Shown here in pieces: positions 1 to 64,000 of a stretch of 64,000 bases of DNA. Under the pieces are notes generated by a model, which worked only from the letters and a program-made list of their open reading frames with translations, was not told the DNA's origin and searched no databases. The translations under genes were made by a program, and so were the position numbers. The DNA lies in the NCBI GenBank assembly GCA_964521575.1, contig CAZFSR010000002.1:28740-92739 (forward strand), in the 5' to 3' direction. This DNA is from an uncultured Synergistaceae bacterium. GTDB lineage: Bacteria; Synergistota; Synergistia; Synergistales; 79-D21. Positions within the stretch are counted from its first letter, which is position 1. The number at the start of each line of letters is the position of its first letter.

Positions 1-831
1 AAGATCACCTATGACACCTGGGAGGAGGCACTGGAAGCTTCGTTGCTCTGGAAAAGGGCGGCAGGTTTGGCAGATCAGACCTTGAAGGATTACCGCTATC
101 ACATATCCCGTTTCTTCACCAAATTCTCCGGGTCCTGGATGGAGCCAAGTCTTGATTAGAACCTATACCGATACCTTGGGGAGAAAATGGCGCCCGTCAC
201 GTTCAATATCCGGAAGCTGTACCTGAAGGGGTTCATGACCTGGCTGGTCGATCAGGGGATGATGGACCACAACCCGCTGACCGGACTGAAAACGAGACAC
301 GCAGAACCCCGGATTGTCCGGATTCCAGCTGACATCCTGCAGAAGCTCATTCATCTGCCCAACCCCAATACCTATGCGGGCCTCCGCGACAAGGCCCTCA
401 TCATGCTCCAGCTCGACAGCGGAATCAGACCAGGAGAGGCATTGGCTCTACTTCCCGCCGATTTCAACGCTTCATCCACCGAGATCCGCATCCGGCCCGA
501 AGTCTCGAATACCGGCAAGGCCAGGACGCTCATCCTGTCCAGGACCTGCACTCAAGGCATTTCAAGGGTTCTTGCCGTTCGGCCTCTTGAATGGGAAGAC
601 GCCCCGATCTTCTGTACGGAGGAGGGCAGGCTGTTGCGAGTGACGGCCTGGGGGAATCGCCTAAGGGATGTCTATTCGAAAAAGCTGGACTTCCACATCA
701 CCCCATACGACTTAAGGCACGCCCATGCATTGATGTTCCTCCGGAACAATGGAAACGTCTTTGCCTTGCAACGAGAGATGGGGCATTCCGATTTGGACAT
801 GACGAAGCGCTACCTGGCCCTTGTAATGACC
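1..831 (+). pseudogene. tyrosine recombinase/integrase, disrupted. There is an in-frame TAG at 157-159 and the 3' end is cut by the IS at 832. The 5' end runs off the window.
   Basis: Frame 1 is open from base 1 (KITYDTWEEALEASLLWKRAAGLADQTLKDYRYHISRFF) to TAG 157-159. It resumes in the same frame (ORF 187..837) through GIRPGEALAL, TPYDLRHAHA and GHSDLDMTKRYL. It is collinear with the intact paralog at 46985..47884 across the stop. That paralog continues well past the RY(L/V)AL point where the IS inverted repeat starts here. Confidence 0.7.
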
Positions 832-849
832 CCCTAAAATTGGCACAAC

Positions 850-1630
850 TTAGGCGCTTATTGCATGAGCCTTGTCAAACAAAACCGGCGGCTTGTAACC
901 CAGGGCTCGATGCGGTCGCTCGGTGTTGTAATGGCGAATCCAGGAAGCGATGACACTCTGGGCCTGGGACAGGGATTCAAACCTGTGCTGCCAGACGCAC
1001 TCTTCCTTCAAGCTCTTGATGAACCGTTCCACGATCCCGTTCTGTTCCTGCGTGTAGGGCGTGATGAACTCCTGGGTCAGCCCGTAGCTTCTGACCGTGT
1101 TCGTGTAGCGTTTGCTGGTGAAGACCAGGCCGTTGTCGCTTCTCAGGATGATCGGCATCGGGGTCCTTCCCAAATACCCGAAGAGGTGGATCAACGCTTC
1201 TTCCAGGGCCGCTTCTGCGGTCTTGGCATGCCCCCGGGAAGAGAGGCGCCAGCCCAGGAGTTCCCGGCACCAGACCATGGCTAGGTCGGTGGACCAGCGG
1301 ATGTCCCGCTCCGGAGCCCTGGAGGGAACTACCTTCACACGGGGGGACCTACCGGACGTTTCCGGACCTGCCAGTGCTTCTTCTGCAGGATCCTCTGGAT
1401 CACCTTGCGGTTCTCGTCCAGGAGCAGGGCAATCCGCCGGTACCTGTAGGTCGGGAACTTCTCGATGCAGTCACGCACTTTCTGCACCTTCTCAGGGTTC
1501 AAAGGGATCCGTCTTTTCCGGGGCTTGTAGTAGAAACTCCGCCTCGGAAGACCGAGTATCCGGCAAATTCTCTTGATACTGACTTTTTTCCCCTCTTTCA
1601 GGAGGTCCGCCTGCAGGGCTCTTATTCCTG
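850..1630 (-). pseudogene. IS3-family transposase OrfB (rve integrase core), broken by a frameshift in a C6 run near 1344-1349
   Basis: The N-terminal part (RALQADLLKEGKKVSIKRICRILGLPRRSFYYKPRK...IQRILQKKHWQVRKRPVGPPV*) is in the -1 frame relative to orfA. It stops just after a CCCCCC run. One extra C would fuse it to ORF 850..1338 (VKVVPSRAPERDIRWSTDLAMV...DNGLVFTS...ERFIKSLKEE...YNTERPHRALGYKPP). Confidence 0.7.
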
Positions 1631-1951
1631 AGGGGGTTGGCCGAACTGACGCTTGGCTTTTCTTAGGACATCAACCTCCAGGACGAGTTCCCCGACCTTG
1701 GCCTGCAGGTCCTTGATTTGGCTTTCGTATTGCTCGGCCACGTCCTTCGGACGGCTTCTCAGGTTGTTCTCCATGCCCCTGAGGCCTTCTTCAAGCCATT
1801 CCTCGATCTCCCCGGGGGTGAGGTCGTACGTCCGGGCCGCCTGGGCGACGGTGGTGGTTCCCTTGAACAGGTCCAGGACAAGAGCTGCTTTCCGTTTCGC
1901 TGTCCAGCGTTTCACGTCTTGGTTGGCTCCGTTCTGTTCCTGCTCCGTCAT
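1622..1951 (-). CDS. IS3-family transposase OrfA (HTH)
   Basis: MTEQEQNGANQDVKRWTAKRKAALVLDLFKGTTTVAQAARTYDLTPGEIEEWLEEG followed by a coiled-coil tail, typical of IS3/IS911 OrfA. I prefer the start at ATG 1951 because the remnant copy at 28204 starts at the equivalent MTKQEQNG. Confidence 0.8.
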   Translation of the reverse strand: MTEQEQNGANQDVKRWTAKRKAALVLDLFKGTTTVAQAARTYDLTPGEIEEWLEEGLRGMENNLRSRPKDVAEQYESQIKDLQAKVGELVLEVDVLRKAKRQFGQPPQE

Positions 1952-2143
1952 CTTTACCCTCTCCCTTCTTCTGCACAATATCATGTGCAGTTCTGGAGGG
2001 GGTCAATACATCCATGTTTGTGCATGGGTACAAAAAAACGCTACCCCAATAAAGGAATAGCGGTATTAAGGCAGAAGGCCCCGGAAGAATTTCCGTCAAA
2101 GTTTTTTCTCTCCGGATTTTCATGGATTCCCGTGTTCCGGAAG

Positions 2144-2641
2144 TCAGTCCGCTTTCTCCCGCAACCTTTCTCTGAAAACCACGTAGTAAAGAACCGCCAC
2201 AAAAAGCGCCCCGCCGATAATGTTGCCTATCGTCACCGGCACCAGGCTCGACAGGAAACCGGACCAGGTCAGGTTGGCCAGCTTTTCGGGTGACAGTCCC
2301 GACAACCGGGCAAGCATCGGATCCCCCGCGACGAGGATCCCTGACGGGATGAAGAACATGTTCGCAACACAGTGTTCGAACCCCGAGGCGACAAAAGCCA
2401 TGATCGGGAAGTAGATCGCCAGGATCTTTCCCGTCACGTCCGTCGCTGCCATCGCCATCCACACGCCCAAAACGACAAGCCAGTTGCACAGGATCCCCCG
2501 GATCACCGCCTGCATGAAGGGCAAAGAGACCTTGCCCGCGGCTATTTTCAGGGCATTTGCCCCTACCGCGCCCTGGAAGAGGCCGGCGTAAAACAGAAGT
2601 CCCGCCACAAGCAGGGAACCGGCAAGGTTGAAGAGGTACAC
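2144..2641 (-). pseudogene. formate/nitrite transporter (FNT) family, 5'-truncated fragment
   Basis: The 165-aa ORF aligns with residues ~140-312 of the full-length FNT paralog at 56889..57716 (NLAGS.L.A.L.FY.GL, GANALKIAA.K.SLP, RGILCNWLVVL.VWM.MAATD..GKI.AI.FPI.AFVASGFEH.VANM). The N-terminal half of the family is absent. The homology ends at an abrupt switch to AT-rich DNA at ~2645. Confidence 0.65.
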
Positions 2642-2854
2642 ATATAACCAGTTTTCCGGAGAGAAGTCAGTGTTGCTTAATTCCTCTCGCCCCCCTATTC
2701 CACTTTACATTCGTGCTTTTCTAAATGAGCAATTAGGCCAAACAGATTCTTCGCCTATTCCGTTTTGCATCCAGCACTTCATTTATATATTTATTATTCT
2801 TTGGCATGCCATTGCATTTATAGCATTTTTTTATATAATAAGTATGCTGTAAAG

Positions 2855-3616
2855 ATGTTGTGCCTTTTTGACTTGGGGGTGCGTGCGTTGGAGAAAAGTT
2901 TGACCTTGAAGGTTTATCAGAGCATCAAGAACCAACTTATCAGCCTAAAACACCCTCCTGGTAGCAACATCCGTGAGCGAGACATAGCCGATACCTTAGG
3001 AGTAAGTAGAACCCCTGTTCGCGAAGCCTTCCAGCGCCTTGCTCATGAGGGATGGCTAAATATTGGTGAGGGCAAAAAAATTCAGGTCAAACCTGTGTCC
3101 ATGGCTGATATCGAAGAAATTTTCAAGATCCGCGAACTCGTTGAGCTTTTTTCCTATCAATGGCTCATGCAGTTCGGCGAACCCCGAATCGTGGCCGGAA
3201 AAGCAGATTCCATCCTGGATATGATGGCCCATTGCCAAGATGACCATTTAGGGTTCACCCTCCTTGATTTGCAGTTCCACTCAAGCGTGATCAAGAGCAG
3301 TGGATACGAAAGAATCAACCGGTTCTGGACGACGGTCCAGGAAGAGGTTGTCCGATTGGGTTTCATGGCTATGCAAGGCAGTGATCGGTATCTGGAGGTT
3401 TTGAAGGAGCATGCAGCCATTGTGGATGCCCTCTGGGAAAAGGACAGCCAGGTCGTAATGAAGGCCATTAGCACGCACCTTGCCAACTCTCGATCGGCTT
3501 TAATCGCAAAGCTGGGGAGTCACTGTGCTCCACACACCGCGATCCCGCCTTTGACCGAAATGAATAGAGCTCCGGTGAAGCGTGGAGAGGGACTTGCTTT
3601 GCCCCCTCAGCACTAG
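2855..3616 (+). CDS. GntR-family transcriptional regulator (FadR/FCD type)
   Basis: It has a winged HTH (ERDIADTLGVSRTPVREAFQRLAHEGWL) followed by a helical FCD-like C-terminal domain. The start at ATG 2855 was chosen over the long upstream AT-rich extension. Confidence 0.8.
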   Translation: MLCLFDLGVRALEKSLTLKVYQSIKNQLISLKHPPGSNIRERDIADTLGVSRTPVREAFQRLAHEGWLNIGEGKKIQVKPVSMADIEEIFKIRELVELFSYQWLMQFGEPRIVAGKADSILDMMAHCQDDHLGFTLLDLQFHSSVIKSSGYERINRFWTTVQEEVVRLGFMAMQGSDRYLEVLKEHAAIVDALWEKDSQVVMKAISTHLANSRSALIAKLGSHCAPHTAIPPLTEMNRAPVKRGEGLALPPQH

Positions 3617-3642
3617 GAGTGCAACTAACCTAGCTTAAAGGA

Positions 3643-4422
3643 GTGGTTCAAGTGAAAGTCGCATCCATTCAACTCGCGGTCAGGGAAGGAAGATCCAAGG
3701 AAGAAACAGTGGCCTACGCATTGGACATGATGGATAAGTGCAGGGGCTGCGACCTTGTTCTCCTTCCCGAGATATGGAACATCGGTTTCTTCGCCTACGA
3801 CGAGTACCTCTCTCAGAGCGAACCCATCGATGGGTTCACGGCCTCGGCTGTTTCGGCCAAAGCCCGTGATCTGGGCGCCGTTGTCTTTTCGGGGAGCTTC
3901 GTGGAATGCCGGAACGGCAAATATCACAACACCAGTCTTCTTTTCGGCAGGAATGGGGAGACTCTCGGCGTGTATCGCAAGATGCACCTGTTTTCCTACA
4001 AGTCCAGGGAACCCGAACTGTTGACACCCGGGCGCGAGGTTGCCGTGGTGGATACCGAATTCGGCAAGGTGGGCCTTTCAACCTGCTACGACCTCCGATT
4101 CCCGGAACTTTATAGGGCAATGGTCGACAAGGGCGCCGAATTCTTCCTTGTCACATCCGGATGGCCCTTCCCTCGGCTTGCGCATTGGCTGACGTTCAAT
4201 CAGGCCCGCGCCATCGAGAATTCCTGTTTCCTCGTTTCCTGCAATGCAGCGGGGATCCAGGTCGGCAGCCGTTTCCTGGGGCACAGCCAGATCGTTGATC
4301 CGTGGGGAGTCGTCGTTGCTGGAAGTGCCCACGACGAGTGCATCGTGAAAGCCGAGATCGACCCAGCCATGGTTCGCCAGGTTCGTGCCGAGTTTCCCGC
4401 CCTGAGAGACCGCGTACTTTAG
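3643..4422 (+). CDS. carbon-nitrogen hydrolase family protein (nitrilase/omega-amidase-like)
   Basis: The Glu-Lys-Cys triad contexts are present: LVLLPEIWN, YRKMHLF, STCYDLRFPE. The true start may be GTG 3652, which follows AAAGGAG. Confidence 0.8.
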   Translation: MVQVKVASIQLAVREGRSKEETVAYALDMMDKCRGCDLVLLPEIWNIGFFAYDEYLSQSEPIDGFTASAVSAKARDLGAVVFSGSFVECRNGKYHNTSLLFGRNGETLGVYRKMHLFSYKSREPELLTPGREVAVVDTEFGKVGLSTCYDLRFPELYRAMVDKGAEFFLVTSGWPFPRLAHWLTFNQARAIENSCFLVSCNAAGIQVGSRFLGHSQIVDPWGVVVAGSAHDECIVKAEIDPAMVRQVRAEFPALRDRVL

Positions 4423-4425
4423 GGG

Positions 4426-4911
4426 GTGCAGATAACGTTTATGCCGAAAATCATGGGGCTTTTCGAGAAGGCGGCAAAGTTTTTTTGCCTCGTATTCCTT
4501 TCCACAGCCACGGGACTGGTCACCTTCAACGTGGTTGCCCGTTATTTTTTCAATTACGGGGTTCCTTGGTGTGAGGAAGCGATCCGCTACTCGGTCATTA
4601 TCGCGACGTTCTTCGGGTTGAGCCTGGCTGTGGCCAAAAACGAGTGCATGAAGATAGACCTTCTGCTCCAGTTGCTGAAGGGGAAGCCGCTCCATGCAGT
4701 CAATATTGTCGGAACGGCGCTCGAGTTCCTGACTGTCGCCTCGTTCGTCGTCTTTTCCGTATTCCTGGTCCAGGAAACGTATGCCACGGGACAAATCACG
4801 CCTTCCACCGATTTTCCCATGTACATGCCCTATTTGATGGTCACCCTGGGATCTTTGTTCTGCCTCGTGCGCTCAGTCCAAGCCCTGAGGGAAGCCTTGA
4901 GGAGAGGATAG
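4426..4911 (+). CDS. dctQ: TRAP transporter small permease (DctQ-like)
   Basis: A ~160 aa protein with four predicted hydrophobic helices sits directly upstream of a DctM-like gene. The size and position are typical of TRAP Q subunits. Confidence 0.7.
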   Translation: MQITFMPKIMGLFEKAAKFFCLVFLSTATGLVTFNVVARYFFNYGVPWCEEAIRYSVIIATFFGLSLAVAKNECMKIDLLLQLLKGKPLHAVNIVGTALEFLTVASFVVFSVFLVQETYATGQITPSTDFPMYMPYLMVTLGSLFCLVRSVQALREALRRG

Positions 4912-4915
4912 CGGG

Positions 4916-6196
4916 ATGGAAATGGCCCTGGTTCTGTTTGTCACGCTTTTCCTGGTTCTCATCCTGAGCGCCCCGATTTACGCGGGTCTTGCTCTTTCGT
5001 CGATCCTTGCCATGCATCTCTTCGGAGATTACAGCCTTTCCGCGGTGATGCAAAGAATTTTCGGCGGAATCGACAAGTTCGCCCTAATGTCCCTTCCCTT
5101 CTACGTTCTTGCGGCCGAAATTATGACGGTAGGGGGAATGTCGCGGCGCATCATCGATTTTGTCAACGTATTGATGGGGAATTTCAGGGGAAGCATGGCG
5201 ATCGCTACGCAGGGCGCTTGCATGTTTTTCGGGGCGCTGTCCGGGTCAAGCCCGGCGACGGTCGTGGCGATCGGCTCCATGATGGTTCCCAAAATGGACG
5301 AAGGCGGGTATCCCCCAGGATTCACAGCCGGGCTGATCACTTCTTCCGGAGCGGTGGCCATCCTCATCCCTCCCAGCATTACCTTCATTGTCTACGGGGC
5401 TACGACCGGGGTTTCAGTGGGAGCTCTTTTCGTATCGGGAGTCGGCGCCGGGTTGGTGTTCGGGGCAGCCATCATGCTTTATTCATACCTGTTTGCGGTC
5501 TCGCACAACATTCCTTGTCCCCCGAAAGCCTCGCTCAAGGAAATCTGGCACATAGCAAAAGACGCTTCGTGGTCCCTTGGGGTTCCTTTCATTATCGTCG
5601 GGGGGATTACGGCTGGCATCTTCACACCGACCGAGGCAGCAGGAATTTCTGTTGTTTACGCCCTTCTTGTTTGCGCCTTCGTTTACAGGGAACTGAAATG
5701 GGCATCCTTAAAGCAGGCGATGTTGTCTTCGGCAGTGACCATCGGCCAACTGATGATCCTCCTCGGCACCGCTGCCCTCTTCGGGTGGGTGCTTGCAATT
5801 TCCTTCTTCCCTCAGATGCTGACCACAAAGATGGTAGCGACTGTTTCTTCCAAGTACACCATGCTTTTCATCGTCAACATCGTTTTCCTCATCGCGGGGA
5901 TGTTCATTGATGCCGGCGCAGCAATCATGATCCTGGCGCCCTTGATTTTCCTGCCCCTGGTCAAGATGGGAATCGACCCGGTCCACCTCGGGGCAATTCT
6001 GGTGACGAACCTGGCCATCGGAATGTACACCCCTCCTTTCGGCCTGAATCTGTTTGTCGCCCGTTCCGTCACTAAGCTACCGTTGACCGTGATCTACCGC
6101 TCGGTGATGCCCTTCATCGGCATCAGCCTCGCCGCACTTGCCTTAGTCACCTACGTGCCAGCAGTGTCCCTCTTCCTGGTCAAACTGATGCAATAA
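4916..6196 (+). CDS. dctM: TRAP transporter large permease (DctM-like)
   Basis: A 426-aa polytopic membrane protein. Its length and Gly-rich helices are typical of DctM, and it is flanked by Q and P subunits. Confidence 0.85.
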   Translation: MEMALVLFVTLFLVLILSAPIYAGLALSSILAMHLFGDYSLSAVMQRIFGGIDKFALMSLPFYVLAAEIMTVGGMSRRIIDFVNVLMGNFRGSMAIATQGACMFFGALSGSSPATVVAIGSMMVPKMDEGGYPPGFTAGLITSSGAVAILIPPSITFIVYGATTGVSVGALFVSGVGAGLVFGAAIMLYSYLFAVSHNIPCPPKASLKEIWHIAKDASWSLGVPFIIVGGITAGIFTPTEAAGISVVYALLVCAFVYRELKWASLKQAMLSSAVTIGQLMILLGTAALFGWVLAISFFPQMLTTKMVATVSSKYTMLFIVNIVFLIAGMFIDAGAAIMILAPLIFLPLVKMGIDPVHLGAILVTNLAIGMYTPPFGLNLFVARSVTKLPLTVIYRSVMPFIGISLAALALVTYVPAVSLFLVKLMQ

Positions 6197-6249
6197 GAAA
6201 CAACGGCATTTCGCTTGCCGATTTGATAATCCTTTGGGAGGTATCGAAA

Positions 6250-7263
6250 ATGCGTGGAAAAAGATATTGGGGCTTGATGCTTATCGCAATCCTGAGCTTA
6301 TTCTTTCTAATACCAGCTGTGCAAGGTGAAGCAAAAACGGTCAAGTTCGCCCTGACCGTAAACATGGACGACGCTGGAGGACTTGCCGCCGCGACCATGA
6401 AGGAAAATGTCGAAAAGTGGTCCAAGGGCAAGCTGGAGATGAACCTGTTCCCTGGAAGCCAGTTGGGAGGGATGCGAGAGCATTACGAAGCCTGCCAGAG
6501 CGGAGCGATCGAGATCGTTTACGTGGCCGCCTCTGCCGCCTCCAAGTTTGTGACAGAGATTGGCGTGCTCGATTTGCCCTTTCTCTTCCCGACCGACTAT
6601 GGTACGGCGTGGAAAGTCGTCGACGGCAAGTTGACGGCCCTGCTGTCGGAAAAACTCGAAGCCAAGGGATTCAAGCTACTCGGGATCGCTCCCTACGGGT
6701 ACAAGTCGCTCACCACATCGAAAAAACAGGTGAAATCCTTGGCCGACCTCGAAGGCATGAAAATCCGCATCATGCCCTCGAAGACCCTAGAGTTGACTTA
6801 TAAAGCCTGGAAAGCCAACCCAACCCCCATCGAGTTCAGCGAGCTTTACGTCGCCCTCCAGCAACGCGTGGTCGACGGGGAGGAGAACGGCCTTTCCGTC
6901 ATAAAAGCCCAGCGTTTCAATGAGGTCCAAGAGTACCTTACCGTTTCCAGGCACGGGTTGTTCACTGGGCTCATGGTGGCGAACAAGAAATGGTTCGACA
7001 ACCTGCCAGAAGACGAGAAGGCGATCGTCATGAAGGCGGCGAAGGCCAACGTTGCGCAGCAGAGAAAGTTCGTAGCCGCAGAGGACGAAAAGATTATCAA
7101 GTACCTCGGGGAAAACGGCATGAAAGTCTATCGGCTGACGCCGTCCCAGGTCGAGGAGTTCAGGAAGGCCTCCATTCCAGTGCATGAGGAATTCGCCAAG
7201 CTTTCAAAGGAAAACGCTATCGCCCTCCAGACTGTTTACGGCGACCTTAAGAAGCTGAAGTAA
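6250..7263 (+). CDS. dctP: TRAP transporter substrate-binding protein (DctP-like)
   Basis: A signal peptide (MRGKRYWGLMLIAILSLFFLIPAVQG) is followed by DctP-family features (PGSQLGG..E, DLPFLF, GMKIR). The RBS GGGAGG precedes ATG 6250. Confidence 0.85.
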   Translation: MRGKRYWGLMLIAILSLFFLIPAVQGEAKTVKFALTVNMDDAGGLAAATMKENVEKWSKGKLEMNLFPGSQLGGMREHYEACQSGAIEIVYVAASAASKFVTEIGVLDLPFLFPTDYGTAWKVVDGKLTALLSEKLEAKGFKLLGIAPYGYKSLTTSKKQVKSLADLEGMKIRIMPSKTLELTYKAWKANPTPIEFSELYVALQQRVVDGEENGLSVIKAQRFNEVQEYLTVSRHGLFTGLMVANKKWFDNLPEDEKAIVMKAAKANVAQQRKFVAAEDEKIIKYLGENGMKVYRLTPSQVEEFRKASIPVHEEFAKLSKENAIALQTVYGDLKKLK

Positions 7264-7353
7264 CACCTTCTGCTCTCCATTCCGCACTACCGGACGCCGC
7301 CGATAAAAGGCCGGTGTCCGGTAGTGACATTTCGAGAGACTGGAGACCATCCT

Positions 7354-8619
7354 ATGAAGCACTGGTTATTTTACGTCTGCCTCGTTTCGGGCTACTTCAT
7401 CGCCAGCCTTTTCAGGGTCTCCGCAGGAGTGGCCATGCCCCCACTTGCCGATTCTATGAACATGAGCGCAACAGCCGTAGGAATCATCTCCAGCCTCTAT
7501 TTCTATGCCTACACGATGCCCCAGCCCTTCACCGGCAATCTGTGCGATGATAGGGGCCCCCTCCTATCGTGCGGATCCGGGCTCATCCTGATGTCCCTAG
7601 GGATCACCATGTTCGCCCTAGCCCCATCTCCCTTTCTTCTCGGGGTGGGACGGTTCGCTGGTGGATTGGGGGCAGCTACCACATTCACGGGAATCCTTGT
7701 CTACCAGGCTAACTCCTTTCCTCGAAAATACTATTCCGCTCTCGCCGGGATTTCGGTGACGATGGGGCATTTCGGAGGGGTTGTTGCGGTCTCTCCTCTC
7801 GGTGCCGCTCTGGATACCTGGGGACATCTCCAAACCTTCGGCGGACTGGCATTTTTCGCCTTCCTTATCGGAGTCACCCTACTCACCTTCAGGAAAGAGG
7901 ACCCCGTCATGAGGCGGAAGCAATTCCAAACCAGCGACTTGCCCCAGGCGGCACCCTCATTCTGGTATTCATCTGGGGCCGGGTTTCGCATCATCCTCTC
8001 CTCCCGCGAACTCAAGATCCTGACCGCAGTGTGGAGCGCAGCCCTAGCTCTACAACTGACTCTCACCGGGTTGTGGGGAGTTCCATGGCTTTCATCCGGG
8101 TGTGGTTTTACGGTGGTACAGGCACGAGGATGCATGACCATAGCCGGAATCGGGGTCATGATAGGAGCGCTGACCGGTGGATGGGTCGGGACACATTTCC
8201 GCGGAAGCCGTGACGCTCTGGCGTTCGATTGCCTAGGAATTGCCGTCTGTCTGGCTCTCTTCCTTGCCGGAGCTACTTTCCATGCGCCGTTTTTCTTTTT
8301 AGCAACCGTTTCCGCGACAATGGGGTTTTTCCTCGGAAGCTGCAATGTCCTGTGCAACAGCAACCTAAACGAGACCGTGAACAGGACCGTGATTGGCTCG
8401 GCCATCGGGGCCATCAACACAATCATCTTTTCTTCCGTAGTTCTGGTCCAGTTCGGATCTGGCCTTCTGTTGAACCGTTTCAAAACGGAAACCGCCGGTA
8501 TCTATTCATCCGGCGGCTACCTATTGACCTTCCTGCTGATCCTGGTCCTTTTCTGCTTGCTCACCCTGCCTCTTTCCACGGTCAAAACATTCCGTTCGGC
8601 CGCAAGCAACGAGTATTGA
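7354..8619 (+). CDS. MFS transporter
   Basis: The protein has about 12 hydrophobic segments and is ~420 aa long. The RBS GGAG precedes ATG 7354. Confidence 0.75.
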   Translation: MKHWLFYVCLVSGYFIASLFRVSAGVAMPPLADSMNMSATAVGIISSLYFYAYTMPQPFTGNLCDDRGPLLSCGSGLILMSLGITMFALAPSPFLLGVGRFAGGLGAATTFTGILVYQANSFPRKYYSALAGISVTMGHFGGVVAVSPLGAALDTWGHLQTFGGLAFFAFLIGVTLLTFRKEDPVMRRKQFQTSDLPQAAPSFWYSSGAGFRIILSSRELKILTAVWSAALALQLTLTGLWGVPWLSSGCGFTVVQARGCMTIAGIGVMIGALTGGWVGTHFRGSRDALAFDCLGIAVCLALFLAGATFHAPFFFLATVSATMGFFLGSCNVLCNSNLNETVNRTVIGSAIGAINTIIFSSVVLVQFGSGLLLNRFKTETAGIYSSGGYLLTFLLILVLFCLLTLPLSTVKTFRSAASNEY

Positions 8620-8628
8620 GCAGGCCTA

Positions 8629-9273
8629 TCAATTTTGCTGTAGTGTTTTTGCCACGCCCAAGAAAGTCTCTTCCCTAATTTGTTCAAGGTGTTTCCCGAC
8701 CTTTTCCATTTCCCCTTTCCACAGTGAATCCACGATCTTCTCATGGTCGCAGACTACGCTTTCGAGAGCAGAAATAGAATGTTTCGTCCCCATAATCCCT
8801 ATCCTTACGATCTCTTCATCAATTCTTTTCCATAAGGCGTCCAATGTTGAGTTGCCCAGGATGGCAACGAATAGCGCGTGGAACTGGAAGTCGTTCCTTG
8901 CGAATTCTTGGGCACAGAGCAAATTTTCTCTCATGCGTTGAACTGCCGTGTCCAGTTCGCCCGCAAGCCTCCTGTTCAGGTTTCTGTCGAAGATTTGCTT
9001 GAGGGCGAACTCTTCCACGATAGACCTCACTTCGAAAAGCTCTATTACCTTCTGGAGCGTCACTTCCCGGACCCGGATGCTCTTTTGGGAACTGATGTCC
9101 AGCCACCCCTCTTGTGCCAACCGTATGACCGCCTCCCGTACGGGAGTCCGGCTGACCTGTAACATTTCGGCAAGTAGTCTTTCTTGAAGCAGTTCTCCCG
9201 GAGCAAATTCGTTCGATATCACCTTCCCCTTGATCGTTTCGTAAACTTGCTCAGAAAGCGAAATTTTCTTCAT
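8629..9273 (-). CDS. GntR-family transcriptional regulator (FCD type)
   Basis: It has LQERLLAEMLQVSRTPVREAVIRLAQEGWL plus a helical C-terminal domain. Confidence 0.85.
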   Translation of the reverse strand: MKKISLSEQVYETIKGKVISNEFAPGELLQERLLAEMLQVSRTPVREAVIRLAQEGWLDISSQKSIRVREVTLQKVIELFEVRSIVEEFALKQIFDRNLNRRLAGELDTAVQRMRENLLCAQEFARNDFQFHALFVAILGNSTLDALWKRIDEEIVRIGIMGTKHSISALESVVCDHEKIVDSLWKGEMEKVGKHLEQIREETFLGVAKTLQQN

Positions 9274-9421
9274 ACAAAGAGCCTCTTTTCTCAGAATTCA
9301 TACGATGTCCCAAGGATTTGAACAATAAAAATATACCATAAATCAGCCTTACCCATTTACAAATGCCTAAGAAGGTATTAGTATTCTAGATATACCGTAC
9401 GTTAACCGCATGCCTTTTAAT

Positions 9422-9437
9422 TTTTGGTATACCTTTA
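9422..9437 (+). promoter_or_regulatory. candidate GntR-type operator TTTTGGTATACCTTTA (GGTATACC palindrome)
   Basis: The site lies in the gntR(8629-9273)/fur-like divergent intergenic region. An identical 16-mer recurs at 24052-24067. Weaker TATACC half-sites occur at ~9333 and ~9386. Confidence 0.35.
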
Positions 9438-9514
9438 AATTGCACCTCTCGCCTTTTTTAAGGCTTTTTTTAATATCTGGCAATGCAACAGTGTTGCAGA
9501 AAGGAGAAGCAAGC

Positions 9515-9946
9515 ATGACTGCCATTGACATCCTCGAAAGGTTTGAAATTCGTCCCACTCCGGTCCGAACGCAGGTGCTTTCAGTCCTCCTAAAGGAGCA
9601 ACGCCCCATGTCCTGCAGAGAAGTGGCGGCTAGGCTCACGGGAAGGCAGGACCGCGTGACCCATTACCGGACGCTCCTGCTGCTTCTCGAGAAGAAGGTT
9701 GTACACCGCGCCCAGGACATGGAAGGGACTTGGCGTTTCTGCGCCCATTTCCCTTCGGCGCCCGGCTGTCCCGGCAACCACCCCCATTTCGTTTGCAGGG
9801 TGTGCGGCCGGATGACATGCCTGACGAAGTCGTCCCTGCCGCGCCTCGCGGTGGAACCCGGGGCGATCGTCGAAAGCAAGCAGATGGTGGTTTACGGTGC
9901 CTGCGCCTCCTGTGCGGCGAAATTTCCCGGAAAAGCGAAGGAGTGA
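9515..9946 (+). CDS. Fur-family transcriptional regulator
   Basis: The N-terminal winged helix (RPTPVRTQVLSVLL...MSCREVAARL) and two CxxC pairs (HFVCRVCGRMTC, CASCAAK) are typical of the Fur/Zur structural Zn site. The RBS AGGAGAAGC precedes ATG 9515. Confidence 0.6.
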   Translation: MTAIDILERFEIRPTPVRTQVLSVLLKEQRPMSCREVAARLTGRQDRVTHYRTLLLLLEKKVVHRAQDMEGTWRFCAHFPSAPGCPGNHPHFVCRVCGRMTCLTKSSLPRLAVEPGAIVESKQMVVYGACASCAAKFPGKAKE

Positions 9947-10054
9947 GAGCTAAAAGGAAGCACGCGCGGTGGGGGTTTCCCACGTCATCGCGAATGGCTG
10001 ACTGGTGTCGAAATGGGAAGAGTCAACAAGAATTGAGGAGGAGGTAATCGAATA

Positions 10055-10804
10055 ATGAATCGTGCGTGCCGGAATGGCAGTTTAATCGCGGGACTTCTGT
10101 TTGTGATTACCGCTTTTGGGGGTTGCCTGGCCTCGGCGGCATCGGCAGAGGTTTTTGCCGCTGCCGCGAGCCTGCAGCCCGTCATGGAAAAGATCGCGGT
10201 GCAGTTCGAGCAGGACAGGGGAATTCGCATGGACTCGGTGTTCGGCGCGTCGGGACAATTGGCGAGGCAGATCGAGATGGGGGCGCCCTTCGAGTTGTTC
10301 CTGAGCGCCGACGAGAAGTGGGCCCGTTACCTGGAGGAAAAGGGAAAATTGGAAAAGGTCCGGCCGGTGGCGGAGTGTCCGCTGGTGCTCTGGACCGCCT
10401 CGGGTAAGGCTCCGTCTTTGGAACTGGTGAAGGACGCGAAGGTCCGGGTGGCGATAGCAGATCCCGCCGTTGCCCCGTATGGAGCCCTTGCGAAGGCTTA
10501 CCTTGAGAAAATCAAGGTGTTCGCCAGGCTGGAGAAGGAAAACCGGCTGATCGTCGCGGGTGACGTCCTGAAGGCCGGTCTCGCGGCGAAAAGCGGCGGC
10601 GCCGACGCGGCCTGCATTCCGTTGAGCATCGCCATGAAGCTGGAAGGAAGCTGGACGAAGGTTCCGATGCCTCCGCAGCGTCTTTTCGGCGGAATCGTGA
10701 AGGGCAGGACCGCCCTTGCGGCCCTGGTCCTGTTCGACTACCTGAAGACTCCGCAAGCCGGGAAGCTCTTCCGTGAGGCGGGCTTCGAACCCGTCCAGCG
10801 CTGA
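10055..10804 (+). CDS. modA: molybdate ABC transporter substrate-binding protein
   Basis: It has a signal peptide and the ModA-like motifs FGASGQLARQIE.GAP.ELFLSAD and DPAVAPYG. It is followed by modB and modC. Confidence 0.85.
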   Translation: MNRACRNGSLIAGLLFVITAFGGCLASAASAEVFAAAASLQPVMEKIAVQFEQDRGIRMDSVFGASGQLARQIEMGAPFELFLSADEKWARYLEEKGKLEKVRPVAECPLVLWTASGKAPSLELVKDAKVRVAIADPAVAPYGALAKAYLEKIKVFARLEKENRLIVAGDVLKAGLAAKSGGADAACIPLSIAMKLEGSWTKVPMPPQRLFGGIVKGRTALAALVLFDYLKTPQAGKLFREAGFEPVQR

Positions 10805-10816
10805 CGGAAAGAAAAA

Positions 10817-11461
10817 ATGGAGCGGGCGTTTTTCATCAGCCTGAAAATCCTTGCCATCGACATTCCCCTCCTGGGACTGCTGGGAGGGGGGCTGGGGTGG
10901 CTCTTGTCCCGGAAAACGTTTCCGGGACGGGAACTTTTATCCCTGCTCGTCCAGCTCCCTATCGTCCTGCCGCCCTCGGTCCTGGGGCTGTACCTTCTCT
11001 TCACGCTGGGGAGCGTTCCCCTTTTCCGGGAGGCGGGCCTGCTGTTCGCCTTTCCCGCCGCGGCCCTTGGGGCCCTCGTCCCTTCGCTTCCCATCATGGT
11101 CCAGGCGGCCAGGGCAGCGTTTTCCGGTGTGGACAGGCAACTGGAGGAGGCCGCGCTCACCCTGGGAAGGACACCCCTGGAGGTGTTCCTGAAAATCACG
11201 CTGCCCCTGTCCAGGAGGATGCTCCTGGTGGGGCTCGCCCTCTCCTCCGCCCGTGCGCTGGGGGATTTCGGGGTGACTCTCATGGTGGCGGGCAACATCC
11301 CCGGACGAACCCAGACCCTGCCCCTTTACATCTACGGGCAGGTGGAATCCCTGAATTTTGCCCGGGCCCACGCGGCAGCCCTGGTACTGGTCGCCGTCGG
11401 GATCGGGAGCCTGTGGCTGGTGAGGAGAATGGAGACGGGTTCGCATGAACGCCTGGCTTGA
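10817..11461 (+). CDS. modB: molybdate ABC transporter permease
   Basis: It has an ABC permease EAA-type loop (LEEAALTLGRTPLEVFLKITLPL) and LGDFG.TLMVAGNIPGRTQTLPL, which is typical of ModB. Confidence 0.85.
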   Translation: MERAFFISLKILAIDIPLLGLLGGGLGWLLSRKTFPGRELLSLLVQLPIVLPPSVLGLYLLFTLGSVPLFREAGLLFAFPAAALGALVPSLPIMVQAARAAFSGVDRQLEEAALTLGRTPLEVFLKITLPLSRRMLLVGLALSSARALGDFGVTLMVAGNIPGRTQTLPLYIYGQVESLNFARAHAAALVLVAVGIGSLWLVRRMETGSHERLA

Positions 11462-12578
11462 AACCCGGATCCGGGACAAAGTCGGAAAGTTTTCACTCGA
11501 CGTTTCTTTTGAAATGAACCGTGAAATCGGCGTGCTCTTCGGCCCGAGCGGATCGGGGAAAAGCCTGACCCTTCGCTGCCTGGTCGGCCTGAGGAAAACC
11601 GCGGAAGGGACGATCCTCCTGGGGGGGAAAACCCTCCTGGACTCGGCAAAAGGTGTTTGCGTTACCCCGCACCGGCGGAGGATGGGCCTCCTCTTCCAGG
11701 ACCTGGCCCTTTTTCCCCACATGACGGTCCTGGAAAACGTCCTTTTCGGCTGCGAAAGCCCCCGGAGTGCCGAGGCGCGCGCCAAGGCCCGCGAATGGCT
11801 TGCGCGTGTGCGCCTCGAGTCTTACGGGAGCCGGTATCCCTCCCAGCTTTCGGGCGGACAGAAACAGCGTGTGGCGCTGGCGAGGGCCTTGGCCGCGCAA
11901 CCCGAGCTGCTGCTCCTGGACGAGCCTTTCAGTGCCCTGGATGGGCCCCTGAGGAGGAACCTGCGGAGGGAGCTTCGGGAACTCCAGGCCCAGGCCGGGA
12001 TTCCCATCCTCTACGTGACGCACCAGGTCGAGGATCTCTGTGCGCTGGGCGACCGGGTCTTTTTCATCGAAAAGGGCCTCCTGGCCGGCTCGGCACGGGT
12101 GCAGGACCTCCTTGAAGGGCATGGGCGGATGCGGTTCTGGCAGATGATGGGCTGGGGGAACCTCCTGGATGGAGTCGTGGAAACAGGTGCGGAAGGAAGC
12201 CCGGTTTTCCGGTGGGCTTCGGGGTCCCTGTCCCTTGGCAGCGTCCGGGGAAGAGGACAGGCCATGGCTTTCATTCGGCCGGACCGGGTGCGCCTGCTGG
12301 ACTCCCGCCTGCCCGTAGACGAAGAGCTTTTGAAGAACCGGTTTTCCGGGAGGGTGGAAGAAGTCCTCCTGGAGGGCGGCGCGGTCCGGATGCATGTCAG
12401 GACTGCAAGTGGTCACTGGCAGATCGAGCAGGGGGGGCCGGGAGCCCCTTCGGAAGTGGCGCGGCCGGGAGAGAATGTGCATTTTGCGGTTCCCCCCCGG
12501 TCCGTAGAACTGCTTTTCGGCAACGAGCCAAAGGAGGAAGAGTGCCTTGAACCGTATTTTGTTGAACCTCGTGCATGA
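11445..12578 (+). CDS. modC: molybdate ABC transporter ATP-binding protein with C-terminal TOBE-like domain
   Basis: It has Walker A GPSGSGKS, the signature LSGGQKQRVALARAL and Walker B LLLLDEPFSALD, followed by a ~130 aa C-terminal extension. Confidence 0.85.
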   Translation: MNAWLETRIRDKVGKFSLDVSFEMNREIGVLFGPSGSGKSLTLRCLVGLRKTAEGTILLGGKTLLDSAKGVCVTPHRRRMGLLFQDLALFPHMTVLENVLFGCESPRSAEARAKAREWLARVRLESYGSRYPSQLSGGQKQRVALARALAAQPELLLLDEPFSALDGPLRRNLRRELRELQAQAGIPILYVTHQVEDLCALGDRVFFIEKGLLAGSARVQDLLEGHGRMRFWQMMGWGNLLDGVVETGAEGSPVFRWASGSLSLGSVRGRGQAMAFIRPDRVRLLDSRLPVDEELLKNRFSGRVEEVLLEGGAVRMHVRTASGHWQIEQGGPGAPSEVARPGENVHFAVPPRSVELLFGNEPKEEECLEPYFVEPRA

Positions 12579-13401
12579 AGAGATTTCCACTGGAGGCGCG
12601 GGCGTCCTTTGCACGGTGGTGGGGGCGGAAGGCTCGACCCCGCGCGACCTGGGGGCGGCCATGTGGGTTCGTCCCGACCGCTCCATCGCGGGCACCATTG
12701 GCGGGGGTCCACTCGAGTATGCCGTCATCGGGAAGGCTGCCGGGATGCTTGAAACCTTTTCCGGCCCTCTCCTCCACAAAGCCGTGCTGCGCCAGGAGGA
12801 AAACGGGGGCGAGGCGGCCTGTGGAGGCGATGCCGTCATTCTCATGGAGCCCCTGGGCCGGGAGGCCGAGGTCGTCATCTTCGGCGCAGGCCACGTGGGG
12901 CGTGCGCTGGCCCGTGCGGCAGCCGGGGCAGGTTTCCGGGTCACGGTCTGGGACGAGCGCGAGGAGTATGCCAACCCCGGGGCCATCCCCTGGGGAAAGG
13001 TGGTCGCCTGCCCGCTGGGGGAAGCCCTTGAAAGGGGCGTGCCCCTCCACGGTTCTTCCTACACGGTCGTGGTGACCCGGGGCCATGCCCTTGACGCGGA
13101 GGTTGTCCGCCTGTTGGAAGGGCGTCCACTGGCCTACCTGGGCCTGATCGGTTCGCGCAGGAAAATCTCGGCCATCAGGGACAACCTGCTTCGGCAAGGC
13201 GTTTCGCAAGCGCACCTGGATCGTGTTTTCCAACCCATCGGTCTGCCCATCGGCGCGGAGACCCCGGAGGAGATCGCCGTGTCGATCCTCTCGGAGATCA
13301 TCGCGGTCCACCGTGGGGCGGACCTGGCCAGCTTGAGGAGTTCCCTTTCGAACGTGCCCGGTCCCTTTTATCCAAGTTTCGATGGCTGCAAGCCAGCCTG
13401 A
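12547..13401 (+). CDS. XdhC/CoxI-family molybdoenzyme maturation (accessory) protein
   Basis: It has the N-terminal XdhC_CoxI motif (LCTVVGAEGSTPRDLGAAMWV...GTIGGGPLE) and a Rossmann-like VIFGAGHVGRALARAA segment. Confidence 0.75.
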   Translation: MNRILLNLVHEEISTGGAGVLCTVVGAEGSTPRDLGAAMWVRPDRSIAGTIGGGPLEYAVIGKAAGMLETFSGPLLHKAVLRQEENGGEAACGGDAVILMEPLGREAEVVIFGAGHVGRALARAAAGAGFRVTVWDEREEYANPGAIPWGKVVACPLGEALERGVPLHGSSYTVVVTRGHALDAEVVRLLEGRPLAYLGLIGSRRKISAIRDNLLRQGVSQAHLDRVFQPIGLPIGAETPEEIAVSILSEIIAVHRGADLASLRSSLSNVPGPFYPSFDGCKPA

Positions 13402-13414
13402 GGAGGACGTGCCC

Positions 13415-14437
13415 ATGAAGGTTTCCACGATTTCCATAGAAGAAGCGGTCGGCCTTCCCCTGGCCCACGACCTGACCCAGATCGACGCGGCGAAGAAAAC
13501 CAAGGGAGCGCGCTTCCGGAGAGGACATCTCCTCGCCCCAGAAGACCTGCCCGTGCTGAGGGAAATGGGGCGTTTGAACCTTTCCGTTCTTGACCTGGAA
13601 GAGGGGGAGGTCCACGAGGACGACGCGGCGAGAAGCCTCGCCGATGCGCTTTGCGGTGAGGGGCTCGAAATCGAGGGGCCTGAGGAGGGGCGCTGCCGCC
13701 TCGTTTCGAATTGCAGGGGCATCGCGCGTTTCGATCCTGAAACGGTGAAGAGGGTCAACCTCGACCGGGAATGGTCGTTTGGCACCTGTCCGGCGAACGC
13801 CGTCGTCAGCCCGGGTTCCACGGTGGCGGCATTCCGCATCCTGCCGCTGGCGCTGAAACGGGATTCCCTCGAGAGGGCCGTCAAGGAGTCAAGCTCCTTC
13901 TCGGTACGGCCCTTCCTGCCCCTGGAAGTCGGGCTGGTCACGACGGGAAGCGAGATCAAGGCCGGGCTCGTGAAGGACACGGTCCGCGACAAGCTTCTCC
14001 GGAAGCTGGAGGAGTTGGGGGGAAGCTTTGCGGGGCAGCGCTTGTGCGGTGATGGGGCTGAGGAGATCGAAGGAGCCGTCAGGGAGTTGCTGGCCGGAGG
14101 AGCGGATATCGTGATCTGCACCGGGGGGATGAGCGTCGACGCGGACGACCGGACTCCCGAGGCGATCCGTTCCGTTTCGAACGAAGTCCTGTTCAGGGGT
14201 GTTCCCGCCATGCCCGGGTCGAACCTCATGCTGGCCAGGGTCTCGGAAAGCTGGGTTATCGGGGCCCCGGCCTGCGTGGCGCACGACGAGAGAACTGCCC
14301 TGGACCGGCTTTTGATCGCGCTTTTCGCGGGACTGGGCGAAGAAATCGACGTGAAGAACTGGGGGATAGGGGGTCTCTGTTCCCGATGCCGGGTGTGCAA
14401 CTTCCCCGACTGCGATTTCGCAAGGCTTCCCGCATGA
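13415..14437 (+). CDS. molybdopterin-binding (MoCF biosynthesis domain) protein
   Basis: The C-terminal MoaB/MoeA-type domain reads VGLVTTGSEI...GADIVICTGGMSVDADDRTPEAI. The RBS GAGGAGG precedes ATG 13415. Confidence 0.6.
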   Translation: MKVSTISIEEAVGLPLAHDLTQIDAAKKTKGARFRRGHLLAPEDLPVLREMGRLNLSVLDLEEGEVHEDDAARSLADALCGEGLEIEGPEEGRCRLVSNCRGIARFDPETVKRVNLDREWSFGTCPANAVVSPGSTVAAFRILPLALKRDSLERAVKESSSFSVRPFLPLEVGLVTTGSEIKAGLVKDTVRDKLLRKLEELGGSFAGQRLCGDGAEEIEGAVRELLAGGADIVICTGGMSVDADDRTPEAIRSVSNEVLFRGVPAMPGSNLMLARVSESWVIGAPACVAHDERTALDRLLIALFAGLGEEIDVKNWGIGGLCSRCRVCNFPDCDFARLPA

Positions 14438-15537
14438 GGCTCGAAGCTGCCCTTGTCCTGGCTGCAGGGGCTTCGACCAGGATGGGGACCTGCAAGCTCC
14501 TGCAGCCTATCGGGGGACAGCCTGCCCTCCATGTTGCCGTGAAACGGTTGAGGGAAGCGGGGATATCGGACATCACGGTTGTCACCGGCTACCACGGGGA
14601 CCGCATCGAACCCGAGGCGAAAGCGCTCGGATGCCGGACGGTGACCAACCCCTCCCCTGAGCGGGGCATGCTTTCATCCGTCCAGTGCGGGATTGCCGCC
14701 CAAAAGCCGCATGTCGAGGGCGTATTCCTCCTTCCGGGGGACACGCCCCTGGTCAAGGCGAGGACCTTCCAGGTCCTGGCGGGCCGTTTCGGTGAAGGGG
14801 TTGACCTCCTGATTCCTTCCTTCGGAGGCAGGTCGGGGCATCCTCCCCTCATCGGCAAGGGGCACTTCGGGGCAATTCTCGGGTGGCAGGGCGAGGGAGG
14901 GCTGAAGGGTTATTTCGATTCACTCCCGGTCCCGCCGGAGATTGTTCTCGTGGCCGACCAGGCTGTCCTGATGGACATGGATACGCCCGGGGATTACGAG
15001 GCCCTGCTCGCTTACTGGAAGGACGAGGACTGTCCCACCGAGGCGGAGTGCCTGGAATTGCTGGAACTGGCGGGAACGCCCGTAGCCGTCCGTGAACACG
15101 GGAAAGCCGTTGCCCATACCGCACGGATACTGGCCCGGGCCCTGCCGCCCGACAACAGCGTACGGCGGAGACGGCTTGAAGCGGCAGCCCTTCTCCACGA
15201 CGTGAAGAAAGGTTTTGACCCCCATCAGCACGTGGGGGCAGATTGGCTGATCCTGCAGGGATACCCCACGCTGGCCCCACTCGTCAGGAGCCACCACGAC
15301 CTGCTGCCCGCGGAGGAGAACTGGGAAAGCCGGCTTCTCTACCTTGCGGACAAGCTGACTCGGGGCACCGAGGTTGTTCCCCTCGCAAGCCGAATGGAGG
15401 CCATACGGGAACGCTTTTGCGGAGACCCTGCCGCGCTTACGGCTGCGAAATCACGCCTTGGAAAAGCCCTGGCGATTCTCGGCGAACTCGAATGCCTGTC
15501 AGGGAAAATGCTGGACGAAATTCTTGGCGAGCCATGA
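14434..15537 (+). CDS. MobA/MocA-like nucleotidyltransferase fused to an HD-domain
   Basis: The N-terminus (ALVLAAGASTRMG.CKLLQPIGGQPAL...LPGDTPLV) matches molybdenum cofactor cytidylyl/guanylyl-transferases. The C-terminus (AHTARILA...LLHDVKK...HH) looks like an HD phosphohydrolase. The start overlaps the upstream stop (ATGA). Confidence 0.6.
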   Translation: MRLEAALVLAAGASTRMGTCKLLQPIGGQPALHVAVKRLREAGISDITVVTGYHGDRIEPEAKALGCRTVTNPSPERGMLSSVQCGIAAQKPHVEGVFLLPGDTPLVKARTFQVLAGRFGEGVDLLIPSFGGRSGHPPLIGKGHFGAILGWQGEGGLKGYFDSLPVPPEIVLVADQAVLMDMDTPGDYEALLAYWKDEDCPTEAECLELLELAGTPVAVREHGKAVAHTARILARALPPDNSVRRRRLEAAALLHDVKKGFDPHQHVGADWLILQGYPTLAPLVRSHHDLLPAEENWESRLLYLADKLTRGTEVVPLASRMEAIRERFCGDPAALTAAKSRLGKALAILGELECLSGKMLDEILGEP

Positions 15538-16244
15538 GCCGCCTTTTCCTGCTCCGCCATGGCAGGGCCACCCCGCCTAACCAAAAGAGGCGATTTATCG
15601 GGCAGACGGATCTCCCCCTTTCCCCGGAAGGGGTGAAGGAAGCCCTTGCCGTGGGAAAGGCAATCGAAGAGATGCCCCTTGACCGTCTTTATTCGAGTGA
15701 CCTTGAAAGGGCCCGTCAAACGGCGGAAGTGGTGGCCCGGTTCGTTGATGTTCCTATCCGTCTGGAGCCCTGTTTGAGGGAAATAGACTTGGGGAGCTGG
15801 GAAGGGCTGGAAATTGCGACCGTGAAACGGGCGCAGCCGGAAGCCTACGAGGCGCGGGGATGGGATTTCGAGGGGTTCCGCCCTCCCGGGGGAGAGAGTT
15901 TTGGCGATCTAGCGAACAGGGTGCTCCCTTTTCTTACCGACCTGGCATCGTTCCCGGGCAACGTGCTGTTGGTCGGCCATTCGGGGGTTTTCCGGGTTTT
16001 CCTGGCCTCGGTTCTCGGCATTTCGGTTCGGCAGGCTTTCCTGCTCCGGCAGGACACCGGGGCGATGCACATCCTTTCGGGTGGACAGGATCGATTTTAC
16101 ATCGAGAACCTGAACTGGAGTCCCAGGCTTTGCGGTGACCTTCACGGAAAAGGCTTTATGGGCAAAATGCTCGATTGTTTTGTCCAATCCTATTGGCAGC
16201 AGTGGAAGGTCTGCAGCGTGGAAAAAGAAATCTACGATTCCTAA
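15534..16244 (+). CDS. histidine phosphatase family protein (CobC/PhoE-like)
   Basis: It has the RHG motif (LFLLRHGRA), then SSDLERARQTAE and VGHSGV. The start overlaps the upstream stop. Confidence 0.75.
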   Translation: MSRLFLLRHGRATPPNQKRRFIGQTDLPLSPEGVKEALAVGKAIEEMPLDRLYSSDLERARQTAEVVARFVDVPIRLEPCLREIDLGSWEGLEIATVKRAQPEAYEARGWDFEGFRPPGGESFGDLANRVLPFLTDLASFPGNVLLVGHSGVFRVFLASVLGISVRQAFLLRQDTGAMHILSGGQDRFYIENLNWSPRLCGDLHGKGFMGKMLDCFVQSYWQQWKVCSVEKEIYDS

Positions 16245-16245
16245 T

Positions 16246-16272
16246 AGGAGGCGGAGAAAAACTCCGCCTCCT
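16246..16272. terminator. bidirectional hairpin between convergent genes
   Basis: AGGAGGCGGAG-aaaaa-CTCCGCCTCCT is a perfect 11-bp stem. Confidence 0.55.
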
Positions 16273-16306
16273 TGACGTATCTATTTCCCAGCAATGCCTC
16301 CTAAAT

Positions 16307-17548
16307 CTAAAGCCTTACCGTTTCTTCAACAAGTTCCATCTTGAAACTGGGCCGCTCAAGAAGGTAGGAAACAACACTTCCCAGAACTAGAGCCCAGAAG
16401 GCTCCACCGATCTGGAACATTGTCACGTCTGCCATCGCGATGACGAAAGAAGTGAAAGCCCCAAGCACGAACCGCTTGCTTCCAAAAGCTTCGTTCAGAG
16501 CGCCGATGATGATGTTCATGAGCACAAGCCCGACCAAAAGGCTGATGATCGCCTTGGGCAGCAGATGGATCATCGACAGGGACAATGGGGCGAACAGACC
16601 CAGTGCCCCAAAAAGGATGCCGTTCCAAACCGCAGCAACGTAGCGCTTCTCCGGTTCTCCGGCGTCAGGAGCGGAGCAGAAGGCCGTCATGGGCCCGGCG
16701 ATGTTCGCATTATGCCCGCCGAACCACGGGGCAACCAATCCTCCAAGGCCACTCATGATCGTCATCGCGTTGATTGGGGGATCGTATTTCTGAGAGGTGA
16801 GAACCCCTATGGCCTGCATGTTTTCCGCGGCGACGACGAGCAGGGCGAGGGGGATTCCAATTGAGACTATGGACTGGATCGTAAACACCGGCTTGAAGAA
16901 CATGGGCCTCGCAAAGCCGATCTCAATACCCTGCAGGTTGAGTTGACCCATGAATGCCGCGGCAATAATCCCGAAAACAAACGTGCCCAGCACGGGGGGA
17001 ACTTTCTTGAAGACTAGTCTGGAAAGGCCGTAGCCCACAATGCCCACGAGGCACAGGAGCGGGGCTTTTTGGAAAGCCCCAATCATCCCCATGGCCCATT
17101 TGAACAGGACTCCAGCCACCATGGCCATCATGATGGGAAGAGGGATCAATGCAATCAGTTTCTTGATCCACCCTGTGATTCCCAGGAAAAGGACAAGTAT
17201 CCCACTAACAAGAAAAGCACCCACCGCTTCGTTGAATGTGAAAGCCTTCAGCACGGATGCGATCGCAAAGATTCCCGGGATAGACCAGGCTCCCACGATG
17301 GGCTTCTTATACATGAGCGCCAGGATGATCCCCACCATGGCTCCAAAGAAATAAATGCTGAAAAGCCAGCTTTCAACGACCTCCTTTGAAAGGTTCGCGG
17401 ACTCTCCGGCCTTCAGCACAAGGGGAATGGCTACGAGACCGATGATGAACCCCCCTAAAACGCCCGTGCTGACATTCGCAATATTCATATCTCTTAAGAA
17501 GCTGCGGAACCCGTCCATCAGGCCTGAAGTTTTTTCAAACGTCACCAA
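16307..17548 (-). CDS. BenE-family (benzoate/H+ symporter-like) membrane transporter
   Basis: A ~410 aa polytopic protein whose overall pattern (GG.I.GLVAIP, ENMQAIGVL, GGHN.NIAGP..A.C) resembles BenE/YdcO. The start codon is uncertain (TTG 17548). Confidence 0.55.
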   Translation of the reverse strand: MVTFEKTSGLMDGFRSFLRDMNIANVSTGVLGGFIIGLVAIPLVLKAGESANLSKEVVESWLFSIYFFGAMVGIILALMYKKPIVGAWSIPGIFAIASVLKAFTFNEAVGAFLVSGILVLFLGITGWIKKLIALIPLPIMMAMVAGVLFKWAMGMIGAFQKAPLLCLVGIVGYGLSRLVFKKVPPVLGTFVFGIIAAAFMGQLNLQGIEIGFARPMFFKPVFTIQSIVSIGIPLALLVVAAENMQAIGVLTSQKYDPPINAMTIMSGLGGLVAPWFGGHNANIAGPMTAFCSAPDAGEPEKRYVAAVWNGILFGALGLFAPLSLSMIHLLPKAIISLLVGLVLMNIIIGALNEAFGSKRFVLGAFTSFVIAMADVTMFQIGGAFWALVLGSVVSYLLERPSFKMELVEETVRL

Positions 17549-17673
17549 TTAAAAGCACCCCCGCCTCAATAAGTTGTTTTTTAGAACCTGAAAAAGGCTA
17601 AAAAAACAGGCACGAGAATTTTCATCCAGCGCGCAATCGGAGAAACTCATTCGCTTTCCGACCACCCGCCTTC

Positions 17674-18546
17674 CTAGGACGCCAAAGCCTTTTGATAGGC
17701 TTCCCTTACGGCATTTTTCAGGACGACTCCTACCATCTCGGTGCGGTATTCCAGGCTCGCCCGGACGTCAGCGATGGGAGAAACCCTTCTCATGGCCGCC
17801 GAAATAAGCTGAGGGAACATTCCGGTTTCCGCTCTGGAACCTTTCAACCCATCCGCGACTTCGGGGAGAAGAAGAGGCGTGGGAGCCACGGCTCCCATGG
17901 CGACCACCGCATCCGTGATCGACCCCGTTTCCAGATCCACGAGAAGTTTCACGGCACAGTTGACCGTCGCCAGGTCCATGACAACCCGGCGGCTATGCTT
18001 GACGTAGGCAGTTCCCGCAGCACCTTTTGAAGGGACGACAAATTCCCTGATGATTTCCGTCTCTTCAAGGCATGTTTTGCCCGGGCCACTAAAGAGTTCA
18101 GACATGAGTATCTTCCTGTCGCCCCCCGGCCCAGTGACCAGGACCGAAGCCCCTAGTACGAGAAGAGGCGGAGCCGTCTCCGCCGAGGGAGAGGCATTGG
18201 CGATATTCCCTCCCATGGTCGCCATGTTTCGGATCTGGACCGAGCCCACTTTGCCGGCGGCTTCCGCGAGGACAGGAGCCTTCTCTAGGACAAGGGGGCT
18301 TTCCAGGATTTCCGTGAGTTTCGCACAGGCACCGATGTGAAGTTTTCCCTCCAGGTCGACGGAAATGCCCCGCAACCCAGCAATACGGGTGATGTCGATA
18401 AGAGAGCAGTCGTCGATCGCCCCCCTTTTGGCCCTTACGATGACGTCCGTGCCACCTGCGATGATCCTGGCGGAACCCCGATTTTCCTCCAGCAAGCCGA
18501 TCGCTTCAGGCAGACTGTCTGGTGTGAAATATCCGTTGATATTCAT
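17674..18546 (-). CDS. xanthine dehydrogenase family FAD-binding (medium) subunit
   Basis: It has ARIIAGGTD and a GGNIANASP-type FAD_binding_5 motif, is 290 aa long, and lies directly downstream of the Mo subunit. Confidence 0.85.
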   Translation of the reverse strand: MNINGYFTPDSLPEAIGLLEENRGSARIIAGGTDVIVRAKRGAIDDCSLIDITRIAGLRGISVDLEGKLHIGACAKLTEILESPLVLEKAPVLAEAAGKVGSVQIRNMATMGGNIANASPSAETAPPLLVLGASVLVTGPGGDRKILMSELFSGPGKTCLEETEIIREFVVPSKGAAGTAYVKHSRRVVMDLATVNCAVKLLVDLETGSITDAVVAMGAVAPTPLLLPEVADGLKGSRAETGMFPQLISAAMRRVSPIADVRASLEYRTEMVGVVLKNAVREAYQKALAS

Positions 18547-18549
18547 GGC

Positions 18550-20889
18550 CTATTGCGCCTCCTTTTCCTTCTGTTCCCGAAGAGCGCGCAGGACGTTCTC
18601 GGCGGTCATCGGGATTTCCTTGAGGCGGACCCCGGTGGCGTTGAAAACGGCGTTGCCCAGTGCCGGTACGATCGCGATGAGCGAAGCCTCCCCGATGGAT
18701 TTCGCCCCGAAGCCTGTCGTCCACTCGAAAGAGTCCACTACACCGGCATGGACCTTCGGCACGTCCCCTGCCGTTGGAATCTGGTAGTCGAGGAAAGAAG
18801 GATTGAGAAGCTTACCGCTCTTTCCGTAACGAAGTTTTTCCATCAGGGCCCAGCCATATCCCTGGACAACACCTCCCTCGATCTGGCCCTCGACACTCAG
18901 GAGATTGATGGCCTGTCCGACGTCGTGGATCGCCCAGATGTTGGGAACCCTGACCTGGCCAGTTTCTGTGTTGACCTCGACTTCGGCGATGTGGCAGCCA
19001 TAGGCATAACCGCCCGAGATGTTCCCAAACTTTTTCGCATCGGGGTAGACCACGTCCGAGGGGGGGACGAAGTACCCAAGCCCCTGCATCATCTGCCCGC
19101 CGTTATCGCAAATGTATTTCCATGAAACGTCCTGAAAGGAAGTCCTGAACGTTTCGTCCTTCGACCAGGCCACGCTCCGGTCCTTCAAGACGAGTTCTTC
19201 CGGGGGAAGGTTCATCATGATAGAAGCCGTCTCGACGAGTTTCTTCTTCAGGTCGAGTGCCGCGTTCTTTGTCGCCCCGCTCACGAGGTAGGTTCCGCGG
19301 CTCGCGAAACAGCCCAGCCCGAAGGGAACGACGTTCGTGTCGGGGTCCGGCACGAGGATGTCTTCGACATCCATCCCGAGGACCTCCGAGGCACACATGG
19401 ACGTGACAGTCCTGATGCCCTGCCCCATGTCCGGTTCGTTTGAGAAGACAAAAAGTCGGCCCTGGTCGTTCAACCTCAGGAGAACCGCCGCCCCCTCGAA
19501 TTCCCTGATAAAGGAGCGGTTTCCCGAAACATGGACACAGACTGCCGCACCGATCCCTCGCTTGATAGGTGAATTTTCAGTGGCGTTTTCCTTCTTGAAG
19601 GCTTCCCTCTTCTCATGGAAGCCGGAAAGACTCACGGCCTTGTCCAGGCAGGCCCGGACCTCGCAGCTGTTGGTCTTCCACCCGTGAGGGTTGGTATAGT
19701 TCGGCACAGCCAGGTTCTTCCTCCTGAGGTCGACAGGGTCGATGCCGAGTTGGTGGGCGACCTGGTCGAAGTGCGTTTCCTGGGCATAGTGCATCTGGGC
19801 ATTCCCGAAACCCCGGAAGCAGCCGGTCGGAACCTTGTTGGTGTAGACGAGGTCACAGATGGAGTGGACGACGGGAACCTGGTAGAGGATATCGATCCTG
19901 TACATGGCGGTAAGGGCGATCGGGGCCCCGTAGGAGGCATAGGCTCCGTTGTCTGCGATGATATAGACCTTTTTAGCGAGGAACTTCCCGTCACGACTCC
20001 AGGCTGTCTTCAGCTTGAAATACATGGGCAGCCGCGGCAGGCCGCACTGGAAATCTTCTTCCCTGTCCAGCACGAAACGTACAGGCTGGCCGGCATGCTT
20101 CGCCATGAGGGCCCCAAGGGGGTGGACCTGCTGGGAGAGTTTTGCTCCGAAACCTCCACCAAAATACGGCTGGATGATCTGGACCTTTTCGACCGGAACG
20201 TTGAGAGCCACGGCATAATCCCTGCGGGACCAGGTCGCGGTCTGGATCCCCGCGTAGATAGTGACGTTGCCGCGCTGGTCCCAGACTGAGACCCCTCCCA
20301 TGGGTTCCATGTAGCCCTGGTAGTGGAGATCCGTCTCGTACTCGTCCTCAAAGACAAAGTCGGCCTTCGAAAAGACTTCTTCAACGTCACCCCTTGGAAT
20401 GTCGAAATGATGATTCACGTTTTTAGGGAATTCATCATGGATCAGAGGGGCACCTGGCTTCATAGCGTCATGCAGGCTCAGAATCGCAGGAAGCGGTTCG
20501 TATTCAACCCGGATCAGCGACAATGCCTCCCGGCACGCATCCGCGTCGACCCCTACGACCGCCGCCACTTCGTCACCAACGAAGCGGACCTTGTCCCTGG
20601 CCAGGAGATACTCGTCCCTGGTGACGGGCCCCCACTTGTTCTGGTCAACATCCTTGCCCGTGATGACACATTTGACGCCAGCAACCTTTCTGGCGGCGGA
20701 CGTGTCGATGTCAAGGATCTTGGCATGGGGATGGGGACTTCTCAATGCCTTGCCCACAAGCATCCCGGGGAGCACAACGTCCGTGACGTAACGGGTTTTG
20801 CCCGTTACCTTCTCGGTTGCGTCAACGTAGGGGATCCGGGTTCCGACGACTCGGTAATCCTCTTTCTTGTGATCGTTCATTCCGGACAT
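18550..20889 (-). CDS. xanthine dehydrogenase/aldehyde oxidase family molybdopterin-binding (large) subunit
   Basis: Features include YRVVGTRIPYVDATEKVTGKTRY, GGGFG.K, CFRGFG.AQ and an E...L conserved C-terminus. The start is set at ATG 20889 (RBS GGAGG), not the long upstream overlap with the small subunit. Confidence 0.85.
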   Translation of the reverse strand: MSGMNDHKKEDYRVVGTRIPYVDATEKVTGKTRYVTDVVLPGMLVGKALRSPHPHAKILDIDTSAARKVAGVKCVITGKDVDQNKWGPVTRDEYLLARDKVRFVGDEVAAVVGVDADACREALSLIRVEYEPLPAILSLHDAMKPGAPLIHDEFPKNVNHHFDIPRGDVEEVFSKADFVFEDEYETDLHYQGYMEPMGGVSVWDQRGNVTIYAGIQTATWSRRDYAVALNVPVEKVQIIQPYFGGGFGAKLSQQVHPLGALMAKHAGQPVRFVLDREEDFQCGLPRLPMYFKLKTAWSRDGKFLAKKVYIIADNGAYASYGAPIALTAMYRIDILYQVPVVHSICDLVYTNKVPTGCFRGFGNAQMHYAQETHFDQVAHQLGIDPVDLRRKNLAVPNYTNPHGWKTNSCEVRACLDKAVSLSGFHEKREAFKKENATENSPIKRGIGAAVCVHVSGNRSFIREFEGAAVLLRLNDQGRLFVFSNEPDMGQGIRTVTSMCASEVLGMDVEDILVPDPDTNVVPFGLGCFASRGTYLVSGATKNAALDLKKKLVETASIMMNLPPEELVLKDRSVAWSKDETFRTSFQDVSWKYICDNGGQMMQGLGYFVPPSDVVYPDAKKFGNISGGYAYGCHIAEVEVNTETGQVRVPNIWAIHDVGQAINLLSVEGQIEGGVVQGYGWALMEKLRYGKSGKLLNPSFLDYQIPTAGDVPKVHAGVVDSFEWTTGFGAKSIGEASLIAIVPALGNAVFNATGVRLKEIPMTAENVLRALREQKEKEAQ

Positions 20890-20905
20890 CCTCGATGCCT
20901 CCTTC

Positions 20906-21403
20906 TCAGGCCATCTTTTCCGCGGCAAGGCGGACGGCGTCGAAGATCTTCTGGTAACCCGTGCATCGGCAGAGGTTTCCCGCAAGCCCTTCGCGAATCT
21001 GCTCGTCGGTGGGGTGCGGATGCTTTCGGAGCAGGACAAGGGTAGAGATGACGAAGCCCGGCGTGCAGAAACCGCACTGTACGGCCCCGGCCTCGACATA
21101 GGCCTCCTGGATGGGATGCAGCTTGCCACCCACGGAAAGGCCTTCGATGGTCAGGATTTCCGCCCCGTCCGCCTGTATGGCCGGCACGAGGCAAGATGTT
21201 ACCGACTCCCCGTTCATGAGCACGGTACAGGCTCCGCATTCGCCCTCGCCACACCCGCACTTCGTACCGAGCTGCCCCAGGTCCTCCCGAAGAACTTCCA
21301 CAAGAGTCCTGCTGGGCTTGACATCAACCTCGTAAAGGACGCCATTTACGGTCAGTGAAATTCGTTGTCGATTCATGCGATTCTTCGCCTCCATTGCGAT
21401 CAA
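20906..21403 (-). CDS. xanthine dehydrogenase family [2Fe-2S] (small) subunit
   Basis: It has CGCGEGECGACTV and QCGFCTPGF...NLCRCTGY, the two canonical 2Fe-2S cluster motifs. Confidence 0.9.
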   Translation of the reverse strand: MIAMEAKNRMNRQRISLTVNGVLYEVDVKPSRTLVEVLREDLGQLGTKCGCGEGECGACTVLMNGESVTSCLVPAIQADGAEILTIEGLSVGGKLHPIQEAYVEAGAVQCGFCTPGFVISTLVLLRKHPHPTDEQIREGLAGNLCRCTGYQKIFDAVRLAAEKMA

Positions 21404-21454
21404 CTGGTGAGAAAAAAGAAGCGGGTGCAGTCCACCTGCACCCGCCTCTTTGGT

Positions 21455-22675
21455 TTATCGGAAATCTCCCAGGAATACGGGCTTTGGTCCCTTCATGGAA
21501 ATGGCCCCCGCAGGACAAAGGGCCGCACAAAGACCGCAGCCGTCGCATTTTGCGGGGTCGATTGCGGAAACCTTCCTGTCACCCTCTGGGACCATCTCGA
21601 TCGCGTCAAAAAAGCACCACTTCGGGCAGAGCCCGCAACCGGTGCACTTATCGGCATCAACCTCGCTGATAGCCTTGCTTTCACGGTCTACCTTGTCCCA
21701 GGTGGTGATCTGAGGGAGAGTGATTCCTTTCAGGGAATTGATGTCCTTGATGCCGTGATCAACGAGGTACTTCTCGACTCCCTCAAGGAAGACCGAGATC
21801 TCCCCGAACTGCCGAGTGCCATACATCAAGGCCGTGCAGGTCTGGATCGTGGTCGCTCCGCACATCATGGCCTTGATCACATCTTCCCAGGAAAAGATGC
21901 CGTTGGTCGCGGAGATCGGCATTCCCGTGGCAGCTGCAATCTTGGCTATCCACTTAAGGGTAATGGGACGCATCCACGGGCCGCCGACACCCGCAAAACC
22001 TCCGTGTAGAAGGGGGCGCCCCGTTTCTATATCGACATCCAGGGCCGAGAACCGGTTCACAACCGTGAACCCCGAAGCGCCCGCATCGCGACATCGCCCG
22101 GCCACATCAACTATGTTCACGGCCTCGCTGGTCAGCTTCACAAAAACGGGAATCCCCACAGCATCGCAAACCGCCCGAGTCACCTCTGCGGCAGCTTCAG
22201 GCGAGTTCCCCAGTTCCTGCCCACTCTTGTACCCAAGGTCCTTCGGGTGGGGACAGCCGAAGTTCAGTTCCATCATCGGCAGTCCTAAGTCTTCGGTCCG
22301 TTTCGCAAGTTCGCGCCAAGTCGGTAGGGAGTTGCCGGAAATGCTTCCCACAAGCGTGCAGTCCAGCTCGTCGCAGAACTTTTTGGCAATCTTCAGTTCG
22401 TTGAACCACTGGTCGGTGTCGTAGGTCGCGAGAAACTCGCAGGAATAGTTGGAATAGCTGTGGGGCCATCCTTTCTTATTGAGGACGGTGAAGCGCGGGG
22501 AAACATACTGCTGTGCCAAGGGCTCGGGGCTGAATGTCTTGGCGATGACTCCCCCGGCTCCCGACTCGGCACAGCGGCGCATGTATTCGCCGTTCTTGCT
22601 GGGAGAAGCCGAGGCTACGATCATGGGATTCTTGAACTTGACGCCGCAGTATTCCACACGGAGATTCGGTTTCAT
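21455..22675 (-). CDS. dihydroorotate/dihydropyrimidine dehydrogenase-like flavoprotein with C-terminal 2x[4Fe-4S] (PreA-like)
   Basis: A DHOD-type TIM barrel (FKNPMIVASASPS...NFGCPH...) is followed by CTGCGLCPKWC and CDGCGLCAALCP. I prefer the start at ATG 22675 because of its RBS AGGAGG. Confidence 0.7.
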   Translation of the reverse strand: MKPNLRVEYCGVKFKNPMIVASASPSKNGEYMRRCAESGAGGVIAKTFSPEPLAQQYVSPRFTVLNKKGWPHSYSNYSCEFLATYDTDQWFNELKIAKKFCDELDCTLVGSISGNSLPTWRELAKRTEDLGLPMMELNFGCPHPKDLGYKSGQELGNSPEAAAEVTRAVCDAVGIPVFVKLTSEAVNIVDVAGRCRDAGASGFTVVNRFSALDVDIETGRPLLHGGFAGVGGPWMRPITLKWIAKIAAATGMPISATNGIFSWEDVIKAMMCGATTIQTCTALMYGTRQFGEISVFLEGVEKYLVDHGIKDINSLKGITLPQITTWDKVDRESKAISEVDADKCTGCGLCPKWCFFDAIEMVPEGDRKVSAIDPAKCDGCGLCAALCPAGAISMKGPKPVFLGDFR

Positions 22676-22714
22676 CTTGAACGTCACTCCTCCTTTTTTA
22701 GGTACCGCGGTCGT

Positions 22715-23116
22715 CTACCTAGGGGCTCCAGGCCCGTCCTTCAGTAGAGAGCAATTGGGATCCAAGGGCTTGTTGGGATCCTGGTAGCGGAACTCGATGG
22801 TGGTGCATCCGAGGGGAATGTCGTAAGGACCATGTTTCATGCCCACCAGACGTGATCCGTAGTAACCGGAGGCAATGGTGATTTTCTTGCCGGTGTCGAT
22901 GAGGTAGCCGGAGACGACGTAGACTTCTTCGCAGAAGTCGTGGCAAAGTTCTGCCTCAATCTCCGTCTGGGGGGGAAACTTCAGCATGCGCGTGTAATTC
23001 CCCGTCTGGGGATCGTAGGAGAAAATCTTCTCCATGACACCTTCCGGGGCACCTACCACCTGTCTCCACCCGCCTATAAGATCGATATCCATGATTTCGT
23101 ATTCCTGCTTTGCCAT
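22715..23116 (-). CDS. small cupin-like protein
   Basis: A 133 aa beta-rich sequence with H/E-containing segments (CHDFCEEVYVVSGYL, MKHGPY) resembles ChrR-type cupins. The call is weak. Confidence 0.4.
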   Translation of the reverse strand: MAKQEYEIMDIDLIGGWRQVVGAPEGVMEKIFSYDPQTGNYTRMLKFPPQTEIEAELCHDFCEEVYVVSGYLIDTGKKITIASGYYGSRLVGMKHGPYDIPLGCTTIEFRYQDPNKPLDPNCSLLKDGPGAPR

Positions 23117-23146
23117 TGTTCTTTCCCCCTTCTATTGTTTGGTTTT

Positions 23147-23851
23147 TTAGACTTTCTTCCTAAACCAGTTCGTCACGAGGTTGAATGACGTTGCCTGCGT
23201 GATCGTCCTACCCATCACGGGGTCGTGAAGGCTGACTTCGAAGTAAGGGCTGAAATCAATCCCGTAAAGGGACGCGATCGTCCCCGAAAAGACCATCAAG
23301 CCATCATTTGATGGCAGGTCGACAACTTCGCCTACCCTCCGAATTAGTTCCTCCGGCCCCATCAGGGCGGAGAGTTTTCCTTCCTGGAACAGCTTTCGCT
23401 CCCCGTCCTTCAGGATCCAGCTCCGAATTTCAAGGGAATCCCAGTGGGGCAAAACGTCTTCCAGCTTCCAGACGTCTTTCGAGATGAAGTTCGGGTAGAC
23501 CTGTTTCGCCTTGGGGATGTCGATTTCCTCGAGTTTCCTGTCGGTGTGGTCGTTCCCGGCCGCAACATAAACCGCCCCGTCTTTGAAAAGAAGGACATAC
23601 TCCGCTTCGCCGGTGTTGTCCGTATCCTTGAGGACATCATGCCGCTCTTCCTGCAGCACGCCCTCGGGGAAAACAGGAAAATAGACCGGTGTCTCTTCCG
23701 GCGCCGGGACCCCTTTTTCCTTCAATTCCTCGATGTGGGCCTGCACGCTGGCCTGGTCCCTGCCCGTATAGCCAGCATTCACGACCGTCTTGACCTCGAA
23801 CTCCAAAATTTTTGCGGGATCTCCGTCAACACTGAATTTCAAGATGTTCAT
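23147..23851 (-). CDS. hypothetical protein, DUF2848-like (possible FAH-fold)
   Basis: A 234 aa ORF with good coding appearance is the first gene of the xdh-family operon. The family call is from memory of DUF2848 size and pattern only. Confidence 0.35.
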   Translation of the reverse strand: MNILKFSVDGDPAKILEFEVKTVVNAGYTGRDQASVQAHIEELKEKGVPAPEETPVYFPVFPEGVLQEERHDVLKDTDNTGEAEYVLLFKDGAVYVAAGNDHTDRKLEEIDIPKAKQVYPNFISKDVWKLEDVLPHWDSLEIRSWILKDGERKLFQEGKLSALMGPEELIRRVGEVVDLPSNDGLMVFSGTIASLYGIDFSPYFEVSLHDPVMGRTITQATSFNLVTNWFRKKV

Positions 23852-24010
23852 CGTTTGCCCCCCTAATAAAATCGAAAACTTAATATGTATCTAAATTGTT
23901 ATCGTATTTCTTTATTAAACATGATTGTTCATTTCATAACCATTCTTGGCCGGGAACTGAGTAGGGCAGTCGTTATATATGGCATTCTATAAATTATATG
24001 GCATGTCCAA

Positions 24011-24038
24011 TATATATTGGAATACTTTATGTTGTCAA
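24011..24038 (-). promoter_or_regulatory. sigma70-like promoter candidate for the 23851->16307 operon
   Basis: On the minus strand, TTGACA (24038-24033) is followed ~16-17 nt later by an ATATAT/TATAAT-like box. It lies 160-190 bp upstream of the first gene. Confidence 0.35.
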
Positions 24039-24051
24039 GCGCCTTCTAGCG

Positions 24052-24067
24052 TTTTGGTATACCTTTA
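24052..24067 (+). promoter_or_regulatory. candidate GntR-type operator TTTTGGTATACCTTTA (second copy)
   Basis: The 16-mer is identical to that at 9422-9437. It sits just upstream of the -35 of the putative xdh-operon promoter. Confidence 0.35.
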
Positions 24068-24465
24068 CGCCGCATTCGTTAACTTTGTTTTCTGGGCCGA
24101 TCTCAGACAGCTGGCCCTGAAGCATAGCTATTTAGAACCTGTCAAGCTGAAAGACACTGTTTCGCTCCTGCTCTTGCTCAACTTGAGGCGTTCTTCCTCA
24201 TTGATATGTGGACACTTAAAAGGCCGCCATCTCTTTTTCAGAGACAGCGGCCTATGGGAGTCGTGCCCACAACGGTCACGAAGACAATATAACGGCCCTG
24301 GCAAGGGGGTTACAGCCAGGGTCTTCGAAAGTAAGAGGAGGTGAACCGTCTCTGTTCTTCTCCTTGATGGTCATAGGATACCCCTCTTCGATTTACCCCA
24401 CCTCGGCAAAAACCCATTCCAGACTAGGCGGTTTTACTGAACTCGTTCCCTCCCTGTGTCCAATC

Positions 24466-24488
24466 TAGGGGATTCCCTGATAGACAAA
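24466..24488 (+). repeat. island-boundary motif copy 1: TAGGGGATTCCCTGATAGACAAA
   Basis: It is a perfect 23-bp match to 48054-48076 in the same orientation. A 20/21 match occurs inverted at 39282-39302. Confidence 0.9.
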
Positions 24489-24597
24489 CTCTATTCGTTC
24501 GGGTTTGATAAAGGTTAAGTTTCAAATTTTTCAAATCTAGGCCTTTCCCCTACATTACCCCTTCATCAGGCATTGACAAAATCCATATCCGAGGAGC

Positions 24598-27165
24598 GTG
24601 GGATATTTGAAGACGTCAAGCACCCCTCTCCACACCATACTGGATAACGAAATTTTTAGCATCGTTGACGAGTACCAAATTCCTGAAAGAGAACCACATT
24701 TCGAGCAAATACCCACTGCTCTCCACCCACTAGTAAGAACAGCACTTGAAGGAGCTTTCCCCTCTGGAATCTATTCCCACCAAGCGAAAGGAATTGATTT
24801 ATTACTGGGCAACAAGGACATTTGCCTGGCAACCCCAACTGCTTCCGGAAAAAGCCTTGTTTTCATGTCTTATGCTGCCGATTTATTGCTTCGGACACCT
24901 AAGGCAAAGGTCTTGGCATTATACCCCGCGAAAGCCCTAATTCAGGACCAGCTGAAAAAATGGAAAACGTTCCTAACCCCGTTAAATTTGCCGGTCGGCT
25001 ATATTGACGGAGCGGTAAGATCCCCCGAAAGGGCTGCGATACTTCGCAGGTCAAACGTGGTCCTAATGACGCCTGATGTTGCCCACGCCTGGATTATGAG
25101 CAACCTATCCAACCAAGATGTGGCCTCTTTTCTATCCGCAGTTTCTCTTTTAATCCTTGATGAAGCTCATGTTTACGATGGCGTATTTGGAACAAATATG
25201 GCTTTTTTTCTCCGACGGTTGGAGTGCGTTTCACCATTGAGAAACATTGTGTCGAGCACTGCCACGATAGGAGATCCTGTCGGTTTCATTGAGAAGCTGA
25301 CAGGCAGGATCCCCATACTCATTTCAAAAAACGACGATGGGGCTCCCTCTTCTGCAAAAACGATATTTTTATCACGGTGTTCAGACAGTTCAATAGATAA
25401 TTTTGTCAATTTAATTACATCTCTGCCAAGCCTTAAGCTTGGCCCCTTCATCGCTTTTGCCGATTCAAGGAAGATGGTCGAACATATTGTCGCCATTGCT
25501 AAAAGAAACTGTATTCCTGAAAGAGATCCTCTCCAGAACATTGGAACGACGGAAGATACGTTAATAGATGACCCTCTAGAAGATAAAGATTCTTTTTTCG
25601 AAAGCTTGGGGATATTGCCCTATAGGGCAGGCTATGAGGAAGATGACCGAAATGAAATTCAAAGAGCGCTAGCTGAAGGACGGCTTTCCGGTGTGGTTTC
25701 CACGAGTGCTCTTGAGTTAGGCCTCGATATAGGAGAGATTTCAATAGTCGTGCTTATGGGTGTGCCTCCATCGGTTAAGGCCTTTTGGCAGCGGTTTGGT
25801 CGCGGAGGAAGGAAAGGGAATGGCTATTGCATTTTGCTTGACGACTGCAACGCAATAGAAGCAGACGGTTTATCTTCTTATCTGGACCGCACCCCTGAAC
25901 CTTGCTGGCTCTATCTCGAAAACCGATTTATTCAATATACACATGCCCTCTGCACCGCTTTGGAAACGATTGAATATCCAAACTATAACCAGAAACCATT
26001 AGAGACTCTCCCGGAAGACTTCCTCCACTTTATGAATAACGAAATCCTCCCTAGGGAGACGATACCCAACGATCTGTACCCTTTGAAGCAAAGGGCTGTA
26101 AATGGTCCACATTACGAGTTCCCATTAAGGTCCGGAATTGAAAAGAACCTGTCCATTTCAGAAAATAGTGGGTATTCTATGACGCGGTTGGGGAACGTTT
26201 CGTTTTCCCAGGCTCTTCGAGAAGCCTATCCTGGAGCGATTTATTATTATATGGCATGCCCTTATCGTGTTGTTTTTTTCAATTACAGACTTGGCGAAAT
26301 AAAGGTAAAGAAAGAGAAGCGCTGGACGACCAAGCCAATACTCCAAAACATGGTTTTTCCGAAAATGGATAATGGCGTCCTCGCGCTTCGCAAATCCAAA
26401 AGCGGATTCTTGATAGAAGCAAACCTACAAGTCAGCGAGAGGATAATCGGTTTCACGGAACAGAGAGGTCCCAATTCTGCCTCGCATTTATATGAACAGG
26501 GCAACTTCTACAGCCAGCGTCCAATAACGAGATTTTTTGAAACGACCGGTGTCTGCTGGTTTTTCGATGACAGGAGATTCCAATCAGAACCGTTAGCGAA
26601 TTTAATCTTAAAGGCCTTTTGTTACATTTGCGGGATACAGGAGAGAGACCTGGGTTTCGGAACCTTCCAAGCTCGTTCATGCCAATTTTGGGATCAACCG
26701 ACTCACGGGCTTTGTATTTATGATGCCGTGAACGGAAGCCTTCGTTTAACCAAGCAGCTATTTGAAAAGTTTGAAGAAATCCTTGCAACACTCGACTTTG
26801 GCCACTTTTTGTTGGATGAAGTTGATGATGAGTTGCGCTATGCTGTCAAACTATTTAAGAACGAAATTTCAACAACAGGTATTATGGATGTAAACGATGG
26901 GATAATCCTCACACCTCCCGCTGAGAATGATTGGGTAACCGTGATTTGTCCTGGAGAAAAGGGAATGTACATTGACGGAAATAACGAGGAGGTCAAAGTT
27001 CTCGGATACCGCTTCACACCTAACGGAATGGTTTACCAGTTGGAGCCATCCGGAGATCTTACGAACTGGATAGTTAAGATCGCAAGCGTCGTCCCGCTAT
27101 ATGGGATAACGAGGGTTGAGAAGTACAACCTCAACACCGGGGAAACAGCCCCGGTTACACAATGA
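24598..27165 (+). CDS. SF2 DEAD/DEAH-box helicase with DUF1998-like C-terminal domain (MrfA/DrmB-like architecture)
   Basis: It has motif I ATPTASGKS, motif II LILDEAHVYDG, motif III SSTATIG and motif VI WQRFGRGGRKG. The downstream segment AFCYICGIQERDLGFGTF...GLCIYDAVNGSLRLTKQL resembles DUF1998 but lacks an obvious 4-Cys cluster, and ~130 extra C-terminal aa follow. The start is GTG after the RBS GAGGAG. Confidence 0.8.
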   Translation: MGYLKTSSTPLHTILDNEIFSIVDEYQIPEREPHFEQIPTALHPLVRTALEGAFPSGIYSHQAKGIDLLLGNKDICLATPTASGKSLVFMSYAADLLLRTPKAKVLALYPAKALIQDQLKKWKTFLTPLNLPVGYIDGAVRSPERAAILRRSNVVLMTPDVAHAWIMSNLSNQDVASFLSAVSLLILDEAHVYDGVFGTNMAFFLRRLECVSPLRNIVSSTATIGDPVGFIEKLTGRIPILISKNDDGAPSSAKTIFLSRCSDSSIDNFVNLITSLPSLKLGPFIAFADSRKMVEHIVAIAKRNCIPERDPLQNIGTTEDTLIDDPLEDKDSFFESLGILPYRAGYEEDDRNEIQRALAEGRLSGVVSTSALELGLDIGEISIVVLMGVPPSVKAFWQRFGRGGRKGNGYCILLDDCNAIEADGLSSYLDRTPEPCWLYLENRFIQYTHALCTALETIEYPNYNQKPLETLPEDFLHFMNNEILPRETIPNDLYPLKQRAVNGPHYEFPLRSGIEKNLSISENSGYSMTRLGNVSFSQALREAYPGAIYYYMACPYRVVFFNYRLGEIKVKKEKRWTTKPILQNMVFPKMDNGVLALRKSKSGFLIEANLQVSERIIGFTEQRGPNSASHLYEQGNFYSQRPITRFFETTGVCWFFDDRRFQSEPLANLILKAFCYICGIQERDLGFGTFQARSCQFWDQPTHGLCIYDAVNGSLRLTKQLFEKFEEILATLDFGHFLLDEVDDELRYAVKLFKNEISTTGIMDVNDGIILTPPAENDWVTVICPGEKGMYIDGNNEEVKVLGYRFTPNGMVYQLEPSGDLTNWIVKIASVVPLYGITRVEKYNLNTGETAPVTQ

Positions 27166-27267
27166 GAATACGATTTTAAAAAACTAATGACCGATAAGCC
27201 AATGCAACAAAACGCATTTATGTTGCATTCGCTTCTTTGACGCTATTAGAGCATTAGCAACGATTTA

Positions 27268-27300
27268 CGCCCTGTCGATTCGGACAGGGCGGCCCTTTTT
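27268..27300 (+). terminator. rho-independent terminator after the helicase gene
   Basis: CGCCCTGTC-gattcg-GACAGGGCG is followed by GCCCTTTTT. Confidence 0.6.
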
Positions 27301-27362
27301 CATTCTTTATCTTACTTATTGTATGTTATTATATATTATGTTATTTAGAAGGAGGGGCTGAT

Positions 27363-27932
27363 TTGGAATTCGTCCAACCGATTCGTGACAAAAAACAAAT
27401 CGAAGCCATAAAGAAGATACTGATGGCAAGCGAACTCCGAGACTATACACTTTTTGTCTTAGGAATAAACTCTGGATTACGAATCTCAGACCTTTTAAGA
27501 CTGTCCGTTGGCGACTGCCTAGATGAAAGAGGACGACTCCGGGATCGAATTACCATCCGTGAAATCAAGACCGGTAAAACAAAAGATTTTCCACTCGGGA
27601 AAAACGCTACGAAGGCCCTGAATGATTACCTACAAAAAACAAGTTTGACCACTTCGTCTCCACTTTTTCCGTCCAGGAAGGGCAGAAATACTGCTATTGG
27701 TAGAGTGCAAGCCTACAAAATCCTAAATGATGCTGCGTTGGCTGTAGGAATAAGGGAGAGGATTGGCACACACACATTGCGCAAAACTTTTGCTTACCAT
27801 GCCTATAAGGCTGGTTACGACCTGAGCATGATACAGAAACTGCTTAATCATTCCGCTCCATCTGTAACCCTACGCTATATCGGAATAACTCAGGACGAAA
27901 TGGACGGAGTCTACCTGAACCTGAACCTTTAG
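27363..27932 (+). CDS. minimal tyrosine recombinase (catalytic domain only, 189 aa)
   Basis: All catalytic contexts are present: GLRISDLL (R), IKTGKTK (K), HTLRKTF (HxxR), LNHS (H) and LRYIG (Y). Only ~30 aa precede the catalytic domain, so there is no SAM-like N-terminal DNA-binding domain. The start is TTG, 8 nt after AGGAGG. Confidence 0.8.
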   Translation: MEFVQPIRDKKQIEAIKKILMASELRDYTLFVLGINSGLRISDLLRLSVGDCLDERGRLRDRITIREIKTGKTKDFPLGKNATKALNDYLQKTSLTTSSPLFPSRKGRNTAIGRVQAYKILNDAALAVGIRERIGTHTLRKTFAYHAYKAGYDLSMIQKLLNHSAPSVTLRYIGITQDEMDGVYLNLNL

Positions 27933-28035
27933 AATTCTCGGCACAGAACGGCCCCTCCGATACTACTTGTAAATGATAGAAAGATGGCCCGGTTTTAGTA
28001 CCGGGCCATCTATGACAAGAAAAACGGGGCCTTCT

Positions 28036-28064
28036 CGGTTCACCCCCGCCAGTGCGGGGAAAGG
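28036..28064 (-). repeat. solitary type I-E-like CRISPR repeat
   Basis: The plus strand reads CGGTTCACCCCCGCCAGTGCGGGGAAAGG. Its reverse complement fits the I-E consensus (TTCCCCGC-NNNN-GCGGGG-TGAACCG), including the palindromic stem and the terminal GAACCG. No second copy occurs at ~61-bp spacing and no I-E cas genes are in the window. Confidence 0.5.
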
Positions 28065-28144
28065 TGCTGGACTGCTCCCGAAATCTTTCCTATGTATGAT
28101 ATCGAGGTCGTTCTGAGAAAACAACTTTTTTGACTACCAGTTTT

Positions 28145-28320
28145 TGTATTGACCCCCTCCAGAACTGCACATGATATTGTGCAGGAGAAGGGAGAGGGCA
28201 AAGATGACGAAGCAGGAACAAAACGGTGCCAACCAGGACGTGAAACGCTGGACTGCCAAGAGAAAAGCGGCCCATGTCCTGTATGTGTTTAGGAGAACCA
28301 CTCTCCTGCCGCCCTGCACC
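28145..28320 (+). mobile_element. remnant of an IS3-family element (left inverted repeat plus 5' part of orfA), related to the copy at 832-2010
   Basis: TGTATTGACCCCCTCCAGAACTGCACATGATATTGTGCAG is nearly identical to the 2010-end of the full IS. The encoded MTKQEQNGANQDVKRWTAKRKAA then diverges and terminates. The rest of the IS is missing. Confidence 0.7.
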
Positions 28321-28381
28321 CTATACCCCATTCACGGGTACCCCAATTAATCGGCTGCCTCTTCGAAATTCGACAATTTTT

Positions 28382-28417
28382 GCTCTACATCCCTGAAGAG
28401 GATGACCCATTGAAACG
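28382..28417 (+). repeat. degenerate, oppositely oriented copy of the I-C array repeat (orphan crRNA-like repeat)
   Basis: GCTCTACATCCCTGAAGAGGATGACCCATTGAAAC compares with the array repeat in transcribed sense, GCTACATCCCCTCGCAAGAGGGGATGAGGATTGAAAC. About 30 positions align. It keeps a hairpin (CATCC/GGATG) followed by ..ATTGAAAC, but it lies on the strand opposite to the array. Confidence 0.45.
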
Positions 28418-29274
28418 ACCAGAAGAAAAGCTCTTGATTAGCTTCTTGAATTTTAAGGGGACCCATAGTAAGCAAACAACTTTTTGGAGCACCTAAAAAA
28501 TCTCCGCTGTCTATCCTCTAGATCCATTCGATAATTTTGGCAAATTACCCATGTAACTTCTCAAGTGTGGCGAACACGACCTCCAGAACCTTGAGGCTTC
28601 AGACAGTTCATAAGCCAAGCCGTCGGGCTAGCCTTACCAGATCCCCCTCTTCAAGGAACCAATCCTCTACTTCACGAGTTTTTTGCAAGAGGGGAAGCTG
28701 CTCTCGGAACTTCTTTCTTGATCACCCCATCAAGTTCACAGTGAGGGGCGTACGAACTGAACCCCCAGAGTAAACGCAAGGAATCCGTCCATCCAGTTTT
28801 TCCCCTCGCAGGCGAACCCTTTCCCGTCAACCCCACGGGAAAAAAGCCCCCCATCCTTGGCGTTTTTCGTTGTAGCAAACCGACGCAATATCCGGGCTAT
28901 CGGGTATTAACGCGTTTTTGCCAGACAAGTAACCGATAGCCTTTGGAGCCGCATGGCGACCGGGTTTGAAGCGTTTCGAAGGAGGCTAAAAGCCATTTTT
29001 CGTAGCGGCCCTCGAATTGCCGCTTTTCCGGTCGGATTTGGAGCTACCGCGGCCCCGGCCGACGCGAACCTGGCGTTCGAGCTCGGCCATGGCGTCGGGT
29101 GCCACAGGAAGTGGCACAAGAGCCTACATTTCCAGCGGTGAACGGCGATCTCCCCGTTGATTAGAGACATAATGTCGGGTTTCCGGTCATCTTGTCGGCT
29201 TCCCGGATACCGGACTTTTGGTGGAAATGTAATTGCTTTTAACTTGTAGTTTGCGCAACAGGAGCAATCAGGAC

Positions 29275-30770
29275 ATGTCAATCCTCATCCCCTCTTGCGA
29301 GGGGATGTAGCTCCGTGGCTTGCTCGGCACCGTTTCCGCTGGCTCGTTTCAATCCTCATCCCCTCTTGCGAGGGGATGTAGCGAACACCCGCTGGCTGAA
29401 ACTTTCTCGGCAATGGTGGTTTCAATCCTCATCCCCTCTTGCGAGGGGATGTAGCCCGGTCAACGGTCAAAAGGGCCTTTGCCGCAGGGGAGTTTCAATC
29501 CTCATCCCCTCTTGCGAGGGGATGTAGCTCCGAGGAAAACGAAGCAAAGCTCTTTGAACTGTACGGTTTCAATCCTCATCCCCTCTTGCGAGGGGATGTA
29601 GCCCCGAAGGAAAACGGACCGCCGCAGGGGCGATCCTGGTTTCAATCCTCATCCCCTCTTGCGAGGGGATGTAGCCACAGCACTACTCCACCGCTACGTT
29701 CGCGTACCAATGGTTTCAATCCTCATCCCCTCTTGCGAGGGGATGTAGCAACAATGGGGCAGGCCGTTTGTCTGACGTTGGCGGAGTTTCAATCCTCATC
29801 CCCTCTTGCGAGGGGATGTAGCTCCGAGGAAAACGAAGCAAAGCTCTTTGAACTGTACGGTTTCAATCCTCATCCCCTCTTGCGAGGGGATGTAGCCCCG
29901 AAGGAAAACGGACCGCCGCAGGGGCGATCCTGGTTTCAATCCTCATCCCCTCTTGCGAGGGGATGTAGCCACGGCTCAATCTTCATGGGCGGCCTCCAGC
30001 TTGGCGTTTCAATCCTCATCCCCTCTTGCGAGGGGATGTAGCGTACGGGTCGTACAGCCCGACCAGCCCCGTGCGGGGGTTTCAATCCTCATCCCCTCTT
30101 GCGAGGGGATGTAGCCGGAGCGGTCCTGCTTGGCCTGCTGGATGTGCTCGATGTTTCAATCCTCATCCCCTCTTGCGAGGGGATGTAACCCCGACAAATC
30201 GCCTGCCGTATCGAGTCCTGCGGGGTTTCAATCCTCATCCCCTCTTGCGAGGGGATGTAGCGTATGCGACCGTGGCGTTCTGCTTGACCGTGGAGAAGTT
30301 TCAATCCTCATCCCCTCTTGCGAGGGGATGTAGCTCGGGGTTGACCTGACGCGCTTGTCGATGACGTGCACGTTTCAATCCTCATCCCCTCTTGCGAGGG
30401 GATGTAGCGTCGTTGACGGCCCGTCCGCCGACGGCACCCGCGTGGTTTCAATCCTCATCCCCTCTTGCGAGGGGATGTAGCGGGCAGGTGTACCGTTGAA
30501 CCTGCCTCGGACCGAAGGTTTCAATCCTCATCCCCTCTTGCGAGGGGATGTAGCCCGAGCAGTTTGAGGATGTTCGGCACCGTCACGCCGGTTTCAATCC
30601 TCATCCCCTCTTGCGAGGGGATGTAGCCGTCGCCGTCGGTCGAGGCCTTCCCGGCCCCGCCGTTTCAATCCTCATCCCCTCTTGCGAGGGGATGTAGCTG
30701 ATTGATGACGAGGATACAAGTTTGCTATTGAAGGTTTCAATCCTCATCCCCTCTTGCGAGGGGATGTAGC
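29275..30770 (-). CRISPR. CRISPR array with 21 repeats of 37 bp and 20 spacers of 34-37 bp; type I-C associated
   Basis: The plus-strand repeat is GTTTCAATCCTCATCCCCTCTTGCGAGGGGATGTAGC. The minus sense ends in ATTGAAAC, so transcription is co-directional with the cas genes from the leader at 30771-30951. Repeat starts are 29275 (degenerate first 3 nt), 29346, 29419, 29492, 29566, 29639, 29713, 29786, 29860, 29933, 30006, 30079, 30153 (G->A variant), 30225, 30298, 30372, 30445, 30518, 30591, 30662 and 30734. Confidence 0.97.
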
Positions 30771-30951
30771 AGCCCGTTCGGAAATCCTTCTGACTGAAGG
30801 CTTATGGAGGCAGTTTCCGCGAACCTCCTTTTCAAGGTTCCAGAAAAACTTCTTAGGCGCATGCAAAATCCTCAAAAACTTAGTTTTTGCAATATCCGCG
30901 AACCTACAGAGGTTTCGGCATCACAGGTGGTTCGCGTAGCCCGGAATGTTT
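30771..30951 (-). promoter_or_regulatory. CRISPR leader (between the cas2 stop and the first repeat)
   Basis: This AT-richer 181-bp spacer lies next to the non-degenerate end of the array. It contains TCCGCGAACCT twice (30816-30826, 30895-30905) and the inverted core GGTTCGCG (30929-30936). Confidence 0.55.
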
Positions 30952-31248
30952 TCAGAGAACCAGAGGTCCTGGTTCCACGACCTTTACAACCTGTCCGAAT
31001 ATTATCGTAGCCGACTCCTCCTTCTTAAGGCGGTAAATCCTGACACTATCGACCTTTGCATCTATGCACCCGGAAATCCTGGATGATATTTCCACGAAAT
31101 CTCTTTCCGAGAGGAAACACTCGAAAACAGACTCCTGAACCCGGTTGCCGTAACCCAGACATATCTGGGCGATCGTTCTGAGCCGTTTGCTGCCTTCCGG
31201 GCTGTCGGAATTCGCAATATCGTAGACGACCAGATACTTCGGAGCCAT
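30952..31248 (-). CDS. cas2: CRISPR-associated endoribonuclease Cas2
   Basis: A 98 aa protein (YLVVYDI......RL..IA..C..YG.RVQ.SVFEC) that sits directly downstream of cas1. Confidence 0.9.
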   Translation of the reverse strand: MAPKYLVVYDIANSDSPEGSKRLRTIAQICLGYGNRVQESVFECFLSERDFVEISSRISGCIDAKVDSVRIYRLKKEESATIIFGQVVKVVEPGPLVL

Positions 31249-31256
31249 TTTTCAAC

Positions 31257-32288
31257 CTACCCTGCGACAAACGGAACATACTCACCGCCGGACCGGATTG
31301 CCCGCGCCAAGAGCCTGGCCTGAACGTGGGGCAGCAAGCCGATGGCGACCCGTTCCTTCAGGAGGGAGTGCTGGATTTCTTCGAACTTCCGCTTTTCATA
31401 TTCCCCCAGGAACTTCTTTCTCCCCGTGTCGCTTAGGAGGACCGAACCCCCTTCGAAAAAGTCGAAATCCCTGGCTCCCATCTGCTTGAGGTTGAGAAGG
31501 CTCAGGATCAGCCGGTCCGCGAAGAAAGGCCGGAATTCCTCCATGAGGTCCATGGCCAGGGAATCCCGCCCGACTCGGGGTGAATGCATGATGCCCACGG
31601 CCGGGTCGAGTCCGGCCGACCAGAGGGCTGCGGCGCAATCGTTCGCCAGGATGGAATAGGTCAGCGAGAGAAGAGCGTTCACGGGATCCCTCGGAGGCCT
31701 TCGGTTCCGACCGGAAAAGAAAAACCGATCCCGCGTCGTGCTTGAAAACCCGAGGGAATAGACGTCGAAATACGCCCTGGCCGCCGTTCCTTCCAGCCCC
31801 ATGATCTCTGAGACGGAGGGTGCCTTCGGGAGAGCCTCGATGGAAACCTTCATCGTCAGAATCGCATTTTCGACCGCTTCCAGTTCGCCCGGCGTCAGTT
31901 GCCGTTCCCTGGACATCCGGCGCAGGTTCAAACCCGCGTTTTTCACCTTTCCGGCAACAAAGGCCCGGGCAAACACCGCCCTCTGTTCAGGATCCTGGGC
32001 GAGGGCATACTGTTTGAGGCGAAGTGCCACGTTGTCGCGGGAAATGCCCTGCATTCGGTAAAGCACACGCCCGCGGGCCGACAGGGCCGTGAACGTGATC
32101 CGGCTTTCCACCAGGCGGGCCGCCAGGTCCGAGGAATACCGCACATCCCCGAAAACGCAGACCGAAGCGAGCCGGCGCAGGGGAACGCTGACCAGGACCG
32201 CTCCTTCGTTGCGGACAAGAAGGGTCTCGTGGTCCAGGGCCAGATAGACCCCCTGAGTTGTGACGAAAAGGGTGTTCAGGAGTTCCAT
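31257..32288 (-). CDS. cas1: CRISPR-associated endonuclease Cas1 (I-C type)
   Basis: MELLNTLFVTTQGVYLALDHETLLV ... NALLS..YS.L ... H......SLA.DLMEEFRP are typical Cas1 motifs. The start at ATG 32288 has the RBS GGAGG. Confidence 0.9.
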   Translation of the reverse strand: MELLNTLFVTTQGVYLALDHETLLVRNEGAVLVSVPLRRLASVCVFGDVRYSSDLAARLVESRITFTALSARGRVLYRMQGISRDNVALRLKQYALAQDPEQRAVFARAFVAGKVKNAGLNLRRMSRERQLTPGELEAVENAILTMKVSIEALPKAPSVSEIMGLEGTAARAYFDVYSLGFSSTTRDRFFFSGRNRRPPRDPVNALLSLTYSILANDCAAALWSAGLDPAVGIMHSPRVGRDSLAMDLMEEFRPFFADRLILSLLNLKQMGARDFDFFEGGSVLLSDTGRKKFLGEYEKRKFEEIQHSLLKERVAIGLLPHVQARLLARAIRSGGEYVPFVAG

Positions 32289-32310
32289 TTTCGTGCCTCC
32301 GCGCCTGAGG

Positions 32311-32940
32311 TCAGGATTCCAGCTTGAAAAGCTCCTTCGCGGCCACATGGACAGCATCGAACCCCAGCCCCGGAAGGCAGACATCCTCAAAGCTGCACTT
32401 GAGGCAGGCCTTCCGGTCCTCGGGAATCGGGGGAAGCCCGTCTTCCCGGAGCAGGGCTCTCATCCTCGGGAGGATATCAGTGATCGAGGAACGGATTGTC
32501 TCATCCAGGACTACGGAAACCCGCCGCTTCGAGCCCATGTAATAGAGGGCCCCGCAGGGGATCGGCCTGCCGAACATCTCTTCCAGGCAAAGGGCCTGGG
32601 CGCACAGCTGGAGATTGTTGGCCCGTCGCTGCTGCCGTTTTCCGACCTTGTACTCCACGGGAACGATGCTTCCGTCGGGAGGGAATTCCACGGCGTCGGC
32701 CCGGCCGATGAGGCCCAGGCTGTCGGACCAAAGTGGGATGCCCCGGACGGTTTTCGTTCCATCCGGGGCGCATGATTCGGCTCCCATATCGTGGACCCGT
32801 TCGTGAGCCAGGCGGCCCGCCAGGGTGAACTGGTTGTCCTCGAACACCTCGTCTCTCGCGATGAGGACGAAGCGCCTCGGGCAGTGGACGCAGTGCATGA
32901 TCCAGGAAAGCTGAATCAGGATCGGTTCTGCGACATCCAT
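32311..32940 (-). CDS. cas4: CRISPR-associated exonuclease Cas4
   Basis: It has an N-terminal Cys (HCVHCPRRF), a RecB-type nuclease core (GR.D...., VEYK.G) and a C-terminal CLKCSFEDVC cluster. Confidence 0.9.
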   Translation of the reverse strand: MDVAEPILIQLSWIMHCVHCPRRFVLIARDEVFEDNQFTLAGRLAHERVHDMGAESCAPDGTKTVRGIPLWSDSLGLIGRADAVEFPPDGSIVPVEYKVGKRQQRRANNLQLCAQALCLEEMFGRPIPCGALYYMGSKRRVSVVLDETIRSSITDILPRMRALLREDGLPPIPEDRKACLKCSFEDVCLPGLGFDAVHVAAKELFKLES

Positions 32941-32968
32941 GACCAGCTCGCCCCGGCGCGAAAGGCGC

Positions 32969-33931
32969 CTACCAGGTGATCCGGGTCAGGGTGACCCCTT
33001 CGGGAAGGGCATCAGCGTCCACGGTGACCTCGTAGTTGTCGTAGGACTTGGGGGCACCGACCCCTTCCTTCCGCTCGACTTTCACGGTTCGGTAGAGATC
33101 GTCCGGCTGAGCGTTCCCAAGGGCGGAGTCGTGTGTGAAGACCAGGATCTCCCGCACCGTTTGGCGGCCGCTGGAAGCGGACTTGTTTCCCGTCCAGCAC
33201 CGGGCAAGGGCGATCCAGAGGGTTGCGAGATCCTCGGGATTGATCGGGGCCCTCTTGGCGAGAAGGGGGTCGAAGCTTGCGAACCCCTCATACAGTCCGT
33301 AGAAGATTCCGGGTTTGCGCCCCATCTGTCCGGAAATGGCCCGTTCGTCGTCAACGCTTCCGCCCTTCACGTCGGTGGCGTTGGTCAGGGACGTGCGGGT
33401 GATCGTGTGTTCCTGCGGGAAGATCTGGTCCACCGAGCGCGAGAACTCGAACTGGCATGGCCCGTGAACCTGCCCGCAGTTCCATTTAACGTTCTTACCC
33501 CCATCGGTCTTGCCCGTCGTCATGACGGCCCCGAACATCCGGACATCCCAGAAGTTCTGGCACATCCAGACCCTTGTGGCGTCGATGTCCTTCGGGTTGT
33601 TCCCCGGCTTGAGGCCCAGGGTGTCGTAGGCTTCCTTCTGCATGTTGGCCAGGATGGCACCCCTGGAGAAGTAGATCCGGAAGCCGGGTTCCCCGTCCTT
33701 GGTCTGCGCAACGAAATCCCGGATTTTCCTCTTGATCGAGGCGTCCGTCGTGAAGCCGTGCCCCGTCATGATGTCCATGCGCGGCATGTTTCCGTTGTCG
33801 GGGTCCCCGTTGGGATTCCCGTTGATGACATCGAAGAGGAACAGGACGTCATGCCGGACGGCCGGGTTGCAGACGGGCAGCTCGTTGTTGATCTCGGCCA
33901 GGCGCACCTTCGCGATTTCGTTCGTCTTCAT
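32969..33931 (-). CDS. cas7: type I-C Cas7 (Csd2)
   Basis: It has the Csd2 hallmark FLFDVINGNPNGDPDNGNMPR, is 320 aa long, and sits between cas8c and cas4. Confidence 0.9.
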   Translation of the reverse strand: MKTNEIAKVRLAEINNELPVCNPAVRHDVLFLFDVINGNPNGDPDNGNMPRMDIMTGHGFTTDASIKRKIRDFVAQTKDGEPGFRIYFSRGAILANMQKEAYDTLGLKPGNNPKDIDATRVWMCQNFWDVRMFGAVMTTGKTDGGKNVKWNCGQVHGPCQFEFSRSVDQIFPQEHTITRTSLTNATDVKGGSVDDERAISGQMGRKPGIFYGLYEGFASFDPLLAKRAPINPEDLATLWIALARCWTGNKSASSGRQTVREILVFTHDSALGNAQPDDLYRTVKVERKEGVGAPKSYDNYEVTVDADALPEGVTLTRITW

Positions 33932-34022
33932 GGGCGATCAGTCTCCTCTCTGTATTTATCCGGGGGCATTCCCCGGGCCGTTTTAAGATTCGGCGCCGCA
34001 AGTTCGGGAACCGGTTCCAGTC

Positions 34023-36071
34023 CTATTCTTCCGAGGGGGTTTCCCCTTCCTCTTTCTCGGCCTTCGGGGCGAACCTCTGGTGGTAGTACCCCAGCCCGAA
34101 CATGGCCCGTTCTTCCATCGTCAGGTATTTCGGGAAGGATTCAGGCCTGGCCTCCAGGTGATTCATGATCCCGCCCAGGACCTTTTCCAGATACACCTGG
34201 AGCCCCTTCTTTTCCTTCCCCAGCTTCGAGAGGTGGCTCTTCGCCAGCGGGAGCAGGAGCGGGTAGACGCCTGCAGGGCTTGAGATGGCGGCGCTGAAGT
34301 GCTTGTCCACGATGGAGGCGTTTACGCTTCCCCCCATCGCGTTCCGCTGGATATCCTCGAGAACCGCCATCAGGCGCCCGAGAAGATATCCCGTCGAGGT
34401 GCAATCCGCGTTGAGTCCGGCCAGCTTCTCCACGTCGACACCACTCTCCTTCAGGTATGTTTTTCCGGGAACGGACCGGAGCAGCCAGAGCTTGAACAGC
34501 ACCGCCATTTCCCGTAGCATTCGCAGGTCTTCCATGGTCTTGCCGCTCCCCGTCGTAACCATGGCCTTCCCGTACCGGCGGAGAGCCCGGTCCAGGATTT
34601 CCGTCGACAGGGGGGCGTCGAAGAAGGCAGAAAGAAACAGATCCGTCATCACGCGCCCCTTGAGGCCCTGGTTTTTCTCCAGCGACTTCAGGTCGCACAC
34701 CGTTTTTGCCAGGTCGGACAGCCCGTAGAACTCCCTAAAGGGCGATGTCTTGCCCTCTTTCACGGCTAACTCTGGCATCACGAGCTCCTGGTCCAGGAAC
34801 CACTGGCGGATGCTGCTCCGGACGTGGTCCTCGCGATCCTGGTACCAGCCGGACACGGCCGCTCGCCCCATGTTGGCCGTCAGGAAAAGGCAGTGGAACA
34901 TGTCGGTCATCCCGACTCCCGGCCTCTTTCCAGTCTCGACGGACATGAAGGCCTTCCGGAGCGCATCGGGATCGCGGGCTTCCAGGATGTTCAGGAAATC
35001 CTTTTCTCCTGTATCCGTCCAGAAGACGGCCATCCGGCCTCCGAGATAGAACCGAGAATCCTCGCGCTGGATGAGGGTATTCAGCGTTCTCCCGTATTTT
35101 TCGACACAATCCAGGCAAACCGGAGCGAACAGGGCATTCTTGAAGCCGTAGGATTCGAAATTCTTGTCATCGTTGTTGGCGATGAGTGCCGAACCGGTTG
35201 ACTGCCCCTTGATCTTCCCCAGCCGGGCCGTGATGTGGTGTTTTGTCGCGGGAACCTTGACCTCTCCGCAGATCAGGCAGGTTTCGGCGGGAACATCCGA
35301 GACGAACCTTGCCCGAACTCTTTCGGCCCAGTAGGCCCGTGTCTCCGGCAGGTAGGAAGGATCCGCCAGGTCCGCTTCAAGACCCTGGACCACGAAAACG
35401 CAACGATCGGCCGCGTTCATGCCGGAGGGAATGGGGATCCCCTTCGTTGGCGGATGGGGGAAGGAAAGGGCCCGCAGGGCCTCCTCTTGGCAAATGAAGG
35501 GGATGTTGGCCGCCCTGGCCTGATCCAGCCCGGAAAGAAATGCCTCGACCGCCCGCATGGCGGGTGGAACGGATCCATTTTGCGCGGCATGAGAAATGCA
35601 TTCCGCGACGACAGCCCGGAAAGAAACGAACTGGTCAGGAACCTTCCTCAGGTTTTTAACGTAGTCGTCCCTGGTCTTGGCGCTGGGATTTTCCAGGGTC
35701 TTCGGATCCTGGCCGGGAAACCCGAGAGCATAGGCCGCGGTATCGGCGAAGGGAAACGCCTCAATGCTGGACCGGGTCACGTTTGGAACCGTGCGTGATG
35801 CGCCGGGATCCTTGCGGGGCTTGCGGGGTTTGCCAGAGGCCTTGCCGGCTACTGCCGCCTGGACCTCTTCCTGGACAGCTTCGTCCGAATCCTGTTCCTC
35901 TCCTTCCGCGTCCGGATCAGAAGGGTTGCCGACCGTCCTCAAGATCGGCTCCACAAGGTTCCCCTGGAGGTCGACGCGGATGATCCAGGGAACGGGCAGC
36001 CGATCGTAAAAGGGGGGGTTATCCTTGTCGACGACCGTGTCGTAAAGTTCTGCCAGTTCTTTCAGGAACAT
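34023..36071 (-). CDS. cas8c: type I-C Cas8c (Csd1), large subunit
   Basis: A 682 aa protein located between cas5 and cas7. Its N-terminus (MFLKELAELYD...PPFY) and overall size match Csd1. Confidence 0.85.
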   Translation of the reverse strand: MFLKELAELYDTVVDKDNPPFYDRLPVPWIIRVDLQGNLVEPILRTVGNPSDPDAEGEEQDSDEAVQEEVQAAVAGKASGKPRKPRKDPGASRTVPNVTRSSIEAFPFADTAAYALGFPGQDPKTLENPSAKTRDDYVKNLRKVPDQFVSFRAVVAECISHAAQNGSVPPAMRAVEAFLSGLDQARAANIPFICQEEALRALSFPHPPTKGIPIPSGMNAADRCVFVVQGLEADLADPSYLPETRAYWAERVRARFVSDVPAETCLICGEVKVPATKHHITARLGKIKGQSTGSALIANNDDKNFESYGFKNALFAPVCLDCVEKYGRTLNTLIQREDSRFYLGGRMAVFWTDTGEKDFLNILEARDPDALRKAFMSVETGKRPGVGMTDMFHCLFLTANMGRAAVSGWYQDREDHVRSSIRQWFLDQELVMPELAVKEGKTSPFREFYGLSDLAKTVCDLKSLEKNQGLKGRVMTDLFLSAFFDAPLSTEILDRALRRYGKAMVTTGSGKTMEDLRMLREMAVLFKLWLLRSVPGKTYLKESGVDVEKLAGLNADCTSTGYLLGRLMAVLEDIQRNAMGGSVNASIVDKHFSAAISSPAGVYPLLLPLAKSHLSKLGKEKKGLQVYLEKVLGGIMNHLEARPESFPKYLTMEERAMFGLGYYHQRFAPKAEKEEGETPSEE

Positions 36072-36073
36072 GC

Positions 36074-36787
36074 CTATGCATCTCCCTTCCGGCCGTTGAA
36101 TGCGAGTTCATACAGATCCTGCGGAACGACGAGGACCCCGTTCTCGATTTTTGCGTCGAACAGATGACGCTGGAGCGGGGTTCCTGTGGAAAGATCCCAT
36201 GTGAAGTCGAAGAAGGTCATCCCGAGGCATTCGTTATGGTCGACCGGCGTTTCGCTGCCGTTTGCCATTCTGATGGAGCAGCCGAATTCGCGGCACCCGA
36301 AGTAGGGCTTGTGGAAATGCTGGCCGTTCTCCACACGTCTTTTAAAAGTGGACGCGTATTTCCCAACTGGATCCGTGACATGGTCACGGAGGTGTATCGT
36401 TGCCTTGATCAGGAACTTCGGGTTCACGAGAAGCTGCGTGTATCTCTGGGCCCGGAGATCGTCGGCACAGATGGGCATCATGGGGAAAACGCCCTTTATC
36501 GCCTTCCGGACATCGGCCACGTCGATCTTTGAGTTGGTGACCTCGTTTCGCAAGATGCACGCCGTAGACACGGGAGAAAGAAGCCATATCTCTTGGACAA
36601 ACCAATCGAATTCGGGTTTCCAGAAGACTGCCTCTAGGATCCCGCGCGCGGCTGAGGGGGTCGGCATGGGGTAGGTGCAGCGTTCGACGTGCCCCTCCGG
36701 CCTAGAGAAACAGCCGTAGCGCCCTTCGACGACGACGGAAATCGGGTAGGATACTTTGCCGTAAGCGGCGTCGCATTTACCGTTCAT
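36074..36787 (-). CDS. cas5: type I-C Cas5 (Cas5d, pre-crRNA endoribonuclease)
   Basis: FSRPE...ERCTYPMPTPSAARGILEAVFWKPEF is the typical Cas5d N-terminus. The protein is 237 aa. Confidence 0.9.
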   Translation of the reverse strand: MNGKCDAAYGKVSYPISVVVEGRYGCFSRPEGHVERCTYPMPTPSAARGILEAVFWKPEFDWFVQEIWLLSPVSTACILRNEVTNSKIDVADVRKAIKGVFPMMPICADDLRAQRYTQLLVNPKFLIKATIHLRDHVTDPVGKYASTFKRRVENGQHFHKPYFGCREFGCSIRMANGSETPVDHNECLGMTFFDFTWDLSTGTPLQRHLFDAKIENGVLVVPQDLYELAFNGRKGDA

Positions 36788-36912
36788 TGGGCACCTCCTA
36801 ATAAAAAATAAACTCCAATCAGTTCATTTATGTAAATATTTCACTGGCCAAGGTAGGTTGATTTTGACTGAAGGAGTTGGGATCAACTCTCAGGGCAAGT
36901 TAAGGTTACGTA

Positions 36913-39198
36913 CTAGACAGGGCCTAAAGAGCGAAGCTTCCGGACAAGGCCCAAGATGTCGACGTCATACTGGCCGCACCATTCGGCGACAGGAAAGTCA
37001 GGGGCGATCTGGACAATCAATCCTGCGTCCAGGGCTTCCTGGTAGGCGTGACGGCTCATGTTCACGACGTAAGGCTGCATTTTCCGCAACAGGATGCGTG
37101 TAGGAGACTCGCAGTATCTTGCTTCCGCAAGAAGGGTCCTGGCGTTTTGATCATAGGGAACAAGCACCTCAAACCGTTCTTCGTCGATGAGGTGAAATTT
37201 TTCTGCAATCGCGTCAAAGCGAAGGTAAGATGGGCTCCGGTCCTCCTGGATCTTTCGGGGGTCCTGTTCCACCCCTTCCCGGAGCCGCTGGAAATATTCT
37301 CTCTGGGCGTCCAGGTCCTCCGGGTTGGGATAACGGCGGAGGAGCGCCATTGCACTGTCGGTCCCGACCTTGTATTCCCCCTTCGGGGCCAGACCGTCTT
37401 CCAAGCAAAAGAGGACCACCTCTCCCAGGCAATCCAGTTTTCCCTCCCTGTTGCAGCGCCCCCCCACCTGGATGATGCGATCGAGGGGGCCCACGGCCCT
37501 CATGACAAACGGAAAGTCGAGGTCGACTCCGGCTTCCACAACCTGCGTGGAGACCAGGAGGCAAGGGAGCCCTTTGACCAGGCGCTCCCGCACCGCGGCC
37601 AACACCTTGCTGCGATGCGCGCCGCACAGGACGGTCGAGAGCATGAAGATCTCCCCGGGGTCAAATCCCCGGGCTTCGGCCGTTTCCCGGGCATATTCGG
37701 CTGCCCGCAGGGCGTCCTTCTTCGAGTTGAAGACAACCAGGCTCCTGGGGCGGGCCATGGCTTCGTCAATCACCTCGGAAAGGGAAACCGGGGCAAGATC
37801 CTTCATCCGGGAATACCGGACCCGCGCCAGTTTTTGGAACAGCCTGGAAGGGGCGTCGATGATGTCGTGAACGGACCCTTTCGGGAACCCCGAAAACCGG
37901 ACGGAAAACTCCTCCAGGGCCGGCTGGGTGGCGGAGCAGAGGACGATGGTCGTGTTGAAGTGTTTCGAGAGCAAGTGGAGGACGTCGATGATCGTGTCCA
38001 TGTATTTCTGGGGGAGCGTCTGGACTTCGTCCAGGATGACCACGCTGTTGGCGATTCGGTGAAGCTTCCGGCACCTGCTGGGCCGGTTGCTCATCAGGCT
38101 TTCCAGGAGCTGGACGTTGGTGGTCACGACGATCGGCAGATCCCAATTTTCGCTGGCAAGAGACAGGCGTACGTCTTCTGGAGTCGTGACCTCTAACTCC
38201 CTGACTCCGGTCCCGCTGTGATGCTCCAGGACATTTTCCGAACCGAAAATCGAGCGGTAGACCTTGACGTTCTGTTCGACAATCGAGGTGTACGGAATGG
38301 CGGTGATGACCCGGCTCATTCCATGTTTTGCGGCATGCTTCAAGGCAAAGGCCATGGCACTCCTGGTCTTGCCTCCGCCGGTGGGAACGCAAAGCCGGTA
38401 GATTCCCACCGGTCCTTCGGCCTTGTCGAAGCAAGCCTCGTAGACCTCTTTCCGAACCTCGTTGACAGGACCTGTCTTCCCTGCGGCAATCTCGGCCTGA
38501 CTCATCACCAGCTTCTCAAACAAGTCGTGAATCCGGGATCCGGCAGAAGCCCGCAAGGCAGATTTTTGGGGGCTGCCAGCCCTTTCCGCGTCCAAAGCAT
38601 CGGCGTCGGCGAGGGCAGACAGGAGCATGCGCAAAAAAACGTCAAGGGGGCCGGCAGACCGCCTTGTTTCTGGCCGGAAGTACCGGTTCCAAAGCTTGAT
38701 TTCGGCGGATGCGGCATTTAACAGGGTTGTGGAAAGTAAGGGATTTTCAAAATGTGACGAAAACCGATCCAAGGCGAGTTTGATATCGGCATAGACAGTT
38801 CCATCCGTCTTTCGTTTTGCTAGGCGATCCTTGAACTCGGCTTTGGAATGGAGCCCCCCATGATGGGAAGCGGCTATCCATGCCAGAGCGGACAGACCCA
38901 TGTTCTTTTTTTCTGTCAGAAACATGCTCCCCGCCGAAGAATGGTCAGGACCATGATGGCGCCCGCCGGATTCTTTTGAACCGAAATCTTTTATGCAGCT
39001 GGCGATGTATTCCTGAAAAAGGTCGCCCAATTTCCCGATGTCATGCGAAATCCCGAGAACCCGTCCAGTCTTTTCGAGACCGAACGGGGCAAGAAATTCC
39101 GAGGCAAGATCAGCCACGCAGGATGCGTGTTCCTTGAAGTCTTCACAAATACTAAAATTCTGGTATGTCCTAACAGGAAATTTCCTATCTAGCCCCAA
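36913..39198 (-). CDS. cas3: CRISPR-associated helicase/nuclease Cas3 (HD + SF2 helicase)
   Basis: The HD domain (EHASCVADLASEF...GISHDIGKLGDLFQ, HHGPDHS, ASHHGG) is followed by helicase motifs (VPTGGGKT, VILDEVQ, SATQP, QVGGRCNREG). The open frame extends to TTG 39453. That extension is AT-rich, low complexity and contains the inverted island motif, so I prefer TTG 39198, which is preceded by GAGG. The start remains uncertain. Confidence 0.85.
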   Translation of the reverse strand: MGLDRKFPVRTYQNFSICEDFKEHASCVADLASEFLAPFGLEKTGRVLGISHDIGKLGDLFQEYIASCIKDFGSKESGGRHHGPDHSSAGSMFLTEKKNMGLSALAWIAASHHGGLHSKAEFKDRLAKRKTDGTVYADIKLALDRFSSHFENPLLSTTLLNAASAEIKLWNRYFRPETRRSAGPLDVFLRMLLSALADADALDAERAGSPQKSALRASAGSRIHDLFEKLVMSQAEIAAGKTGPVNEVRKEVYEACFDKAEGPVGIYRLCVPTGGGKTRSAMAFALKHAAKHGMSRVITAIPYTSIVEQNVKVYRSIFGSENVLEHHSGTGVRELEVTTPEDVRLSLASENWDLPIVVTTNVQLLESLMSNRPSRCRKLHRIANSVVILDEVQTLPQKYMDTIIDVLHLLSKHFNTTIVLCSATQPALEEFSVRFSGFPKGSVHDIIDAPSRLFQKLARVRYSRMKDLAPVSLSEVIDEAMARPRSLVVFNSKKDALRAAEYARETAEARGFDPGEIFMLSTVLCGAHRSKVLAAVRERLVKGLPCLLVSTQVVEAGVDLDFPFVMRAVGPLDRIIQVGGRCNREGKLDCLGEVVLFCLEDGLAPKGEYKVGTDSAMALLRRYPNPEDLDAQREYFQRLREGVEQDPRKIQEDRSPSYLRFDAIAEKFHLIDEERFEVLVPYDQNARTLLAEARYCESPTRILLRKMQPYVVNMSRHAYQEALDAGLIVQIAPDFPVAEWCGQYDVDILGLVRKLRSLGPV

Positions 39199-39281
39199 CG
39201 AAAAGACCTCCGAAATAAATAGTCCCGCTCCAATAGGGGAGACCCCCCTCCCTGGAGGAGTAAACAACCAAAAAAATAAAA

Positions 39282-39302
39282 TGTCTATCAGGGAAACCCC
39301 TA
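39282..39302 (-). repeat. island-boundary motif copy 2 (inverted): TAGGGGTTTCCCTGATAGACA
   Basis: The reverse complement of 39282-39302 matches copies 1 and 3 at 20 of 21 positions. It lies ~85 bp upstream of the preferred cas3 start. Confidence 0.85.
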
Positions 39303-39532
39303 TTTTTCGATTTGAAAAGGGAGATAATGAGAATGTAAATTGTCGTTGGCGATATGATTTTGATTTTTTACGACGACAACATAAGTCGGTGAGGATAAGA
39401 ATCGGCTGGCTCAAGTGTCTCGAGCCAGCCGATTCTAGGAAGTATTTTTTCAAGTATTATGAAAAGTCAGTTTTTCGCAGGCAATTCTCGGTTCGCCACT
39501 GGAAGGGCAGAGGCAAGATGGATCGGATTGAA

Positions 39533-40021
39533 TTACAAGATAGGGGATTCCTCTTCTTTTTCTTCAGGATTTCTGCAAAACAATCCTGTCCTGAGCTTTT
39601 TTCTTGTGAGGATATCCAACAGTACACCCGAAAATTTACTTTCGAGGCAGCTCATCAAAACTTCCTGAAACAGTTCCTCGTCTTCCGTAGGCTCACCGCA
39701 AACGAGATGCCAATTCCCGCCGCGGTCACACACCTCGTTTTCTGCTCCGAAATGGCCGATTTCGATAACGCGAGCTAGCGGCGCATAATCTGGCATGGGC
39801 TTCAGCGTTCCCTGCAACGCGTCTTCCAGTGAGATCCAGGGAATCCGAAGCTCGAGGCAAGTGGCAACCTCCCCGATCTCCTCCGTGTCCAGGAGGACGG
39901 GCGCGATCACATAGCATTCCCTGACGACAATACCCTCGTCACTGATCTCCTTTAGCCATTCCGAACTGCCGTTGCACGTTCTGGCCGTGAATTCCTCCAG
40001 GGTTTCACGGTGCGTTCTCAT
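39533..40021 (-). CDS. hypothetical protein (paralog of 40046..40444)
   Basis: It has ATG with the RBS GGGAGGAATC and is 162 aa. It shares LE.F..RTC.G, .R.PW....DA, RVIE and VCG blocks with the upstream gene. I do not recognise a family. Confidence 0.55.
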   Translation of the reverse strand: MRTHRETLEEFTARTCNGSSEWLKEISDEGIVVRECYVIAPVLLDTEEIGEVATCLELRIPWISLEDALQGTLKPMPDYAPLARVIEIGHFGAENEVCDRGGNWHLVCGEPTEDEELFQEVLMSCLESKFSGVLLDILTRKKLRTGLFCRNPEEKEEESPIL

Positions 40022-40045
40022 GATTCCTCCCGAGCCTCCCTAGCC

Positions 40046-40444
40046 CTACCGCTCCATACTCAGAGCTTGGTCAATGGACACGGCATAGGAAACTGCCACC
40101 TTGAACAATTTGTCGGGTTGCGCTGCAAAACCGCATACGACAAGGCTTGCTCCGTTCGGACCAGGCGATTCGGGCATCCCGTAGTGTTCGATTACCCGTA
40201 CATCGGCACCTTTATATTCGGAGATCTCTCTCCGATCGCCGTTTTCGGCATCCCCAATCGCCTCCCACGGGACCCGGACGTCGACGACCGTCGCCAGCGT
40301 TCTATTGCCTGACGCATCCCCGCTAGTATCCAAGCAGCAAATCCGGATGGTTGGGCCAGCCTCCTCCACAGCGGTTACCCGCATAGCCTTTCCGCCGCAA
40401 GTCCTCCTCATGAAGCCTTCCAGGTGCGCGTCGATCGGAAACAT
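40046..40444 (-). CDS. hypothetical protein (paralog of 39533..40021)
   Basis: It has ATG with the RBS GGAGGAGGG and is 132 aa. It is a tandem paralog of the downstream gene. Confidence 0.55.
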   Translation of the reverse strand: MFPIDAHLEGFMRRTCGGKAMRVTAVEEAGPTIRICCLDTSGDASGNRTLATVVDVRVPWEAIGDAENGDRREISEYKGADVRVIEHYGMPESPGPNGASLVVCGFAAQPDKLFKVAVSYAVSIDQALSMER

Positions 40445-40450
40445 CCCCGC

Positions 40451-40741
40451 TTATCCCTCCTCCCCTGAAAAGGGAAAACACTTTTGTTTTGGGACCAGCC
40501 CGGACATCTCTTGTTCCTGGGCCCGGCGCAACTCACGCCGGATTTTTGACCAGCAATCGCAGCCGTAGCCCCTTGCTACAGATTTCTCTGACTCAATCGG
40601 TTTCCCACAAAGGCGGCAAACCGGCTGGCCTCCTGTACCAAACCCATCAAACTCTGCGAACCGTTCCTGTCCCTTTGCTTCTCGCATTCCTCGCATCTTC
40701 TCCCTTTGTGGGTTGTTCCCCTGGACTCTGGGAGTGTGCAA
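40451..40741 (-). CDS. small basic Cys-containing protein (zinc-ribbon-like CxxC...CxC)
   Basis: CRLCGKPIESEKSVARGYGCDCW resembles small phage/plasmid zinc-ribbon proteins, possibly DUF6011-like. The start codon is ambiguous. Confidence 0.4.
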   Translation of the reverse strand: MHTPRVQGNNPQREKMRGMREAKGQERFAEFDGFGTGGQPVCRLCGKPIESEKSVARGYGCDCWSKIRRELRRAQEQEMSGLVPKQKCFPFSGEEG

Positions 40742-40861
40742 GGCCCGTCTGCGGGAAACACTACTCAGGGGAAAATTATTCAGACCTCAGGATGTTTCTT
40801 TATGGCCTGTTCTCGGAATCTTGAGAGCTAAAGCAAACACCGTTTTTTGGGTTGATTTCCA

Positions 40862-42112
40862 TCAGAGAACCGGCGTTTCGTCGTCCTCATCATCCATGAG
40901 TGAGACCTCTTGACTGGACGGGATGAGTTCAAGGAACGGAATAATATTTGACTTCTTTCGAGGACAAACGAACTCCACAGCAGTCGAGTCAGTTTCAGGA
41001 ATGCGGTCGATCCGCCAAGAAATCCCGTCATGGCGTAGCACCATTCCTTCAGGCAATTGGGCAGGCTCTTCATAGGGCTGGGAGGTCAACAGACCTCCAG
41101 GCTGACCCGTCGAGGTCCGGACTCTCTCTGTGAAACAGATTTTGTTGGCGGAATCAAAAGCAAAGCCCCACATGATGTCGCTTGTCGAATCCATTATGAA
41201 CTTCACCATAGCACTTGACGGCTTTTGAGCTGTCCACGAAATGGAGCTTCTCTTCGTAGAAATTGCGGGCAAAAGTTCCTCAGACCATTTATCGAGTTCA
41301 AAAGCAAAAATGGACTCCACACCGTTCATCCTTGCGCTGAGGAGCAGGAGCCCGAGGGTTTCAGGAGAAAGATCGTCAACTTCGATAAATAGCGGGCCGA
41401 CAAGATTGCATGGGTGGAAGACCCTCTCCCCTTGTTCTCCGCTTCCGTTTGATACCGTCATTTCAGAAAGCGGCTCCAGGGCTGCCGACACTTCGGAGAG
41501 CATGGAACCTGCTGTGACAAGGCTGTTCCTTGAAAGAAGCGCTTTGAGCGAGCGGACTGTTTTGTGGGGAACGAAATCCGCCCAATCGGGAAGGGATCCC
41601 ATAGATCTGGAATCGGTTCGGCCAGTGGATTCTTCCGCGATTTCTTCGTAGAGCGCCAAGAGAAGGACTGTCGCGGATTTTTGAGGAGACGTGAGGATGA
41701 ACAACCGATCGAGGCTCTTTGAATCCATCGACAGGAAAGAAGCATATCTGTAGGCTGTGCAGGAGAGCAGATTTCTAAGGATTGCGCGAGCGCTATCCTC
41801 CCAGAAAGGCTCTCGAGCTGAACGCGAGCGCGCTTGTGGGATAAGGGCCTCGGCGAAAACTCTGGAAAGCTGGTCCAGGCTGTTCGCGGGCGCCTGCAGG
41901 ATTTCCCGCACCGGATCAATGTGAACTGCGCCTTCATACTCGGGCCCCCAGTAGATTTCTCCGTAGTGGTAGAGCCCCTTGAGCCCATCGAGGCGCGGAA
42001 CCAACACGAGGGCAGGTTCCCGCATTGTCCTGACCCAAAACAGGCGCTCGGCCACCCAGGCTGCTCGATCTGATTCCCTCCCACCGAGGAAGCCCTCAAT
42101 TTGACCAGGCAT
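40862..42112 (-). CDS. hypothetical protein with distant TraG/VirD4 coupling-protein-like blocks but no intact Walker A
   Basis: ALVLVPRLDGLKG sits where T4CPs have the P-loop. EPFWEDSARAILRNLL resembles the FW..A..LL block. PLFIEVDDL...ARMNGVESIFAFELDKW resembles Walker B plus the RGYGI..Q block. No N-terminal TM helices are present. This is a low-confidence homology. Confidence 0.3.
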   Translation of the reverse strand: MPGQIEGFLGGRESDRAAWVAERLFWVRTMREPALVLVPRLDGLKGLYHYGEIYWGPEYEGAVHIDPVREILQAPANSLDQLSRVFAEALIPQARSRSAREPFWEDSARAILRNLLSCTAYRYASFLSMDSKSLDRLFILTSPQKSATVLLLALYEEIAEESTGRTDSRSMGSLPDWADFVPHKTVRSLKALLSRNSLVTAGSMLSEVSAALEPLSEMTVSNGSGEQGERVFHPCNLVGPLFIEVDDLSPETLGLLLLSARMNGVESIFAFELDKWSEELLPAISTKRSSISWTAQKPSSAMVKFIMDSTSDIMWGFAFDSANKICFTERVRTSTGQPGGLLTSQPYEEPAQLPEGMVLRHDGISWRIDRIPETDSTAVEFVCPRKKSNIIPFLELIPSSQEVSLMDDEDDETPVL

Positions 42113-42461
42113 TAGGGAATCTCCTCTTCTGACATTTTGGCAAGAAGGAGAGGTGGTTCTTATGGGGATCCTGGAGGGTTGCCCAGGAGAGCCAGGAGTG
42201 AAAAGCCACTAAGCTGGAGGGCTCCGAAAATGGGAGCAGTTCGTTCTCTGGGAAAGCATTCCGAGCCACTCGGAATTGCTGGACAAGAGGTTGGGTCCTC
42301 TGATCGACATCACGAATCATTTTACAAAATGGATCAATACAAAAACTGGATATTCCTTCTATAAGAGAGAGATGTCCATTTCCTCTTTTCGTAGAATCCT
42401 CATCGAAAAATAGATACATTTCTTTGATTTCTTCTATTCTTGATTTTGTGTATATCGACAT
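42096..42461 (-). CDS. hypothetical protein
   Basis: A 121 aa ORF that overlaps the next gene by 17 nt. I do not recognise a family. Confidence 0.35.
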   Translation of the reverse strand: MSIYTKSRIEEIKEMYLFFDEDSTKRGNGHLSLIEGISSFCIDPFCKMIRDVDQRTQPLVQQFRVARNAFPENELLPFSEPSSLVAFHSWLSWATLQDPHKNHLSFLPKCQKRRFPNAWSN

Positions 42462-42795
42462 GCAAGCCCCCTTCTTTTTCAGTTGTGCCCCGGTTCAGCA
42501 CGCCACCAGGAAGGGGTGGGGGGTTAACCCCACCCCCGTGTTGGGCGGTACTGGGGGATCCGCATAGGGGAAAGGAGTGGATCTTTGAAAGGTGATCGAA
42601 AACAAAAGCACGGAACGCCCCCCTAACTGGTGGCATTCCGTTTACTTTATTTTACCCATCTGCTGACGATAACTATAAATGCCCTTCAAGCAATCGCCCT
42701 TTCTTTGAATAATATTATACTCTGATTATCGACATTTTTCAATACTGGTCTTGCTCATAAACGCCACTTTTTATAGCTACCTCCTCTCTAAACGG

Positions 42796-43683
42796 TTAGA
42801 TCCCAGCACCTTTTGAGAGGCCTGGGATTTCGGCTGCTACAGCATATTGTAAGGACGCTTCCCGTCCCCACACGTCCCGGTTTAGTGGTGGTCCTCGAGG
42901 TGGATATGTTGGGAAAAACAATAGAATGAACAGGGACAATGACAGTTCTAATGTGGCTAGATCGAGTCTTTCCATGGGTTTGAGCCTCTTTTGAAAGGGA
43001 TTTGAGGATCTCCTGACGGGAAAAGCAGCCCTCGGTACGGGGATAGCCGCAAAATGCGGTTCAGGACTGAATCCCAGGGCTTGGCGAATCGAAAATGTCA
43101 CATGGTTATAGACGCCCCGTAGCCCCTCAAAGGTTTGCCTTCCTTTCAGCAGATCTCTGAGGGTGGAGATTCCGAGGCTAGTCCGGATCACTCGCGGAGA
43201 ACGCAGCCTGTATTCGACCCGTACATGCCTGTCTGGAACTAGGCGCCTTTGTGTGGCAATCGTCTCGGAGAGGATTTCTTTGTCGAGGAGTTCTCGCACC
43301 TTGTCATAGACACAGATTTCCCTGCAACCGTTCGAATAGTAGATTGTGGTACTCCCCTTGCCCTGATACCCTCTGGGTTTCCTCAGGTGGGGAAGACGGA
43401 TTTTCATCAAGGCTGGCACGATTTTCGAATACCCCGAGGAAACCGACAGGTCAGAAAACAGATCTATGCGGCTTATCGTTGCCCCCATCAGATCAAGGTA
43501 AATTCCTCCCCTGGCCATTCTTTTTCCCAGCCTGGAAACTGCCCGTTGGATTTTGGAACGGGATAACAATGGTTTTGTGTTGCAGCGCCCTGAATCACCG
43601 TAAAGCAGGATTTGCGGGGAGAAAGAAACGGTGAGGTACCCATAAGGATTCCGCACTGCACAGTAAAAGGGGGTATGGATCAA
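42796..43683 (-). CDS. rolling-circle replication initiator-like protein (Rep_trans family-like)
   Basis: The ordered motifs ISRIDLFSD, VYDKVRE and HVRVEYRL resemble the RxD / YDK / RxE blocks of Rep_trans initiators. Confidence 0.5.
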   Translation of the reverse strand: MIHTPFYCAVRNPYGYLTVSFSPQILLYGDSGRCNTKPLLSRSKIQRAVSRLGKRMARGGIYLDLMGATISRIDLFSDLSVSSGYSKIVPALMKIRLPHLRKPRGYQGKGSTTIYYSNGCREICVYDKVRELLDKEILSETIATQRRLVPDRHVRVEYRLRSPRVIRTSLGISTLRDLLKGRQTFEGLRGVYNHVTFSIRQALGFSPEPHFAAIPVPRAAFPVRRSSNPFQKRLKPMERLDLATLELSLSLFILLFFPTYPPRGPPLNRDVWGREASLQYAVAAEIPGLSKGAGI

Positions 43684-43801
43684 CTCCCTCCCATGGCCTA
43701 TCGGCCGCCAGGGAAGAGTTTTTCCCTGCCTGGGCCTCCATCGGGACGTACAGATATGTATTGTGTCGATGCCAATTTTTGGATGACCTGGCTTCAGGAG
43801 C

Positions 43802-43835
43802 GTACCCTCCCCGCAACGGCGTGTGGGGAGGGTAC
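43802..43835. repeat. perfect 11-bp-stem hairpin (candidate oriT or double-strand origin)
   Basis: GTACCCTCCCC-gcaacggcgtgt-GGGGAGGGTAC lies in the intergenic region between the relaxase module and the Rep-like gene. Confidence 0.5.
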
Positions 43836-43894
43836 AAATTCAGTTTGGCGGAAACAGGATCACACAAAATTTCCGGTCAGACTATTCACGAATC

Positions 43895-44212
43895 CTAACC
43901 TCCGATGACTCTTCCTTCTGGACCGCTGGGCCCGCCGTCAAGTCTTACCCCAAGAATCGCTAGAATTTCGATTAGTTGTTCTTCGACGTCGGCCGCGAGA
44001 ATCTGAGCTTCCCCCTCGTCGGGTTCAGGGCCAGCTTGAATCGCGATCCTTACCCGCCTGGGAGGAATATTGTCGTCGAGACGAGTCAATCGCAAGCGGG
44101 CCTCCGCCCGTGACATGGTTCCGTCCTTCGTTCTCGAGGAATTTATTGAATAGCTTGAGAGTTGAAAAACGAAGGCACACTTCCGGCTACACGGAACATC
44201 ACCTTTTGTCAT
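43895..44212 (-). CDS. hypothetical protein (relaxase-coupled, start overlaps the relaxase stop)
   Basis: A 105 aa ORF joined to the upstream Mob gene by an ATGA overlap. I do not recognise a family. Confidence 0.4.
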   Translation of the reverse strand: MTKGDVPCSRKCAFVFQLSSYSINSSRTKDGTMSRAEARLRLTRLDDNIPPRRVRIAIQAGPEPDEGEAQILAADVEEQLIEILAILGVRLDGGPSGPEGRVIGG

Positions 44213-44982
44213 TTTTTATCTTCTCCTTCCCCGGCTTCCTTAGATTCAATGGAATCAATCCTGCCCAAGGTTTCTAGAATTCCTGATCGCCTAAGGTCCC
44301 GTTGAAGGTTGCGAAAGACGATCCTTTCTGCTTCCCTGAGCACGCATTCTTCTTTGTGGGCCTGTGTGACACTCCGGTTTGCATCTCCGGTCAATTTCTT
44401 TGGAATCCCGCGACGAAACCCCAAATGGGAGAAAATTTCCTCGGCCAGGTCCTGCAGCTTGGAGAAAAATCCTCTATCCAGAGATCGAATCACCGTTTTG
44501 TGCGACTCATAGTCATAGTTTTGCAACAGGCAATGGAAATGGACTCTTTTCTCATCCATATGCATAGCGAGATAAATGAAAGGCATGTTTGTTTCTGACG
44601 CCAGCCTCAGGAAAAGCTCCTCCGCCGCTTCATACAAAGTGTTAAGCGGGACCTGGTCGACCTCTCTCGAAAATACGAGAACCGCCCTCGCGAAAGGCCG
44701 AGTGTTGCCGGGCAGCCTTTTTCCATGAAATTCGCGGTAATCCATTCTCTGCTCCTCTTTCACCTTCTCGATCTCCCAGAACAGGCGCCGTATTCCCTCT
44801 ACGGCTCGCCTCCCCTGAATCCGCCGATTCTTGAAACAACCCCACCTGTCGTTCACGAGAACGTCTGAGGGGCCTTTTAGGTAAGGGGGGCATTCCTCGC
44901 GGGTATCGTGACGAAATTGCCTTATTCCCACGCTCGCCGAGACCGCTTCGATTCGAGCGCATACGAATCTATCTCCGGACAT
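44209..44982 (-). CDS. MobV-family (Mob/Pre) relaxase-like protein
   Basis: FRHDTRE resembles motif I (HxxR). AMHMDEKRVHFHCLL matches the HxDE..(P)HxH metal-binding motif of Mob_Pre relaxases. The start is ATG 44982 after GGAGGTG. Confidence 0.55.
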   Translation of the reverse strand: MSGDRFVCARIEAVSASVGIRQFRHDTREECPPYLKGPSDVLVNDRWGCFKNRRIQGRRAVEGIRRLFWEIEKVKEEQRMDYREFHGKRLPGNTRPFARAVLVFSREVDQVPLNTLYEAAEELFLRLASETNMPFIYLAMHMDEKRVHFHCLLQNYDYESHKTVIRSLDRGFFSKLQDLAEEIFSHLGFRRGIPKKLTGDANRSVTQAHKEECVLREAERIVFRNLQRDLRRSGILETLGRIDSIESKEAGEGEDKK

Positions 44983-45149
44983 GACTTCACCTCCATAAAG
45001 CGACAAAGGTATTCCGTTCGGTAAAGCACAACAGCGTAGTATGTCTATGCAGACACAGGTTACGGGGAAACGAATCCATGTGTTTTTTCAAAAAAAATGA
45101 CGCACCCTTGTTGGGTGCGTCTGGGCTTTCTCTATATATTTTGCCCCTC

Positions 45150-46286
45150 TCAAGCGGCGATCGAATTGCCATTCCTCAGCCGGTTTAGAGGACTGTATTT
45201 GTCATGGTCTGCGATTATCGGAGCGCCTTTGTAGTTCGCGTAGCGTTGCGCCATTGCGGGAGTTTTGTGCCCCAGAAAGGCCTGTAGCCGATTCTGGTTA
45301 TACTTCGTGTCCTCGTAATAGGCCATTGCGGCGTAGTGCCTTATCCCGTAAGGCCTTATGCTCTCGGTCATGTCCTTGCAGTAATCGTGAAGCCGTCGGT
45401 ACCAGGTATTGCCCGACATGGGCTTCCCTTTAGCCGTGCAGAAAAGCGGTGCTCCAGGAGGAATTCTCTCTGCTTTCCTCTTGGCAAGCCAGCTCTTCAA
45501 GGTTTTGACCATCTCCCTTGAAAGTGGAAGGGCCCTCGAGCATCGGTTCTTTGTGTCATCGGCGCTTAGGTGGACACAAGGATTTTTCGCCGCAAAATCC
45601 AGGTCCGCTGGCACCACTTTGAGGGCTTCTCCCGGCCTGATGCCCGTGTCGATTTGGAACTGGAGAAGAACGAGATCTCGAAAGCCTTCGAAAGCGTCCC
45701 TATTCTTTTCCTTTTGCATTCTTTCAAGGAGTTTGTCGATCTGTTCATCCTTGATGTTGACGATTCGACCCTCATCGTACCTCTTGGATCTTCCAGCAAT
45801 CGGGTTTCGCTTCAAGACTGCCAGATGATCCTTATATTTTTCCTCTTGCTCCGCCCCCTCCGGCACGGTAAGAAAATTAAAAAAAGCCCGCAGGTAAACG
45901 AGTCTAAGGTTGAACGTAGCCGGAGCGATATTCTGACTGAAGTGCGCATCGAGACATTCCTTGAGGCATTTTGGGTTTACTGCCTGAGGGTAGCGCCGAA
46001 AAAAAAGTTCCACGGTTTTCTCATAGTCGGACTGGGTCCTTGACGAAATGGGCTTATTCCAGGGAACACTCGTCTTCCACTGGATGAACGCGCTGAGCCA
46101 TATCCGCCAGACTTGAGTCTGTCCGTTTCCCGCGTTCGCTATGAGATTCGGTGTTGCACTGGACAGCCTCTTAGCTCTTATCGAGCTAACGTTAGTCGGT
46201 GCCTTCCTCTTTGCCCTGAGAAGAGAATTGGCTTTCCCAGTTGAGGTCTTCAGTTGCCCGCCAACTGCCGACGACGCCTTCTTCAT
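45150..46286 (-). CDS. tyrosine-type site-specific integrase
   Basis: It has GIRPGEALKV, IRPYGIRHYAAMAYY and LGHKTPAMAQRYANY. The start is ATG 46286, 9 nt after GGAGGG. Confidence 0.85.
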   Translation of the reverse strand: MKKASSAVGGQLKTSTGKANSLLRAKRKAPTNVSSIRAKRLSSATPNLIANAGNGQTQVWRIWLSAFIQWKTSVPWNKPISSRTQSDYEKTVELFFRRYPQAVNPKCLKECLDAHFSQNIAPATFNLRLVYLRAFFNFLTVPEGAEQEEKYKDHLAVLKRNPIAGRSKRYDEGRIVNIKDEQIDKLLERMQKEKNRDAFEGFRDLVLLQFQIDTGIRPGEALKVVPADLDFAAKNPCVHLSADDTKNRCSRALPLSREMVKTLKSWLAKRKAERIPPGAPLFCTAKGKPMSGNTWYRRLHDYCKDMTESIRPYGIRHYAAMAYYEDTKYNQNRLQAFLGHKTPAMAQRYANYKGAPIIADHDKYSPLNRLRNGNSIAA

Positions 46287-46428
46287 GCGGAACATCCCTC
46301 CAAAAATTTTCCCGCACAGTTACTCTCGTCCGGGGGAGAAGCACTGTCCATTGCTCCTCTTTTTTTCCATGAATGTCCCTCCCTTCCAAAATAGGATTTA
46401 CTTCCGAATACAAAGAACCCCGTAAGGC

Positions 46429-46923
46429 TTAAAGGCCATTCACCGAAAACGGTTTCGCTTCACTTTCGAAATCATCGACCCGAAGACCCTTTTTTTCGAG
46501 ATAGCAGTCAAAAAGCAGGGCCGCCATCACCCCGGTCAGCATCCCCATGTTGATCAACGAATAAAAACTGACCGTCATTTCTTTTGAAAATTGTTTATAC
46601 CGGGTAATAAGCTCGTAGTTCGTTCCCCGCCTCAGGAGGTCTTTCAGCCGATCCGGAGAGATGAAATCGGGGTTCGCCTGAGCCTGCGTCAGAAGCGCAA
46701 TCACCGTCTGGAGCAGGTAAAAGCTCCCTCCGCGCAGCGAAATCACCCCCTCTTTCTCCCATGAGTTGATCGTCAGGGCCGTCACCCCGAGGAGGATGGC
46801 GAACTCCTGCTGCGTCATCTCGAGGATCCCACGGACTTTTCGCACATCCTCGGCGCTCATAAGGGCGTCCTGGCTCACATCGCAATGGATTGATTCTTCT
46901 GCCTCTTTTTTCCTCTTGACCAT
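46429..46923 (-). CDS. XRE-family HTH protein with a hydrophobic C-terminal segment
   Basis: It has the HTH LEMTQQEFAILLGVTALTINSWEKEG and a C-terminal hydrophobic stretch LINMGMLTGVMAALLF. Confidence 0.65.
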   Translation of the reverse strand: MVKRKKEAEESIHCDVSQDALMSAEDVRKVRGILEMTQQEFAILLGVTALTINSWEKEGVISLRGGSFYLLQTVIALLTQAQANPDFISPDRLKDLLRRGTNYELITRYKQFSKEMTVSFYSLINMGMLTGVMAALLFDCYLEKKGLRVDDFESEAKPFSVNGL

Positions 46924-46984
46924 TTAAACCCACCCCTTATCATGTATCGTTAGAACGTATGTTACTATATGTCTTATTATATTG

Positions 46985-47884
46985 TCAAGTATGTTTTATA
47001 TTTGCCTTTCCCGCCTTCCTGACCCTGTGCCGCTCCGGAACCAGGGCCTGCACGGGGGAAGCCGTGCTGTGGACCTTTCGCAGGTCCTGGTCCGTCAGCG
47101 CCACATACCGTCTCGTCATCGCCATGTCCTCGTGCCCCAGGGTCCGCTGCAGGGCGAATGCGTTCCCCCCGTGCCGGAGGTAGTGCAACGCGAACGAATG
47201 CCTGAGGTCGTAGGGTCTAATTTTCATCCCCAGCCGCTGGCCGTACCCGGCCAGCCTTCGGGACCATTCGTCCTTGAGGGGCAGCCCTGAGGCTGAACAG
47301 AAAAGGGGAACCGATTCGCCCCATTGCGGGTGCCGAACGCGTATTGTCTCAGCGATAGCCTGAACGGTGACGTTGGAAAGCGGAAGCGTCCTGGAGACGC
47401 GCGTCTTGGCGCTTTCGGCCGGGATGGTGACCTGGCAGTATTTCAGGTCGACCTGGCGGGTTTGGAGTGAAAGCGCCTCCCCAGGGCGAATCCCCGTATC
47501 GAGGATCAGCAGGATCAGGGCGTAGTCCCGCAGCCCCGCAAATGTGGTCCGGTCCGGGAGGGAAAGGAGCTTCGTCAGGCTGTCGGCAGGGACGTTGACG
47601 ATCCTGGGCGGGGTTTTCCGCCGGTGCAGGCGGCCCGTGGGATCCGCTCCCAGGTATCCCTCGTCGACGCACCAACGGAAAAAGCATCGGAGATAAACCA
47701 GCCTCAGGTTGTAGGTATAGGGCGAAACCTTTTCCGAAAGGTATTCCAGGACGCACGATCGGAGAGCGGGGTTGGCAAGTCCGGAGGGATACTGGTGAAA
47801 GAATTTACTAATGTGTTTTTGGTAATCTACCAGCGTTCGGGAACTCAGCCCCTCCCCCTTTTTGTAGAGGAGGAAGTGTTCCAT
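46985..47884 (-). CDS. tyrosine-type site-specific integrase (tRNA-adjacent)
   Basis: The N-terminal SAM-like domain (LSSRTLVDYQKHISKFF) is followed by GIRPGEALSL, IRPYDLRHSFALHYL and LGHEDMAMTRRYV. It is a paralog of the pseudogene at 1-831. Confidence 0.85.
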   Translation of the reverse strand: MEHFLLYKKGEGLSSRTLVDYQKHISKFFHQYPSGLANPALRSCVLEYLSEKVSPYTYNLRLVYLRCFFRWCVDEGYLGADPTGRLHRRKTPPRIVNVPADSLTKLLSLPDRTTFAGLRDYALILLILDTGIRPGEALSLQTRQVDLKYCQVTIPAESAKTRVSRTLPLSNVTVQAIAETIRVRHPQWGESVPLFCSASGLPLKDEWSRRLAGYGQRLGMKIRPYDLRHSFALHYLRHGGNAFALQRTLGHEDMAMTRRYVALTDQDLRKVHSTASPVQALVPERHRVRKAGKANIKHT

Positions 47885-48053
47885 GGCGACAGTCCAGCTG
47901 ACCGAAAAACCTGATGGCTGCGGGAACGGGAGGACGGACAAGCGAAAAACCCCCTTACATTTCCGCAAAGGGGTTTTTGAGGGGTTTTTCCAGTCCGCTG
48001 GGGAGGGCCAATTTCAACCCCAGCGGATTCGCCTTCGAAAACGGGTTAATAAA

Positions 48054-48076
48054 TAGGGGATTCCCTGATAGACAAA
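48054..48076 (+). repeat. island-boundary motif copy 3: TAGGGGATTCCCTGATAGACAAA
   Basis: It is a perfect match to 24466-24488 and lies 30 bp beyond the 3' end of tRNA-Leu. Confidence 0.9.
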
Positions 48077-48105
48077 AGGGCGCAAACCCTTGAAAATATT
48101 AAAGG

Positions 48106-48192
48106 TGGTGCCGGAGGGGGGACTCGAACCCCCACAGACCCGAGGCCCGGCGGATTTTGAGTCCGCTGCGTCTACCATTCCGCCACTCCGGC
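48106..48192 (-). tRNA. tRNA-Leu (anticodon CAA), CCA encoded
   Basis: The reverse complement reads GCCGGAGTGGCGGAATGGTAGACGCAGCGGACTCAAAATCCGCCGGGCCTCGGGTCTGTGGGGGTTCGAGTCCCCCCCTCCGGCACCA. It has a 7-bp acceptor stem, anticodon loop CTCAAAA, a long variable arm and a GGTTCGAGTCC T-loop. Confidence 0.95.
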
Positions 48193-48315
48193 AGCGGCAT
48201 TTGTATAGCATACCACGGGCCGGTTGTCCAGAAATCGATTCCACGAGCCGTACGAGAGATGGTTTTTCCGGAAAACCGGGATAAGGCGGGGCAAATAGAG
48301 GCAGGTGAGAGTCGG

Positions 48316-48753
48316 ATGGAGGAGTTGCAGGGGTCAAATGGCTGTTTCGTCTGCGACAGGACGGGAGAGAACCCGAGATCTCTGGGGCTGAAGATCTTTT
48401 GGGACGACGGCGAAAGGCGATCGGTGATTCCCTTTGCCCCGGAGGCTTCCTGGTGCGGTTTCGAGGGTTTCGTCCATGGAGGCATCCTGACGGCCATCTG
48501 CGATGATGCTATGGCATGGGCGGCCCGTAAGGAAACCGGGGCCTGGAGCGTCACGGCAAACCTTTCGGTCCGCTTTTTGCGGAGCGTTAAGGCGGGATCC
48601 TCCTACGAGGCTAGGGGGAGCCTGGCGAGGCAGGATGGAAAGAAGTTCCACACCCAGGCCGTGATACACGACAGCGCAGGAAAGCTTTGTGTGGAGGCGA
48701 AGGCGGTTTTCGTCGAGGTCTCGGAAGAGCGGCTTTTCGGGAAAAAAGGGTAA
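48316..48753 (+). CDS. PaaI/hotdog-fold thioesterase family protein
   Basis: It has GFVHGGILTAICDDAMAWA and the beta-sheet tail typical of 4HBT/PaaI thioesterases. Confidence 0.7.
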   Translation: MEELQGSNGCFVCDRTGENPRSLGLKIFWDDGERRSVIPFAPEASWCGFEGFVHGGILTAICDDAMAWAARKETGAWSVTANLSVRFLRSVKAGSSYEARGSLARQDGKKFHTQAVIHDSAGKLCVEAKAVFVEVSEERLFGKKG

Positions 48754-48774
48754 TTATCCGGGGGAGGGTTATTT

Positions 48775-49251
48775 TTGAAAGACATCATTATTCGTCATTA
48801 TCTGTTCGACAACATCCACTGCGAACCAACGCACCAGACCGGGTCGACGTTGCGCAAGCTTTGCGCCCAGATGGCACCGAAACTGGCCAAATTGGACATC
48901 CGTCTTGTCCTCCAGGAAGCTGTTTCGGAGAATCCCGAGCCCGGCAACATTCGGCTGATGAACCGGGTGACCTTCAGCTGTCCGGATGAAGACTTGCCCG
49001 AACGCGACCTGGATGAGATTCTCGGGCTCCAGGTCACCTACGAGCCCTGCCGCACCTGCAGCGACGAAGCCGGGTTCCCGGTTGCCTGCCGGACCGTGAT
49101 GGTGGAGGAACAGGGCTACCAGGCCCTGCCTTCCGGCCTGATCGCCGACGCGATGCTCCGCTTCTCCTTTTCCGTCCTGAGCGGAGGGCAGGAAGCATGC
49201 GATCCCCATGTCTGCGGCGGGCATTGCGAGGGTTGTCACGGAGGCCACTAG
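48775..49251 (+). CDS. Cys-rich hypothetical protein
   Basis: The start is TTG after GGGAGGG. It has the CxxC pair CRTC and a C-terminal CDPHVCGGHCEGCHGGH metal-binding-like tail. Confidence 0.45.
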   Translation: MKDIIIRHYLFDNIHCEPTHQTGSTLRKLCAQMAPKLAKLDIRLVLQEAVSENPEPGNIRLMNRVTFSCPDEDLPERDLDEILGLQVTYEPCRTCSDEAGFPVACRTVMVEEQGYQALPSGLIADAMLRFSFSVLSGGQEACDPHVCGGHCEGCHGGH

Positions 49252-49284
49252 GTCCGGAAGGCGACCTTGAGGGGAGGAATCCCG

Positions 49285-49803
49285 GTGGATGAACCCTGGA
49301 TCACGACAAAAGGCGGCGACAAGGGGACAACAAGCCTGGGCAACAACGAAAGGGTCCCAAAGGACCACCCCCGAGTCGAAACCTACGGGACGCTGGACGA
49401 ATGCCAGGCTCACCTGGGAATGGCGCGGGCGACCTGCTGCGATGACAGGATTCGGAAGGAACTCTTCGATCTTGAGGCCAACCTGGGCGTGGTAATGGGA
49501 TATTTGGCCCTTTTCCCCGGCCTTCCAGAACCCGACCCGTCTTTCCTCGACGCGATCGTTGTGCGGGTACACGAAATCGTGGGAACGACCTTCCGCTTCG
49601 TGCGCCCGGGAGATTCGGTTCCCGGGGCCGCTCTCCACCAGGCCCGGACGGTGGCGAGGCGGGCCGAACGGGTGGCAGTGAAACTCCTGCGGGATGGCGA
49701 ACTGGGGGACAATGCCTATGCTTACATTAACCGCCTTTCGGACGCGATCTACGCGCTCGCTCTCTGGACCGACAAGGTGAACCGGGATTGCGCGAAAGTT
49801 TGA
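49285..49803 (+). CDS. ATP:cob(I)alamin adenosyltransferase, PduO type
   Basis: ITTKGGDKGTTSLGNNERVPKDHPRVETYGTLDECQAHLG matches the PduO-type N-terminal signature (T..GD.G.T.L....R..K...R.E.YG..DE). Confidence 0.8.
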   Translation: MDEPWITTKGGDKGTTSLGNNERVPKDHPRVETYGTLDECQAHLGMARATCCDDRIRKELFDLEANLGVVMGYLALFPGLPEPDPSFLDAIVVRVHEIVGTTFRFVRPGDSVPGAALHQARTVARRAERVAVKLLRDGELGDNAYAYINRLSDAIYALALWTDKVNRDCAKV

Positions 49804-49955
49804 CGGATGGATATTTTCTGAGCCTCCCTCGGGAGGCTTTTTTGTTGTCAGTAACCGGAATATTTCGTGGTTTTTCCTTGACGGAGAATGTATTTTGAGG
49901 ATAGTATACTTACGTACGGGTGGCCTATTCTTCCGTGGGGAGGGGAAAATTCACG

Positions 49956-50639
49956 ATGTTCAACGACCCGCTTTCTCCTGCAAGAAACGTCGATCTCCGC
50001 CAGATCGTCTATGAAAAGATCAAGGAAGCCATCGTCGACGGCATCATCCCCCCGGGGGAACGCCTGTCTGAAGTGGAACTGGCTGACCGGATCGCCGTCT
50101 CCAGGACCCCTGTACGGGAAGCTATACGGCAGCTGGCCCAGACGGGCCTCATCACGCTGGTGCCTCGACGGGGGGCATTCGTCACCCTGCCCACTGCAAA
50201 GGATGCATCCGACCTTTACGATCTTCGCACCGCGCTCGAGGTCATGGCGATCGAGCATGCCTGCAAGAACCCCCCAATTGCCGAGCTGGAGAAATTCCTC
50301 GACAAGTTCAGCCATTTCTCCGACGAAGGAGACTCCAGCCTGTTCCTCGCGGAGGATCGCCGTTTCCATGCCCTCCTGAGAGATTCGACGGGCAACCGGT
50401 TCCTGAACCTGACGCTCGACAACGTGGCGGACCTGATCCACCTTTGCCGTCATTACTCCATCGAGGACATCCGCCTGAGCGCGACATGCCAGGAACACGT
50501 TGAGGTGATCGAGGCGCTTCTGGCCAAGGACTGCCCGCGGGCCATGGCCGCCATGCGGCAGCATCTCGATAATTCCAAGCAGGCGCTGCTGAACTACATC
50601 AGCCGGCACCCAGAGCTTTCAGCCCAGCTCGAGGAATAG
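49956..50639 (+). CDS. GntR-family transcriptional regulator (FCD type)
   Basis: It has LSEVELADRIAVSRTPVREAIRQLAQTGLI plus an FCD-like helical domain. Confidence 0.85.
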   Translation: MFNDPLSPARNVDLRQIVYEKIKEAIVDGIIPPGERLSEVELADRIAVSRTPVREAIRQLAQTGLITLVPRRGAFVTLPTAKDASDLYDLRTALEVMAIEHACKNPPIAELEKFLDKFSHFSDEGDSSLFLAEDRRFHALLRDSTGNRFLNLTLDNVADLIHLCRHYSIEDIRLSATCQEHVEVIEALLAKDCPRAMAAMRQHLDNSKQALLNYISRHPELSAQLEE

Positions 50640-50648
50640 TCCCGGCCC

Positions 50649-51542
50649 TTGTCCTCCGGCACTTTCGCGGGATTTTCTCTCGCACTCCTTTCCGCGGTCG
50701 TTTGGGCCATCGCCCCCGTTCTCTACCGGCGGGGTGTCGACCAGTTCTCCTACACGGCCCTCGGCGCAGCCAGAACGATAGGCTCCATCCTGACGGCTGG
50801 AGCCTATCTTTTTGTGACCATGGGAAAGACCGCCTTTGCGCCGCCGCCGCTTCCCCTCCTGCTCGCGATTTTCGGCGGCAGCGTGGTCTGGCTCGTGGCG
50901 GGAGACCTGCTCTATTTCGTGGCCCTCCGCCATCTGGGAGTCACTCTGGGGGTTCCGGTTTCCTCGGCCTATCCCCTGCTGGCGGTTCCGGCATCCTGGA
51001 TTTTCCTGGGAGAACCGGCATCTCCTGTCGTCTTCGGTGCGGCGGTCCTCATCGTGGCAGGACTGGTGCTTCTTTCCCCTCGCCAGGAAACCGATGCCAG
51101 AACGATCTCACGTAAAGACTTCCGGATCGGACTGGTTTTTGCCCTTTTGTGCATGTCCTGCTGGACTTTCGGCATCATCACGAACAAAATCTTCATGCAG
51201 CACCTTCCCGTCCCGCAGCTGGAGTGGTGGCGTTCCGTTTCGGTTCTCTGCGGTTCCTGGATCCTTTTCTGGATACGCGACCGAAAGGTTTTCCCGCGCG
51301 TCTCCTCCCCTCTTGTCCTCGGCGAGGCCATGCTGGCGGGAGCCCTCGGCCTGACGGTGGGCAACCTGCTTTTCTCCTATAGCCAGAACTTCATCCCGGT
51401 CGACCTGGCCACCTGCGCCGCTTCCGCGCGCCCCTTCTTCTCGGCGGCTTTCGCGACCCTTTTCCTCCGCGAAAAACTGACGCCCCGCCTGGCTTCGGGA
51501 ATCGCCCTGGTGGTGGCGGGCGTCACCGTCATGTCCCTCTAG
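50649..51542 (+). CDS. EamA/DMT-family transporter
   Basis: The protein has about 10 hydrophobic helices in two repeats and is 297 aa. Confidence 0.7.
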   Translation: MSSGTFAGFSLALLSAVVWAIAPVLYRRGVDQFSYTALGAARTIGSILTAGAYLFVTMGKTAFAPPPLPLLLAIFGGSVVWLVAGDLLYFVALRHLGVTLGVPVSSAYPLLAVPASWIFLGEPASPVVFGAAVLIVAGLVLLSPRQETDARTISRKDFRIGLVFALLCMSCWTFGIITNKIFMQHLPVPQLEWWRSVSVLCGSWILFWIRDRKVFPRVSSPLVLGEAMLAGALGLTVGNLLFSYSQNFIPVDLATCAASARPFFSAAFATLFLREKLTPRLASGIALVVAGVTVMSL

Positions 51543-52855
51543 CTTTCATCGATCGAGAAACGCTTCCAGAAACCTTTCAGGCGTTCGGCCAATCCCGCCT
51601 CGAAGCCGATGGACCCGGGGGTATAGAACCGCCTCGGTTCCCTGAGGTATTTTTGCGGAACCCAATGCCTCGGGTCATCGTGGGGATACAGGTATCCCTG
51701 TCCTCGGGGCTTGAGGTTCTCGGGCACTTCCTGCAGGTCGCCCGAGTTCACGGCGTCCATGGCCGCTCCGATCGCGACCGTTGAGCTGTTGCTCTTGGGC
51801 GCGGCGGCCATGTAGAGAACCGCCTCGGAAAGGATCAGCTGGGCCTCCGGGAGGCCGACAAAGTCGGCCGCATAGGCGGCGGAAGCTGCAATTGCCAGGG
51901 CCTGGGGGTCGGCCAGCCCCACGTCCTCTGAGGCAAAGATAAGGATGCGGCGCGCGATGAACCGGACATCCTCACCCCCGGCCAAAAGCCTGGCCAACCA
52001 ATAGACCGCGGCGTCGGGATCGGAACCCCTCATGCTCTTGATGAGGGCCGAGATCACGGTGTAATGGTCATCACCCGCCCGGTCATACCTCTGGAGGGCA
52101 GACCCGAGCGCCCGCTCCACCGCGGCTTCGTCCAGGAGGCTTCCACCCCCTGCGGCAACCGAGGCCGCGACGGTATCGAGGCGGATCAGGGCCTGGCGAA
52201 CGTCTCCGCCGCTTTTCGCGGCGATCATCGCAACTGCCCCGTCCGTGGCCTGCAGACCCAGATTCCCGAGCCCTCTCTCGTTGTCCTCGAGTGCCCGCCT
52301 GACCAGCCTTTCAAGGTCCTCTTTACCAAGAGGCTTCATTTCGTAGACGACCATGCGGGACAGCAGGGTTTTGTTGATCTCGAAAAAAGGATTCTCAGTC
52401 GTGGTTCCGACGAGGATGAGTTCTCCCTTCTCCACGGCAGGCAGGAGGACATTCTGCTGCTGGCGGTTGAAATGGTAGATCTCGTCAATGAACGCGAGGG
52501 CGGTCTTTCCACGATCCCTTGCTTTCGCCTGGCGGGCTTCCACGACAAGGTCCCTTAGCTCGGCCACCTTGGCGGTCACCGCGTTCACCTCCAGCAGCCG
52601 GCGGCCGGTTACCGAGGCCATCAAGCGGACGAGGGTCGTTTTGCCGACGCCGGGGGGGCCGTAAAGAACGCAGCTCGGGACATTCCCTCTTTCGAGGATT
52701 CTCCTCAGTGGAGCGTCGTCGCCCAATAGATGTCCCTGCCCCACGAACTCTTCCAGCGTCCGGGGCCTCATGCGCTCCGGCAGGGGAACCTCCCAAAACT
52801 TTTGGCCGGTCTCTTCGCGGGCGGGCTCTTCGTCCCAGAGAGTCCTCTCTTCCAT
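51539..52855 (-). CDS. rarA: replication-associated recombination protein A (AAA+ ATPase)
   Basis: It has Walker A GPPGVGKTT, Walker B FIDEIHRF-like (FIDEIYHFNRQQQ) and a MgsA C-terminal domain (DHYTVISALIKSMRGSDPDAAVYWLARL). Confidence 0.9.
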   Translation of the reverse strand: MEERTLWDEEPAREETGQKFWEVPLPERMRPRTLEEFVGQGHLLGDDAPLRRILERGNVPSCVLYGPPGVGKTTLVRLMASVTGRRLLEVNAVTAKVAELRDLVVEARQAKARDRGKTALAFIDEIYHFNRQQQNVLLPAVEKGELILVGTTTENPFFEINKTLLSRMVVYEMKPLGKEDLERLVRRALEDNERGLGNLGLQATDGAVAMIAAKSGGDVRQALIRLDTVAASVAAGGGSLLDEAAVERALGSALQRYDRAGDDHYTVISALIKSMRGSDPDAAVYWLARLLAGGEDVRFIARRILIFASEDVGLADPQALAIAASAAYAADFVGLPEAQLILSEAVLYMAAAPKSNSSTVAIGAAMDAVNSGDLQEVPENLKPRGQGYLYPHDDPRHWVPQKYLREPRRFYTPGSIGFEAGLAERLKGFWKRFSIDES

Positions 52856-54003
52856 CAGGCCAGGACCTCCGCCAGGGCGGCCGCTATCCCTTCACCCGGG
52901 AGGAGGAGGCCGCCGATCCCGTCGGAAGCCACCGCCAGGGGAAACCGTGAGGCGAGGAAGGCTTCGACGGATTCCCGCAGGGGCTGCCCGAGCCATTCAC
53001 GTCCCAAGGGCAGAGATTCCCGCCATACTGAAACTGAGAGGTTCAAGGCCGGCTCGACGAGAAAATGTCCCACGCCGAGCGAAGCCGCTTCGTGGACAAA
53101 ACGGGCCGGATCGGGGCAGGCAGACGGAACCTGGACTTCCAGGGACCAGGCCGCCTCGAGCCATTCATGCCCGCGGTCGGCGACCAGGGACCGATACTCC
53201 CAGGGAACCCAGGGACGCGGAGAGACAAGTTCTTCAAGCAGCGACCGGACAGTGGGGCAGGCCTGGTCGATCCATTCCATCCAGGCGGGTTCCTCCCTCT
53301 GCACGAGAAGGGCTCTCATCCCGGCTCTCCGGGCCCCGACAAAATCGTAGATGAAATCACCGACCATGACACAGCGGGAGCTTTCCGCACCGAGCAGCCT
53401 TGCCGCTTTCCAGAGCGCTTCCGGGTGGGGCTTCACCGGCTCCTCGTCCCGGCTCAGGACAACCTTGGGTAGCCGGACCCCGGCCCGCTCTGCCGCCAGT
53501 TCGATGGAATCCCGGCAGTTGCGCGAAACGACGGCCCACGGCGTGCCGCGTTCGTCCAGCCAATCCAGGAGTTCCCTGGCGCCTGGCACAGCCTCGGCCG
53601 CTTCGGCGCCCTGCATCTCGAGGTCGTAGATATCCTTCTCCAGGTCCCTGCGCGTCGTTTCGGGAAGGAAACGCCCGGCTTCCAGGAGAGGCACTCGTTT
53701 TCCTTGGAAATAGCGGTTCCGGATGGAGGAAAAGTCTAGGCGGGTTTCTGCAAGCACCCCGTCCCAATCGAGGATGAACGCATGGGCGAAGGTCGGGTGC
53801 CAGTACGGAGGAAGAACGGGCTTCAAGGGGATCCCTCCCGGCGGTGCAAAAAAGGCCCCGCAGTGTCGTGTTTCGAGAGCCTTGACCCTCTCCTCGAGAG
53901 GGGGGGAACCTGCCGGACCTTTGATTCGATGACACCGGATAGGTGCCTTCTCCTCCGGAACGGACGTGGCTCCCGTTCGCTTTTCTGTTGGCTCAAGACT
54001 CAC
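52855..54003 (-). CDS. HAD-superfamily hydrolase domain protein with N- and C-terminal extensions
   Basis: HAD motif I is ILDWDGVL and motif III/IV is VMVGDFIYDFVGARRAG. The start is uncertain. Confidence 0.55.
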   Translation of the reverse strand: MSLEPTEKRTGATSVPEEKAPIRCHRIKGPAGSPPLEERVKALETRHCGAFFAPPGGIPLKPVLPPYWHPTFAHAFILDWDGVLAETRLDFSSIRNRYFQGKRVPLLEAGRFLPETTRRDLEKDIYDLEMQGAEAAEAVPGARELLDWLDERGTPWAVVSRNCRDSIELAAERAGVRLPKVVLSRDEEPVKPHPEALWKAARLLGAESSRCVMVGDFIYDFVGARRAGMRALLVQREEPAWMEWIDQACPTVRSLLEELVSPRPWVPWEYRSLVADRGHEWLEAAWSLEVQVPSACPDPARFVHEAASLGVGHFLVEPALNLSVSVWRESLPLGREWLGQPLRESVEAFLASRFPLAVASDGIGGLLLPGEGIAAALAEVLA

Positions 54004-54038
54004 CCAACAAACACGGGCACCGCAGGGAACTTTTCGAT

Positions 54039-54812
54039 ATGATTATACAGCAAATCGGGCTGGGCAGACCAGGCGAAAAGGTGGAGATCACCATGGAAGC
54101 GGCGGTGCGCCAAGTCGAAATCGTCCGGGCCTGCGCGGACGGTTCGTTCGAGCAAAGACCGGACGAGGTGCTGGAGGAACGGACTTTGGTCCTGGAGTTG
54201 GACGGGCGGGAAGAGGCTACCGCGATCCTGACCCCGGGCCGCGAGAAGGAATGGGCGCTGGGCCACCTGGCTTGCGGAAGGATGATCCTGTGCATGGAGG
54301 ACATAGCCGCGGTTTCCGTCGACCCCGGGAGGGTCCGGGTGAACCGAAAGGGCGCCCCGGTCACGGGGATGCGGCCGGATCCCCTGCCCGTCGCGTGGAG
54401 CATCCCGTTCGGGACCCTTCAGCAGGCGATCCACGATCTTGCCGAAGCACCTCTTTTCCGAAGAACGGGAAGCACCCACGTGGCCGTGCTGGGTTCCGTT
54501 TCGGGCCAGGCCCGGTTCCGGGTCGAGGATGTGGGCCGTCACAATGCGGTGGACAAGGCCGTGGGATGGGCGATCCTGGAGGGGATCGATCTTTCGGGCT
54601 GCTTCCTGGCCGTTTCCGGCCGACTGCCGGCTGACATGGTCTACAAGGCGATCGGGGCTGGGATCCCTCTCCTGGCAAGCGTTTCGGCCGTCACTGCCGG
54701 GGCCGTGGACGCGGCGCTGACCGGGGGAATCACGCTGATCGGCTTCGCGCGGGAGGGACGGATGAACATCTACTCCGTCCCTGAACGAGTCCGCGGATGC
54801 CCGAAGGGTTAG
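54039..54812 (+). CDS. fdhD: formate dehydrogenase accessory sulfurtransferase FdhD
   Basis: It has GRHNAVDKAVG and SGRLPADMVYKAIGAGIPLLASVSAVT, the FdhD hallmarks. Confidence 0.85.
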   Translation: MIIQQIGLGRPGEKVEITMEAAVRQVEIVRACADGSFEQRPDEVLEERTLVLELDGREEATAILTPGREKEWALGHLACGRMILCMEDIAAVSVDPGRVRVNRKGAPVTGMRPDPLPVAWSIPFGTLQQAIHDLAEAPLFRRTGSTHVAVLGSVSGQARFRVEDVGRHNAVDKAVGWAILEGIDLSGCFLAVSGRLPADMVYKAIGAGIPLLASVSAVTAGAVDAALTGGITLIGFAREGRMNIYSVPERVRGCPKG

Positions 54813-55456
54813 GGAAAATTTGGGTTCAACAGGCGATCGAGCTCTTCAGGCGTGTTCACTCCACCGAAGGACCGCCGATAGCCCGGCAGTAACCGGAAGG
54901 ACTCCTCCTCCACGACGGTAAGCTCGATCTGGCCGAAGAAGCTTTTGATTCGCCGTTCGCCGCCGTCAAGGGCTCGCCTGGCGGCGGGAAGGCACGAGGC
55001 GGAATAGAAGGCATGCAGGGGTTCGAGGTAACCGTCAAGGCGCGCGCAGGCCGCCTGGGTTCGCGGGGTGATGGCGTTCCAAAGAAGGCGCATGACGGCC
55101 TCCTGGACGAGGGGCATGTCGCACCCGATGGCGAAGGCCCATTCCGTGCGCATCGCCTCCAGGGCCGAGGCGAGACCTTCCAGCGGCCCCCTTCCGGGAG
55201 CGGAGTCCGCAACCACTTTGACCGGCCAACGGTCGCGAACCGGGGCCAGCAGTCTCTCTAGGCTTTCCAGGTCGCCTGGGCCCACCGCGATCAGCGTTTC
55301 ACGGAACCATGGCGTGACCCTCGAAAGAACCCTCTCGATGAGGAGGGTCTCGCCGACCGCCAGAAAAAGCTTGTTGCCTCCCATCCGCCTTCCCCGGCCG
55401 CCTCCCAGTATGACGGCGGAAGCGGGAAGAACCCCGCTTCCCCGGCTACCCCTCAT
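54809..55456 (-). CDS. mobA: molybdenum cofactor guanylyltransferase
   Basis: VILGGGRGRRMGG.NK is the MobA N-terminal motif. The protein is ~200 aa and lies next to fdhD. Confidence 0.75.
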   Translation of the reverse strand: MRGSRGSGVLPASAVILGGGRGRRMGGNKLFLAVGETLLIERVLSRVTPWFRETLIAVGPGDLESLERLLAPVRDRWPVKVVADSAPGRGPLEGLASALEAMRTEWAFAIGCDMPLVQEAVMRLLWNAITPRTQAACARLDGYLEPLHAFYSASCLPAARRALDGGERRIKSFFGQIELTVVEEESFRLLPGYRRSFGGVNTPEELDRLLNPNFP

Positions 55457-56651
55457 CCTTCAGCTCATTCTCCTGCAGGGAGAGTTCCATGCGGTCTTCC
55501 GGCACGGGAAGGAGATGGCGCGGGAGGAAGAATAGCCCGGCAACGAGGGTTGGAACGACCGCACTGCCGATGACGACCGCCACGAGGTGAGAGTATTGCT
55601 CCTGGGTCACGATACCGTGGGTCAGGCCGAAAAGGGCGGATATGGTGCCGAATGTCAGACCCGTCGACATAAGCAGGGTGTAGTACCACTTTTCCTCACG
55701 CTGTTTCCTGAATAGCCCGACAACAGGCAAAAGCCCGAATATCTTGGTGAAAACCTTTCCCGCGAGGAGGATCAGGAACACGAGCGGTGCCGACATCAGG
55801 GCCGGGATGGAAACAAAGGATCCGGCCCGGATGAAATAGAAAGGGGTCAGGAATCCGACGGTCAGCGTCCGCAGTCGCTGAACCCAAAACATGTCTCCTC
55901 CGGCGAACTCGGCCAGGACCATCCCGACAAGGTAAGCCGGAAGAACCGCCTCGCTTCCCGACCACAAGGCCAGCACGCTCAACCCGAAAAGGACAAGGAG
56001 GACCCATTTGGTCCTTATTGCGGCCGTGCGGTGACCGTAAACCCGGGTGAGGAAGTGGCTGACTTTCGGCAGCCCAAACAGGACGATGCCCGTCACGACG
56101 ACAAAAATCAGGGTTTTGACCGTAAAGGGCGAGAAGATCAGGCCCAATGCGATAACGGTGCCAAGGTCATTGATGAAACAGGCGCCGAGGACACCTTTCC
56201 CGAATTCGGTCTTGTTGAAGCCTGTTTCAAGCATGACGGCATAGACGACCGCCATGGAAGTCGTGGAAAGAGCAACGCCGCACAGCAAGCTGGCCCTTAT
56301 CCCCCAGTGCAGGCCATAATAGGCGAGGGCCGTGCACCCCAGGAAAGGGGCAAAAAATCCGACAATCCCGACCACGGAGACCTCTTTCAGCTTCTTTCTC
56401 ATTACGGAGGGCTCCAATTCCGCGCCCGCAAGGAACGTCAGGAGGATGGCACCCGACGAAGCCACGAAGCGAAGCCATTCTTCGTTGCTGCCCATGGCAT
56501 CGAGCATCCCCAGGGAAGAAGCGACGGCAGCGGTGGCAACCCCGACGCAGATTTCAACCAGGGCAATCGAAATCTTCAGGTGAAAGGCCAGTATTGCCGA
56601 CAGAACGGCCAGAATCAGCCAAAAGGCGGCAACCGCGAAAATGTGTTCCAT
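55446..56651 (-). CDS. cation:proton antiporter (CPA2/Kef-type)
   Basis: A polytopic ~400 aa protein with typical Na_H_Exchanger segments. The start is set at MEHIFAVAAF (ATG 56651). Confidence 0.7.
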   Translation of the reverse strand: MEHIFAVAAFWLILAVLSAILAFHLKISIALVEICVGVATAAVASSLGMLDAMGSNEEWLRFVASSGAILLTFLAGAELEPSVMRKKLKEVSVVGIVGFFAPFLGCTALAYYGLHWGIRASLLCGVALSTTSMAVVYAVMLETGFNKTEFGKGVLGACFINDLGTVIALGLIFSPFTVKTLIFVVVTGIVLFGLPKVSHFLTRVYGHRTAAIRTKWVLLVLFGLSVLALWSGSEAVLPAYLVGMVLAEFAGGDMFWVQRLRTLTVGFLTPFYFIRAGSFVSIPALMSAPLVFLILLAGKVFTKIFGLLPVVGLFRKQREEKWYYTLLMSTGLTFGTISALFGLTHGIVTQEQYSHLVAVVIGSAVVPTLVAGLFFLPRHLLPVPEDRMELSLQENELKDEG

Positions 56652-56888
56652 CAAAAACCCCTCCAATCGAAATCGTGAAGCTGAAACCTGGTTTTCGCCC
56701 GGCCCCACTGAAAGCACAAAAAAACTCCTACCGCTTCCAAGCCGCGCGGTAGGAGTCATTAGCCCTTCACGAGCATTCCCTGGGGGGACCCCATCCCCCA
56801 AACCAGTCGTAATCTATCAGATTCTTTCCGAATACTCAAGGGGGGTGCACCAATCGCCTCCGGCCAGGGAATAAACTTGTCTCGTAAT

Positions 56889-57716
56889 CTATTCCATATC
56901 TTCGAGATGATGCCTGAACACCAGGAAGTACAAAACGGCGACAAACAGGATTCCGCCCACCATGTTCCCGATCGTCACGGGAACCAGGTTATGCCAATAC
57001 CCTGCCCATGTCACGGCGGCCAGCTTGTCTGGAGCCAGTTCTGCCGCGGCGACGACCCCCTCGTTGCCTTTCAGGAAGATCCCGATAGACATGAAGTACA
57101 TATTGGCGACGTTGTGTTCAAAACCCGAGGCCACAAAGGCCGTGATCGGGAAAAAGATGGCGAAAATCTTGCCGACGATATCGGTTGCGGCCATGCTCAT
57201 CCAAACCGCCAGCACGACGAGCCAGTTGCAGAGGATCCCGCGAAAAAAGGCTTGCCCCATCGGCAGGCTCATCTTGGCTGCGGCGATCTTGAGGGCGTTG
57301 GCTCCGACAGGACCCGTCGCGAGGCCGGAATAGAAAATGAGGATGGCGATGAGGACAGACCCCGCAAGGTTCGCAAAAAAAACCCAGAACCAGTTGCGCA
57401 GGACCCCCTTGATCGGAGCGCATCCGGCCAACGTCCCCATGGGCATCAGGCAATTGCCGGTGAAGAGTTCCCCTCCCGCGATGACGACTAGCATCAGGCC
57501 GAGGGAGAACGCCGCTCCGCCCATGAATTTCGTCATGCCGACACCCGCGTACTTGGCGAGATCCTGTGTCACGACGGTGTTCAGGAAGCCCGCGAAAGCA
57601 ATGTAGGCTCCGGCGAGGACGCCCATGATCAAAAGTTGGGGAAGGGTCCATGCGCTTTTTGCCTTGGCCGCACTGCAGGCACTCTTGGCAAGTTCCTGGG
57701 GAGTCTTGAAATTCAT
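56889..57716 (-). CDS. focA: formate/nitrite transporter family protein (FocA/FdhC-like)
   Basis: It is a full-length FNT (GAELFTGN-type, FVASGFEHNVANM) directly downstream of fdhA. The start is ATG 57716, 9 nt after AAGGAGG. Confidence 0.8.
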   Translation of the reverse strand: MNFKTPQELAKSACSAAKAKSAWTLPQLLIMGVLAGAYIAFAGFLNTVVTQDLAKYAGVGMTKFMGGAAFSLGLMLVVIAGGELFTGNCLMPMGTLAGCAPIKGVLRNWFWVFFANLAGSVLIAILIFYSGLATGPVGANALKIAAAKMSLPMGQAFFRGILCNWLVVLAVWMSMAATDIVGKIFAIFFPITAFVASGFEHNVANMYFMSIGIFLKGNEGVVAAAELAPDKLAAVTWAGYWHNLVPVTIGNMVGGILFVAVLYFLVFRHHLEDME

Positions 57717-57801
57717 GTCGTTGCCGTCCTCCTTTTTCTCCATGGTTCCTGGAGGCTGGAACCGGCCTATCCTAGCCCCCTCGCCTCGGGAATCGCCTCG
57801 C

Positions 57802-60513
57802 CTAGGCCTTCTCCAGCCTGACGGCACTAACCTTGTAGCCCGGAGTCTCGGAATCCGGGTCGATGGCGGCCGCCGTCAGGATATTCGCCGAAGCCTCCCC
57901 GAAGTGGAACGGCAGGAAGAGCATCTTCGGCGGAACGCGATCGGTGATCTTCGCCTTGCCCTCCACCGAACCGCGGCGGGAGATCACGCGGACCCTGTCC
58001 CCCTCCACCAGGTTCATTCGAGCCGCATCCCCAGGGTGAACCTCCACGTAGAGTTCCTTCACGAACTCGCCCGGAGCGCTCCTCCGGGTCATGCTGCCGG
58101 AGTGATAGTGGTAGAGCAGCCGGCCCGTGGTGGCCAGGAACGGGTATTCCTCGTCGGGCCACTCGTGGGGGGCCTTCCACTCGCAGGGCGAGAAGGAGGC
58201 TTTCCCGTTAGGGCGCGCAAACTTCGCTGTGTGCAGTATCGGCGTTCCCGGATGGTCCGGTGTGGGGCAAGGCCAGGCAAGCGGCCCCTCTTCCAGGCGG
58301 GCGTGGCTCATCCCCGCGTAACTCGGGGTTACCTGGGCGATGGCGTCAAACACTTCCGATGCGCTCCGGAAATTCCACGGGGAGCCCATGCGCCGAGCGA
58401 TGGCGGTGAGAATCTCCCAGTCTGCCCTTGCTTCCCCCGGCGCCGCCACGGCCTTGCGGACCCTCTGCACCGCTCGGCAGGTGTTCGTGAACGTGCCGTC
58501 CTTCTCTCCCCAGCAAGCCGCGGGAAGAACCACGTCTGCAAGCTGGGCGGTCTCCGTCAGGAAGATGTCCTGGACGACGAGCAGGTCCAGTTTCTCCAGG
58601 GAGCTCCGCACGTGGTGAGTGTCGGGGTCCGTCACCATGGGATTTTCCCCCATGATGAACAGGGCCTTGATGTCCCCGTTTCCGGCGGCCTCCATCATCT
58701 TCACGACGCTGAGGCCGGGCGTGACGGGCATATCGACGCCGTTCCAGGCGGCCTTCATCCTGCTCCGCGCTTCCGGGTCGGCCACTTTCTGGTAGCCCGT
58801 GAAAACATCCGGCAGGCAGCCCATGTCGCAGGCACCCTGGACGTTGTTCTGCCCCCGAAGGGGGTTGACTCCCGTCCCCGGCCTGCCCAGCATGCCGCAA
58901 AGCAGTGCCAGGTTGGCCATGGTCCGGACGTTATTCGTTCCCGTGACGTGCTGCGTGATCCCCATGGTGTAGAAGATGGCCGAGTTGGGCCCGGCCGCAT
59001 AAAGGTGGGCGGCCCTTTCGACCAGCTCTGCCGGGATACCCGTTATCTCGCCGGTCTTCTCCGGAGTGTAGGAGGCCACCGTCGCTTTCAGGGCATCCAG
59101 GTTCTCCACCCGCTCGGCGATGAAGGCCTCGTTCTGCAGGTTGTCCCGCAGGATGACATGCATCATCCCGTTCACGAGAGCCACGTCCGATCCGCTCTTG
59201 TGGCGCAGGTAGACATCTGCGTACCCGGCCAGTTCGATCATCCGCGGATCACACACGATGAGCTTCGCCCCGTTCTTCTTGCGCTCCTTGATCATCGCAC
59301 CGAGAACCGGGTGGGCTTCGGTCGTGTTTGAACCGATCACGAAAATCACGTCCGCCTGCTTGAGGGATTTGAAATCGTTGGTCATGGCGCCGCTTCCGAA
59401 GGTCTCACCGAGACCTTTCACCGTGGCGCTGTGTCAGAGATGGGCACAGTGGTCGACGTTGTTGGTGCCGATCACCTCCCTTGCCAGGCGCTGCAGCAGG
59501 AAGTTTTCCTCATTGGTGCACCGGGCCGACGAGAAAAAGCCGATCGCGTCCGGCCCGTGCTCTTCCCGGATGTGCCCCAGGCCGCCCACGACGACATTCA
59601 GCGCTTCGTCCCAGCTGGCCTCACGGAACGTGCCGTTTTCCCTGATCAAGGGGGTCGTGAGACGTTCGTCGCTGTGCACGAACTGCCATGCGAATCGCCC
59701 TTTCACGCAAGTTCGGCCTTCGTTCAGGGCGGTCGGGGAAGTGTAGTCCGTCTTCACGTTGGCGATACGGCCGGTCTTCCTGTTGACCTGGATGTTGAGT
59801 TCGCAGCCCACCCCGCAGTAGGAACAGACCGTCTTCACCGATTCCATTTCCCAGGGGCGCCCTTGCCCCATGGAGGTTTTCTCAGAAAGGGCCCCCACCG
59901 GGCACATCTGTACGCACTGTCCGCAGAAGGTGCAGTCCGAGTGCTCCAGGTCCCTGCCCACCGGCGGGTGGACCATCGTCCTGATCCCGCGGTTCTGGAA
60001 GTCGATGGCGTGGACCTGCGCCAGGCTCTCGCAGGTGCGGATGCACCGGCCGCACAGGATGCACTTGTTCATGTCGCGAACGTAGAACGGGTTGGCGTCC
60101 TCGATGGCGTAGGTTCGGCAGGTGTCGCCCTCTTCGGCGAACCTGGATCCCTTGATCCCCAGCTCGTAGGCCGCGTCCTGCAGCTCGCACTGGCCATTGC
60201 TGGAGCAGGAGAAGCAATCGAGCGGGTGACGGACAAGCAGCAGTTCCACCACTGCCCGCCGAGCTTCGAGAACCCGCGGGGAATGGGTGTAAACCACCAT
60301 CCCCGGGTTAAGCGGCGTGGAACAGGCTGTCAGGAGTTTCGGATTCATCTCCACTTCCACCAGGCACACCCGGCAGGCTCCCACCGGATTCAGAGCCGGG
60401 TGGTCGCAGAGGGTGGGGATGTGGATCCCGTTGACTCGGGCGGCCTGGAGGATCGTCATGCCGGGATCGGCGACGATCTTCCGGCCGTTGATGATCGCTT
60501 CGATGCCTTGCAT
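57802..60513 (-). CDS. fdhA: formate dehydrogenase alpha subunit, selenocysteine-containing (in-frame TGA at 59434-59436)
   Basis: An N-terminal 2Fe-2S plus 4Fe-4S NuoG-like region is followed by an MopB domain. Translation across the stop reads NNVDHCAHL-U-HSATVKGLGETFG, the canonical Sec/Cys active-site context of FDH-H-type enzymes. The downstream ORF 57802..59421 is in the same frame. Confidence 0.85.
59399..59417 (-). ncRNA. candidate SECIS hairpin downstream of the UGA
   Basis: The minus strand reads AAGGUCUC-GGU-GAGACCUU (8-bp stem, GGU in the apical region), beginning 17 nt after the UGA. Confidence 0.5.
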
Positions 60514-60537
60514 CTCTACCCGACCTCCTCTTCAGCG

Positions 60538-62331
60538 TCAGCGCCTGGCGATGGCCTTAACGGGACAGGCCTCCGCGCAGGCACCGCACTTGACACACTT
60601 TTCCGTGTCGATGACATGGGGTTTCCGGGTTTCGCCCGAAATGGCCCCCACCGGGCAGATTCGGGCACACTTCGTGCAGCCGATGCACCTCACGGGGTCG
60701 ATGAGGAAGTTCGTCAGGGCCCCGCAGGCACCGGCCGGGCATTTCTTATCGTTGATGTGGGCCTCGTACTCGTGGCGGAAGTAGCGAATCGTGGTCAGGA
60801 TGGGGTTGGGAGCCGTCTGGCCGAGTCCGCAGAGGGAGGTTTCCTTGACCTGGGTGCCCAGGTATTCGAGCTTCTCGATGTCGCCGGGCTTTCCTTTACC
60901 CTCGGTGATCCGGGTCAGGATGTCGAGCATCTTCTTGGTCCCTTCGCGGCAGGGGACGCATTTGCCGCAGGACTCGGCCTGGGTGAACTCCAGGAAGAAC
61001 CTGGCCATGTCCACCATGCAGGTTTCCTCATCCACGACGACCAGGCCGCCGGAGCCCATGATGGCCCCGGCTCCGGTAAGAGACTCGTAGCTGATGGGAA
61101 GGTCAAGATGCTCTTCGGTGAGGCATCCTCCCGAAGGCCCGCCGATCTGGACCGCCTTGAATTTCTTCTCGTTGATGATTCCGCCGCCGATGTCGAAGAC
61201 GACCTCGCGAATCGTCGTGCCCATCGGTACCTCCACCAGGCCGGTGTTCTTCACCTTGCCCGTCAGCGCGAAGACTTTCGTCCCCTTGGATTTCCCTGTG
61301 CCGATGGAAGCGTACCAGGCGCCGCCGTTCAGGATGATCTGGGGGACATTTCCCCAGGTCTCGACGTTGTTGATATTCGACGGCTTGCCCCATAGCCCCT
61401 TGTTCGCCGGGAACGGGGGACGGGGACGCGGCATGCCGCGCCCGCCCTCGATCGACGCCATCAGGGCCGTCTCCTCGCCGCAGACGAAGGCGCCGGCGCC
61501 TTCCTTGACGTGCAGCTCGAACGAGAAGTTCGTGCCCATGATGTTCTTGCCCAGCAGGCCGTAGGCCTCGGCCTGTGCGATGGCCTTCTTCAGGCGCTTG
61601 ATCGCCAGGGGGTACTCGGCCCGGCAGTAGATGTATCCCTCGTCCGATCCCATGGCGTAGGCGCCGATGGCCATCCCTTCCAGGACACAGTGCGGATCGC
61701 CTTCCAGCAGAGAGCGGTCCATGAAGGCCCCGGGGTCGCCCTCGTCGGCGTTGCAGATCGTGTACTTCTTGTCGCTCACCGACTTTTTGCAGAACTCCCA
61801 CTTCATCCCAGTCGGGAAACCGCCGCCTCCACGGCCCCGAAGGCCGGAGATCTTCATCTCGTTGATCACATCATCGGGCGTCATCTCCAGGAGGGCTTTT
61901 GCCAGCCCCTGGTAGCCGTCCCGGCCGATGTACTCCTCGATGTTGTCGGGATTGATGTAGCCGCAATTCTTCAGGGTGATGCGGCGCTGCTTGGAGTAAA
62001 AGGGAAGTTCGTTGTAGCGGGCGACCGCATCGACGGTGACTTCTTCCTTCAGGAGCAGGCGCTTGACGATACGCCCCTTGTAAAGATGCTCCTCTGCGAT
62101 CTCGGCTGCGTCTTCCGGCCGGACCCGGGTGTAGAAGGTCCCTTCCGGGTAGACGACGACGATCGGTCCCGCCTCGCACATCCCGTGGCAGCCAGTCTGG
62201 ACCACCAGCACTTCCCTGTCGAGCTTTCTCTTTTCCAGCTCGGCCTTCAGGTTCTCCTGGAGCTTCAGGCTTCCGCTGGAAACGCAGCCGGTTCCGCCGC
62301 AGACCAGCACGTGACTCCGATAGGTCGGCAT
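60538..62331 (-). CDS. NuoF-like NAD(P)H-binding flavoprotein subunit (thioredoxin-like 2Fe-2S N-terminus, FMN/NADH core, 2x[4Fe-4S] C-terminus)
   Basis: It has VLVCGGTGC...CHGMCEAGP, GLRGRGGGGFPTGMKW, ESCGKC.PCREG, CIGCTKCARICP and CVKCGACAEACP. The start is ATG 62331. Confidence 0.85.
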   Translation of the reverse strand: MPTYRSHVLVCGGTGCVSSGSLKLQENLKAELEKRKLDREVLVVQTGCHGMCEAGPIVVVYPEGTFYTRVRPEDAAEIAEEHLYKGRIVKRLLLKEEVTVDAVARYNELPFYSKQRRITLKNCGYINPDNIEEYIGRDGYQGLAKALLEMTPDDVINEMKISGLRGRGGGGFPTGMKWEFCKKSVSDKKYTICNADEGDPGAFMDRSLLEGDPHCVLEGMAIGAYAMGSDEGYIYCRAEYPLAIKRLKKAIAQAEAYGLLGKNIMGTNFSFELHVKEGAGAFVCGEETALMASIEGGRGMPRPRPPFPANKGLWGKPSNINNVETWGNVPQIILNGGAWYASIGTGKSKGTKVFALTGKVKNTGLVEVPMGTTIREVVFDIGGGIINEKKFKAVQIGGPSGGCLTEEHLDLPISYESLTGAGAIMGSGGLVVVDEETCMVDMARFFLEFTQAESCGKCVPCREGTKKMLDILTRITEGKGKPGDIEKLEYLGTQVKETSLCGLGQTAPNPILTTIRYFRHEYEAHINDKKCPAGACGALTNFLIDPVRCIGCTKCARICPVGAISGETRKPHVIDTEKCVKCGACAEACPVKAIARR

Positions 62332-62577
62332 CTTCGCTATCCCCCCTAGTCCGCCGTGGTCCCGGCGGAGGTCCCGCACGTTCCGGGGCCGATGATGATC
62401 CCCGTCTTTCTCTCCGGGCGCGCCGCGGCATGGTCGCGGTTGCGCTCGCTTTGATCTTCGCCCCTCTCGAAGCCCTCGCGCGTTTCCGTTACCGGTAAAG
62501 GTCCAGGATCCCGCGGCGCCGTTCTCCTCGACCTTCAGTCCTCCACCCTCATTCCGGTTCTGCCGATATTCCCGCTC

Positions 62578-62606
62578 ATTCTAGCAATGGACTAACCGAT
62601 GAGCAA
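62578..62606 (-). promoter_or_regulatory. sigma70-like promoter for the nuoF-like/fdhA/focA operon
   Basis: The minus strand reads TTGCTC-17 nt-TAGAAT. It lies ~240 nt upstream of the nuoF-like start codon. Confidence 0.45.
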
Positions 62607-62711
62607 AAGCATGCGGTTATCATGTCACATGCAGGGTTTATCGCACCCTGCCCGGGACTTGGGACATGGCCAAGGGGGGAAATGGGGTTTTCGAAAGGGT
62701 CCGACGGAGGA

Positions 62712-63266
62712 TCAGAGGCTTGTATCGGTCGATTCGATGTTCTCGCGGAGGAAATCGCGCAGCCAGAGAGCGACTTCCGGGCTTCTCAGCATTTGGGGGT
62801 CCTCCAGGATGTTGAGGATCTCCTCGGAGTCGAAGGTAAAGGTCCGCCCGTTGCAAACATGGCGATAGATCCACCGGACGTTCGGGGCTCCTGCGAGGAG
62901 CGTGACGAGCGTGGAAGGGATATTCCCCAGCGGGGGACGGTCGATGCAGTCGAGGGTGAACTCCGCCCTGAGCGTCGTTCCCTCCCCCGGCGTCGATTTC
63001 AGGGAAAGGAAGCCGCCGCACAGTTCCGCGGACTGCTTCAGGAACGGTAGCCCCAATCCGACACGCCGGGTGGTGCGCGTCGTGTAGAAAGGATCCAGGA
63101 CCTTTACGGCTGTTTCGGCATCCATCCCATGCCCGTTGTCCGTAACCTCCAGGGCAAGGCGGTTCTTCCCCGTGTCCTGGTCGACGGTGATCTCGACACG
63201 GCGGGCACCGGCATTCAGGCTGTTTTCGGCAATATCCAGGATATGCTGCGAAAGGTCTTCAAGCAT
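62712..63266 (-). CDS. stand-alone HATPase_c (GHKL) domain protein
   Basis: It has N-box ENSLNAG, G1 DNGHGM and G2 GLGLPFL. There is no sensor or DHp domain. Similar proteins accompany NuoF-type hydrogenase/FDH operons. Confidence 0.65.
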   Translation of the reverse strand: MLEDLSQHILDIAENSLNAGARRVEITVDQDTGKNRLALEVTDNGHGMDAETAVKVLDPFYTTRTTRRVGLGLPFLKQSAELCGGFLSLKSTPGEGTTLRAEFTLDCIDRPPLGNIPSTLVTLLAGAPNVRWIYRHVCNGRTFTFDSEEILNILEDPQMLRSPEVALWLRDFLRENIESTDTSL

Positions 63267-63717
63267 AAAACCGCTGCTCCCAAAGGGCCCTGAAAGCGTG
63301 AAGGGCGCGCTCGGCCCGCTCGGCGCAGGCCGGTGTCAGTTCATCCCCGAAATCGAACCGCTCGCCTTCGACCGTGACAAGCCAGGCTTCAGGCTTCCTC
63401 CCATGGATGCGCAGGCCCATCGCGAGGATCCAGTCGGGAGTCACCGTATGGAGGTTCAATCCTTCGAGGATTTCCCTCGCATTGACGGAGCGGACCTGGA
63501 ATCCCTCCGGCGTGTTTTCCATCGAGGCATCGACGAAGATCGCAAAATCCGCGTTTTCAAGGTCAGCCGCGGCTTCAGGAAGAAGTTGGTGTTCCAGGGA
63601 AAGGTTCACGCGATGTCCGCGGCCTTCAAGGTATTTCGAGATGAGAGGAGCCAGGACGAACGCGACTCCGTCATCCATCCGGGAATCATTTCCGTATCCG
63701 AAAATCGTGATATTCAT
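63259..63717 (-). CDS. hydrogenase maturation endopeptidase
   Basis: It has the FGYGNDSRMDDGVA (GxGNxxxxDDGxG) motif and later D/H ligand contexts. It sits directly downstream of a [NiFe] large subunit gene. Confidence 0.75.
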   Translation of the reverse strand: MNITIFGYGNDSRMDDGVAFVLAPLISKYLEGRGHRVNLSLEHQLLPEAAADLENADFAIFVDASMENTPEGFQVRSVNAREILEGLNLHTVTPDWILAMGLRIHGRKPEAWLVTVEGERFDFGDELTPACAERAERALHAFRALWEQRFYA

Positions 63718-63775
63718 CGTGTCATCAAAGAGGGGGCCCGTTTATGGCGGGCCCCCTCCGCTCCTTTTTTTAAAC

Positions 63776-64000
63776 TTACCTCAGGATCTTCTTCACCAGG
63801 CTCCCGTCAGCAGCCATGACTTCCATCAGCAGGGGCATCTTGCCCACGGCGTGCGTGGAGCAGGACAGGCAGGGGTCGTAGCAGCGGATGACGTGCTCCA
63901 TCCGGTTCATGATCCCCTCCGTGACTTCCCCGTTCTTGATGAAATCCTTTGCGACCATCTCCACGCCCCGGTTCATGGCGTAGTTGTTGTGTCCGGTGGC
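63776..64000 (-). CDS. [NiFe] hydrogenase large subunit, C-terminal end (partial, continues beyond the window)
   Basis: It has the C-terminal Ni-binding motif DPCLSCSTH followed by a short cleavable extension ([12 protein letters not shown]...). Confidence 0.8.

What the first reader, a model, noticed from the sequence alone, without database searches (positions are those of the whole stretch)
24466..48076. Complete type I-C CRISPR-Cas locus lies inside a ~23.6 kb composite island bounded by a perfect 23-bp direct repeat beside tRNA-Leu(CAA)
TAGGGGATTCCCTGATAGACAAA occurs at 24466-24488 and again in the same orientation at 48054-48076. The second copy is 30 bp past the 3' end of tRNA-Leu(CAA) and ~170 bp from the start of a tyrosine integrase (46985-47884). 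The DNA between the two copies is visibly AT-richer than the flanking metabolic operons, and all of it is accessory. It holds a helicase plus mini-recombinase, an IS3 remnant, orphan repeats, cas3-cas5-cas8c-cas7-cas4-cas1-cas2 with 21 repeats, a Rep/Mob integrative element and two integrases. Integrase plus tRNA plus direct repeats is the classical genomic-island signature. This suggests the whole CRISPR-Cas system is, or was, mobile cargo. It is unusual that the repeat does not overlap the tRNA gene itself.
Basis: partly seen in the sequence, partly recalled or inferred. Interest (0 to 1): 0.75.

Follow-up and report, generated by a model that had tools for sequence, protein, structure and literature searches.

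The report
CRISPR-Cas in a tRNA-Leu hot spot

Summary
The 23-mer is real. It is exact at 24466-24488 and 48054-48076, with 0 such matches in 100 shuffles. tRNA-Leu(CAA), the integrases and a complete type I-C locus with 21 repeats are also there.

A contig 99.3% identical to the right flank (L037) has the tRNA but no island. Identity ends at the tRNA 3' end (48106). Copy B and its spacer therefore belong to the inserted DNA. They are a diverged copy of the native tRNA-Leu terminator, and they travel with the adjacent integrase (L014, L021).

A related locus (L015) keeps a 5'-truncated tRNA-Leu as its far end. That is the classical tRNA-overlapping att. The window holds no such fragment.

Copy A is part of a 33-nt unit. 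In other Synergistales contigs this unit lies 150 nt past the stop codon of a second XerC/D-like integrase family. A-left resembles that site's outer arm.

No relative joins the xdh operon to tRNA-Leu. GC content is mosaic, and the cas operon matches the host.

Verdict: this is an ordinary, strain-variable, mosaic accessory region at a tRNA hot spot. The repeat is best read as an att-type motif family, not as the attL/attR pair of a 23.6-kb unit.

The parts
16..837 (+). Pseudogene of a second-family (L017/L039-type) XerC/D-like integrase; it has one in-frame stop and its C-terminus is cut by IS3
   Evidence: tblastn gives 50% identity to the L039 integrase over residues 16-286; Pfam Phage_integrase
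850..2170 (-). IS3-family copy (rve transposase remnant)
   Evidence: Pfam rve/rve_3; homology to the intact IS in L015; inverted repeat with 28145-28301
24310..24454 (+). Sequence left of copy A that is homologous to the outer (P-arm) side of att-like sites in L039 and L016-18
   Evidence: nhmmer E=1.2e-8 for 24310-24486; alignment A4
24455..24488 (+). Copy A: a 33-nt unit TGTGTCCAATC+TAGGGGATTCCCTGATAGACAA (24455-24487), containing the 23-mer (24466-24488)
   Evidence: Logan contigs L004/L005 end at 24483, so a shared stretch starts at 24454
24607..27165 (+). DEAD/DEAH helicase (Lhr/BrxHI/SngC-like), low GC
   Evidence: Pfam DEAD and Helicase_C; PADLOC BrxHI/SngC hits; gene call in L002
27363..27932 (+). 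189-aa tyrosine recombinase with a catalytic domain only (invertase-sized)
   Evidence: Pfam Phage_integrase; NCBIfam tyrosine-type DNA invertase, sub-threshold; phrog_216
27982..28492 (+). 5' fragment of the same IS3-family element
   Evidence: blastn to L015 6152-6519, next to an rve transposase
29275..30770 (-). CRISPR array: 21 repeats of 37 nt and 20 spacers (2 duplicated); the leader is on the cas2 side
30952..39198 (-). Type I-C cas operon: cas2 30952-31248, cas1 31257-32390, cas4 32311-32940, cas7 32969-33931, cas8c 34023-36071, cas5d 36074-36787, cas3 36913-39198
   Evidence: Pfam; cas3 start from the gene call in L036
39282..39305 (-). Copy C: an inverted copy AAATAGGGGTTTCCCTGATAGACA, 84 nt upstream of the cas3 start, between the terminator of the neighbouring element and cas3
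   Evidence: I4, I16
39533..46923 (-). Body of the tRNA-Leu-targeting integrative element: small ORFs, DUF6011, orf416, Rep-like 42796-43683, relaxase-like 44209-45006, integrase 45150-46286, HTH protein 46429-46923
   Evidence: Pfam, PHROG and NCBIfam; homologues of int, HTH and Rep lie at the same tRNA in L021-L029
46985..47941 (-). XerC/D-like integrase (int327 type) next to the tRNA
   Evidence: Pfam; NCBIfam; homologues with 59-90% identity lie next to tRNA-Leu in L014, L021 and L022-29
47994..48029 (.). Conserved hairpin between the integrase and copy B; pairing is kept by compensatory changes in relatives
48054..48076 (+). Copy B: part of the element-borne, diverged copy of the tRNA-Leu terminator
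   Evidence: alignment A3 against the native terminators of L037, L015 and L039; RNA folds
48106..48192 (-). tRNA-Leu(CAA); its 3' end is the right limit of the strain-specific DNA
   Evidence: ARAGORN and Rfam; L037 comparison

Best explanation
Window 23.9-48.1 kb is a mosaic accessory region in the tRNA-Leu(CAA) integration hot spot of an uncultured Synergistales bacterium. It was assembled by several events and is not one island bounded by the 23-mer.

Module 1 (39.3-48.1 kb) is an integrative element carrying two tyrosine integrases, an HTH protein and Rep-like and relaxase-like genes. I infer that it entered by recombination inside the tRNA gene, with an identity block running from the anticodon stem to the 3' end. 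It brought its own tRNA 3' end and terminator copy. Copy B is part of that copy.

Module 3 is a low-GC helicase plus mini-recombinase, with IS3 debris, preceded by copy A.

The 21-nt core TAGGGGWTTCCCTGATAGACA is most likely the conserved core of an att-type site. The site would be used by a second family of XerC/D-like integrases (L017/L039 type) and is related by descent to the tRNA-Leu terminator arm. The full unit is 33 nt. It lies about 150 nt beyond the integrase stop codon, the position attP has relative to int in phage lambda.

Copy A is a recombinant junction: outer arm, then core, then unrelated DNA. L015 shows the reciprocal type. B and C carry only 21-24 nt of the unit.

Shown: the copies, their contexts, the homology break points and the strain polymorphism. 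Inferred: that the motif is where strands are exchanged, and which integrase acts on it.
For: Right border:
- L037 is 99.3% identical to window 62855-48048. Identity is perfect through the tRNA, about 70% over the next 58 nt, and absent beyond.
- L037, L039 and L015 share a strong native terminator hairpin (-21 to -22.6 kcal/mol, z about -4). The window version is split and weak.
- The B version co-occurs with int327-type integrases in L014 and L021.
- L015 8083-8247 is a tRNA-Leu truncated at position 29 plus the native terminator, 95.8% identical to L037.

Hot spot: the same right-flank synteny with other cargo is seen in L022-29 and L039.

Motif:
- It is absent from 185,579 species-representative genomes except for one match at chance level (L001, 68% GC, no integrase). 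It is absent from viral contigs.
- The metagenome scan gave 7 loci and L039 was found separately. All lie at junctions: next to integrases (L014, L015-19, L039) or exactly at a GC break of 54-60% against 29-37% (L020).
- The core is invariant in L014-L020 (one mismatch in L039), while the flanks are 55-90% identical or unrelated.
- Homology breaks at the right edge of the unit in window A and at the left edge in L015.
- Logan contigs from two samples end at 24483. By the rule verified on L002, this means that window 24454 onward has two left contexts in those samples.
- 6 of the 7 TAGGGGA heptamers in the window lie in the island, clustered around A and C.
Against: - No recombination product was observed directly: no circular junction, and no empty site sharing both flanks.
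- In L039 and L016-18 the site looks like an intact attP inside chromosomal contigs, which a simple integrated element would not show.
- B and C have only two thirds of the 33-nt unit.
- C is inverted, which tandem accretion at one att site does not predict.
- Integrases 59% identical to int327 (L022-29) have no motif.
- The distal tRNA fragment expected for module 1 is not in the window.
- The core is also 84-245 nt upstream of, and co-oriented with, the first gene of three defence modules (helicase, cas3, and SIR2 in L020). A regulatory role would also explain this.
Confidence: 0.5

Rival explanations
1. One reading: copies A and B are attL and attR of one composite 23.6-kb island. It integrated at a chromosomal motif 30 bp downstream of tRNA-Leu and can excise as a unit, carrying CRISPR-Cas.
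For: - A perfect 23-bp identity in direct orientation, with sharp edges, encloses all the accessory genes.
- A tRNA and an integrase lie next to B.
- GC drops near A.
- The motif is not a dispersed repeat.
- A graph break occurs at A in two samples.
Against: - In the same-species contig L037, identity stops at the tRNA 3' end. The native sequence at B's position is a different terminator, 5 mismatches in 21 nt.
- B co-occurs with the integrase in other hosts.
- A-left is itself related to mobile-element DNA.
- A third, inverted copy exists.
- The related locus L015 ends in a truncated tRNA.
- xdh is not next to tRNA-Leu in any relative.
- The contigs through A (L002, L003) and the one through C (L036) show no alternative junction.
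Confidence: 0.1
2. The motif is a cis-regulatory module: an operator with a partial palindrome AGGGGA/TTCCCT that overlaps a -35-like TAGACA. It would be bound by an element-encoded regulator, for example the HTH protein at 46429-46923. This would place the integrase, the cas operon and the helicase under common control.
For: - The copies lie 119, 84 and 113 nt upstream of the helicase, cas3 and int327 starts, and 245 nt upstream of a SIR2 gene in L020.
- A, C and the L020 copy are co-oriented with the downstream gene.
- B scores as TAGACA-17-GAAAAT in the promoter scan.
- Extra TAGGGGA half-sites cluster near A and C.
- An HTH protein is conserved between the two integrases.
Against: - 21 of 21 nt are invariant across unrelated contexts, far more than operators usually need.
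- The promoter scan does not call A or C, and the helicase has its own better TTGACA box downstream of A.
- At B and at the A-type sites the motif points away from, or antisense to, the nearest gene.
- The sharp homology and GC break points at the motif edges need recombination anyway.
Confidence: 0.2
3. Copies A and C, as 21-nt inverted repeats, bound a 14.8-kb segment (helicase, mini-recombinase, CRISPR-Cas). The internal Fim-like 189-aa recombinase inverts or moves this segment.
For: - The inverted repeat 24466-24486 / 39282-39302 is 95% complementary (I16).
- An invertase-sized tyrosine recombinase lies inside.
- Both outward-facing ends sit about 100 nt upstream of inward-reading operons.
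Against: - Contigs L002, L003 and L036 cross A or C in one orientation only, with no graph break.
- The break seen at A in other samples starts 12 nt left of the repeat, which does not match an inversion junction.
- The invertase match is below the curated cut-off.
- No homologous cassette was found elsewhere.
Confidence: 0.05
4. The repeat is a chance or a generic dispersed genomic repeat with no link to mobility.
For: One match occurs in an unrelated high-GC Eubacteriales MAG with no integrase nearby.
Against: - 0 of 100 shuffles give any match.
- About 2 chance hits are expected in 596 Gb, and 1 was found.
- The other loci that carry it are junctions beside integrases, beside tRNA-Leu, or at a GC break.
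Confidence: 0.02

Closest known systems
tRNA-integrated genomic islands and integrative mobilizable elements, as catalogued by Islander (PMC4383910)
   Same: A tyrosine integrase lies next to a tRNA gene. The tRNA is intact because the insert supplies its 3' end. The region is present in some strains and absent in others. Cargo varies at one hot spot. A related locus (L015) shows the displaced tRNA fragment.
   Different: The window holds no displaced tRNA fragment, so the far end is undefined. The region is a mosaic of at least three modules with different GC. The 23-bp repeat is not the tRNA-derived att.
CRISPR-Cas systems carried on genomic islands, e.g. Vibrio VPI-6 and tRNA-Met-adjacent islands (PMC6360697)
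   Same: A complete CRISPR-Cas locus sits inside integrase-bearing, strain-variable DNA next to a tRNA, together with other defence-like genes.
   Different: Excision of the island with its CRISPR-Cas was shown for VPI-6. Here no excision product or matching att pair was found, and the cas operon has host-like GC.
Lambda-type attP-int organisation (my own knowledge of phage lambda: the int 3' end is adjacent to the P' arm)
   Same: In L016-18 and L039 the 33-nt unit lies about 150 nt past the integrase stop codon with conserved DNA on both sides. Junctions of both recombinant types are seen (window A, L015).
   Different: These integrases are XerC/D-sized (about 320 aa) and have no obvious arm-binding domain. 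Arm-type sites and the crossover point are untested. The attP-like form is found inside chromosomal contigs.
pdif/Xer modules of Acinetobacter plasmids (my own knowledge)
   Same: A short conserved site linked to XerC/D-like recombinases bounds discrete accessory modules. Neighbouring copies alternate in orientation (A+, C-, B+).
   Different: No 11-6-11 Xer site architecture is evident in the motif. Only three copies exist. L039 shows direct orientation. The setting is chromosomal and beside a tRNA.

Membership tests
Type I-C CRISPR-Cas | cas3, cas5d, cas8c (Csd1), cas7, cas4, cas1 and cas2 in one operon, with no cas6 | tested here: met
   Pfam hits above the curated cut-offs for all seven, in the order cas3-5-8c-7-4-1-2 on the minus strand; no further cas ORF between them
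Type I-C CRISPR-Cas | An adjacent CRISPR array whose repeat ends in ATTGAAAC in the direction of transcription | tested here: met
   21 repeats at 29275-30770. The reverse complement ends in GGATTGAAAC. The repeat is 37 nt rather than the usual 32 nt.
tRNA-integrated genomic island (Islander definition) | A tyrosine integrase gene adjacent to an intact tRNA gene | tested here: met
   Integrase 46985-47941 and tRNA-Leu 48106-48192
tRNA-integrated genomic island (Islander definition) | A displaced tRNA fragment (direct repeat of the tRNA 3' part) marking the far end | tested here: not met
   The 64-kb window holds no second copy of tRNA positions 29-87. Such a fragment exists in the related locus L015. 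It may lie outside the window or have been lost.
tRNA-integrated genomic island (Islander definition) | Presence/absence polymorphism among close relatives, with the break point at the tRNA | tested here: met
   L037 is 99.3% identical up to the tRNA 3' end and unrelated beyond
   The right limit is 48105/48106, 29 nt outside B. At least 155 nt left of A is element-like. Homology to relatives ends at 23851.
   Not found in L037, L039, L030 or L035. The only relative above 90% identity covers the right flank alone, so this is not exhaustive.
Lambda-like att site of the L017/L039-type integrase | The core site lies next to the integrase 3' end, with conserved arms on both sides | tested here: met
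   L016, L017, L018 and L039
Lambda-like att site of the L017/L039-type integrase | Strand exchange occurs within the core and is catalysed by that integrase | not testable with these tools
   This needs recombination assays or junction reads.
Invertible DNA segment (Fim-type) | Both orientations are present in a population | tested here: not met
   L002, L003 and L036 cross A or C in a single orientation without a graph break
Integron | An IntI-type integrase divergent from attI, followed by promoterless cassettes that each end in attC | tested here: not met
   The integrases read toward or away from the motif in other arrangements. Integron-integrase models score far below their cut-offs. 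No attC-like repeats follow the modules.
Xer/pdif module | A 28-bp site with two 11-bp inverted arms around a 6-bp spacer | tested here: inconclusive
   By inspection of the aligned copies, only TGTCT...AGACA outer symmetry and an inner AGGGGA/TTCCCT symmetry are present, with unequal spacing.

The most novel reading that the evidence does not exclude
The 21-nt motif is the exchange site of a cassette system for defence genes in Synergistales. In three unrelated modules it marks the 5' border, with the same polarity: a helicase plus mini-recombinase, a whole type I-C CRISPR-Cas locus, and a SIR2 gene in L020. It is also tied to XerC/D-like integrases. A complete CRISPR-Cas locus could then be captured and shuffled as a cassette by site-specific recombination, in a way akin to integrons or pdif modules but with a different site and a different recombinase.
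Probability: 0.1. Interest if true: 0.7.

Novelty: new member of a known kind. Interest (0 to 1): 0.3.

Why it matters
CRISPR-Cas loci on integrase-bearing islands beside tRNA genes are already documented, so the main message is not new. The value of this case is cautionary. A perfect direct repeat next to a tRNA and an integrase looked like a textbook att pair. A single same-species comparison showed that the real border is the tRNA itself and that the repeat lies inside the foreign DNA. The recurring 21-nt motif is a possible handle on how accessory modules are swapped at this hot spot in a poorly studied phylum. It sits at module borders and beside two integrase families. That idea remains to be tested.

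Tried and rejected
- Scanned 185,579 representative genomes for the motif. The one hit (L001) has 68% GC and no integrase, and I treat it as chance. The window's own genome is not in that set, so in-genome copy number could not be counted.
- The viral contig scan gave nothing.
- Looked for an empty site through DUF2848 homologues. The best relatives are only 71-72% identical and not syntenic beyond the gene.
- Contig ends inside the tRNA (48135, 48157, 48164) at first looked like island polymorphism. They are explained by k-mers shared with other tRNA-Leu genes in the metagenomes, so I rejected them as evidence.
- Searched for the L037 NosD-like gene in the window's genome to find the far junction. 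Only a 95% Logan cluster exists and there is no NCBI copy.
- Searched the window for a truncated tRNA, for P or P' arms, and for the AATCCGCTGGGG arm-like 12-mer. Nothing turned up beyond the known sites.
- Considered a transposon reading with TGT...ACA terminal inverted repeats for 39282-48074. Rejected, because at A-type sites the conserved integrase lies on the side that would be 'outside'.
- Considered a rolling-circle origin for the Rep-like protein. The motif does not co-occur with Rep homologues (L022-28 have Rep but no motif).
- Considered an IS3-mediated inversion linking the integrase pseudogene at 16-837 to copy A. No supporting junction sequence was found.
- The small ORF across the motif in L039 (68 aa) is unlikely to explain the conservation. 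The motif is invariant at the nucleotide level while neighbouring codons vary freely.
- The plasmid database has no match to the element or to its Rep-like protein.

Full report
OBSERVATION
The 23-mer TAGGGGATTCCCTGATAGACAAA is present exactly at 24466-24488 and 48054-48076 on the plus strand. None of 100 dinucleotide-preserving shuffles gave any match at up to 3 mismatches. The same search found a third copy on the minus strand at 39280-39302. Its 21-nt core TAGGGGWTTCCCTGATAGACA has one mismatch. It shares 24 nt at 96% with copy B and 21 nt at 95% with copy A (pairs I4 and I16).

tRNA-Leu(CAA) lies at 48106-48192 on the minus strand. Pfam confirms the following:
- the xanthine-dehydrogenase operon on the left;
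- a DEAD/DEAH helicase (24607-27165);
- a 189-aa tyrosine recombinase (27363-27932);
- cas2-cas1-cas4-cas7-cas8c-cas5d-cas3 (30952-39198, minus strand);
- two further integrases (45150-46286 and 46985-47941).

The array has 21 repeats of 37 nt at 29275-30770, with regular spacing. The 'orphan repeats' are therefore its trailer end. The Rep and relaxase calls rest only on sub-threshold hits.

GC content is mosaic: 44-50% at 24-29 kb, 54-63% over the array and cas operon, 48-54% at 39-47 kb, and 57-65% in the flanks.

ORIGIN OF THE WINDOW
Exact protein look-ups place the window on a 245,851-nt NCBI contig. Proteins at least 90% identical to its MgsA are annotated as Synergistales. Logan contigs from SRR12489245 and SRR12489247 are 100% identical and collinear with the window across copies A and C.

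IS THE MOTIF DISPERSED?
An exact scan of one genome per species (185,579 species) gave a single hit. It lies in a 68% GC Eubacteriales MAG with no integrase nearby. This is at the chance level of about 2. Viral contigs gave none. The metagenome scan gave 7 loci. The motif is therefore rare and is not a generic repeat. Its in-genome copy number could not be counted, because the window's genome is not in the scanned set.

RIGHT BORDER
The decisive comparison is L037. This is a 115-kb JGI contig that is 99.3% identical to window 62855-48048. It has the same tRNA-Leu but no integrase. After the tRNA come a strong terminator hairpin and then NosD-like, lactamase_B, AraC and MFS genes, none of which is in the window.

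In alignment A3 the two sequences are identical through the tRNA 3' end (48106). They are only about 70% alike across the next 58 nt, which hold the spacer and copy B, and unrelated beyond.

The native sequence at B's position is TAAGGGAATCCCTGATTGTTA. This is the 3' arm and loop of a 12-bp terminator stem (-22.6 kcal/mol, z -4.1). L039 and L015 carry the same native version. The window version folds weakly (-11.6 kcal/mol, z -0.9).

The B version, identical over spacer and motif, is found only beside int327-type integrases (70% and 90% identical) in L014 and L021. Copy B therefore came in with the integrase-bearing element. The strain-specific DNA starts at the tRNA itself.

L015 shows how such elements end. 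It carries a tRNA-Leu truncated at position 29 (the anticodon stem) followed by the native terminator, 95.8% identical to L037. Just upstream, the 12-mer AATCCGCTGGGG occurs once exactly and once as a two-mismatch variant; the window has it in the hairpin between B and the integrase. This is the classical arrangement in which a regenerated tRNA and a displaced fragment mark the ends of an island (PMC4383910). The window has no such fragment, so the far end of this element is unknown.

HOT SPOT
Relatives whose integrase is 59% identical (L022-29) keep the same right-flank synteny: HAD, MgsA, EamA, GntR, Cob_adeno_trans, DUF2703, 4HBT, tRNA-Leu. They also keep the same core of two integrases, an HTH protein and a Rep-like gene, but with different cargo. 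The cargo is type I RM in L028, methylase plus helicase in L027, and IS elements in L022/L026. They have no motif.

L039 is a Synergistales MAG about 86% identical in the flank. It has yet another arrangement. The island proteins were recorded on 3 contigs, against 11 for the flanking MgsA.

LEFT BORDER AND COPY A
Relatives at 71-72% protein identity (L030, L035) lose homology at the DUF2848 start (23851). They have no tRNA or integrase next to xdh. GC falls from 23.8 kb.

Copy A belongs to a longer unit, TGTGTCCAATC plus the motif plus A (24455-24487). The same 33-nt unit, written TGTNTCCAAAC-core, occurs in L015-L018 and L039. There it lies about 150 nt beyond the stop codon of a second XerC/D-like integrase family, which is 43% identical to int327.

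In L016, L017, L018 and L039 both sides of the unit are conserved, 250-900 nt on the outer side. This looks like an attP with the integrase 3' end adjacent, as in phage lambda.

Window A shares the outer side (nhmmer E=1.2e-8 for 24310-24486) and the unit, but nothing to the right. L015 shares the unit and the integrase side, but nothing beyond 18 nt to the left. These are the two reciprocal junction types expected from site-specific recombination.

Independent support comes from Logan contigs from two samples, which stop at 24483. A contig entering a repeat ends 29 nt after the repeat starts; I verified this rule on L002 at the IS repeat. By this rule the sequence from 24454 onward has two left contexts in those samples.

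In L020 the inverted-type copy sits exactly at a GC break. On one side is a MacB/ABC operon at 54-60% GC. On the other is a 29-37% GC segment with a SIR2 defence-like gene. In window A, window C, L020 and the A-type sites, the TAGGGG end faces outward and the GACA end faces the accessory DNA.

INTERPRETATION
The interval is a mosaic at a tRNA hot spot. It contains:
- an integrative element that entered through the tRNA (39.3-48.1 kb);
- a type I-C locus with host-like GC;
- a low-GC helicase plus mini-recombinase module with IS3 debris.

The motif is best read as the core of an att-type site family, related by descent to the tRNA-Leu terminator. Copies sit at the three module borders. A and B are identical over 23 nt because both belong to this family, not because they are the two ends of one excisable unit. 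I put this at about 0.5.

What weakens it:
- no recombination product was seen;
- the attP-like form sits in chromosomal contigs;
- B and C carry only two thirds of the unit;
- C is inverted.

RIVALS
- Regulatory reading (0.2). It is favoured by position (84-245 nt upstream of helicase, cas3, int327 and SIR2), a partial palindrome, clustered TAGGGGA half-sites and a conserved HTH protein. It does not explain the nucleotide invariance or the break points, and the promoter scan calls only B.
- An invertible or mobile A-C cassette driven by the Fim-sized recombinase (0.05). Contigs cross A and C in one orientation only.
- Chance (0.02).

COMPARISON WITH KNOWN SYSTEMS AND NOVELTY
CRISPR-Cas on integrase-bearing islands is documented, including islands next to tRNA genes and one shown to excise with its CRISPR-Cas (PMC6360697). 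The type I-C membership features are all met. The tRNA-island features are met except for the displaced fragment. The integron, Fim-type and Xer/pdif definitions are not met or are inconclusive.

This is a new member of a known kind, with modest interest. The more novel possibility is that the motif is an exchange site for defence cassettes that can carry a whole CRISPR-Cas locus. The evidence does not exclude it, and I put it at about 0.1.

Noticed in passing
window 16-837 (+) and 850-2170 (-): A further XerC/D-like integrase of the L017/L039 type sits at the very start of the window. It is a pseudogene with one in-frame stop, and an IS3-family copy cuts its 3' end. A 5' fragment of the same IS lies at 27982-28492 in inverted orientation.
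   Followed up: partly
window 29275-30770: The CRISPR repeat is 37 nt, longer than the 32 nt usual for type I-C. A block of two spacers is duplicated (29489-29681 and 29783-29975, 99%).
   Followed up: partly
window 47994-48029; L014, L021, L022: A hairpin between copy B and the integrase keeps its pairing through compensatory changes in relatives. Its 12-mer AATCCGCTGGGG also occurs, with a near-copy, beside the truncated tRNA in L015, so these may be arm-type integrase binding sites.
   Followed up: partly
window 56743-56807 (-): A fluoride riboswitch (crcB motif) scores above the Rfam gathering threshold.
   Followed up: no
L037 14900-15130; L015 8330-8350; L018 12-167: A short unit AAAGATTAATGA(G/A) recurs several times in the non-coding DNA downstream of tRNA-Leu in several Synergistales contigs.
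   Followed up: no
L039 15552-15758 (-): A 68-aa ORF reads through the motif, which would encode KLGDFLID. Similar reading frames exist in L015-18, but the nucleotide-level invariance of the motif argues against coding constraint as its cause.
   Followed up: partly
window 2172-2566 and about 56.9 kb: Two formate/nitrite-transporter-like genes in the window are paralogues, 67% identical at the nucleotide level.
   Followed up: no
window 24466/24552 and 39234/39302/39541: 6 of the 7 TAGGGGA heptamers in the window lie inside the accessory region, in small clusters around copies A and C. A 12-nt partial motif ATAGGGGATTCC occurs at 39540.
   Followed up: partly

Follow-up and report, generated by a model that had tools for sequence, protein, structure and literature searches.

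The SF2 helicase gene and the cas3 operon in the window, by which we mean the whole 64,000-nucleotide stretch that was analysed, lie behind the same cis-element in the same orientation. This element is a conserved 21-mer, TAGGGG(A/T)TTCCCTGATAGACA, whose palindromic core recurs throughout the genus, faces genes, stands in a fixed phase to a -10-like hexamer, and is conserved together with the helicase gene. The 21-mer most likely acts as a promoter-linked operator to which a protein binds, and we put at roughly 0.6 the probability that it is the promoter dyad of a genus-wide regulon in which the helicase and type I-C genes are co-regulated members. A regulatory input common to both units is therefore probable, as an earlier sequence-only reading of this DNA had proposed. 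That reading saw a private coupling between the two; since the same element stands before a dozen unrelated genes in the genus, it is better described as a shared regulatory site than as a private helicase-CRISPR switch. From the sequence we infer the transcription starts, the binding of a protein and the sign of regulation.

The conserved element and its copies

Three exact matches to TAGGGGWTTCCCTGATAGACA are present in the window (Table 1), compared with 0.00 in 100 shuffles. In the 2.3 Mb source genome (G000), the 21-mer has seven copies at up to three mismatches and none in the reversed control, a weight-matrix scan returns 18 sites above 18 bits and none in the reversed genome, and the relaxed and matrix scans lead to about 13 sites of the 21-mer family. 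True sites score 41-46 bits with the family matrix. Six of the copies in this genome are identical at 20-21 of 21 positions, including the asymmetric left half (CTAGGGGA), which is more than selection on a binding site normally gives and suggests that the 21-mer has been spread by recombination. A search for the exact 21-mer in 596 Gb of genomes gave two matches, about the chance level, one of them in a Synergistales genome; none was found in viral contigs, and none of the papers searched contains the palindrome.

The sequence-only reading had drawn the unit differently, as TTTTCAAATC followed by TAGG..TTTCCC. All of the strings that it quoted are where it placed them: 24466-24488 reads TAGGGGATTCCCTGATAGACAAA, 24528-24558 reads TTTTCAAATCTAGGCCTTTCCCCTACATTAC, the reverse complement of 39282-39318 reads TTTTCAAATCgaaaaaTAGGGGTTTCCCTGATAGACA, and a TTTACA-17-TTCAAA pair precedes the cas3 copy. 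The TAGG..TTTCCC part is the conserved 21-mer, and the genome-wide matrix search that had been suggested recovers its family far beyond chance; the 10-mer and a proposed second helicase site fall outside that family. The window contains two copies of TTTTCAAATC where 0.24 are expected, a count that 5 of 100 shuffles attain, and the genome contains five where about 1.1 are expected. Two of these five copies lie near the helicase and cas3 motifs, but at cas3 the 10-mer precedes the motif by 6 nt and at the helicase gene it follows the motif by 41 nt; it accompanies none of the other ~11 sites and is not conserved upstream of a 90%-identical helicase homologue. The supposed second site, at 24538-24558, matches the 21-mer at 11 of 21 positions and scores 2.7 bits, compared with 41-46 bits for true sites.

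A weak motif-like match at 39164-39190, within the first cas3 codons, scores 13.8 bits, which is at noise level, and was set aside. Half a motif copy (ATAGGGGATTCC), 240 nt away from the cas3 copy, is found at 39540-39551, in the 3' end of the mobile element's last small gene; chance or a remnant of an older junction may account for it.

Table 1 Features at the helicase, cas3 and tRNA-Leu loci (positions in the window).
Feature	Position	Strand	Remarks
Helicase copy of the 21-mer, TAGGGGATTCCCTGATAGACA	24466-24486	+	Matrix score 42.1; dyad core ~24465-24481
-35-like hexamer TAGACA, helicase	24481-24486	+	Last six bases of the 21-mer
Predicted -10 TTTGAT, helicase	24504-24509	+	17 nt after the -35; placed from phasing statistics; predicted start near 24516
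TTTTCAAATC and proposed second site TAGGCCTTTCCCCTACATTAC	24528-24558	+	No motif instance; not conserved
SF2 helicase gene (DEAD + Helicase_C)	24607-27165	+	Likely start TTG 24607; RBS GAGGAG 24591-24596
cas3 (type I-C), 761 aa	36913-39198	-	TTG 39198; RBS GGAGG 39211-39207
Predicted -10 TTTACT, cas3	39259-39264	-	17 nt after the -35; predicted start near 39252
cas3 copy of the 21-mer, TAGGGGTTTCCCTGATAGACA	39282-39302	-	Matrix score 41.4; -35-like TAGACA at 39287-39282
TTTTCAAATC	39309-39318	-	Precedes the cas3 motif by 6 nt; probably incidental
Hairpin with 18-bp arms	39398-39436	-	Separates the cas3 promoter from the mobile element's last gene
Third exact copy of the 21-mer	48054-48074	+	Between an integrase gene (46985-47968, -) and tRNA-Leu (48106-48192, -); faces the tRNA

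A palindrome kept throughout the genus

The core of the 21-mer family is the palindrome ATCAGGGA-W-TCCCTGAT (8-1-8, odd symmetry), in which all 17 positions are informative and whose intact form is ATCAGGGAATCCCTGAT. With at most one mismatch, the pattern TNRGGGAWTCCCTGAT occurs in 2-14 copies in each of nine genomes of the genus (the source genome and eight relatives), against 0-1 in reversed controls. Many of these copies are the perfect 17-bp palindrome. These site counts overstate independence, because the genomes are kin and several of the sites are paralogous. The palindrome is found at orthologous, non-mobile positions in the 3' flank of tRNA-Leu(CAA) in five relatives and, in four genomes, in the divergent region between a secreted-protein gene and a gene for a protein of ~470-990 aa. 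The secreted protein ends in what we take, from reading the tail by eye, to be a Synergist-type C-terminal sorting tail.

At C18:3562-3578 of the source genome, two divergent genes have between them a perfect 17-bp palindrome, which is flanked by TAGAAT at 17-18 nt on either side. This arrangement has orthologues in L067, L071 and L078 and is thus kept in four genomes of the genus; one dyad apparently serves two promoters there. Conservation across the order was also considered and rejected, the enrichment outside the genus coming mostly from conserved coding sequence (glycogen-phosphorylase-like IDQVFPDD, ClpX), and the regulatory motif appears to be essentially genus-restricted.

Phasing with a predicted promoter

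The information profile of 20 sites shows an A-tract just upstream of the motif, high information at positions 1-22 and a second peak at positions 39-44, in which the final T is nearly invariant. We counted as -10-like any hexamer that agrees with TATAAT at four or more of six positions and shares its final T. At 11 of 15 independent sites, meaning sites with non-homologous downstream sequence, such a hexamer follows motif position 21 at a distance of exactly 17 nt; any other offset is found in at most three. In a second set of 28 site orientations in the relatives, which were picked by the palindrome alone, 10 have the hexamer at the same 17-nt offset, compared with 0.43 per offset elsewhere. 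Perfect palindromes have TAGAAT at the 17-nt distance on both sides, as expected of divergent promoters.

On the basis of this fixed phase, the last six bases of the motif (TAGACA, TTGACA or TTGACC) correspond to the -35 hexamer. At core-genome sites the hexamers in this position are not conserved (TACCGG, TATCCC, TGGCGC) and are paired with a TAGAAT -10; at the helicase and cas3 sites, TAGACA matches the consensus at five of six positions and the weak element is the -10. Both -10 hexamers are without A at position 2, and a strict sigma-70 consensus scan makes no call at either. Assuming a transcription start 7 nt after the -10, we infer that the centre of the dyad lies near -43 of a predicted sigma-70-type promoter, upstream of the -35. 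The common operator of the sequence-only reading thus survives as a shared element that is likely an operator tied to a promoter, but not as one lying over the transcription start. The TTTACA-17-TTCAAA promoter pair that it had recognised has no counterpart at the helicase gene or at any other site; the phased -35/-10 pair is downstream of the motif.

A co-directional ORF begins 21-138 nt downstream at 10 of the 13 sites in the source genome. Three sites have no gene downstream in the orientation of the motif (both tRNA-Leu flanks and C2:9027), and the window copy at 48054-48074 is one of those beside tRNA-Leu. The motif fronts about 11 promoters in the source genome besides those of the helicase gene and cas3, and many promoters in all eight relatives, which is not compatible with the private coupling that had been proposed. 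The genes behind it here encode Adhesin_E-like, beta-helix/NosD-like and Zn-ribbon/SH3 membrane proteins, mostly with surface or envelope functions, and those in the relatives encode Wzy_C, Poly_export/SLBB and Polysacc_synt_2 proteins. The mobile or defence cargo behind the motif consists of genes for an SDH-type protease, a DUF4160 protein, the helicase and Cas3.

Read on the opposite strand, the motif could instead be a small intrinsic terminator or a REP-like hairpin followed by a T-run. The reverse strand does give a hairpin and a T-tract, the perfect palindrome folds at -11.6 kcal/mol, and in the native tRNA-Leu flank a -20 kcal/mol hairpin, to which the motif contributes the 3' arm, precedes TTTTT; this flank is probably the only place where the terminator reading holds. 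However, the hairpin has only 4 bp (-4.9 kcal/mol) at cas3 and at the island tRNA copy and reaches -10.3 kcal/mol at the helicase gene, and no gene ends upstream of it in that orientation at the helicase gene, cas3 or most other sites. Moreover, the motif shows sequence conservation rather than covariation, and both TAGACA and the -10 would be left unexplained. Weak hairpins and the absence of a gene end led us to reject this reading at the helicase gene and cas3, and as a general account of the motif it is very unlikely.

Candidate regulators

The sequence-only reading had taken the element for a repressor operator overlapping the transcription start, composed of TTTTCAAATC and TAGG..TTTCCC and bound by the XRE-like protein of the island (46429-46923), which would privately couple the helicase/recombinase module to the type I-C genes. 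In addition to the presence of its strings and of the promoter-like pair before the cas3 copy, a weak Crp-type helix-turn-helix match in the XRE-like protein speaks for it. However, at a cut-off of E<=0.001, with the source genome as positive control, the XRE-like gene has no counterpart in seven of the eight relatives, each with the palindrome in its genome; the remaining relative, G005, has one weak match (E 4e-5, 31% identity, residues 15-86). Considered with the shifting position of the 10-mer and its absence from the other sites and the 90% helicase homologue, the 2.7-bit score of the second site, the helicase gene having no upstream promoter pair, and the ~11 further promoters, this makes the reading very unlikely as a whole.

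We looked for a regulator gene beside the inspected sites and found none, and no helix-turn-helix gene recurs there. A winged-helix gene beside one site in G006 has no homologue in the source genome.

The helicase and cas3 loci

The motif lies upstream of both genes, as had been claimed, but at revised distances. The RBS GAGGAG is a better fit to TTG 24607 than to GTG 24598, and with the start moved to this TTG the motif ends 120 nt upstream of the helicase gene. The cas3 start is fixed at TTG 39198 by the reading frame, the RBS GGAGG and a recorded 761-aa gene product (P0002) identical to the translation, so that the motif ends 83 nt upstream. In the long ORF, alignments to Cas3-family models begin at residue ~104. 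The gene is the first of the operon, which has the order cas3-cas5-cas8c-cas7-cas4-cas1-cas2.

Two unrelated contigs, L117 and L118, carry the closest helicase gene (90% identity); TAGGGGTTTTCCTGATAGACAAAC occupies the corresponding place there, and the motif is kept upstream in the form TAGGGGTTTTCCTGATAGACA. Compared with the window, TTTGAT at the -10 and the part of the leader next to the RBS are conserved, divergence affects the 17-nt spacer and the far leader, and unrelated sequence stands in place of TTTTCAAATC and TAGGCCTTTCCCC. Homology of these contigs to the helicase locus starts at the 5' edge of the motif, and their upstream neighbour is a different gene. When the flank of the closest-helicase contig was sought in genomes of the genus, it was absent from five. 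On the other side, the left flank of the window locus together with the motif has 75% identity over 207 nt to an integrase-bearing element on C15, and this similarity ends at the 3' end of the motif.

The ~200 nt to the left of the helicase motif (24283-24487) are 75% conserved beside motif copies at G000:C15:20083-20279 and are partly present in G004 (L016). This conserved stretch contains a short reading frame (..PPLTFEDxGCNPLA..), which is truncated in the window.

The closest cas operon (L116; Cas3 81% identical) has a plain TTGACA-17-TAAAAT promoter and no motif. Its nucleotide identity to the window is 82-86% over 39144 to 30734, and protein similarity extends slightly further upstream. 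The link between the motif and cas3 is thus not ancient. Given that L117 and L118 keep the motif and that the closest cas operon is without it, these comparisons indicate that the motif is an integral part of the helicase module and a lineage-specific replacement at cas3. The hairpin at 39398-39436 probably insulates or terminates, in which case cas3 would need a promoter of its own.

In the same relative, a second CRISPR array (L116:9060-9990) lies directly upstream of cas3, together with the canonical promoter. The counterpart of this region in the window (39199-39400) consists of the motif promoter, the hairpin with 18-bp arms and the edge of the mobile element.

The island and possible recombination at the motif

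A 61-nt direct repeat of the 3' part of tRNA-Leu(CAA) is found at C2:19131-19207 and at window positions 48106-48180 (C2:76845), 57.6 kb apart, and in the relatives the distal flank directly adjoins tRNA-Leu. These two observations define a composite island of ~57.6 kb (window 1-48105, G000:C2:19208-76844), which bears integrase genes at 46985-47968 and 45150-46295 and also a xanthine-dehydrogenase-type operon at 16307-23851. Further partial tRNA copies in G004 and G006 suggest that tRNA-Leu is an insertion hot spot in the genus. A search for relatives of the mobile element or of its integrase found none that were useful.

Several pieces of evidence suggested that the 21-mer could be a recombination (att-like) site of the island tyrosine integrases, with its copies marking module junctions and promoter activity being secondary: (i) The copies at 24466 and 48054 form exact 23-bp direct repeats that flank 23.6 kb. 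(ii) An integrase gene lies 86 nt from the right copy, which also has a tRNA beside it. (iii) Integrase genes are located near the copies at C2:9027 and C15:20104. (iv) At the helicase locus the motif is the joint of a mosaic, in which left flank and motif correspond to C15 and motif and right side to L117/L118. (v) The cas3 promoter is unlike that of the closest relative. Direct repeats, an integrase and tRNA beside one copy, and mosaic junctions are likewise features of the att cores of tRNA-targeting tyrosine integrases. However, the arms of the dyad are 1 bp apart and leave no overlap region of 6-8 bp, and the boundary of the island, its real att repeat, is the 61-nt 3' segment of tRNA-Leu (C2:19131, C2:76845) and not the 21-mer. 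All eight relatives also lack the sequence left of 24466, the cas3 copy is inverted, the palindrome occurs at conserved, non-mobile promoters in all genomes of the genus, and a fixed 17-nt phase with a -10 would be meaningless for an att site. We consider an att-like site unlikely and retain recombination at the motif as a possible secondary property.

The two functions could be combined if the 21-mer were a portable operator-promoter cassette that also serves as a crossover point for module exchange, which we regard as unlikely. The crossover might be homologous, through the 21-27 identical bases, or be catalysed by the neighbouring integrases. If so, a crossover would drop foreign cargo such as a type I-C cas operon or a large SF2 helicase behind a ready-made, host-regulated promoter and would enrol it in a surface-remodelling regulon in one step.

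It is also conceivable, though unlikely, that the element is a constitutive promoter carried around as a cassette, without a regulator of its own, its palindrome being an upstream promoter element or a remnant spread with mobile DNA. The near-identity of six copies in unrelated contexts, the near-consensus -35 of the mobile-type copies, the co-travelling of the motif with the helicase gene and the lack of a regulator beside the inspected sites would all fit such a cassette. On the other hand, orthologous core loci retain perfect 17-bp symmetry although their -35 hexamers (TACCGG, TATCCC, TGGCGC) are not conserved, one dyad serves two divergent promoters, and G+C-rich dyads are not known upstream promoter elements.

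Fragments of a DUF772 (IS5-like) transposase adjoin motif copies at L117:5850-6236, G000:C2:2954-3457 and L069. An insertion sequence that targets the palindrome is a possibility raised by these fragments at three unrelated loci.

A predicted regulon and its relation to known systems

In the binding-site model, the helicase gene and the cas3 operon would each lie behind a lineage-specific module consisting of a short A-tract, the palindrome, a -35-like TAGACA or TTGACA, and a -10-like hexamer 17 nt further on. A dimeric DNA-binding protein from the core genome of the genus would most likely bind the dyad and touch RNA polymerase in the geometry of a class II activator; we favour such activation modestly over the alternative in which a repressor occludes the -35. 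An activator fits better in view of the strict -10 spacing, the use of one dyad for divergent promoters and the non-conserved -35 hexamers of the core sites. The regulon would comprise ~13 promoters here and a comparable set in every relative, serving secreted and surface proteins, polysaccharide export, and mobile or defence cargo. Acquired defence genes would then have been placed in a host regulon by a lineage-specific transcription-factor site, probably one for an activator.

At class II activator promoters, CRP and FNR sites are centred at -41.5, and LuxR-type lux/tra boxes near -42.5. The predicted promoters resemble these in that a palindrome abuts or replaces the -35, keeps a fixed distance to the -10, and is shared by a regulon that includes a cas operon, with a dyad centre near -43 rather than -41.5. 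Unlike CRP and FNR sites, which have the even 5-6-5 dyad TGTGA-N6-TCACA, the motif is the odd dyad ATCAGGGA-W-TCCCTGAT, and it is also unlike lux boxes. Class II promoters have a weak or absent -35 for which the activator compensates; the core-genome sites agree with this, and the helicase and cas3 promoters combine a near-consensus -35 with a weak -10. Quorum-sensing control of cas operons is known, and cAMP-CRP reportedly controls cas promoters in Thermus thermophilus. Examples of host regulators of cas expression are given in PMC6393702 and PMC8450108.

Operators of odd symmetry are common to two families of repressors, the lambda cI/Cro-type (XRE) and the TetR-type, whose sites have 17 or 15 bp. 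The present element is similar in having a contiguous 8-1-8 dyad with half-site centres about one helical turn apart, and such operators are often associated with mobile DNA. However, they usually overlap the -35, the -10 or the start at variable positions and repress, whereas the motif here keeps a constant position before the -35 and a single dyad is shared by divergent promoters; in addition, the XRE-like gene of the island is not conserved in the genus. Anti-CRISPR promoters under Aca control contain inverted repeats that are bound by the Aca helix-turn-helix repressor. An inverted repeat at a promoter on the border of a mobile element and a CRISPR-Cas locus recalls this arrangement, but the motif faces cas3 and not the small genes of the element, no helix-turn-helix gene follows it, and it is genus-wide.

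To our knowledge, host control of horizontally acquired defence systems is poorly documented outside a few model bacteria, and we are aware of almost no regulatory knowledge for this phylum. In an uncultured Synergistales lineage, a cas operon lies behind a lineage-specific, predicted operator-promoter, whereas its closest relative has an ordinary promoter; copies of the predicted operator-promoter are also found in front of a mobile helicase module and of surface-protein and polysaccharide-export genes. Such an arrangement hints that CRISPR-Cas expression may be tied to remodelling of the cell surface. A regulon of this type would be ordinary in kind, although its members are new; it replaces the notion of a switch private to the helicase and CRISPR genes and provides a concrete, testable motif, ATCAGGGAWTCCCTGAT.

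Further observations on the leaders, the array and the helicase family

An additional similarity between the two leaders was considered and rejected. It matches at 17 of 21 positions (24489-24510, TCTATTCGTTCGGGTTTGATA, against 39206-39186, TCTTTTCGTTGGGGCTAGATA), and 1.8% of shuffles reach its score; it pairs the spacer of the helicase promoter with the RBS-to-start region of cas3, positions that differ between the leaders, and is probably due to chance.

Autoregulation of cas by a crRNA-guided (CreR-like) mechanism was rejected as well, the pseudo-spacer that follows the orphan repeat at 28382-28417 having no match near either promoter; in a comparison of the array spacers with the genome, no match was found outside the array. 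Within the array, spacers 4-5 (29529-29637) are repeated exactly as spacers 8-9 (29823-29931), a block duplication of two units.

The helicase (24607-27165) has DEAD and Helicase_C as its only Pfam domains, and defence-system models (BrxHI, SngC, Cas3) give weak matches to its core. It belongs to a large family, with 770 proteins of ~850 aa at E<=1e-80 from many phyla, which are typically 45-55% identical.

Follow-up and report, generated by a model that had tools for sequence, protein, structure and literature searches.

A repeated 21-bp sequence upstream of cas3 in an uncultured Synergistales bacterium is probably part of a promoter with a putative regulator-binding site

Control of cas3 or cas operon promoters by regulators has been reported for Fnr, which acts at cas3 in Enterobacteriaceae including Citrobacter rodentium (PMC12669028), for BaeR and H-NS in Acinetobacter baumannii (PMC12625773), and for LrhA in E. 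coli (PMC12968389). Putative mobile promoters and the reuse of promoters in prokaryotes were catalogued by Nijveen, Matus-Garcia, and van Passel (PMC3575422). Here we analyse a 21-mer upstream of the cas3 gene of an uncultured bacterium of the order Synergistales. The window, which is the whole stretch of 64 kb that was analysed, corresponds to positions 28740–92739 of contig C2 of the 2.3-Mb host assembly (G000). We know of studies of CRISPR-Cas regulation in few phyla, and of none in this one. In class II activator-dependent promoters, the CRP or FNR site is centred at approximately −41.5, and the lambda cI site at PRM at approximately −42. Genomic islands that target tRNA genes and carry a tyrosine integrase were reportedly reviewed by Williams in 2002.

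On the minus strand, window positions 39282–39302 read TAGGGGTTTCCCTGATAGACA (copy c2). This sequence is one base apart, with T instead of A at motif position 7, from two identical copies on the plus strand, c1 at 24466–24486 and c3 at 48054–48074. A search of the 64-kb window with up to three mismatches returned exactly these three sites, and 100 dinucleotide-preserving shuffles of the window contained no match to the 21-mer. The initial annotation had described c2 as an inverted match, at 20 of 21 bases, to the other two copies, and the search and the shuffles bear this out; its gene map of the region was confirmed by Pfam scans. When the three copies are aligned together with their flanks, the likeness ends no more than two to three bases beyond the 21-mer.

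The host genome contains seven copies of the motif at up to three mismatches, compared with none of the reversed control sequence, and an eighth, more diverged one was found next to another tRNA-Leu-like sequence (C2:19131–19220). A weight-matrix scan of the genome yielded about fifteen sites, with a graded series of weaker ones. Matches at up to three mismatches are present in all eight relatives from the same genus that were searched, and seven metagenome contigs carry exact copies; in 52 genomes from the order's other genera, no motif was found at up to two mismatches. An Rfam search of the window and the seven motif loci detected only tRNA and a fluoride riboswitch, and no family match for the motif. 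An exact-protein look-up of the 162-aa neighbour of cas3 and a contig search with Cas3 turned up no further assembly of the locus. The identity of the copies, 20–21 of 21 positions, is above what is usual for a regulon, and part of it reflects the common descent of mobile-element modules.

The 21-mer consists of a near-palindrome of the type TCAGGGA-W-TCCCTGA joined directly to the −35-like hexamer TAGACA, which is TTGACC in a variant. In c2, the near-palindromic 15-mer TAGGGGT-T-TCCCTGA occupies positions 39288–39302 of the minus strand and is the proposed regulator-binding site. It is followed on the same strand by TAGACA at 39282–39287, a five-out-of-six match to TTGACA, and, 17 nt past this hexamer, by the −10-like TTTACT at 39259–39264. 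Position counts from 25 sites show that the −35 region is kept as GAT(A/T)GACA in most of them. The dyad pairs 1/15, 4/12, and 5/11 are complementary in 24–25 of the 25 sites, and pair 7/9 in 18. The apparent invariance of the motif is inflated, because the sites were gathered by their similarity to the consensus. The dyad symmetry is 7-1-7 with a single central base, the general form of the operator is T[C/A][A/G]GGGA-W-TCCC[T/C][G/T]A, and the centre of the dyad falls at approximately −43 when the −35 hexamer is set at −35 to −30. An A tract precedes many of the copies. A search for the palindrome alone, with two mismatches, gave 163 matches, most of them in coding sequence, and was not informative. 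The perfect palindrome TCAGGGAATCCCTGA at C18:3563 of the host genome has TAGAAT boxes 17 nt off on both sides, and faces a gene for a 994-aa PD-(D/E)XK nuclease and a gene for a secreted protein.

The spacing of −10-like hexamers was evaluated in 22 independent sites, which come from one metagenome contig and five genomes and exclude the look-alikes in tRNA-Leu trailers. A hexamer matching TATAAT in at least four of six positions lies 16–18 nt past the motif in 19 of them (binomial p = 9e-15, against a conservative background of 12.6% taken from AT-rich DNA of the same genome). The hexamers include TAGAAT, TACAAT, TATAAT, TAATAT, TTTAAT, TAAGAT, GATTAT, and TTTCAT, among others. At the sites that match best, the −10 candidates (TTTGAT, TTTACT, TTCAAT, and TTTCAT) are without A at position 2, and a generic sigma-70 scan therefore misses the top sites, including the cas3 copy, and calls only the copy at 48054. 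From the sequence of the sites we infer that RNA polymerase starts transcription at the motif and that a regulator binds to the dyad. The location of the dyad by the −35 hexamer, together with the weakness of the −10 boxes at the top-ranking sites, suggests an activator, rather than a repressor, as the putative regulator. A gene for a 70-aa XRE-type helix-turn-helix protein is located 18 nt past the perfect palindrome TAGGGGTTTCCCCTA at C17:19707 of the host genome and is the sole lead to the regulator. No paralogues of this protein or of the 164-aa XRE protein encoded in the island were found near other motif sites.

The motif sites are intergenic, their orientation follows that of the next gene, and nearly all have a co-oriented gene start 20–265 nt downstream. 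The exceptions are c5, with no such gene before a convergent integrase gene, and c3, where an antisense tRNA comes first. Within the window, c1 (+) is followed by a helicase gene at +111, and c2 (−) by cas3, at +83 to the TTG codon at 39198. The copy at C4:157863 precedes (+119) an operon that encodes zinc-ribbon/SH3 membrane proteins and, according to Pfam, an L,D-transpeptidase. The copies at C2:2773 and at its orthologue in G005 precede an adhesin-E-like lipoprotein gene (+55 and +56, respectively), and the copy at C15:20084 precedes a 176-aa ORF (+21). Weaker sites are upstream of genes for a DUF4160 protein, an SDH-type protease, a zinc-ribbon protein, and ribosomal protein L25/Ctc, and sites in sister genomes are upstream of genes for secreted proteins, a polysaccharide export protein, a CapD-like enzyme, and YfbU. 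Genes outside mobile DNA are among those preceded by the motif, namely those for L25/Ctc, polysaccharide export, and an AddB-like nuclease. In relative G001, the variant TCAGGGTTTTCCTGATAGACA, separated by 17 nt from TAAGAT, is placed upstream (+257) of a non-orthologous cas3 (Cas3_HD, E = 3e-39), and metagenome contig L078 contains an exact cas3-type variant, with T at position 7, upstream (+244) of a SIR2-like gene. Upstream of cas3 in G005 and in G006 the motif is absent, and the link between motif and cas3 is therefore recurrent, but not universal, in the genus.

These contexts bear on the idea that the 21-mer belongs to a non-functional repeat family or is a relic, for example of a tRNA-Leu terminator arm, and that its promoter-like surroundings are incidental. 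A look-alike in the chromosomal tRNA-Leu trailer is indeed the arm of a terminator hairpin, and the motif has no match in Rfam or another family. Nevertheless, the spacing of the −10-like hexamers and the orientation towards genes are far from chance. Judging by flanks read by eye, the copies examined outside the tRNA-Leu trailers, c2 and c4 among them, have neither a partner arm nor an upstream gene on the strand that a hairpin of this kind would terminate. In the tandem adhesin-E-like genes, the motif was duplicated along with the gene, and it has been kept in front of the G005 orthologue while the flanks diverged. We consider an origin as a functionless relic highly improbable.

The cas3 gene is the first of a minus-strand set, cas3-cas5-cas8c-cas7-cas4-cas1-cas2, which is of type I-C (cas8c/Csd1, cas5d) and is accompanied by a CRISPR array at 29419–30698. 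The longest ORF of cas3 spans 36913–39453, and c2 lies inside its 5′ extension. A putative ribosome-binding site, GGAGG at 39207–39211 (−), is located 8 nt before a TTG codon at 39198, which is in frame with the HD domain. Translation from this codon, the most likely start of cas3 on sequence grounds, would give a protein of 761 aa (36913–39198, −) with the Pfam HD, DEAD, and Cas3 C-terminal domains. The 21-mer is thus placed in a 335-nt gap between the likely cas3 start and the stop codon, at 39533, of the upstream 162-aa gene (39533–40021). Read along the minus strand, the gap contains, after the stop codon, a hairpin (39435–39399), the A tract, the 21-mer, a 17-nt T-rich spacer, TTTACT, GGAGG, and the TTG codon. 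The hairpin (14 bp; 39399–39435, −), as read from the sequence, would part the upstream genes from the cas3 promoter; it was not called as a terminator because its T tract is weak. The initial annotation had argued that the N-terminal extension of the cas3 ORF does not encode protein, which is supported by the presence of the motif, the −10-like hexamer, GGAGG, and the in-frame TTG within it. The predicted start of cas3 accordingly moves to position 39198.

Based on this arrangement, we propose that the 21-mer upstream of cas3 is a composite of a 15-bp near-palindromic site for a dimeric transcription regulator and the −35-like TAGACA, and that it is probably the promoter of the type I-C cas operon with a putative regulator-binding site. 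In the predicted layout, an operator centred at approximately −43 would be followed by the −35 hexamer (39287–39282), the −10-like hexamer (39264–39259), a transcription start at about 39252, GGAGG, and the TTG codon at 39198. The region upstream of cas3 reads as an ordinary succession of terminator, promoter, and gene, and the long ORF starting at 39453 as an artefact. This layout would account for both the long ORF and the inverted orientation of the 39282 copy, since cas3 is on the minus strand. The copy at 24466 would have the same promoter role for a YprA/MrfA-type helicase. It is followed by the −10-like TTTGAT at 24504–24509, and the helicase ORF, with DEAD and Helicase_C domains (Pfam), occupies 24598–27165. 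A common operator upstream of the helicase gene and cas3 had been put forward in a separate remark of the initial annotation, with which the present analysis agrees. A second, weaker operator-like site, TAGGCCTTTCCCCTA (24538–24552, +), which may be compared with the perfect palindrome on contig C17, is located between c1 and the start of the helicase gene. On the far side of c1, a module of about 190 nt (24268–24465, −) is read away from the motif and has a terminator-like hairpin at its end. The same module accompanies copy c6 on contig C15 and a copy in G004 (L011); it may encode a small RNA derived from a mobile element.

The initial annotation had regarded the 21-mer as an island-boundary motif. 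In that interpretation, tyrosine recombinases of the region would cross over at the 21-mer as their core site, a 23.6-kb element would end at the copies at 24466 and 48054, and either half of it could be inverted through the copy at 39282, which has the opposite orientation. A low-GC block beside a tRNA and an integrase gene is indeed flanked by a perfect 23-bp direct repeat, and the DNA between the copies has genes for three tyrosine recombinases: one reduced to the catalytic domain (27363–27932) and two full integrases, at 45150–46295 and at the tRNA-proximal end (46985–47884, or up to 47968, −), all three in agreement with the Pfam scans. The region between the cas genes and the integrases contains small genes of unknown function, and weak Rep- and relaxase-like matches. 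Comparison with relatives places the ends of the mobile DNA elsewhere. In G001, G003, and G004, the genes for a 4HBT thioesterase and its neighbour, tRNA-Leu, and a trailer of about 235 nt are contiguous. The tRNA-Leu(CAA) of the window (48106–48192, −), when aligned with those of the relatives, has an ancestral 5′ flank and body, and a foreign trailer. The 3′ 60 nt of this tRNA (48106–48165) are repeated with 59 of 60 bases identical at C2:19131–19190, where only this part of the tRNA is present, with unrelated DNA before it and the ancestral trailer after it. No further tRNA fragments were found on the contig. The contiguity in the relatives and the 60-nt fragment with the ancestral trailer therefore identify a 57.7-kb insertion in the host genome, which extends over C2:19191–76844 (window −9548 to 48105) and is flanked by the 60-nt direct repeat.

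Compared with G001, G003, and G004, synteny is lost at 48106, the 3′ end of tRNA-Leu, and at C2:19131–19190, and not at 24466 or 48054. The insertion thus has the features of a tRNA-targeting island, with a repeat of the tRNA 3′ end, an integrase gene by the intact tRNA, and flanks that are contiguous in relatives. Both arms recur at tRNA-Leu elsewhere. Metagenome contig L072 contains a homologous integrase (73% identical in translation), the same arm with an exact motif, tRNA-Leu, and the thioesterase gene of another species, and contig L073 contains a homologous far arm, a 58-nt tRNA fragment, and a trailer of the chromosomal type. Since the 60-nt tRNA-Leu repeats are the true ends, all three 21-mers are internal to the island. 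The mobile DNA is redrawn from 23.6 kb to a 57.7-kb tRNA-Leu island, which includes an operon of the xanthine-dehydrogenase family and molybdate genes. The molybdenum subunit of this operon has no orthologue in the genus, and its best relative (40%) belongs to the tRNA-Leu island array of G004. The 23-bp identity of the supposed island repeat is the motif's own conservation, because the third perfect copy, on contig C4, has 22 of those 23 bases. The synteny breaks and the approximately fifteen sites in the genome speak against the 21-mer as a marker of island boundaries. As a caution, short direct repeats need not be attachment sites, even when they are perfect and adjoin a tRNA and an integrase gene.

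Copy c3 is located in the attP-derived arm of the island, between the tRNA-Leu repeat, from which it is 32 nt away, and the integrase gene. The same arm also adjoins tRNA-Leu in contig L072. GAAAAT follows c3 after 17 nt (48092–48097), and the generic scan finds TAGACA-17-GAAAAT promoter-like. Transcription from it, if it occurs, would run antisense through the tRNA towards the 4HBT-type thioesterase gene (48316–48753, +), which is the first co-oriented gene past c3. The spacer of this promoter-like site contains the tRNA-Leu terminator hairpin AAGGGTTTGCGCCCTT (48076–48091, −), which is shorter than the chromosomal ones. We also considered whether the look-alike in the chromosomal tRNA-Leu trailer (TA[A/G]GGGAATCCCTGATTGTTA) is a conserved promoter, so that the island would have replaced the promoter of the thioesterase gene. 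This was rejected, as the look-alike is the descending arm of a 14–16-bp terminator hairpin followed by a U run, with a folding energy of −21 to −23 kcal/mol and z of about −4.

Copies of the motif cluster 0.1–6 kb from the genes of one tyrosine-recombinase family, which is a further point in favour of a core site. The tRNA-proximal integrase has eight additional homologues in the host genome with 38–47% identity (six intact paralogs, 42–47%; a pseudogene, 43%; and a 381-aa integrase, 38%), and more in sister genomes. Five of the approximately fifteen sites in the host genome are within 5.6 kb of a paralogous integrase gene, and such zones make up about 4% of the genome. The positions of the motif are not fixed, ranging from 21 nt to more than 5 kb upstream or downstream of the integrase genes. 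It is located 170 nt before the tRNA-proximal integrase gene, 126 nt past the stop codon of that at C2:7790–8881, 570 nt past the integrase gene on C15, 21 nt past one in G004, and 1–5 kb from others. Motif and integrase gene are antiparallel in five pairs from the host genome, and parallel in G004 (L035). Integrases that are only 42–51% identical would need one common core site. The 7-1-7 dyad is without the overlap region of 6–8 bp at which tyrosine recombinases cut, between two inverted binding arms.

Three pairs of copies were considered as products of recombination, and each was rejected. The pair C15:12420 and C15:20084, taken as direct repeats around an integrase segment, is internal to an island that has repeats of about 500 nt at its ends. 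In the pair C2:2773 and C2:9007, also taken as direct repeats, C2:2773 belongs to a tandemly duplicated unit of gene plus promoter. For C2:9007 and 24466, taken as reciprocal inversion products, the breakpoints of homology are 11 nt outside the motif at one edge and 1–3 nt outside it at the other. The closeness of such breaks to the motif edges, and the 207 nt ending at the motif that c1 and c6 share, would fit a crossover site; the external position of the breakpoints, the variable distance and orientation relative to the integrase genes, and the absence of an overlap region indicate promoters of mobile-element cargo and not attachment sites. No close inverted pair of motifs, as in an invertible switch, was found at any site except the self-overlapping C18 palindrome. 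The inverted partners of the cas3 copy are 14.8 and 8.8 kb away, compared with about 1 kb expected of a fimS- or inverton-type promoter switch. Nothing in the sequence appears to call for inversion. Given the dyad, the boundaries set by the tRNA-Leu repeat, the many promoter-like sites, some of them before genes outside mobile DNA, and an orientation that follows the genes, we judge recombination at a core site to be a very unlikely explanation of the 21-mer.

The association with integrases could instead mean that the 21-mer is a portable promoter module of a family of integrase-bearing elements, and not a selected regulon of the host. It would work as a promoter, but its spread and the near-identity of its copies would be due to the movement of the elements and to homologous exchange at the conserved sequence, by which new cargo such as defence genes would repeatedly come to lie behind it. 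A unit composed of the motif, about 125 conserved nt, and a convergent integrase gene recurs in the host genome and across five metagenome contigs, and its upstream flank is of three different kinds. The cargo between motif and integrase gene varies, from none to a 176-aa ORF, YfbU, or DUF4160 with two ORFs. The proximity of a third of the host sites to paralogous integrases is consistent with such a module, as is the general record of promoter reuse before unrelated genes (PMC3575422). However, several sites precede ordinary genes without an integrase nearby, the cas3 and helicase copies share only the 21-mer with the integrase-linked module, and the weaker sites form a graded series like that of a regulon. 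A portable module without a host regulon is accordingly a secondary possibility, and on balance an unlikely one. We also speculate, with little confidence, that a family of small integrase elements in this genus has a cargo slot with the 21-mer as its promoter cap, in which defence genes are swapped by recombination at or near the conserved sequence. A fixed operator-promoter would then be kept near the 3′ end of a convergent tyrosine-recombinase gene, and the genes behind it (the cas3 operon, SIR2-like, YfbU, DUF4160, and helicase) would be varying defence genes. Defences gained by horizontal transfer would in that case be turned on together, as one set, by one regulator.

If the 21-mer is the regulated promoter that we favour, one regulator would control a type I-C CRISPR-Cas system, a repair or defence helicase, other defence-type genes, and surface proteins. 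Several known systems resemble parts of this locus. The 57.7-kb insertion, with its 60-nt repeat of the tRNA-Leu 3′ end, a complete tRNA next to the integrase gene, and the ancestral trailer past the distal fragment, is like islands that target tRNA genes; this likeness is a feature of the island and not of the 21-mer. As in mobile promoters, near-identical sequences precede genes that are unrelated to one another, in many cases within mobile DNA or close to it, but the copied fragment of a mobile promoter is about 100 nt or more, whereas here only 21 nt are shared, with graded variants and a dyad (PMC3575422). The dyad abuts the −35 hexamer and is centred at approximately −43, as in class II promoters, and −10 boxes as weak as those at the top-ranking sites would fit a dependence on an activator. 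The half-site and the 7-1-7 spacing differ from the 5-6-5 pattern of CRP and FNR. To our knowledge, TCAGGGA-W-TCCCTGA matches none of the sites of Fnr, BaeR, H-NS, or LrhA. The cas promoters reported for these regulators share with the one proposed here a palindromic site upstream of or overlapping the −35 hexamer before cas3, and a link to a wider regulon, which in the present case is putative; unlike them, the promoter proposed here belongs to an uncultured member of the Synergistales. Regulator-controlled promoters before cas3 are thus already reported from Proteobacteria, and the present case would extend them to an unstudied phylum and to a further site sequence.

The tRNA-Leu(CAA) gene holds a 57.7-kb island, which takes in positions 1–48105 of the window together with positions 19131–28739 of contig C2 of the source genome. 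Both bounds of the island are formed by a 60-nt repeat of the tRNA-Leu(CAA) 3′ end, and its flanks are contiguous in sister genomes. The left three quarters of the window are island DNA, including modABC and the XdhC and xanthine-dehydrogenase-type operon. At 34–897 (C2:28773–29636), the window contains a pseudogene (43% identical) of the tyrosine integrase family found beside tRNA-Leu(CAA), interrupted by one TAG and one TAA codon. The 198-residue open reading frame at 48157–48753 overlaps the tRNA-Leu gene and holds a real 4HBT thioesterase domain. The thioesterase likely starts at ATG 48316 (MEELQGSNG...), a start conserved in sister genomes. In sister genome G004 (C2:594964–666305), tRNA-Leu(CAA) is followed by two more tRNA 3′ fragments of 55–57 nt, one near 625.3 kb and the other near 666.2 kb. 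They point to two islands in tandem at one tRNA-Leu(CAA) site, the first roughly 30 kb and the second roughly 41 kb long. The distal trailer of the G004 islands contains a longer, rearranged palindrome.

The 21-nt motif, which includes a proposed operator, is accompanied by several conserved elements. A module of about 190 nt is located at 24268–24465 (−) of the window, in the extracted loci L006 (1517–1720, +) and L011 (1300–1505, −), and, unaccompanied by the motif, in sister genome G005 (C21:3500–3630). The module, read away from the motif, ends in a 12-bp terminator-like hairpin, within which a compensatory change is present, and a T run. The module is a candidate for a small RNA or a leader that came from a mobile element. 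Another conserved non-coding stretch, of about 125 nt, separates the motif from the 3′ end of a convergent tyrosine integrase (source genome C2:8882–9027 and metagenomic loci L073–L077). It is preserved in five contigs whose upstream flanks differ, and may be an antisense or 3′-UTR element of the integrase. The adhesin-E-like lipoprotein gene is duplicated in tandem at C2:1139–2793, and both copies carry a motif variant of their own; the single orthologue in G005 also has the motif.

A second operator-like sequence, TAGGCCTTTCCCCTA, lies at 24538–24552, between the motif copy at 24466 and the helicase start, and is preceded by TTTTCAAATC. The similar GGGGGGTCTCCCCTA was read from the cas3 leader at approximately 39233–39247. 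At C17:19707–19949, the perfect palindrome TAGGGGTTTCCCCTA stands 18 nt before a gene for a 70-residue XRE-type HTH protein, with a primase-like gene alongside. The protein is a candidate autoregulated repressor and the sole lead to a possible binder of motif-type sites.

A repeat of about 500 nt, directly preceded by tRNA-Cys, occurs in the source genome at C15:11017–11515, C15:26386–26868 and C4:150295–150792, and in many further copies in sister genomes G001–G006; copies across the genus are 90–96% identical. Partial copies, comprising the 3′ 100–200 nt, form arrays at C4:127–140 kb and in G004 at C1:709–752 kb. The repeat, for which Rfam returned no match, looks like an integration hot spot within an unrecognised gene. 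A fluoride riboswitch (Rfam RF01734) lies at 56743–56807 (−) of the window, scoring 35.8 bits against a gathering score of 34.
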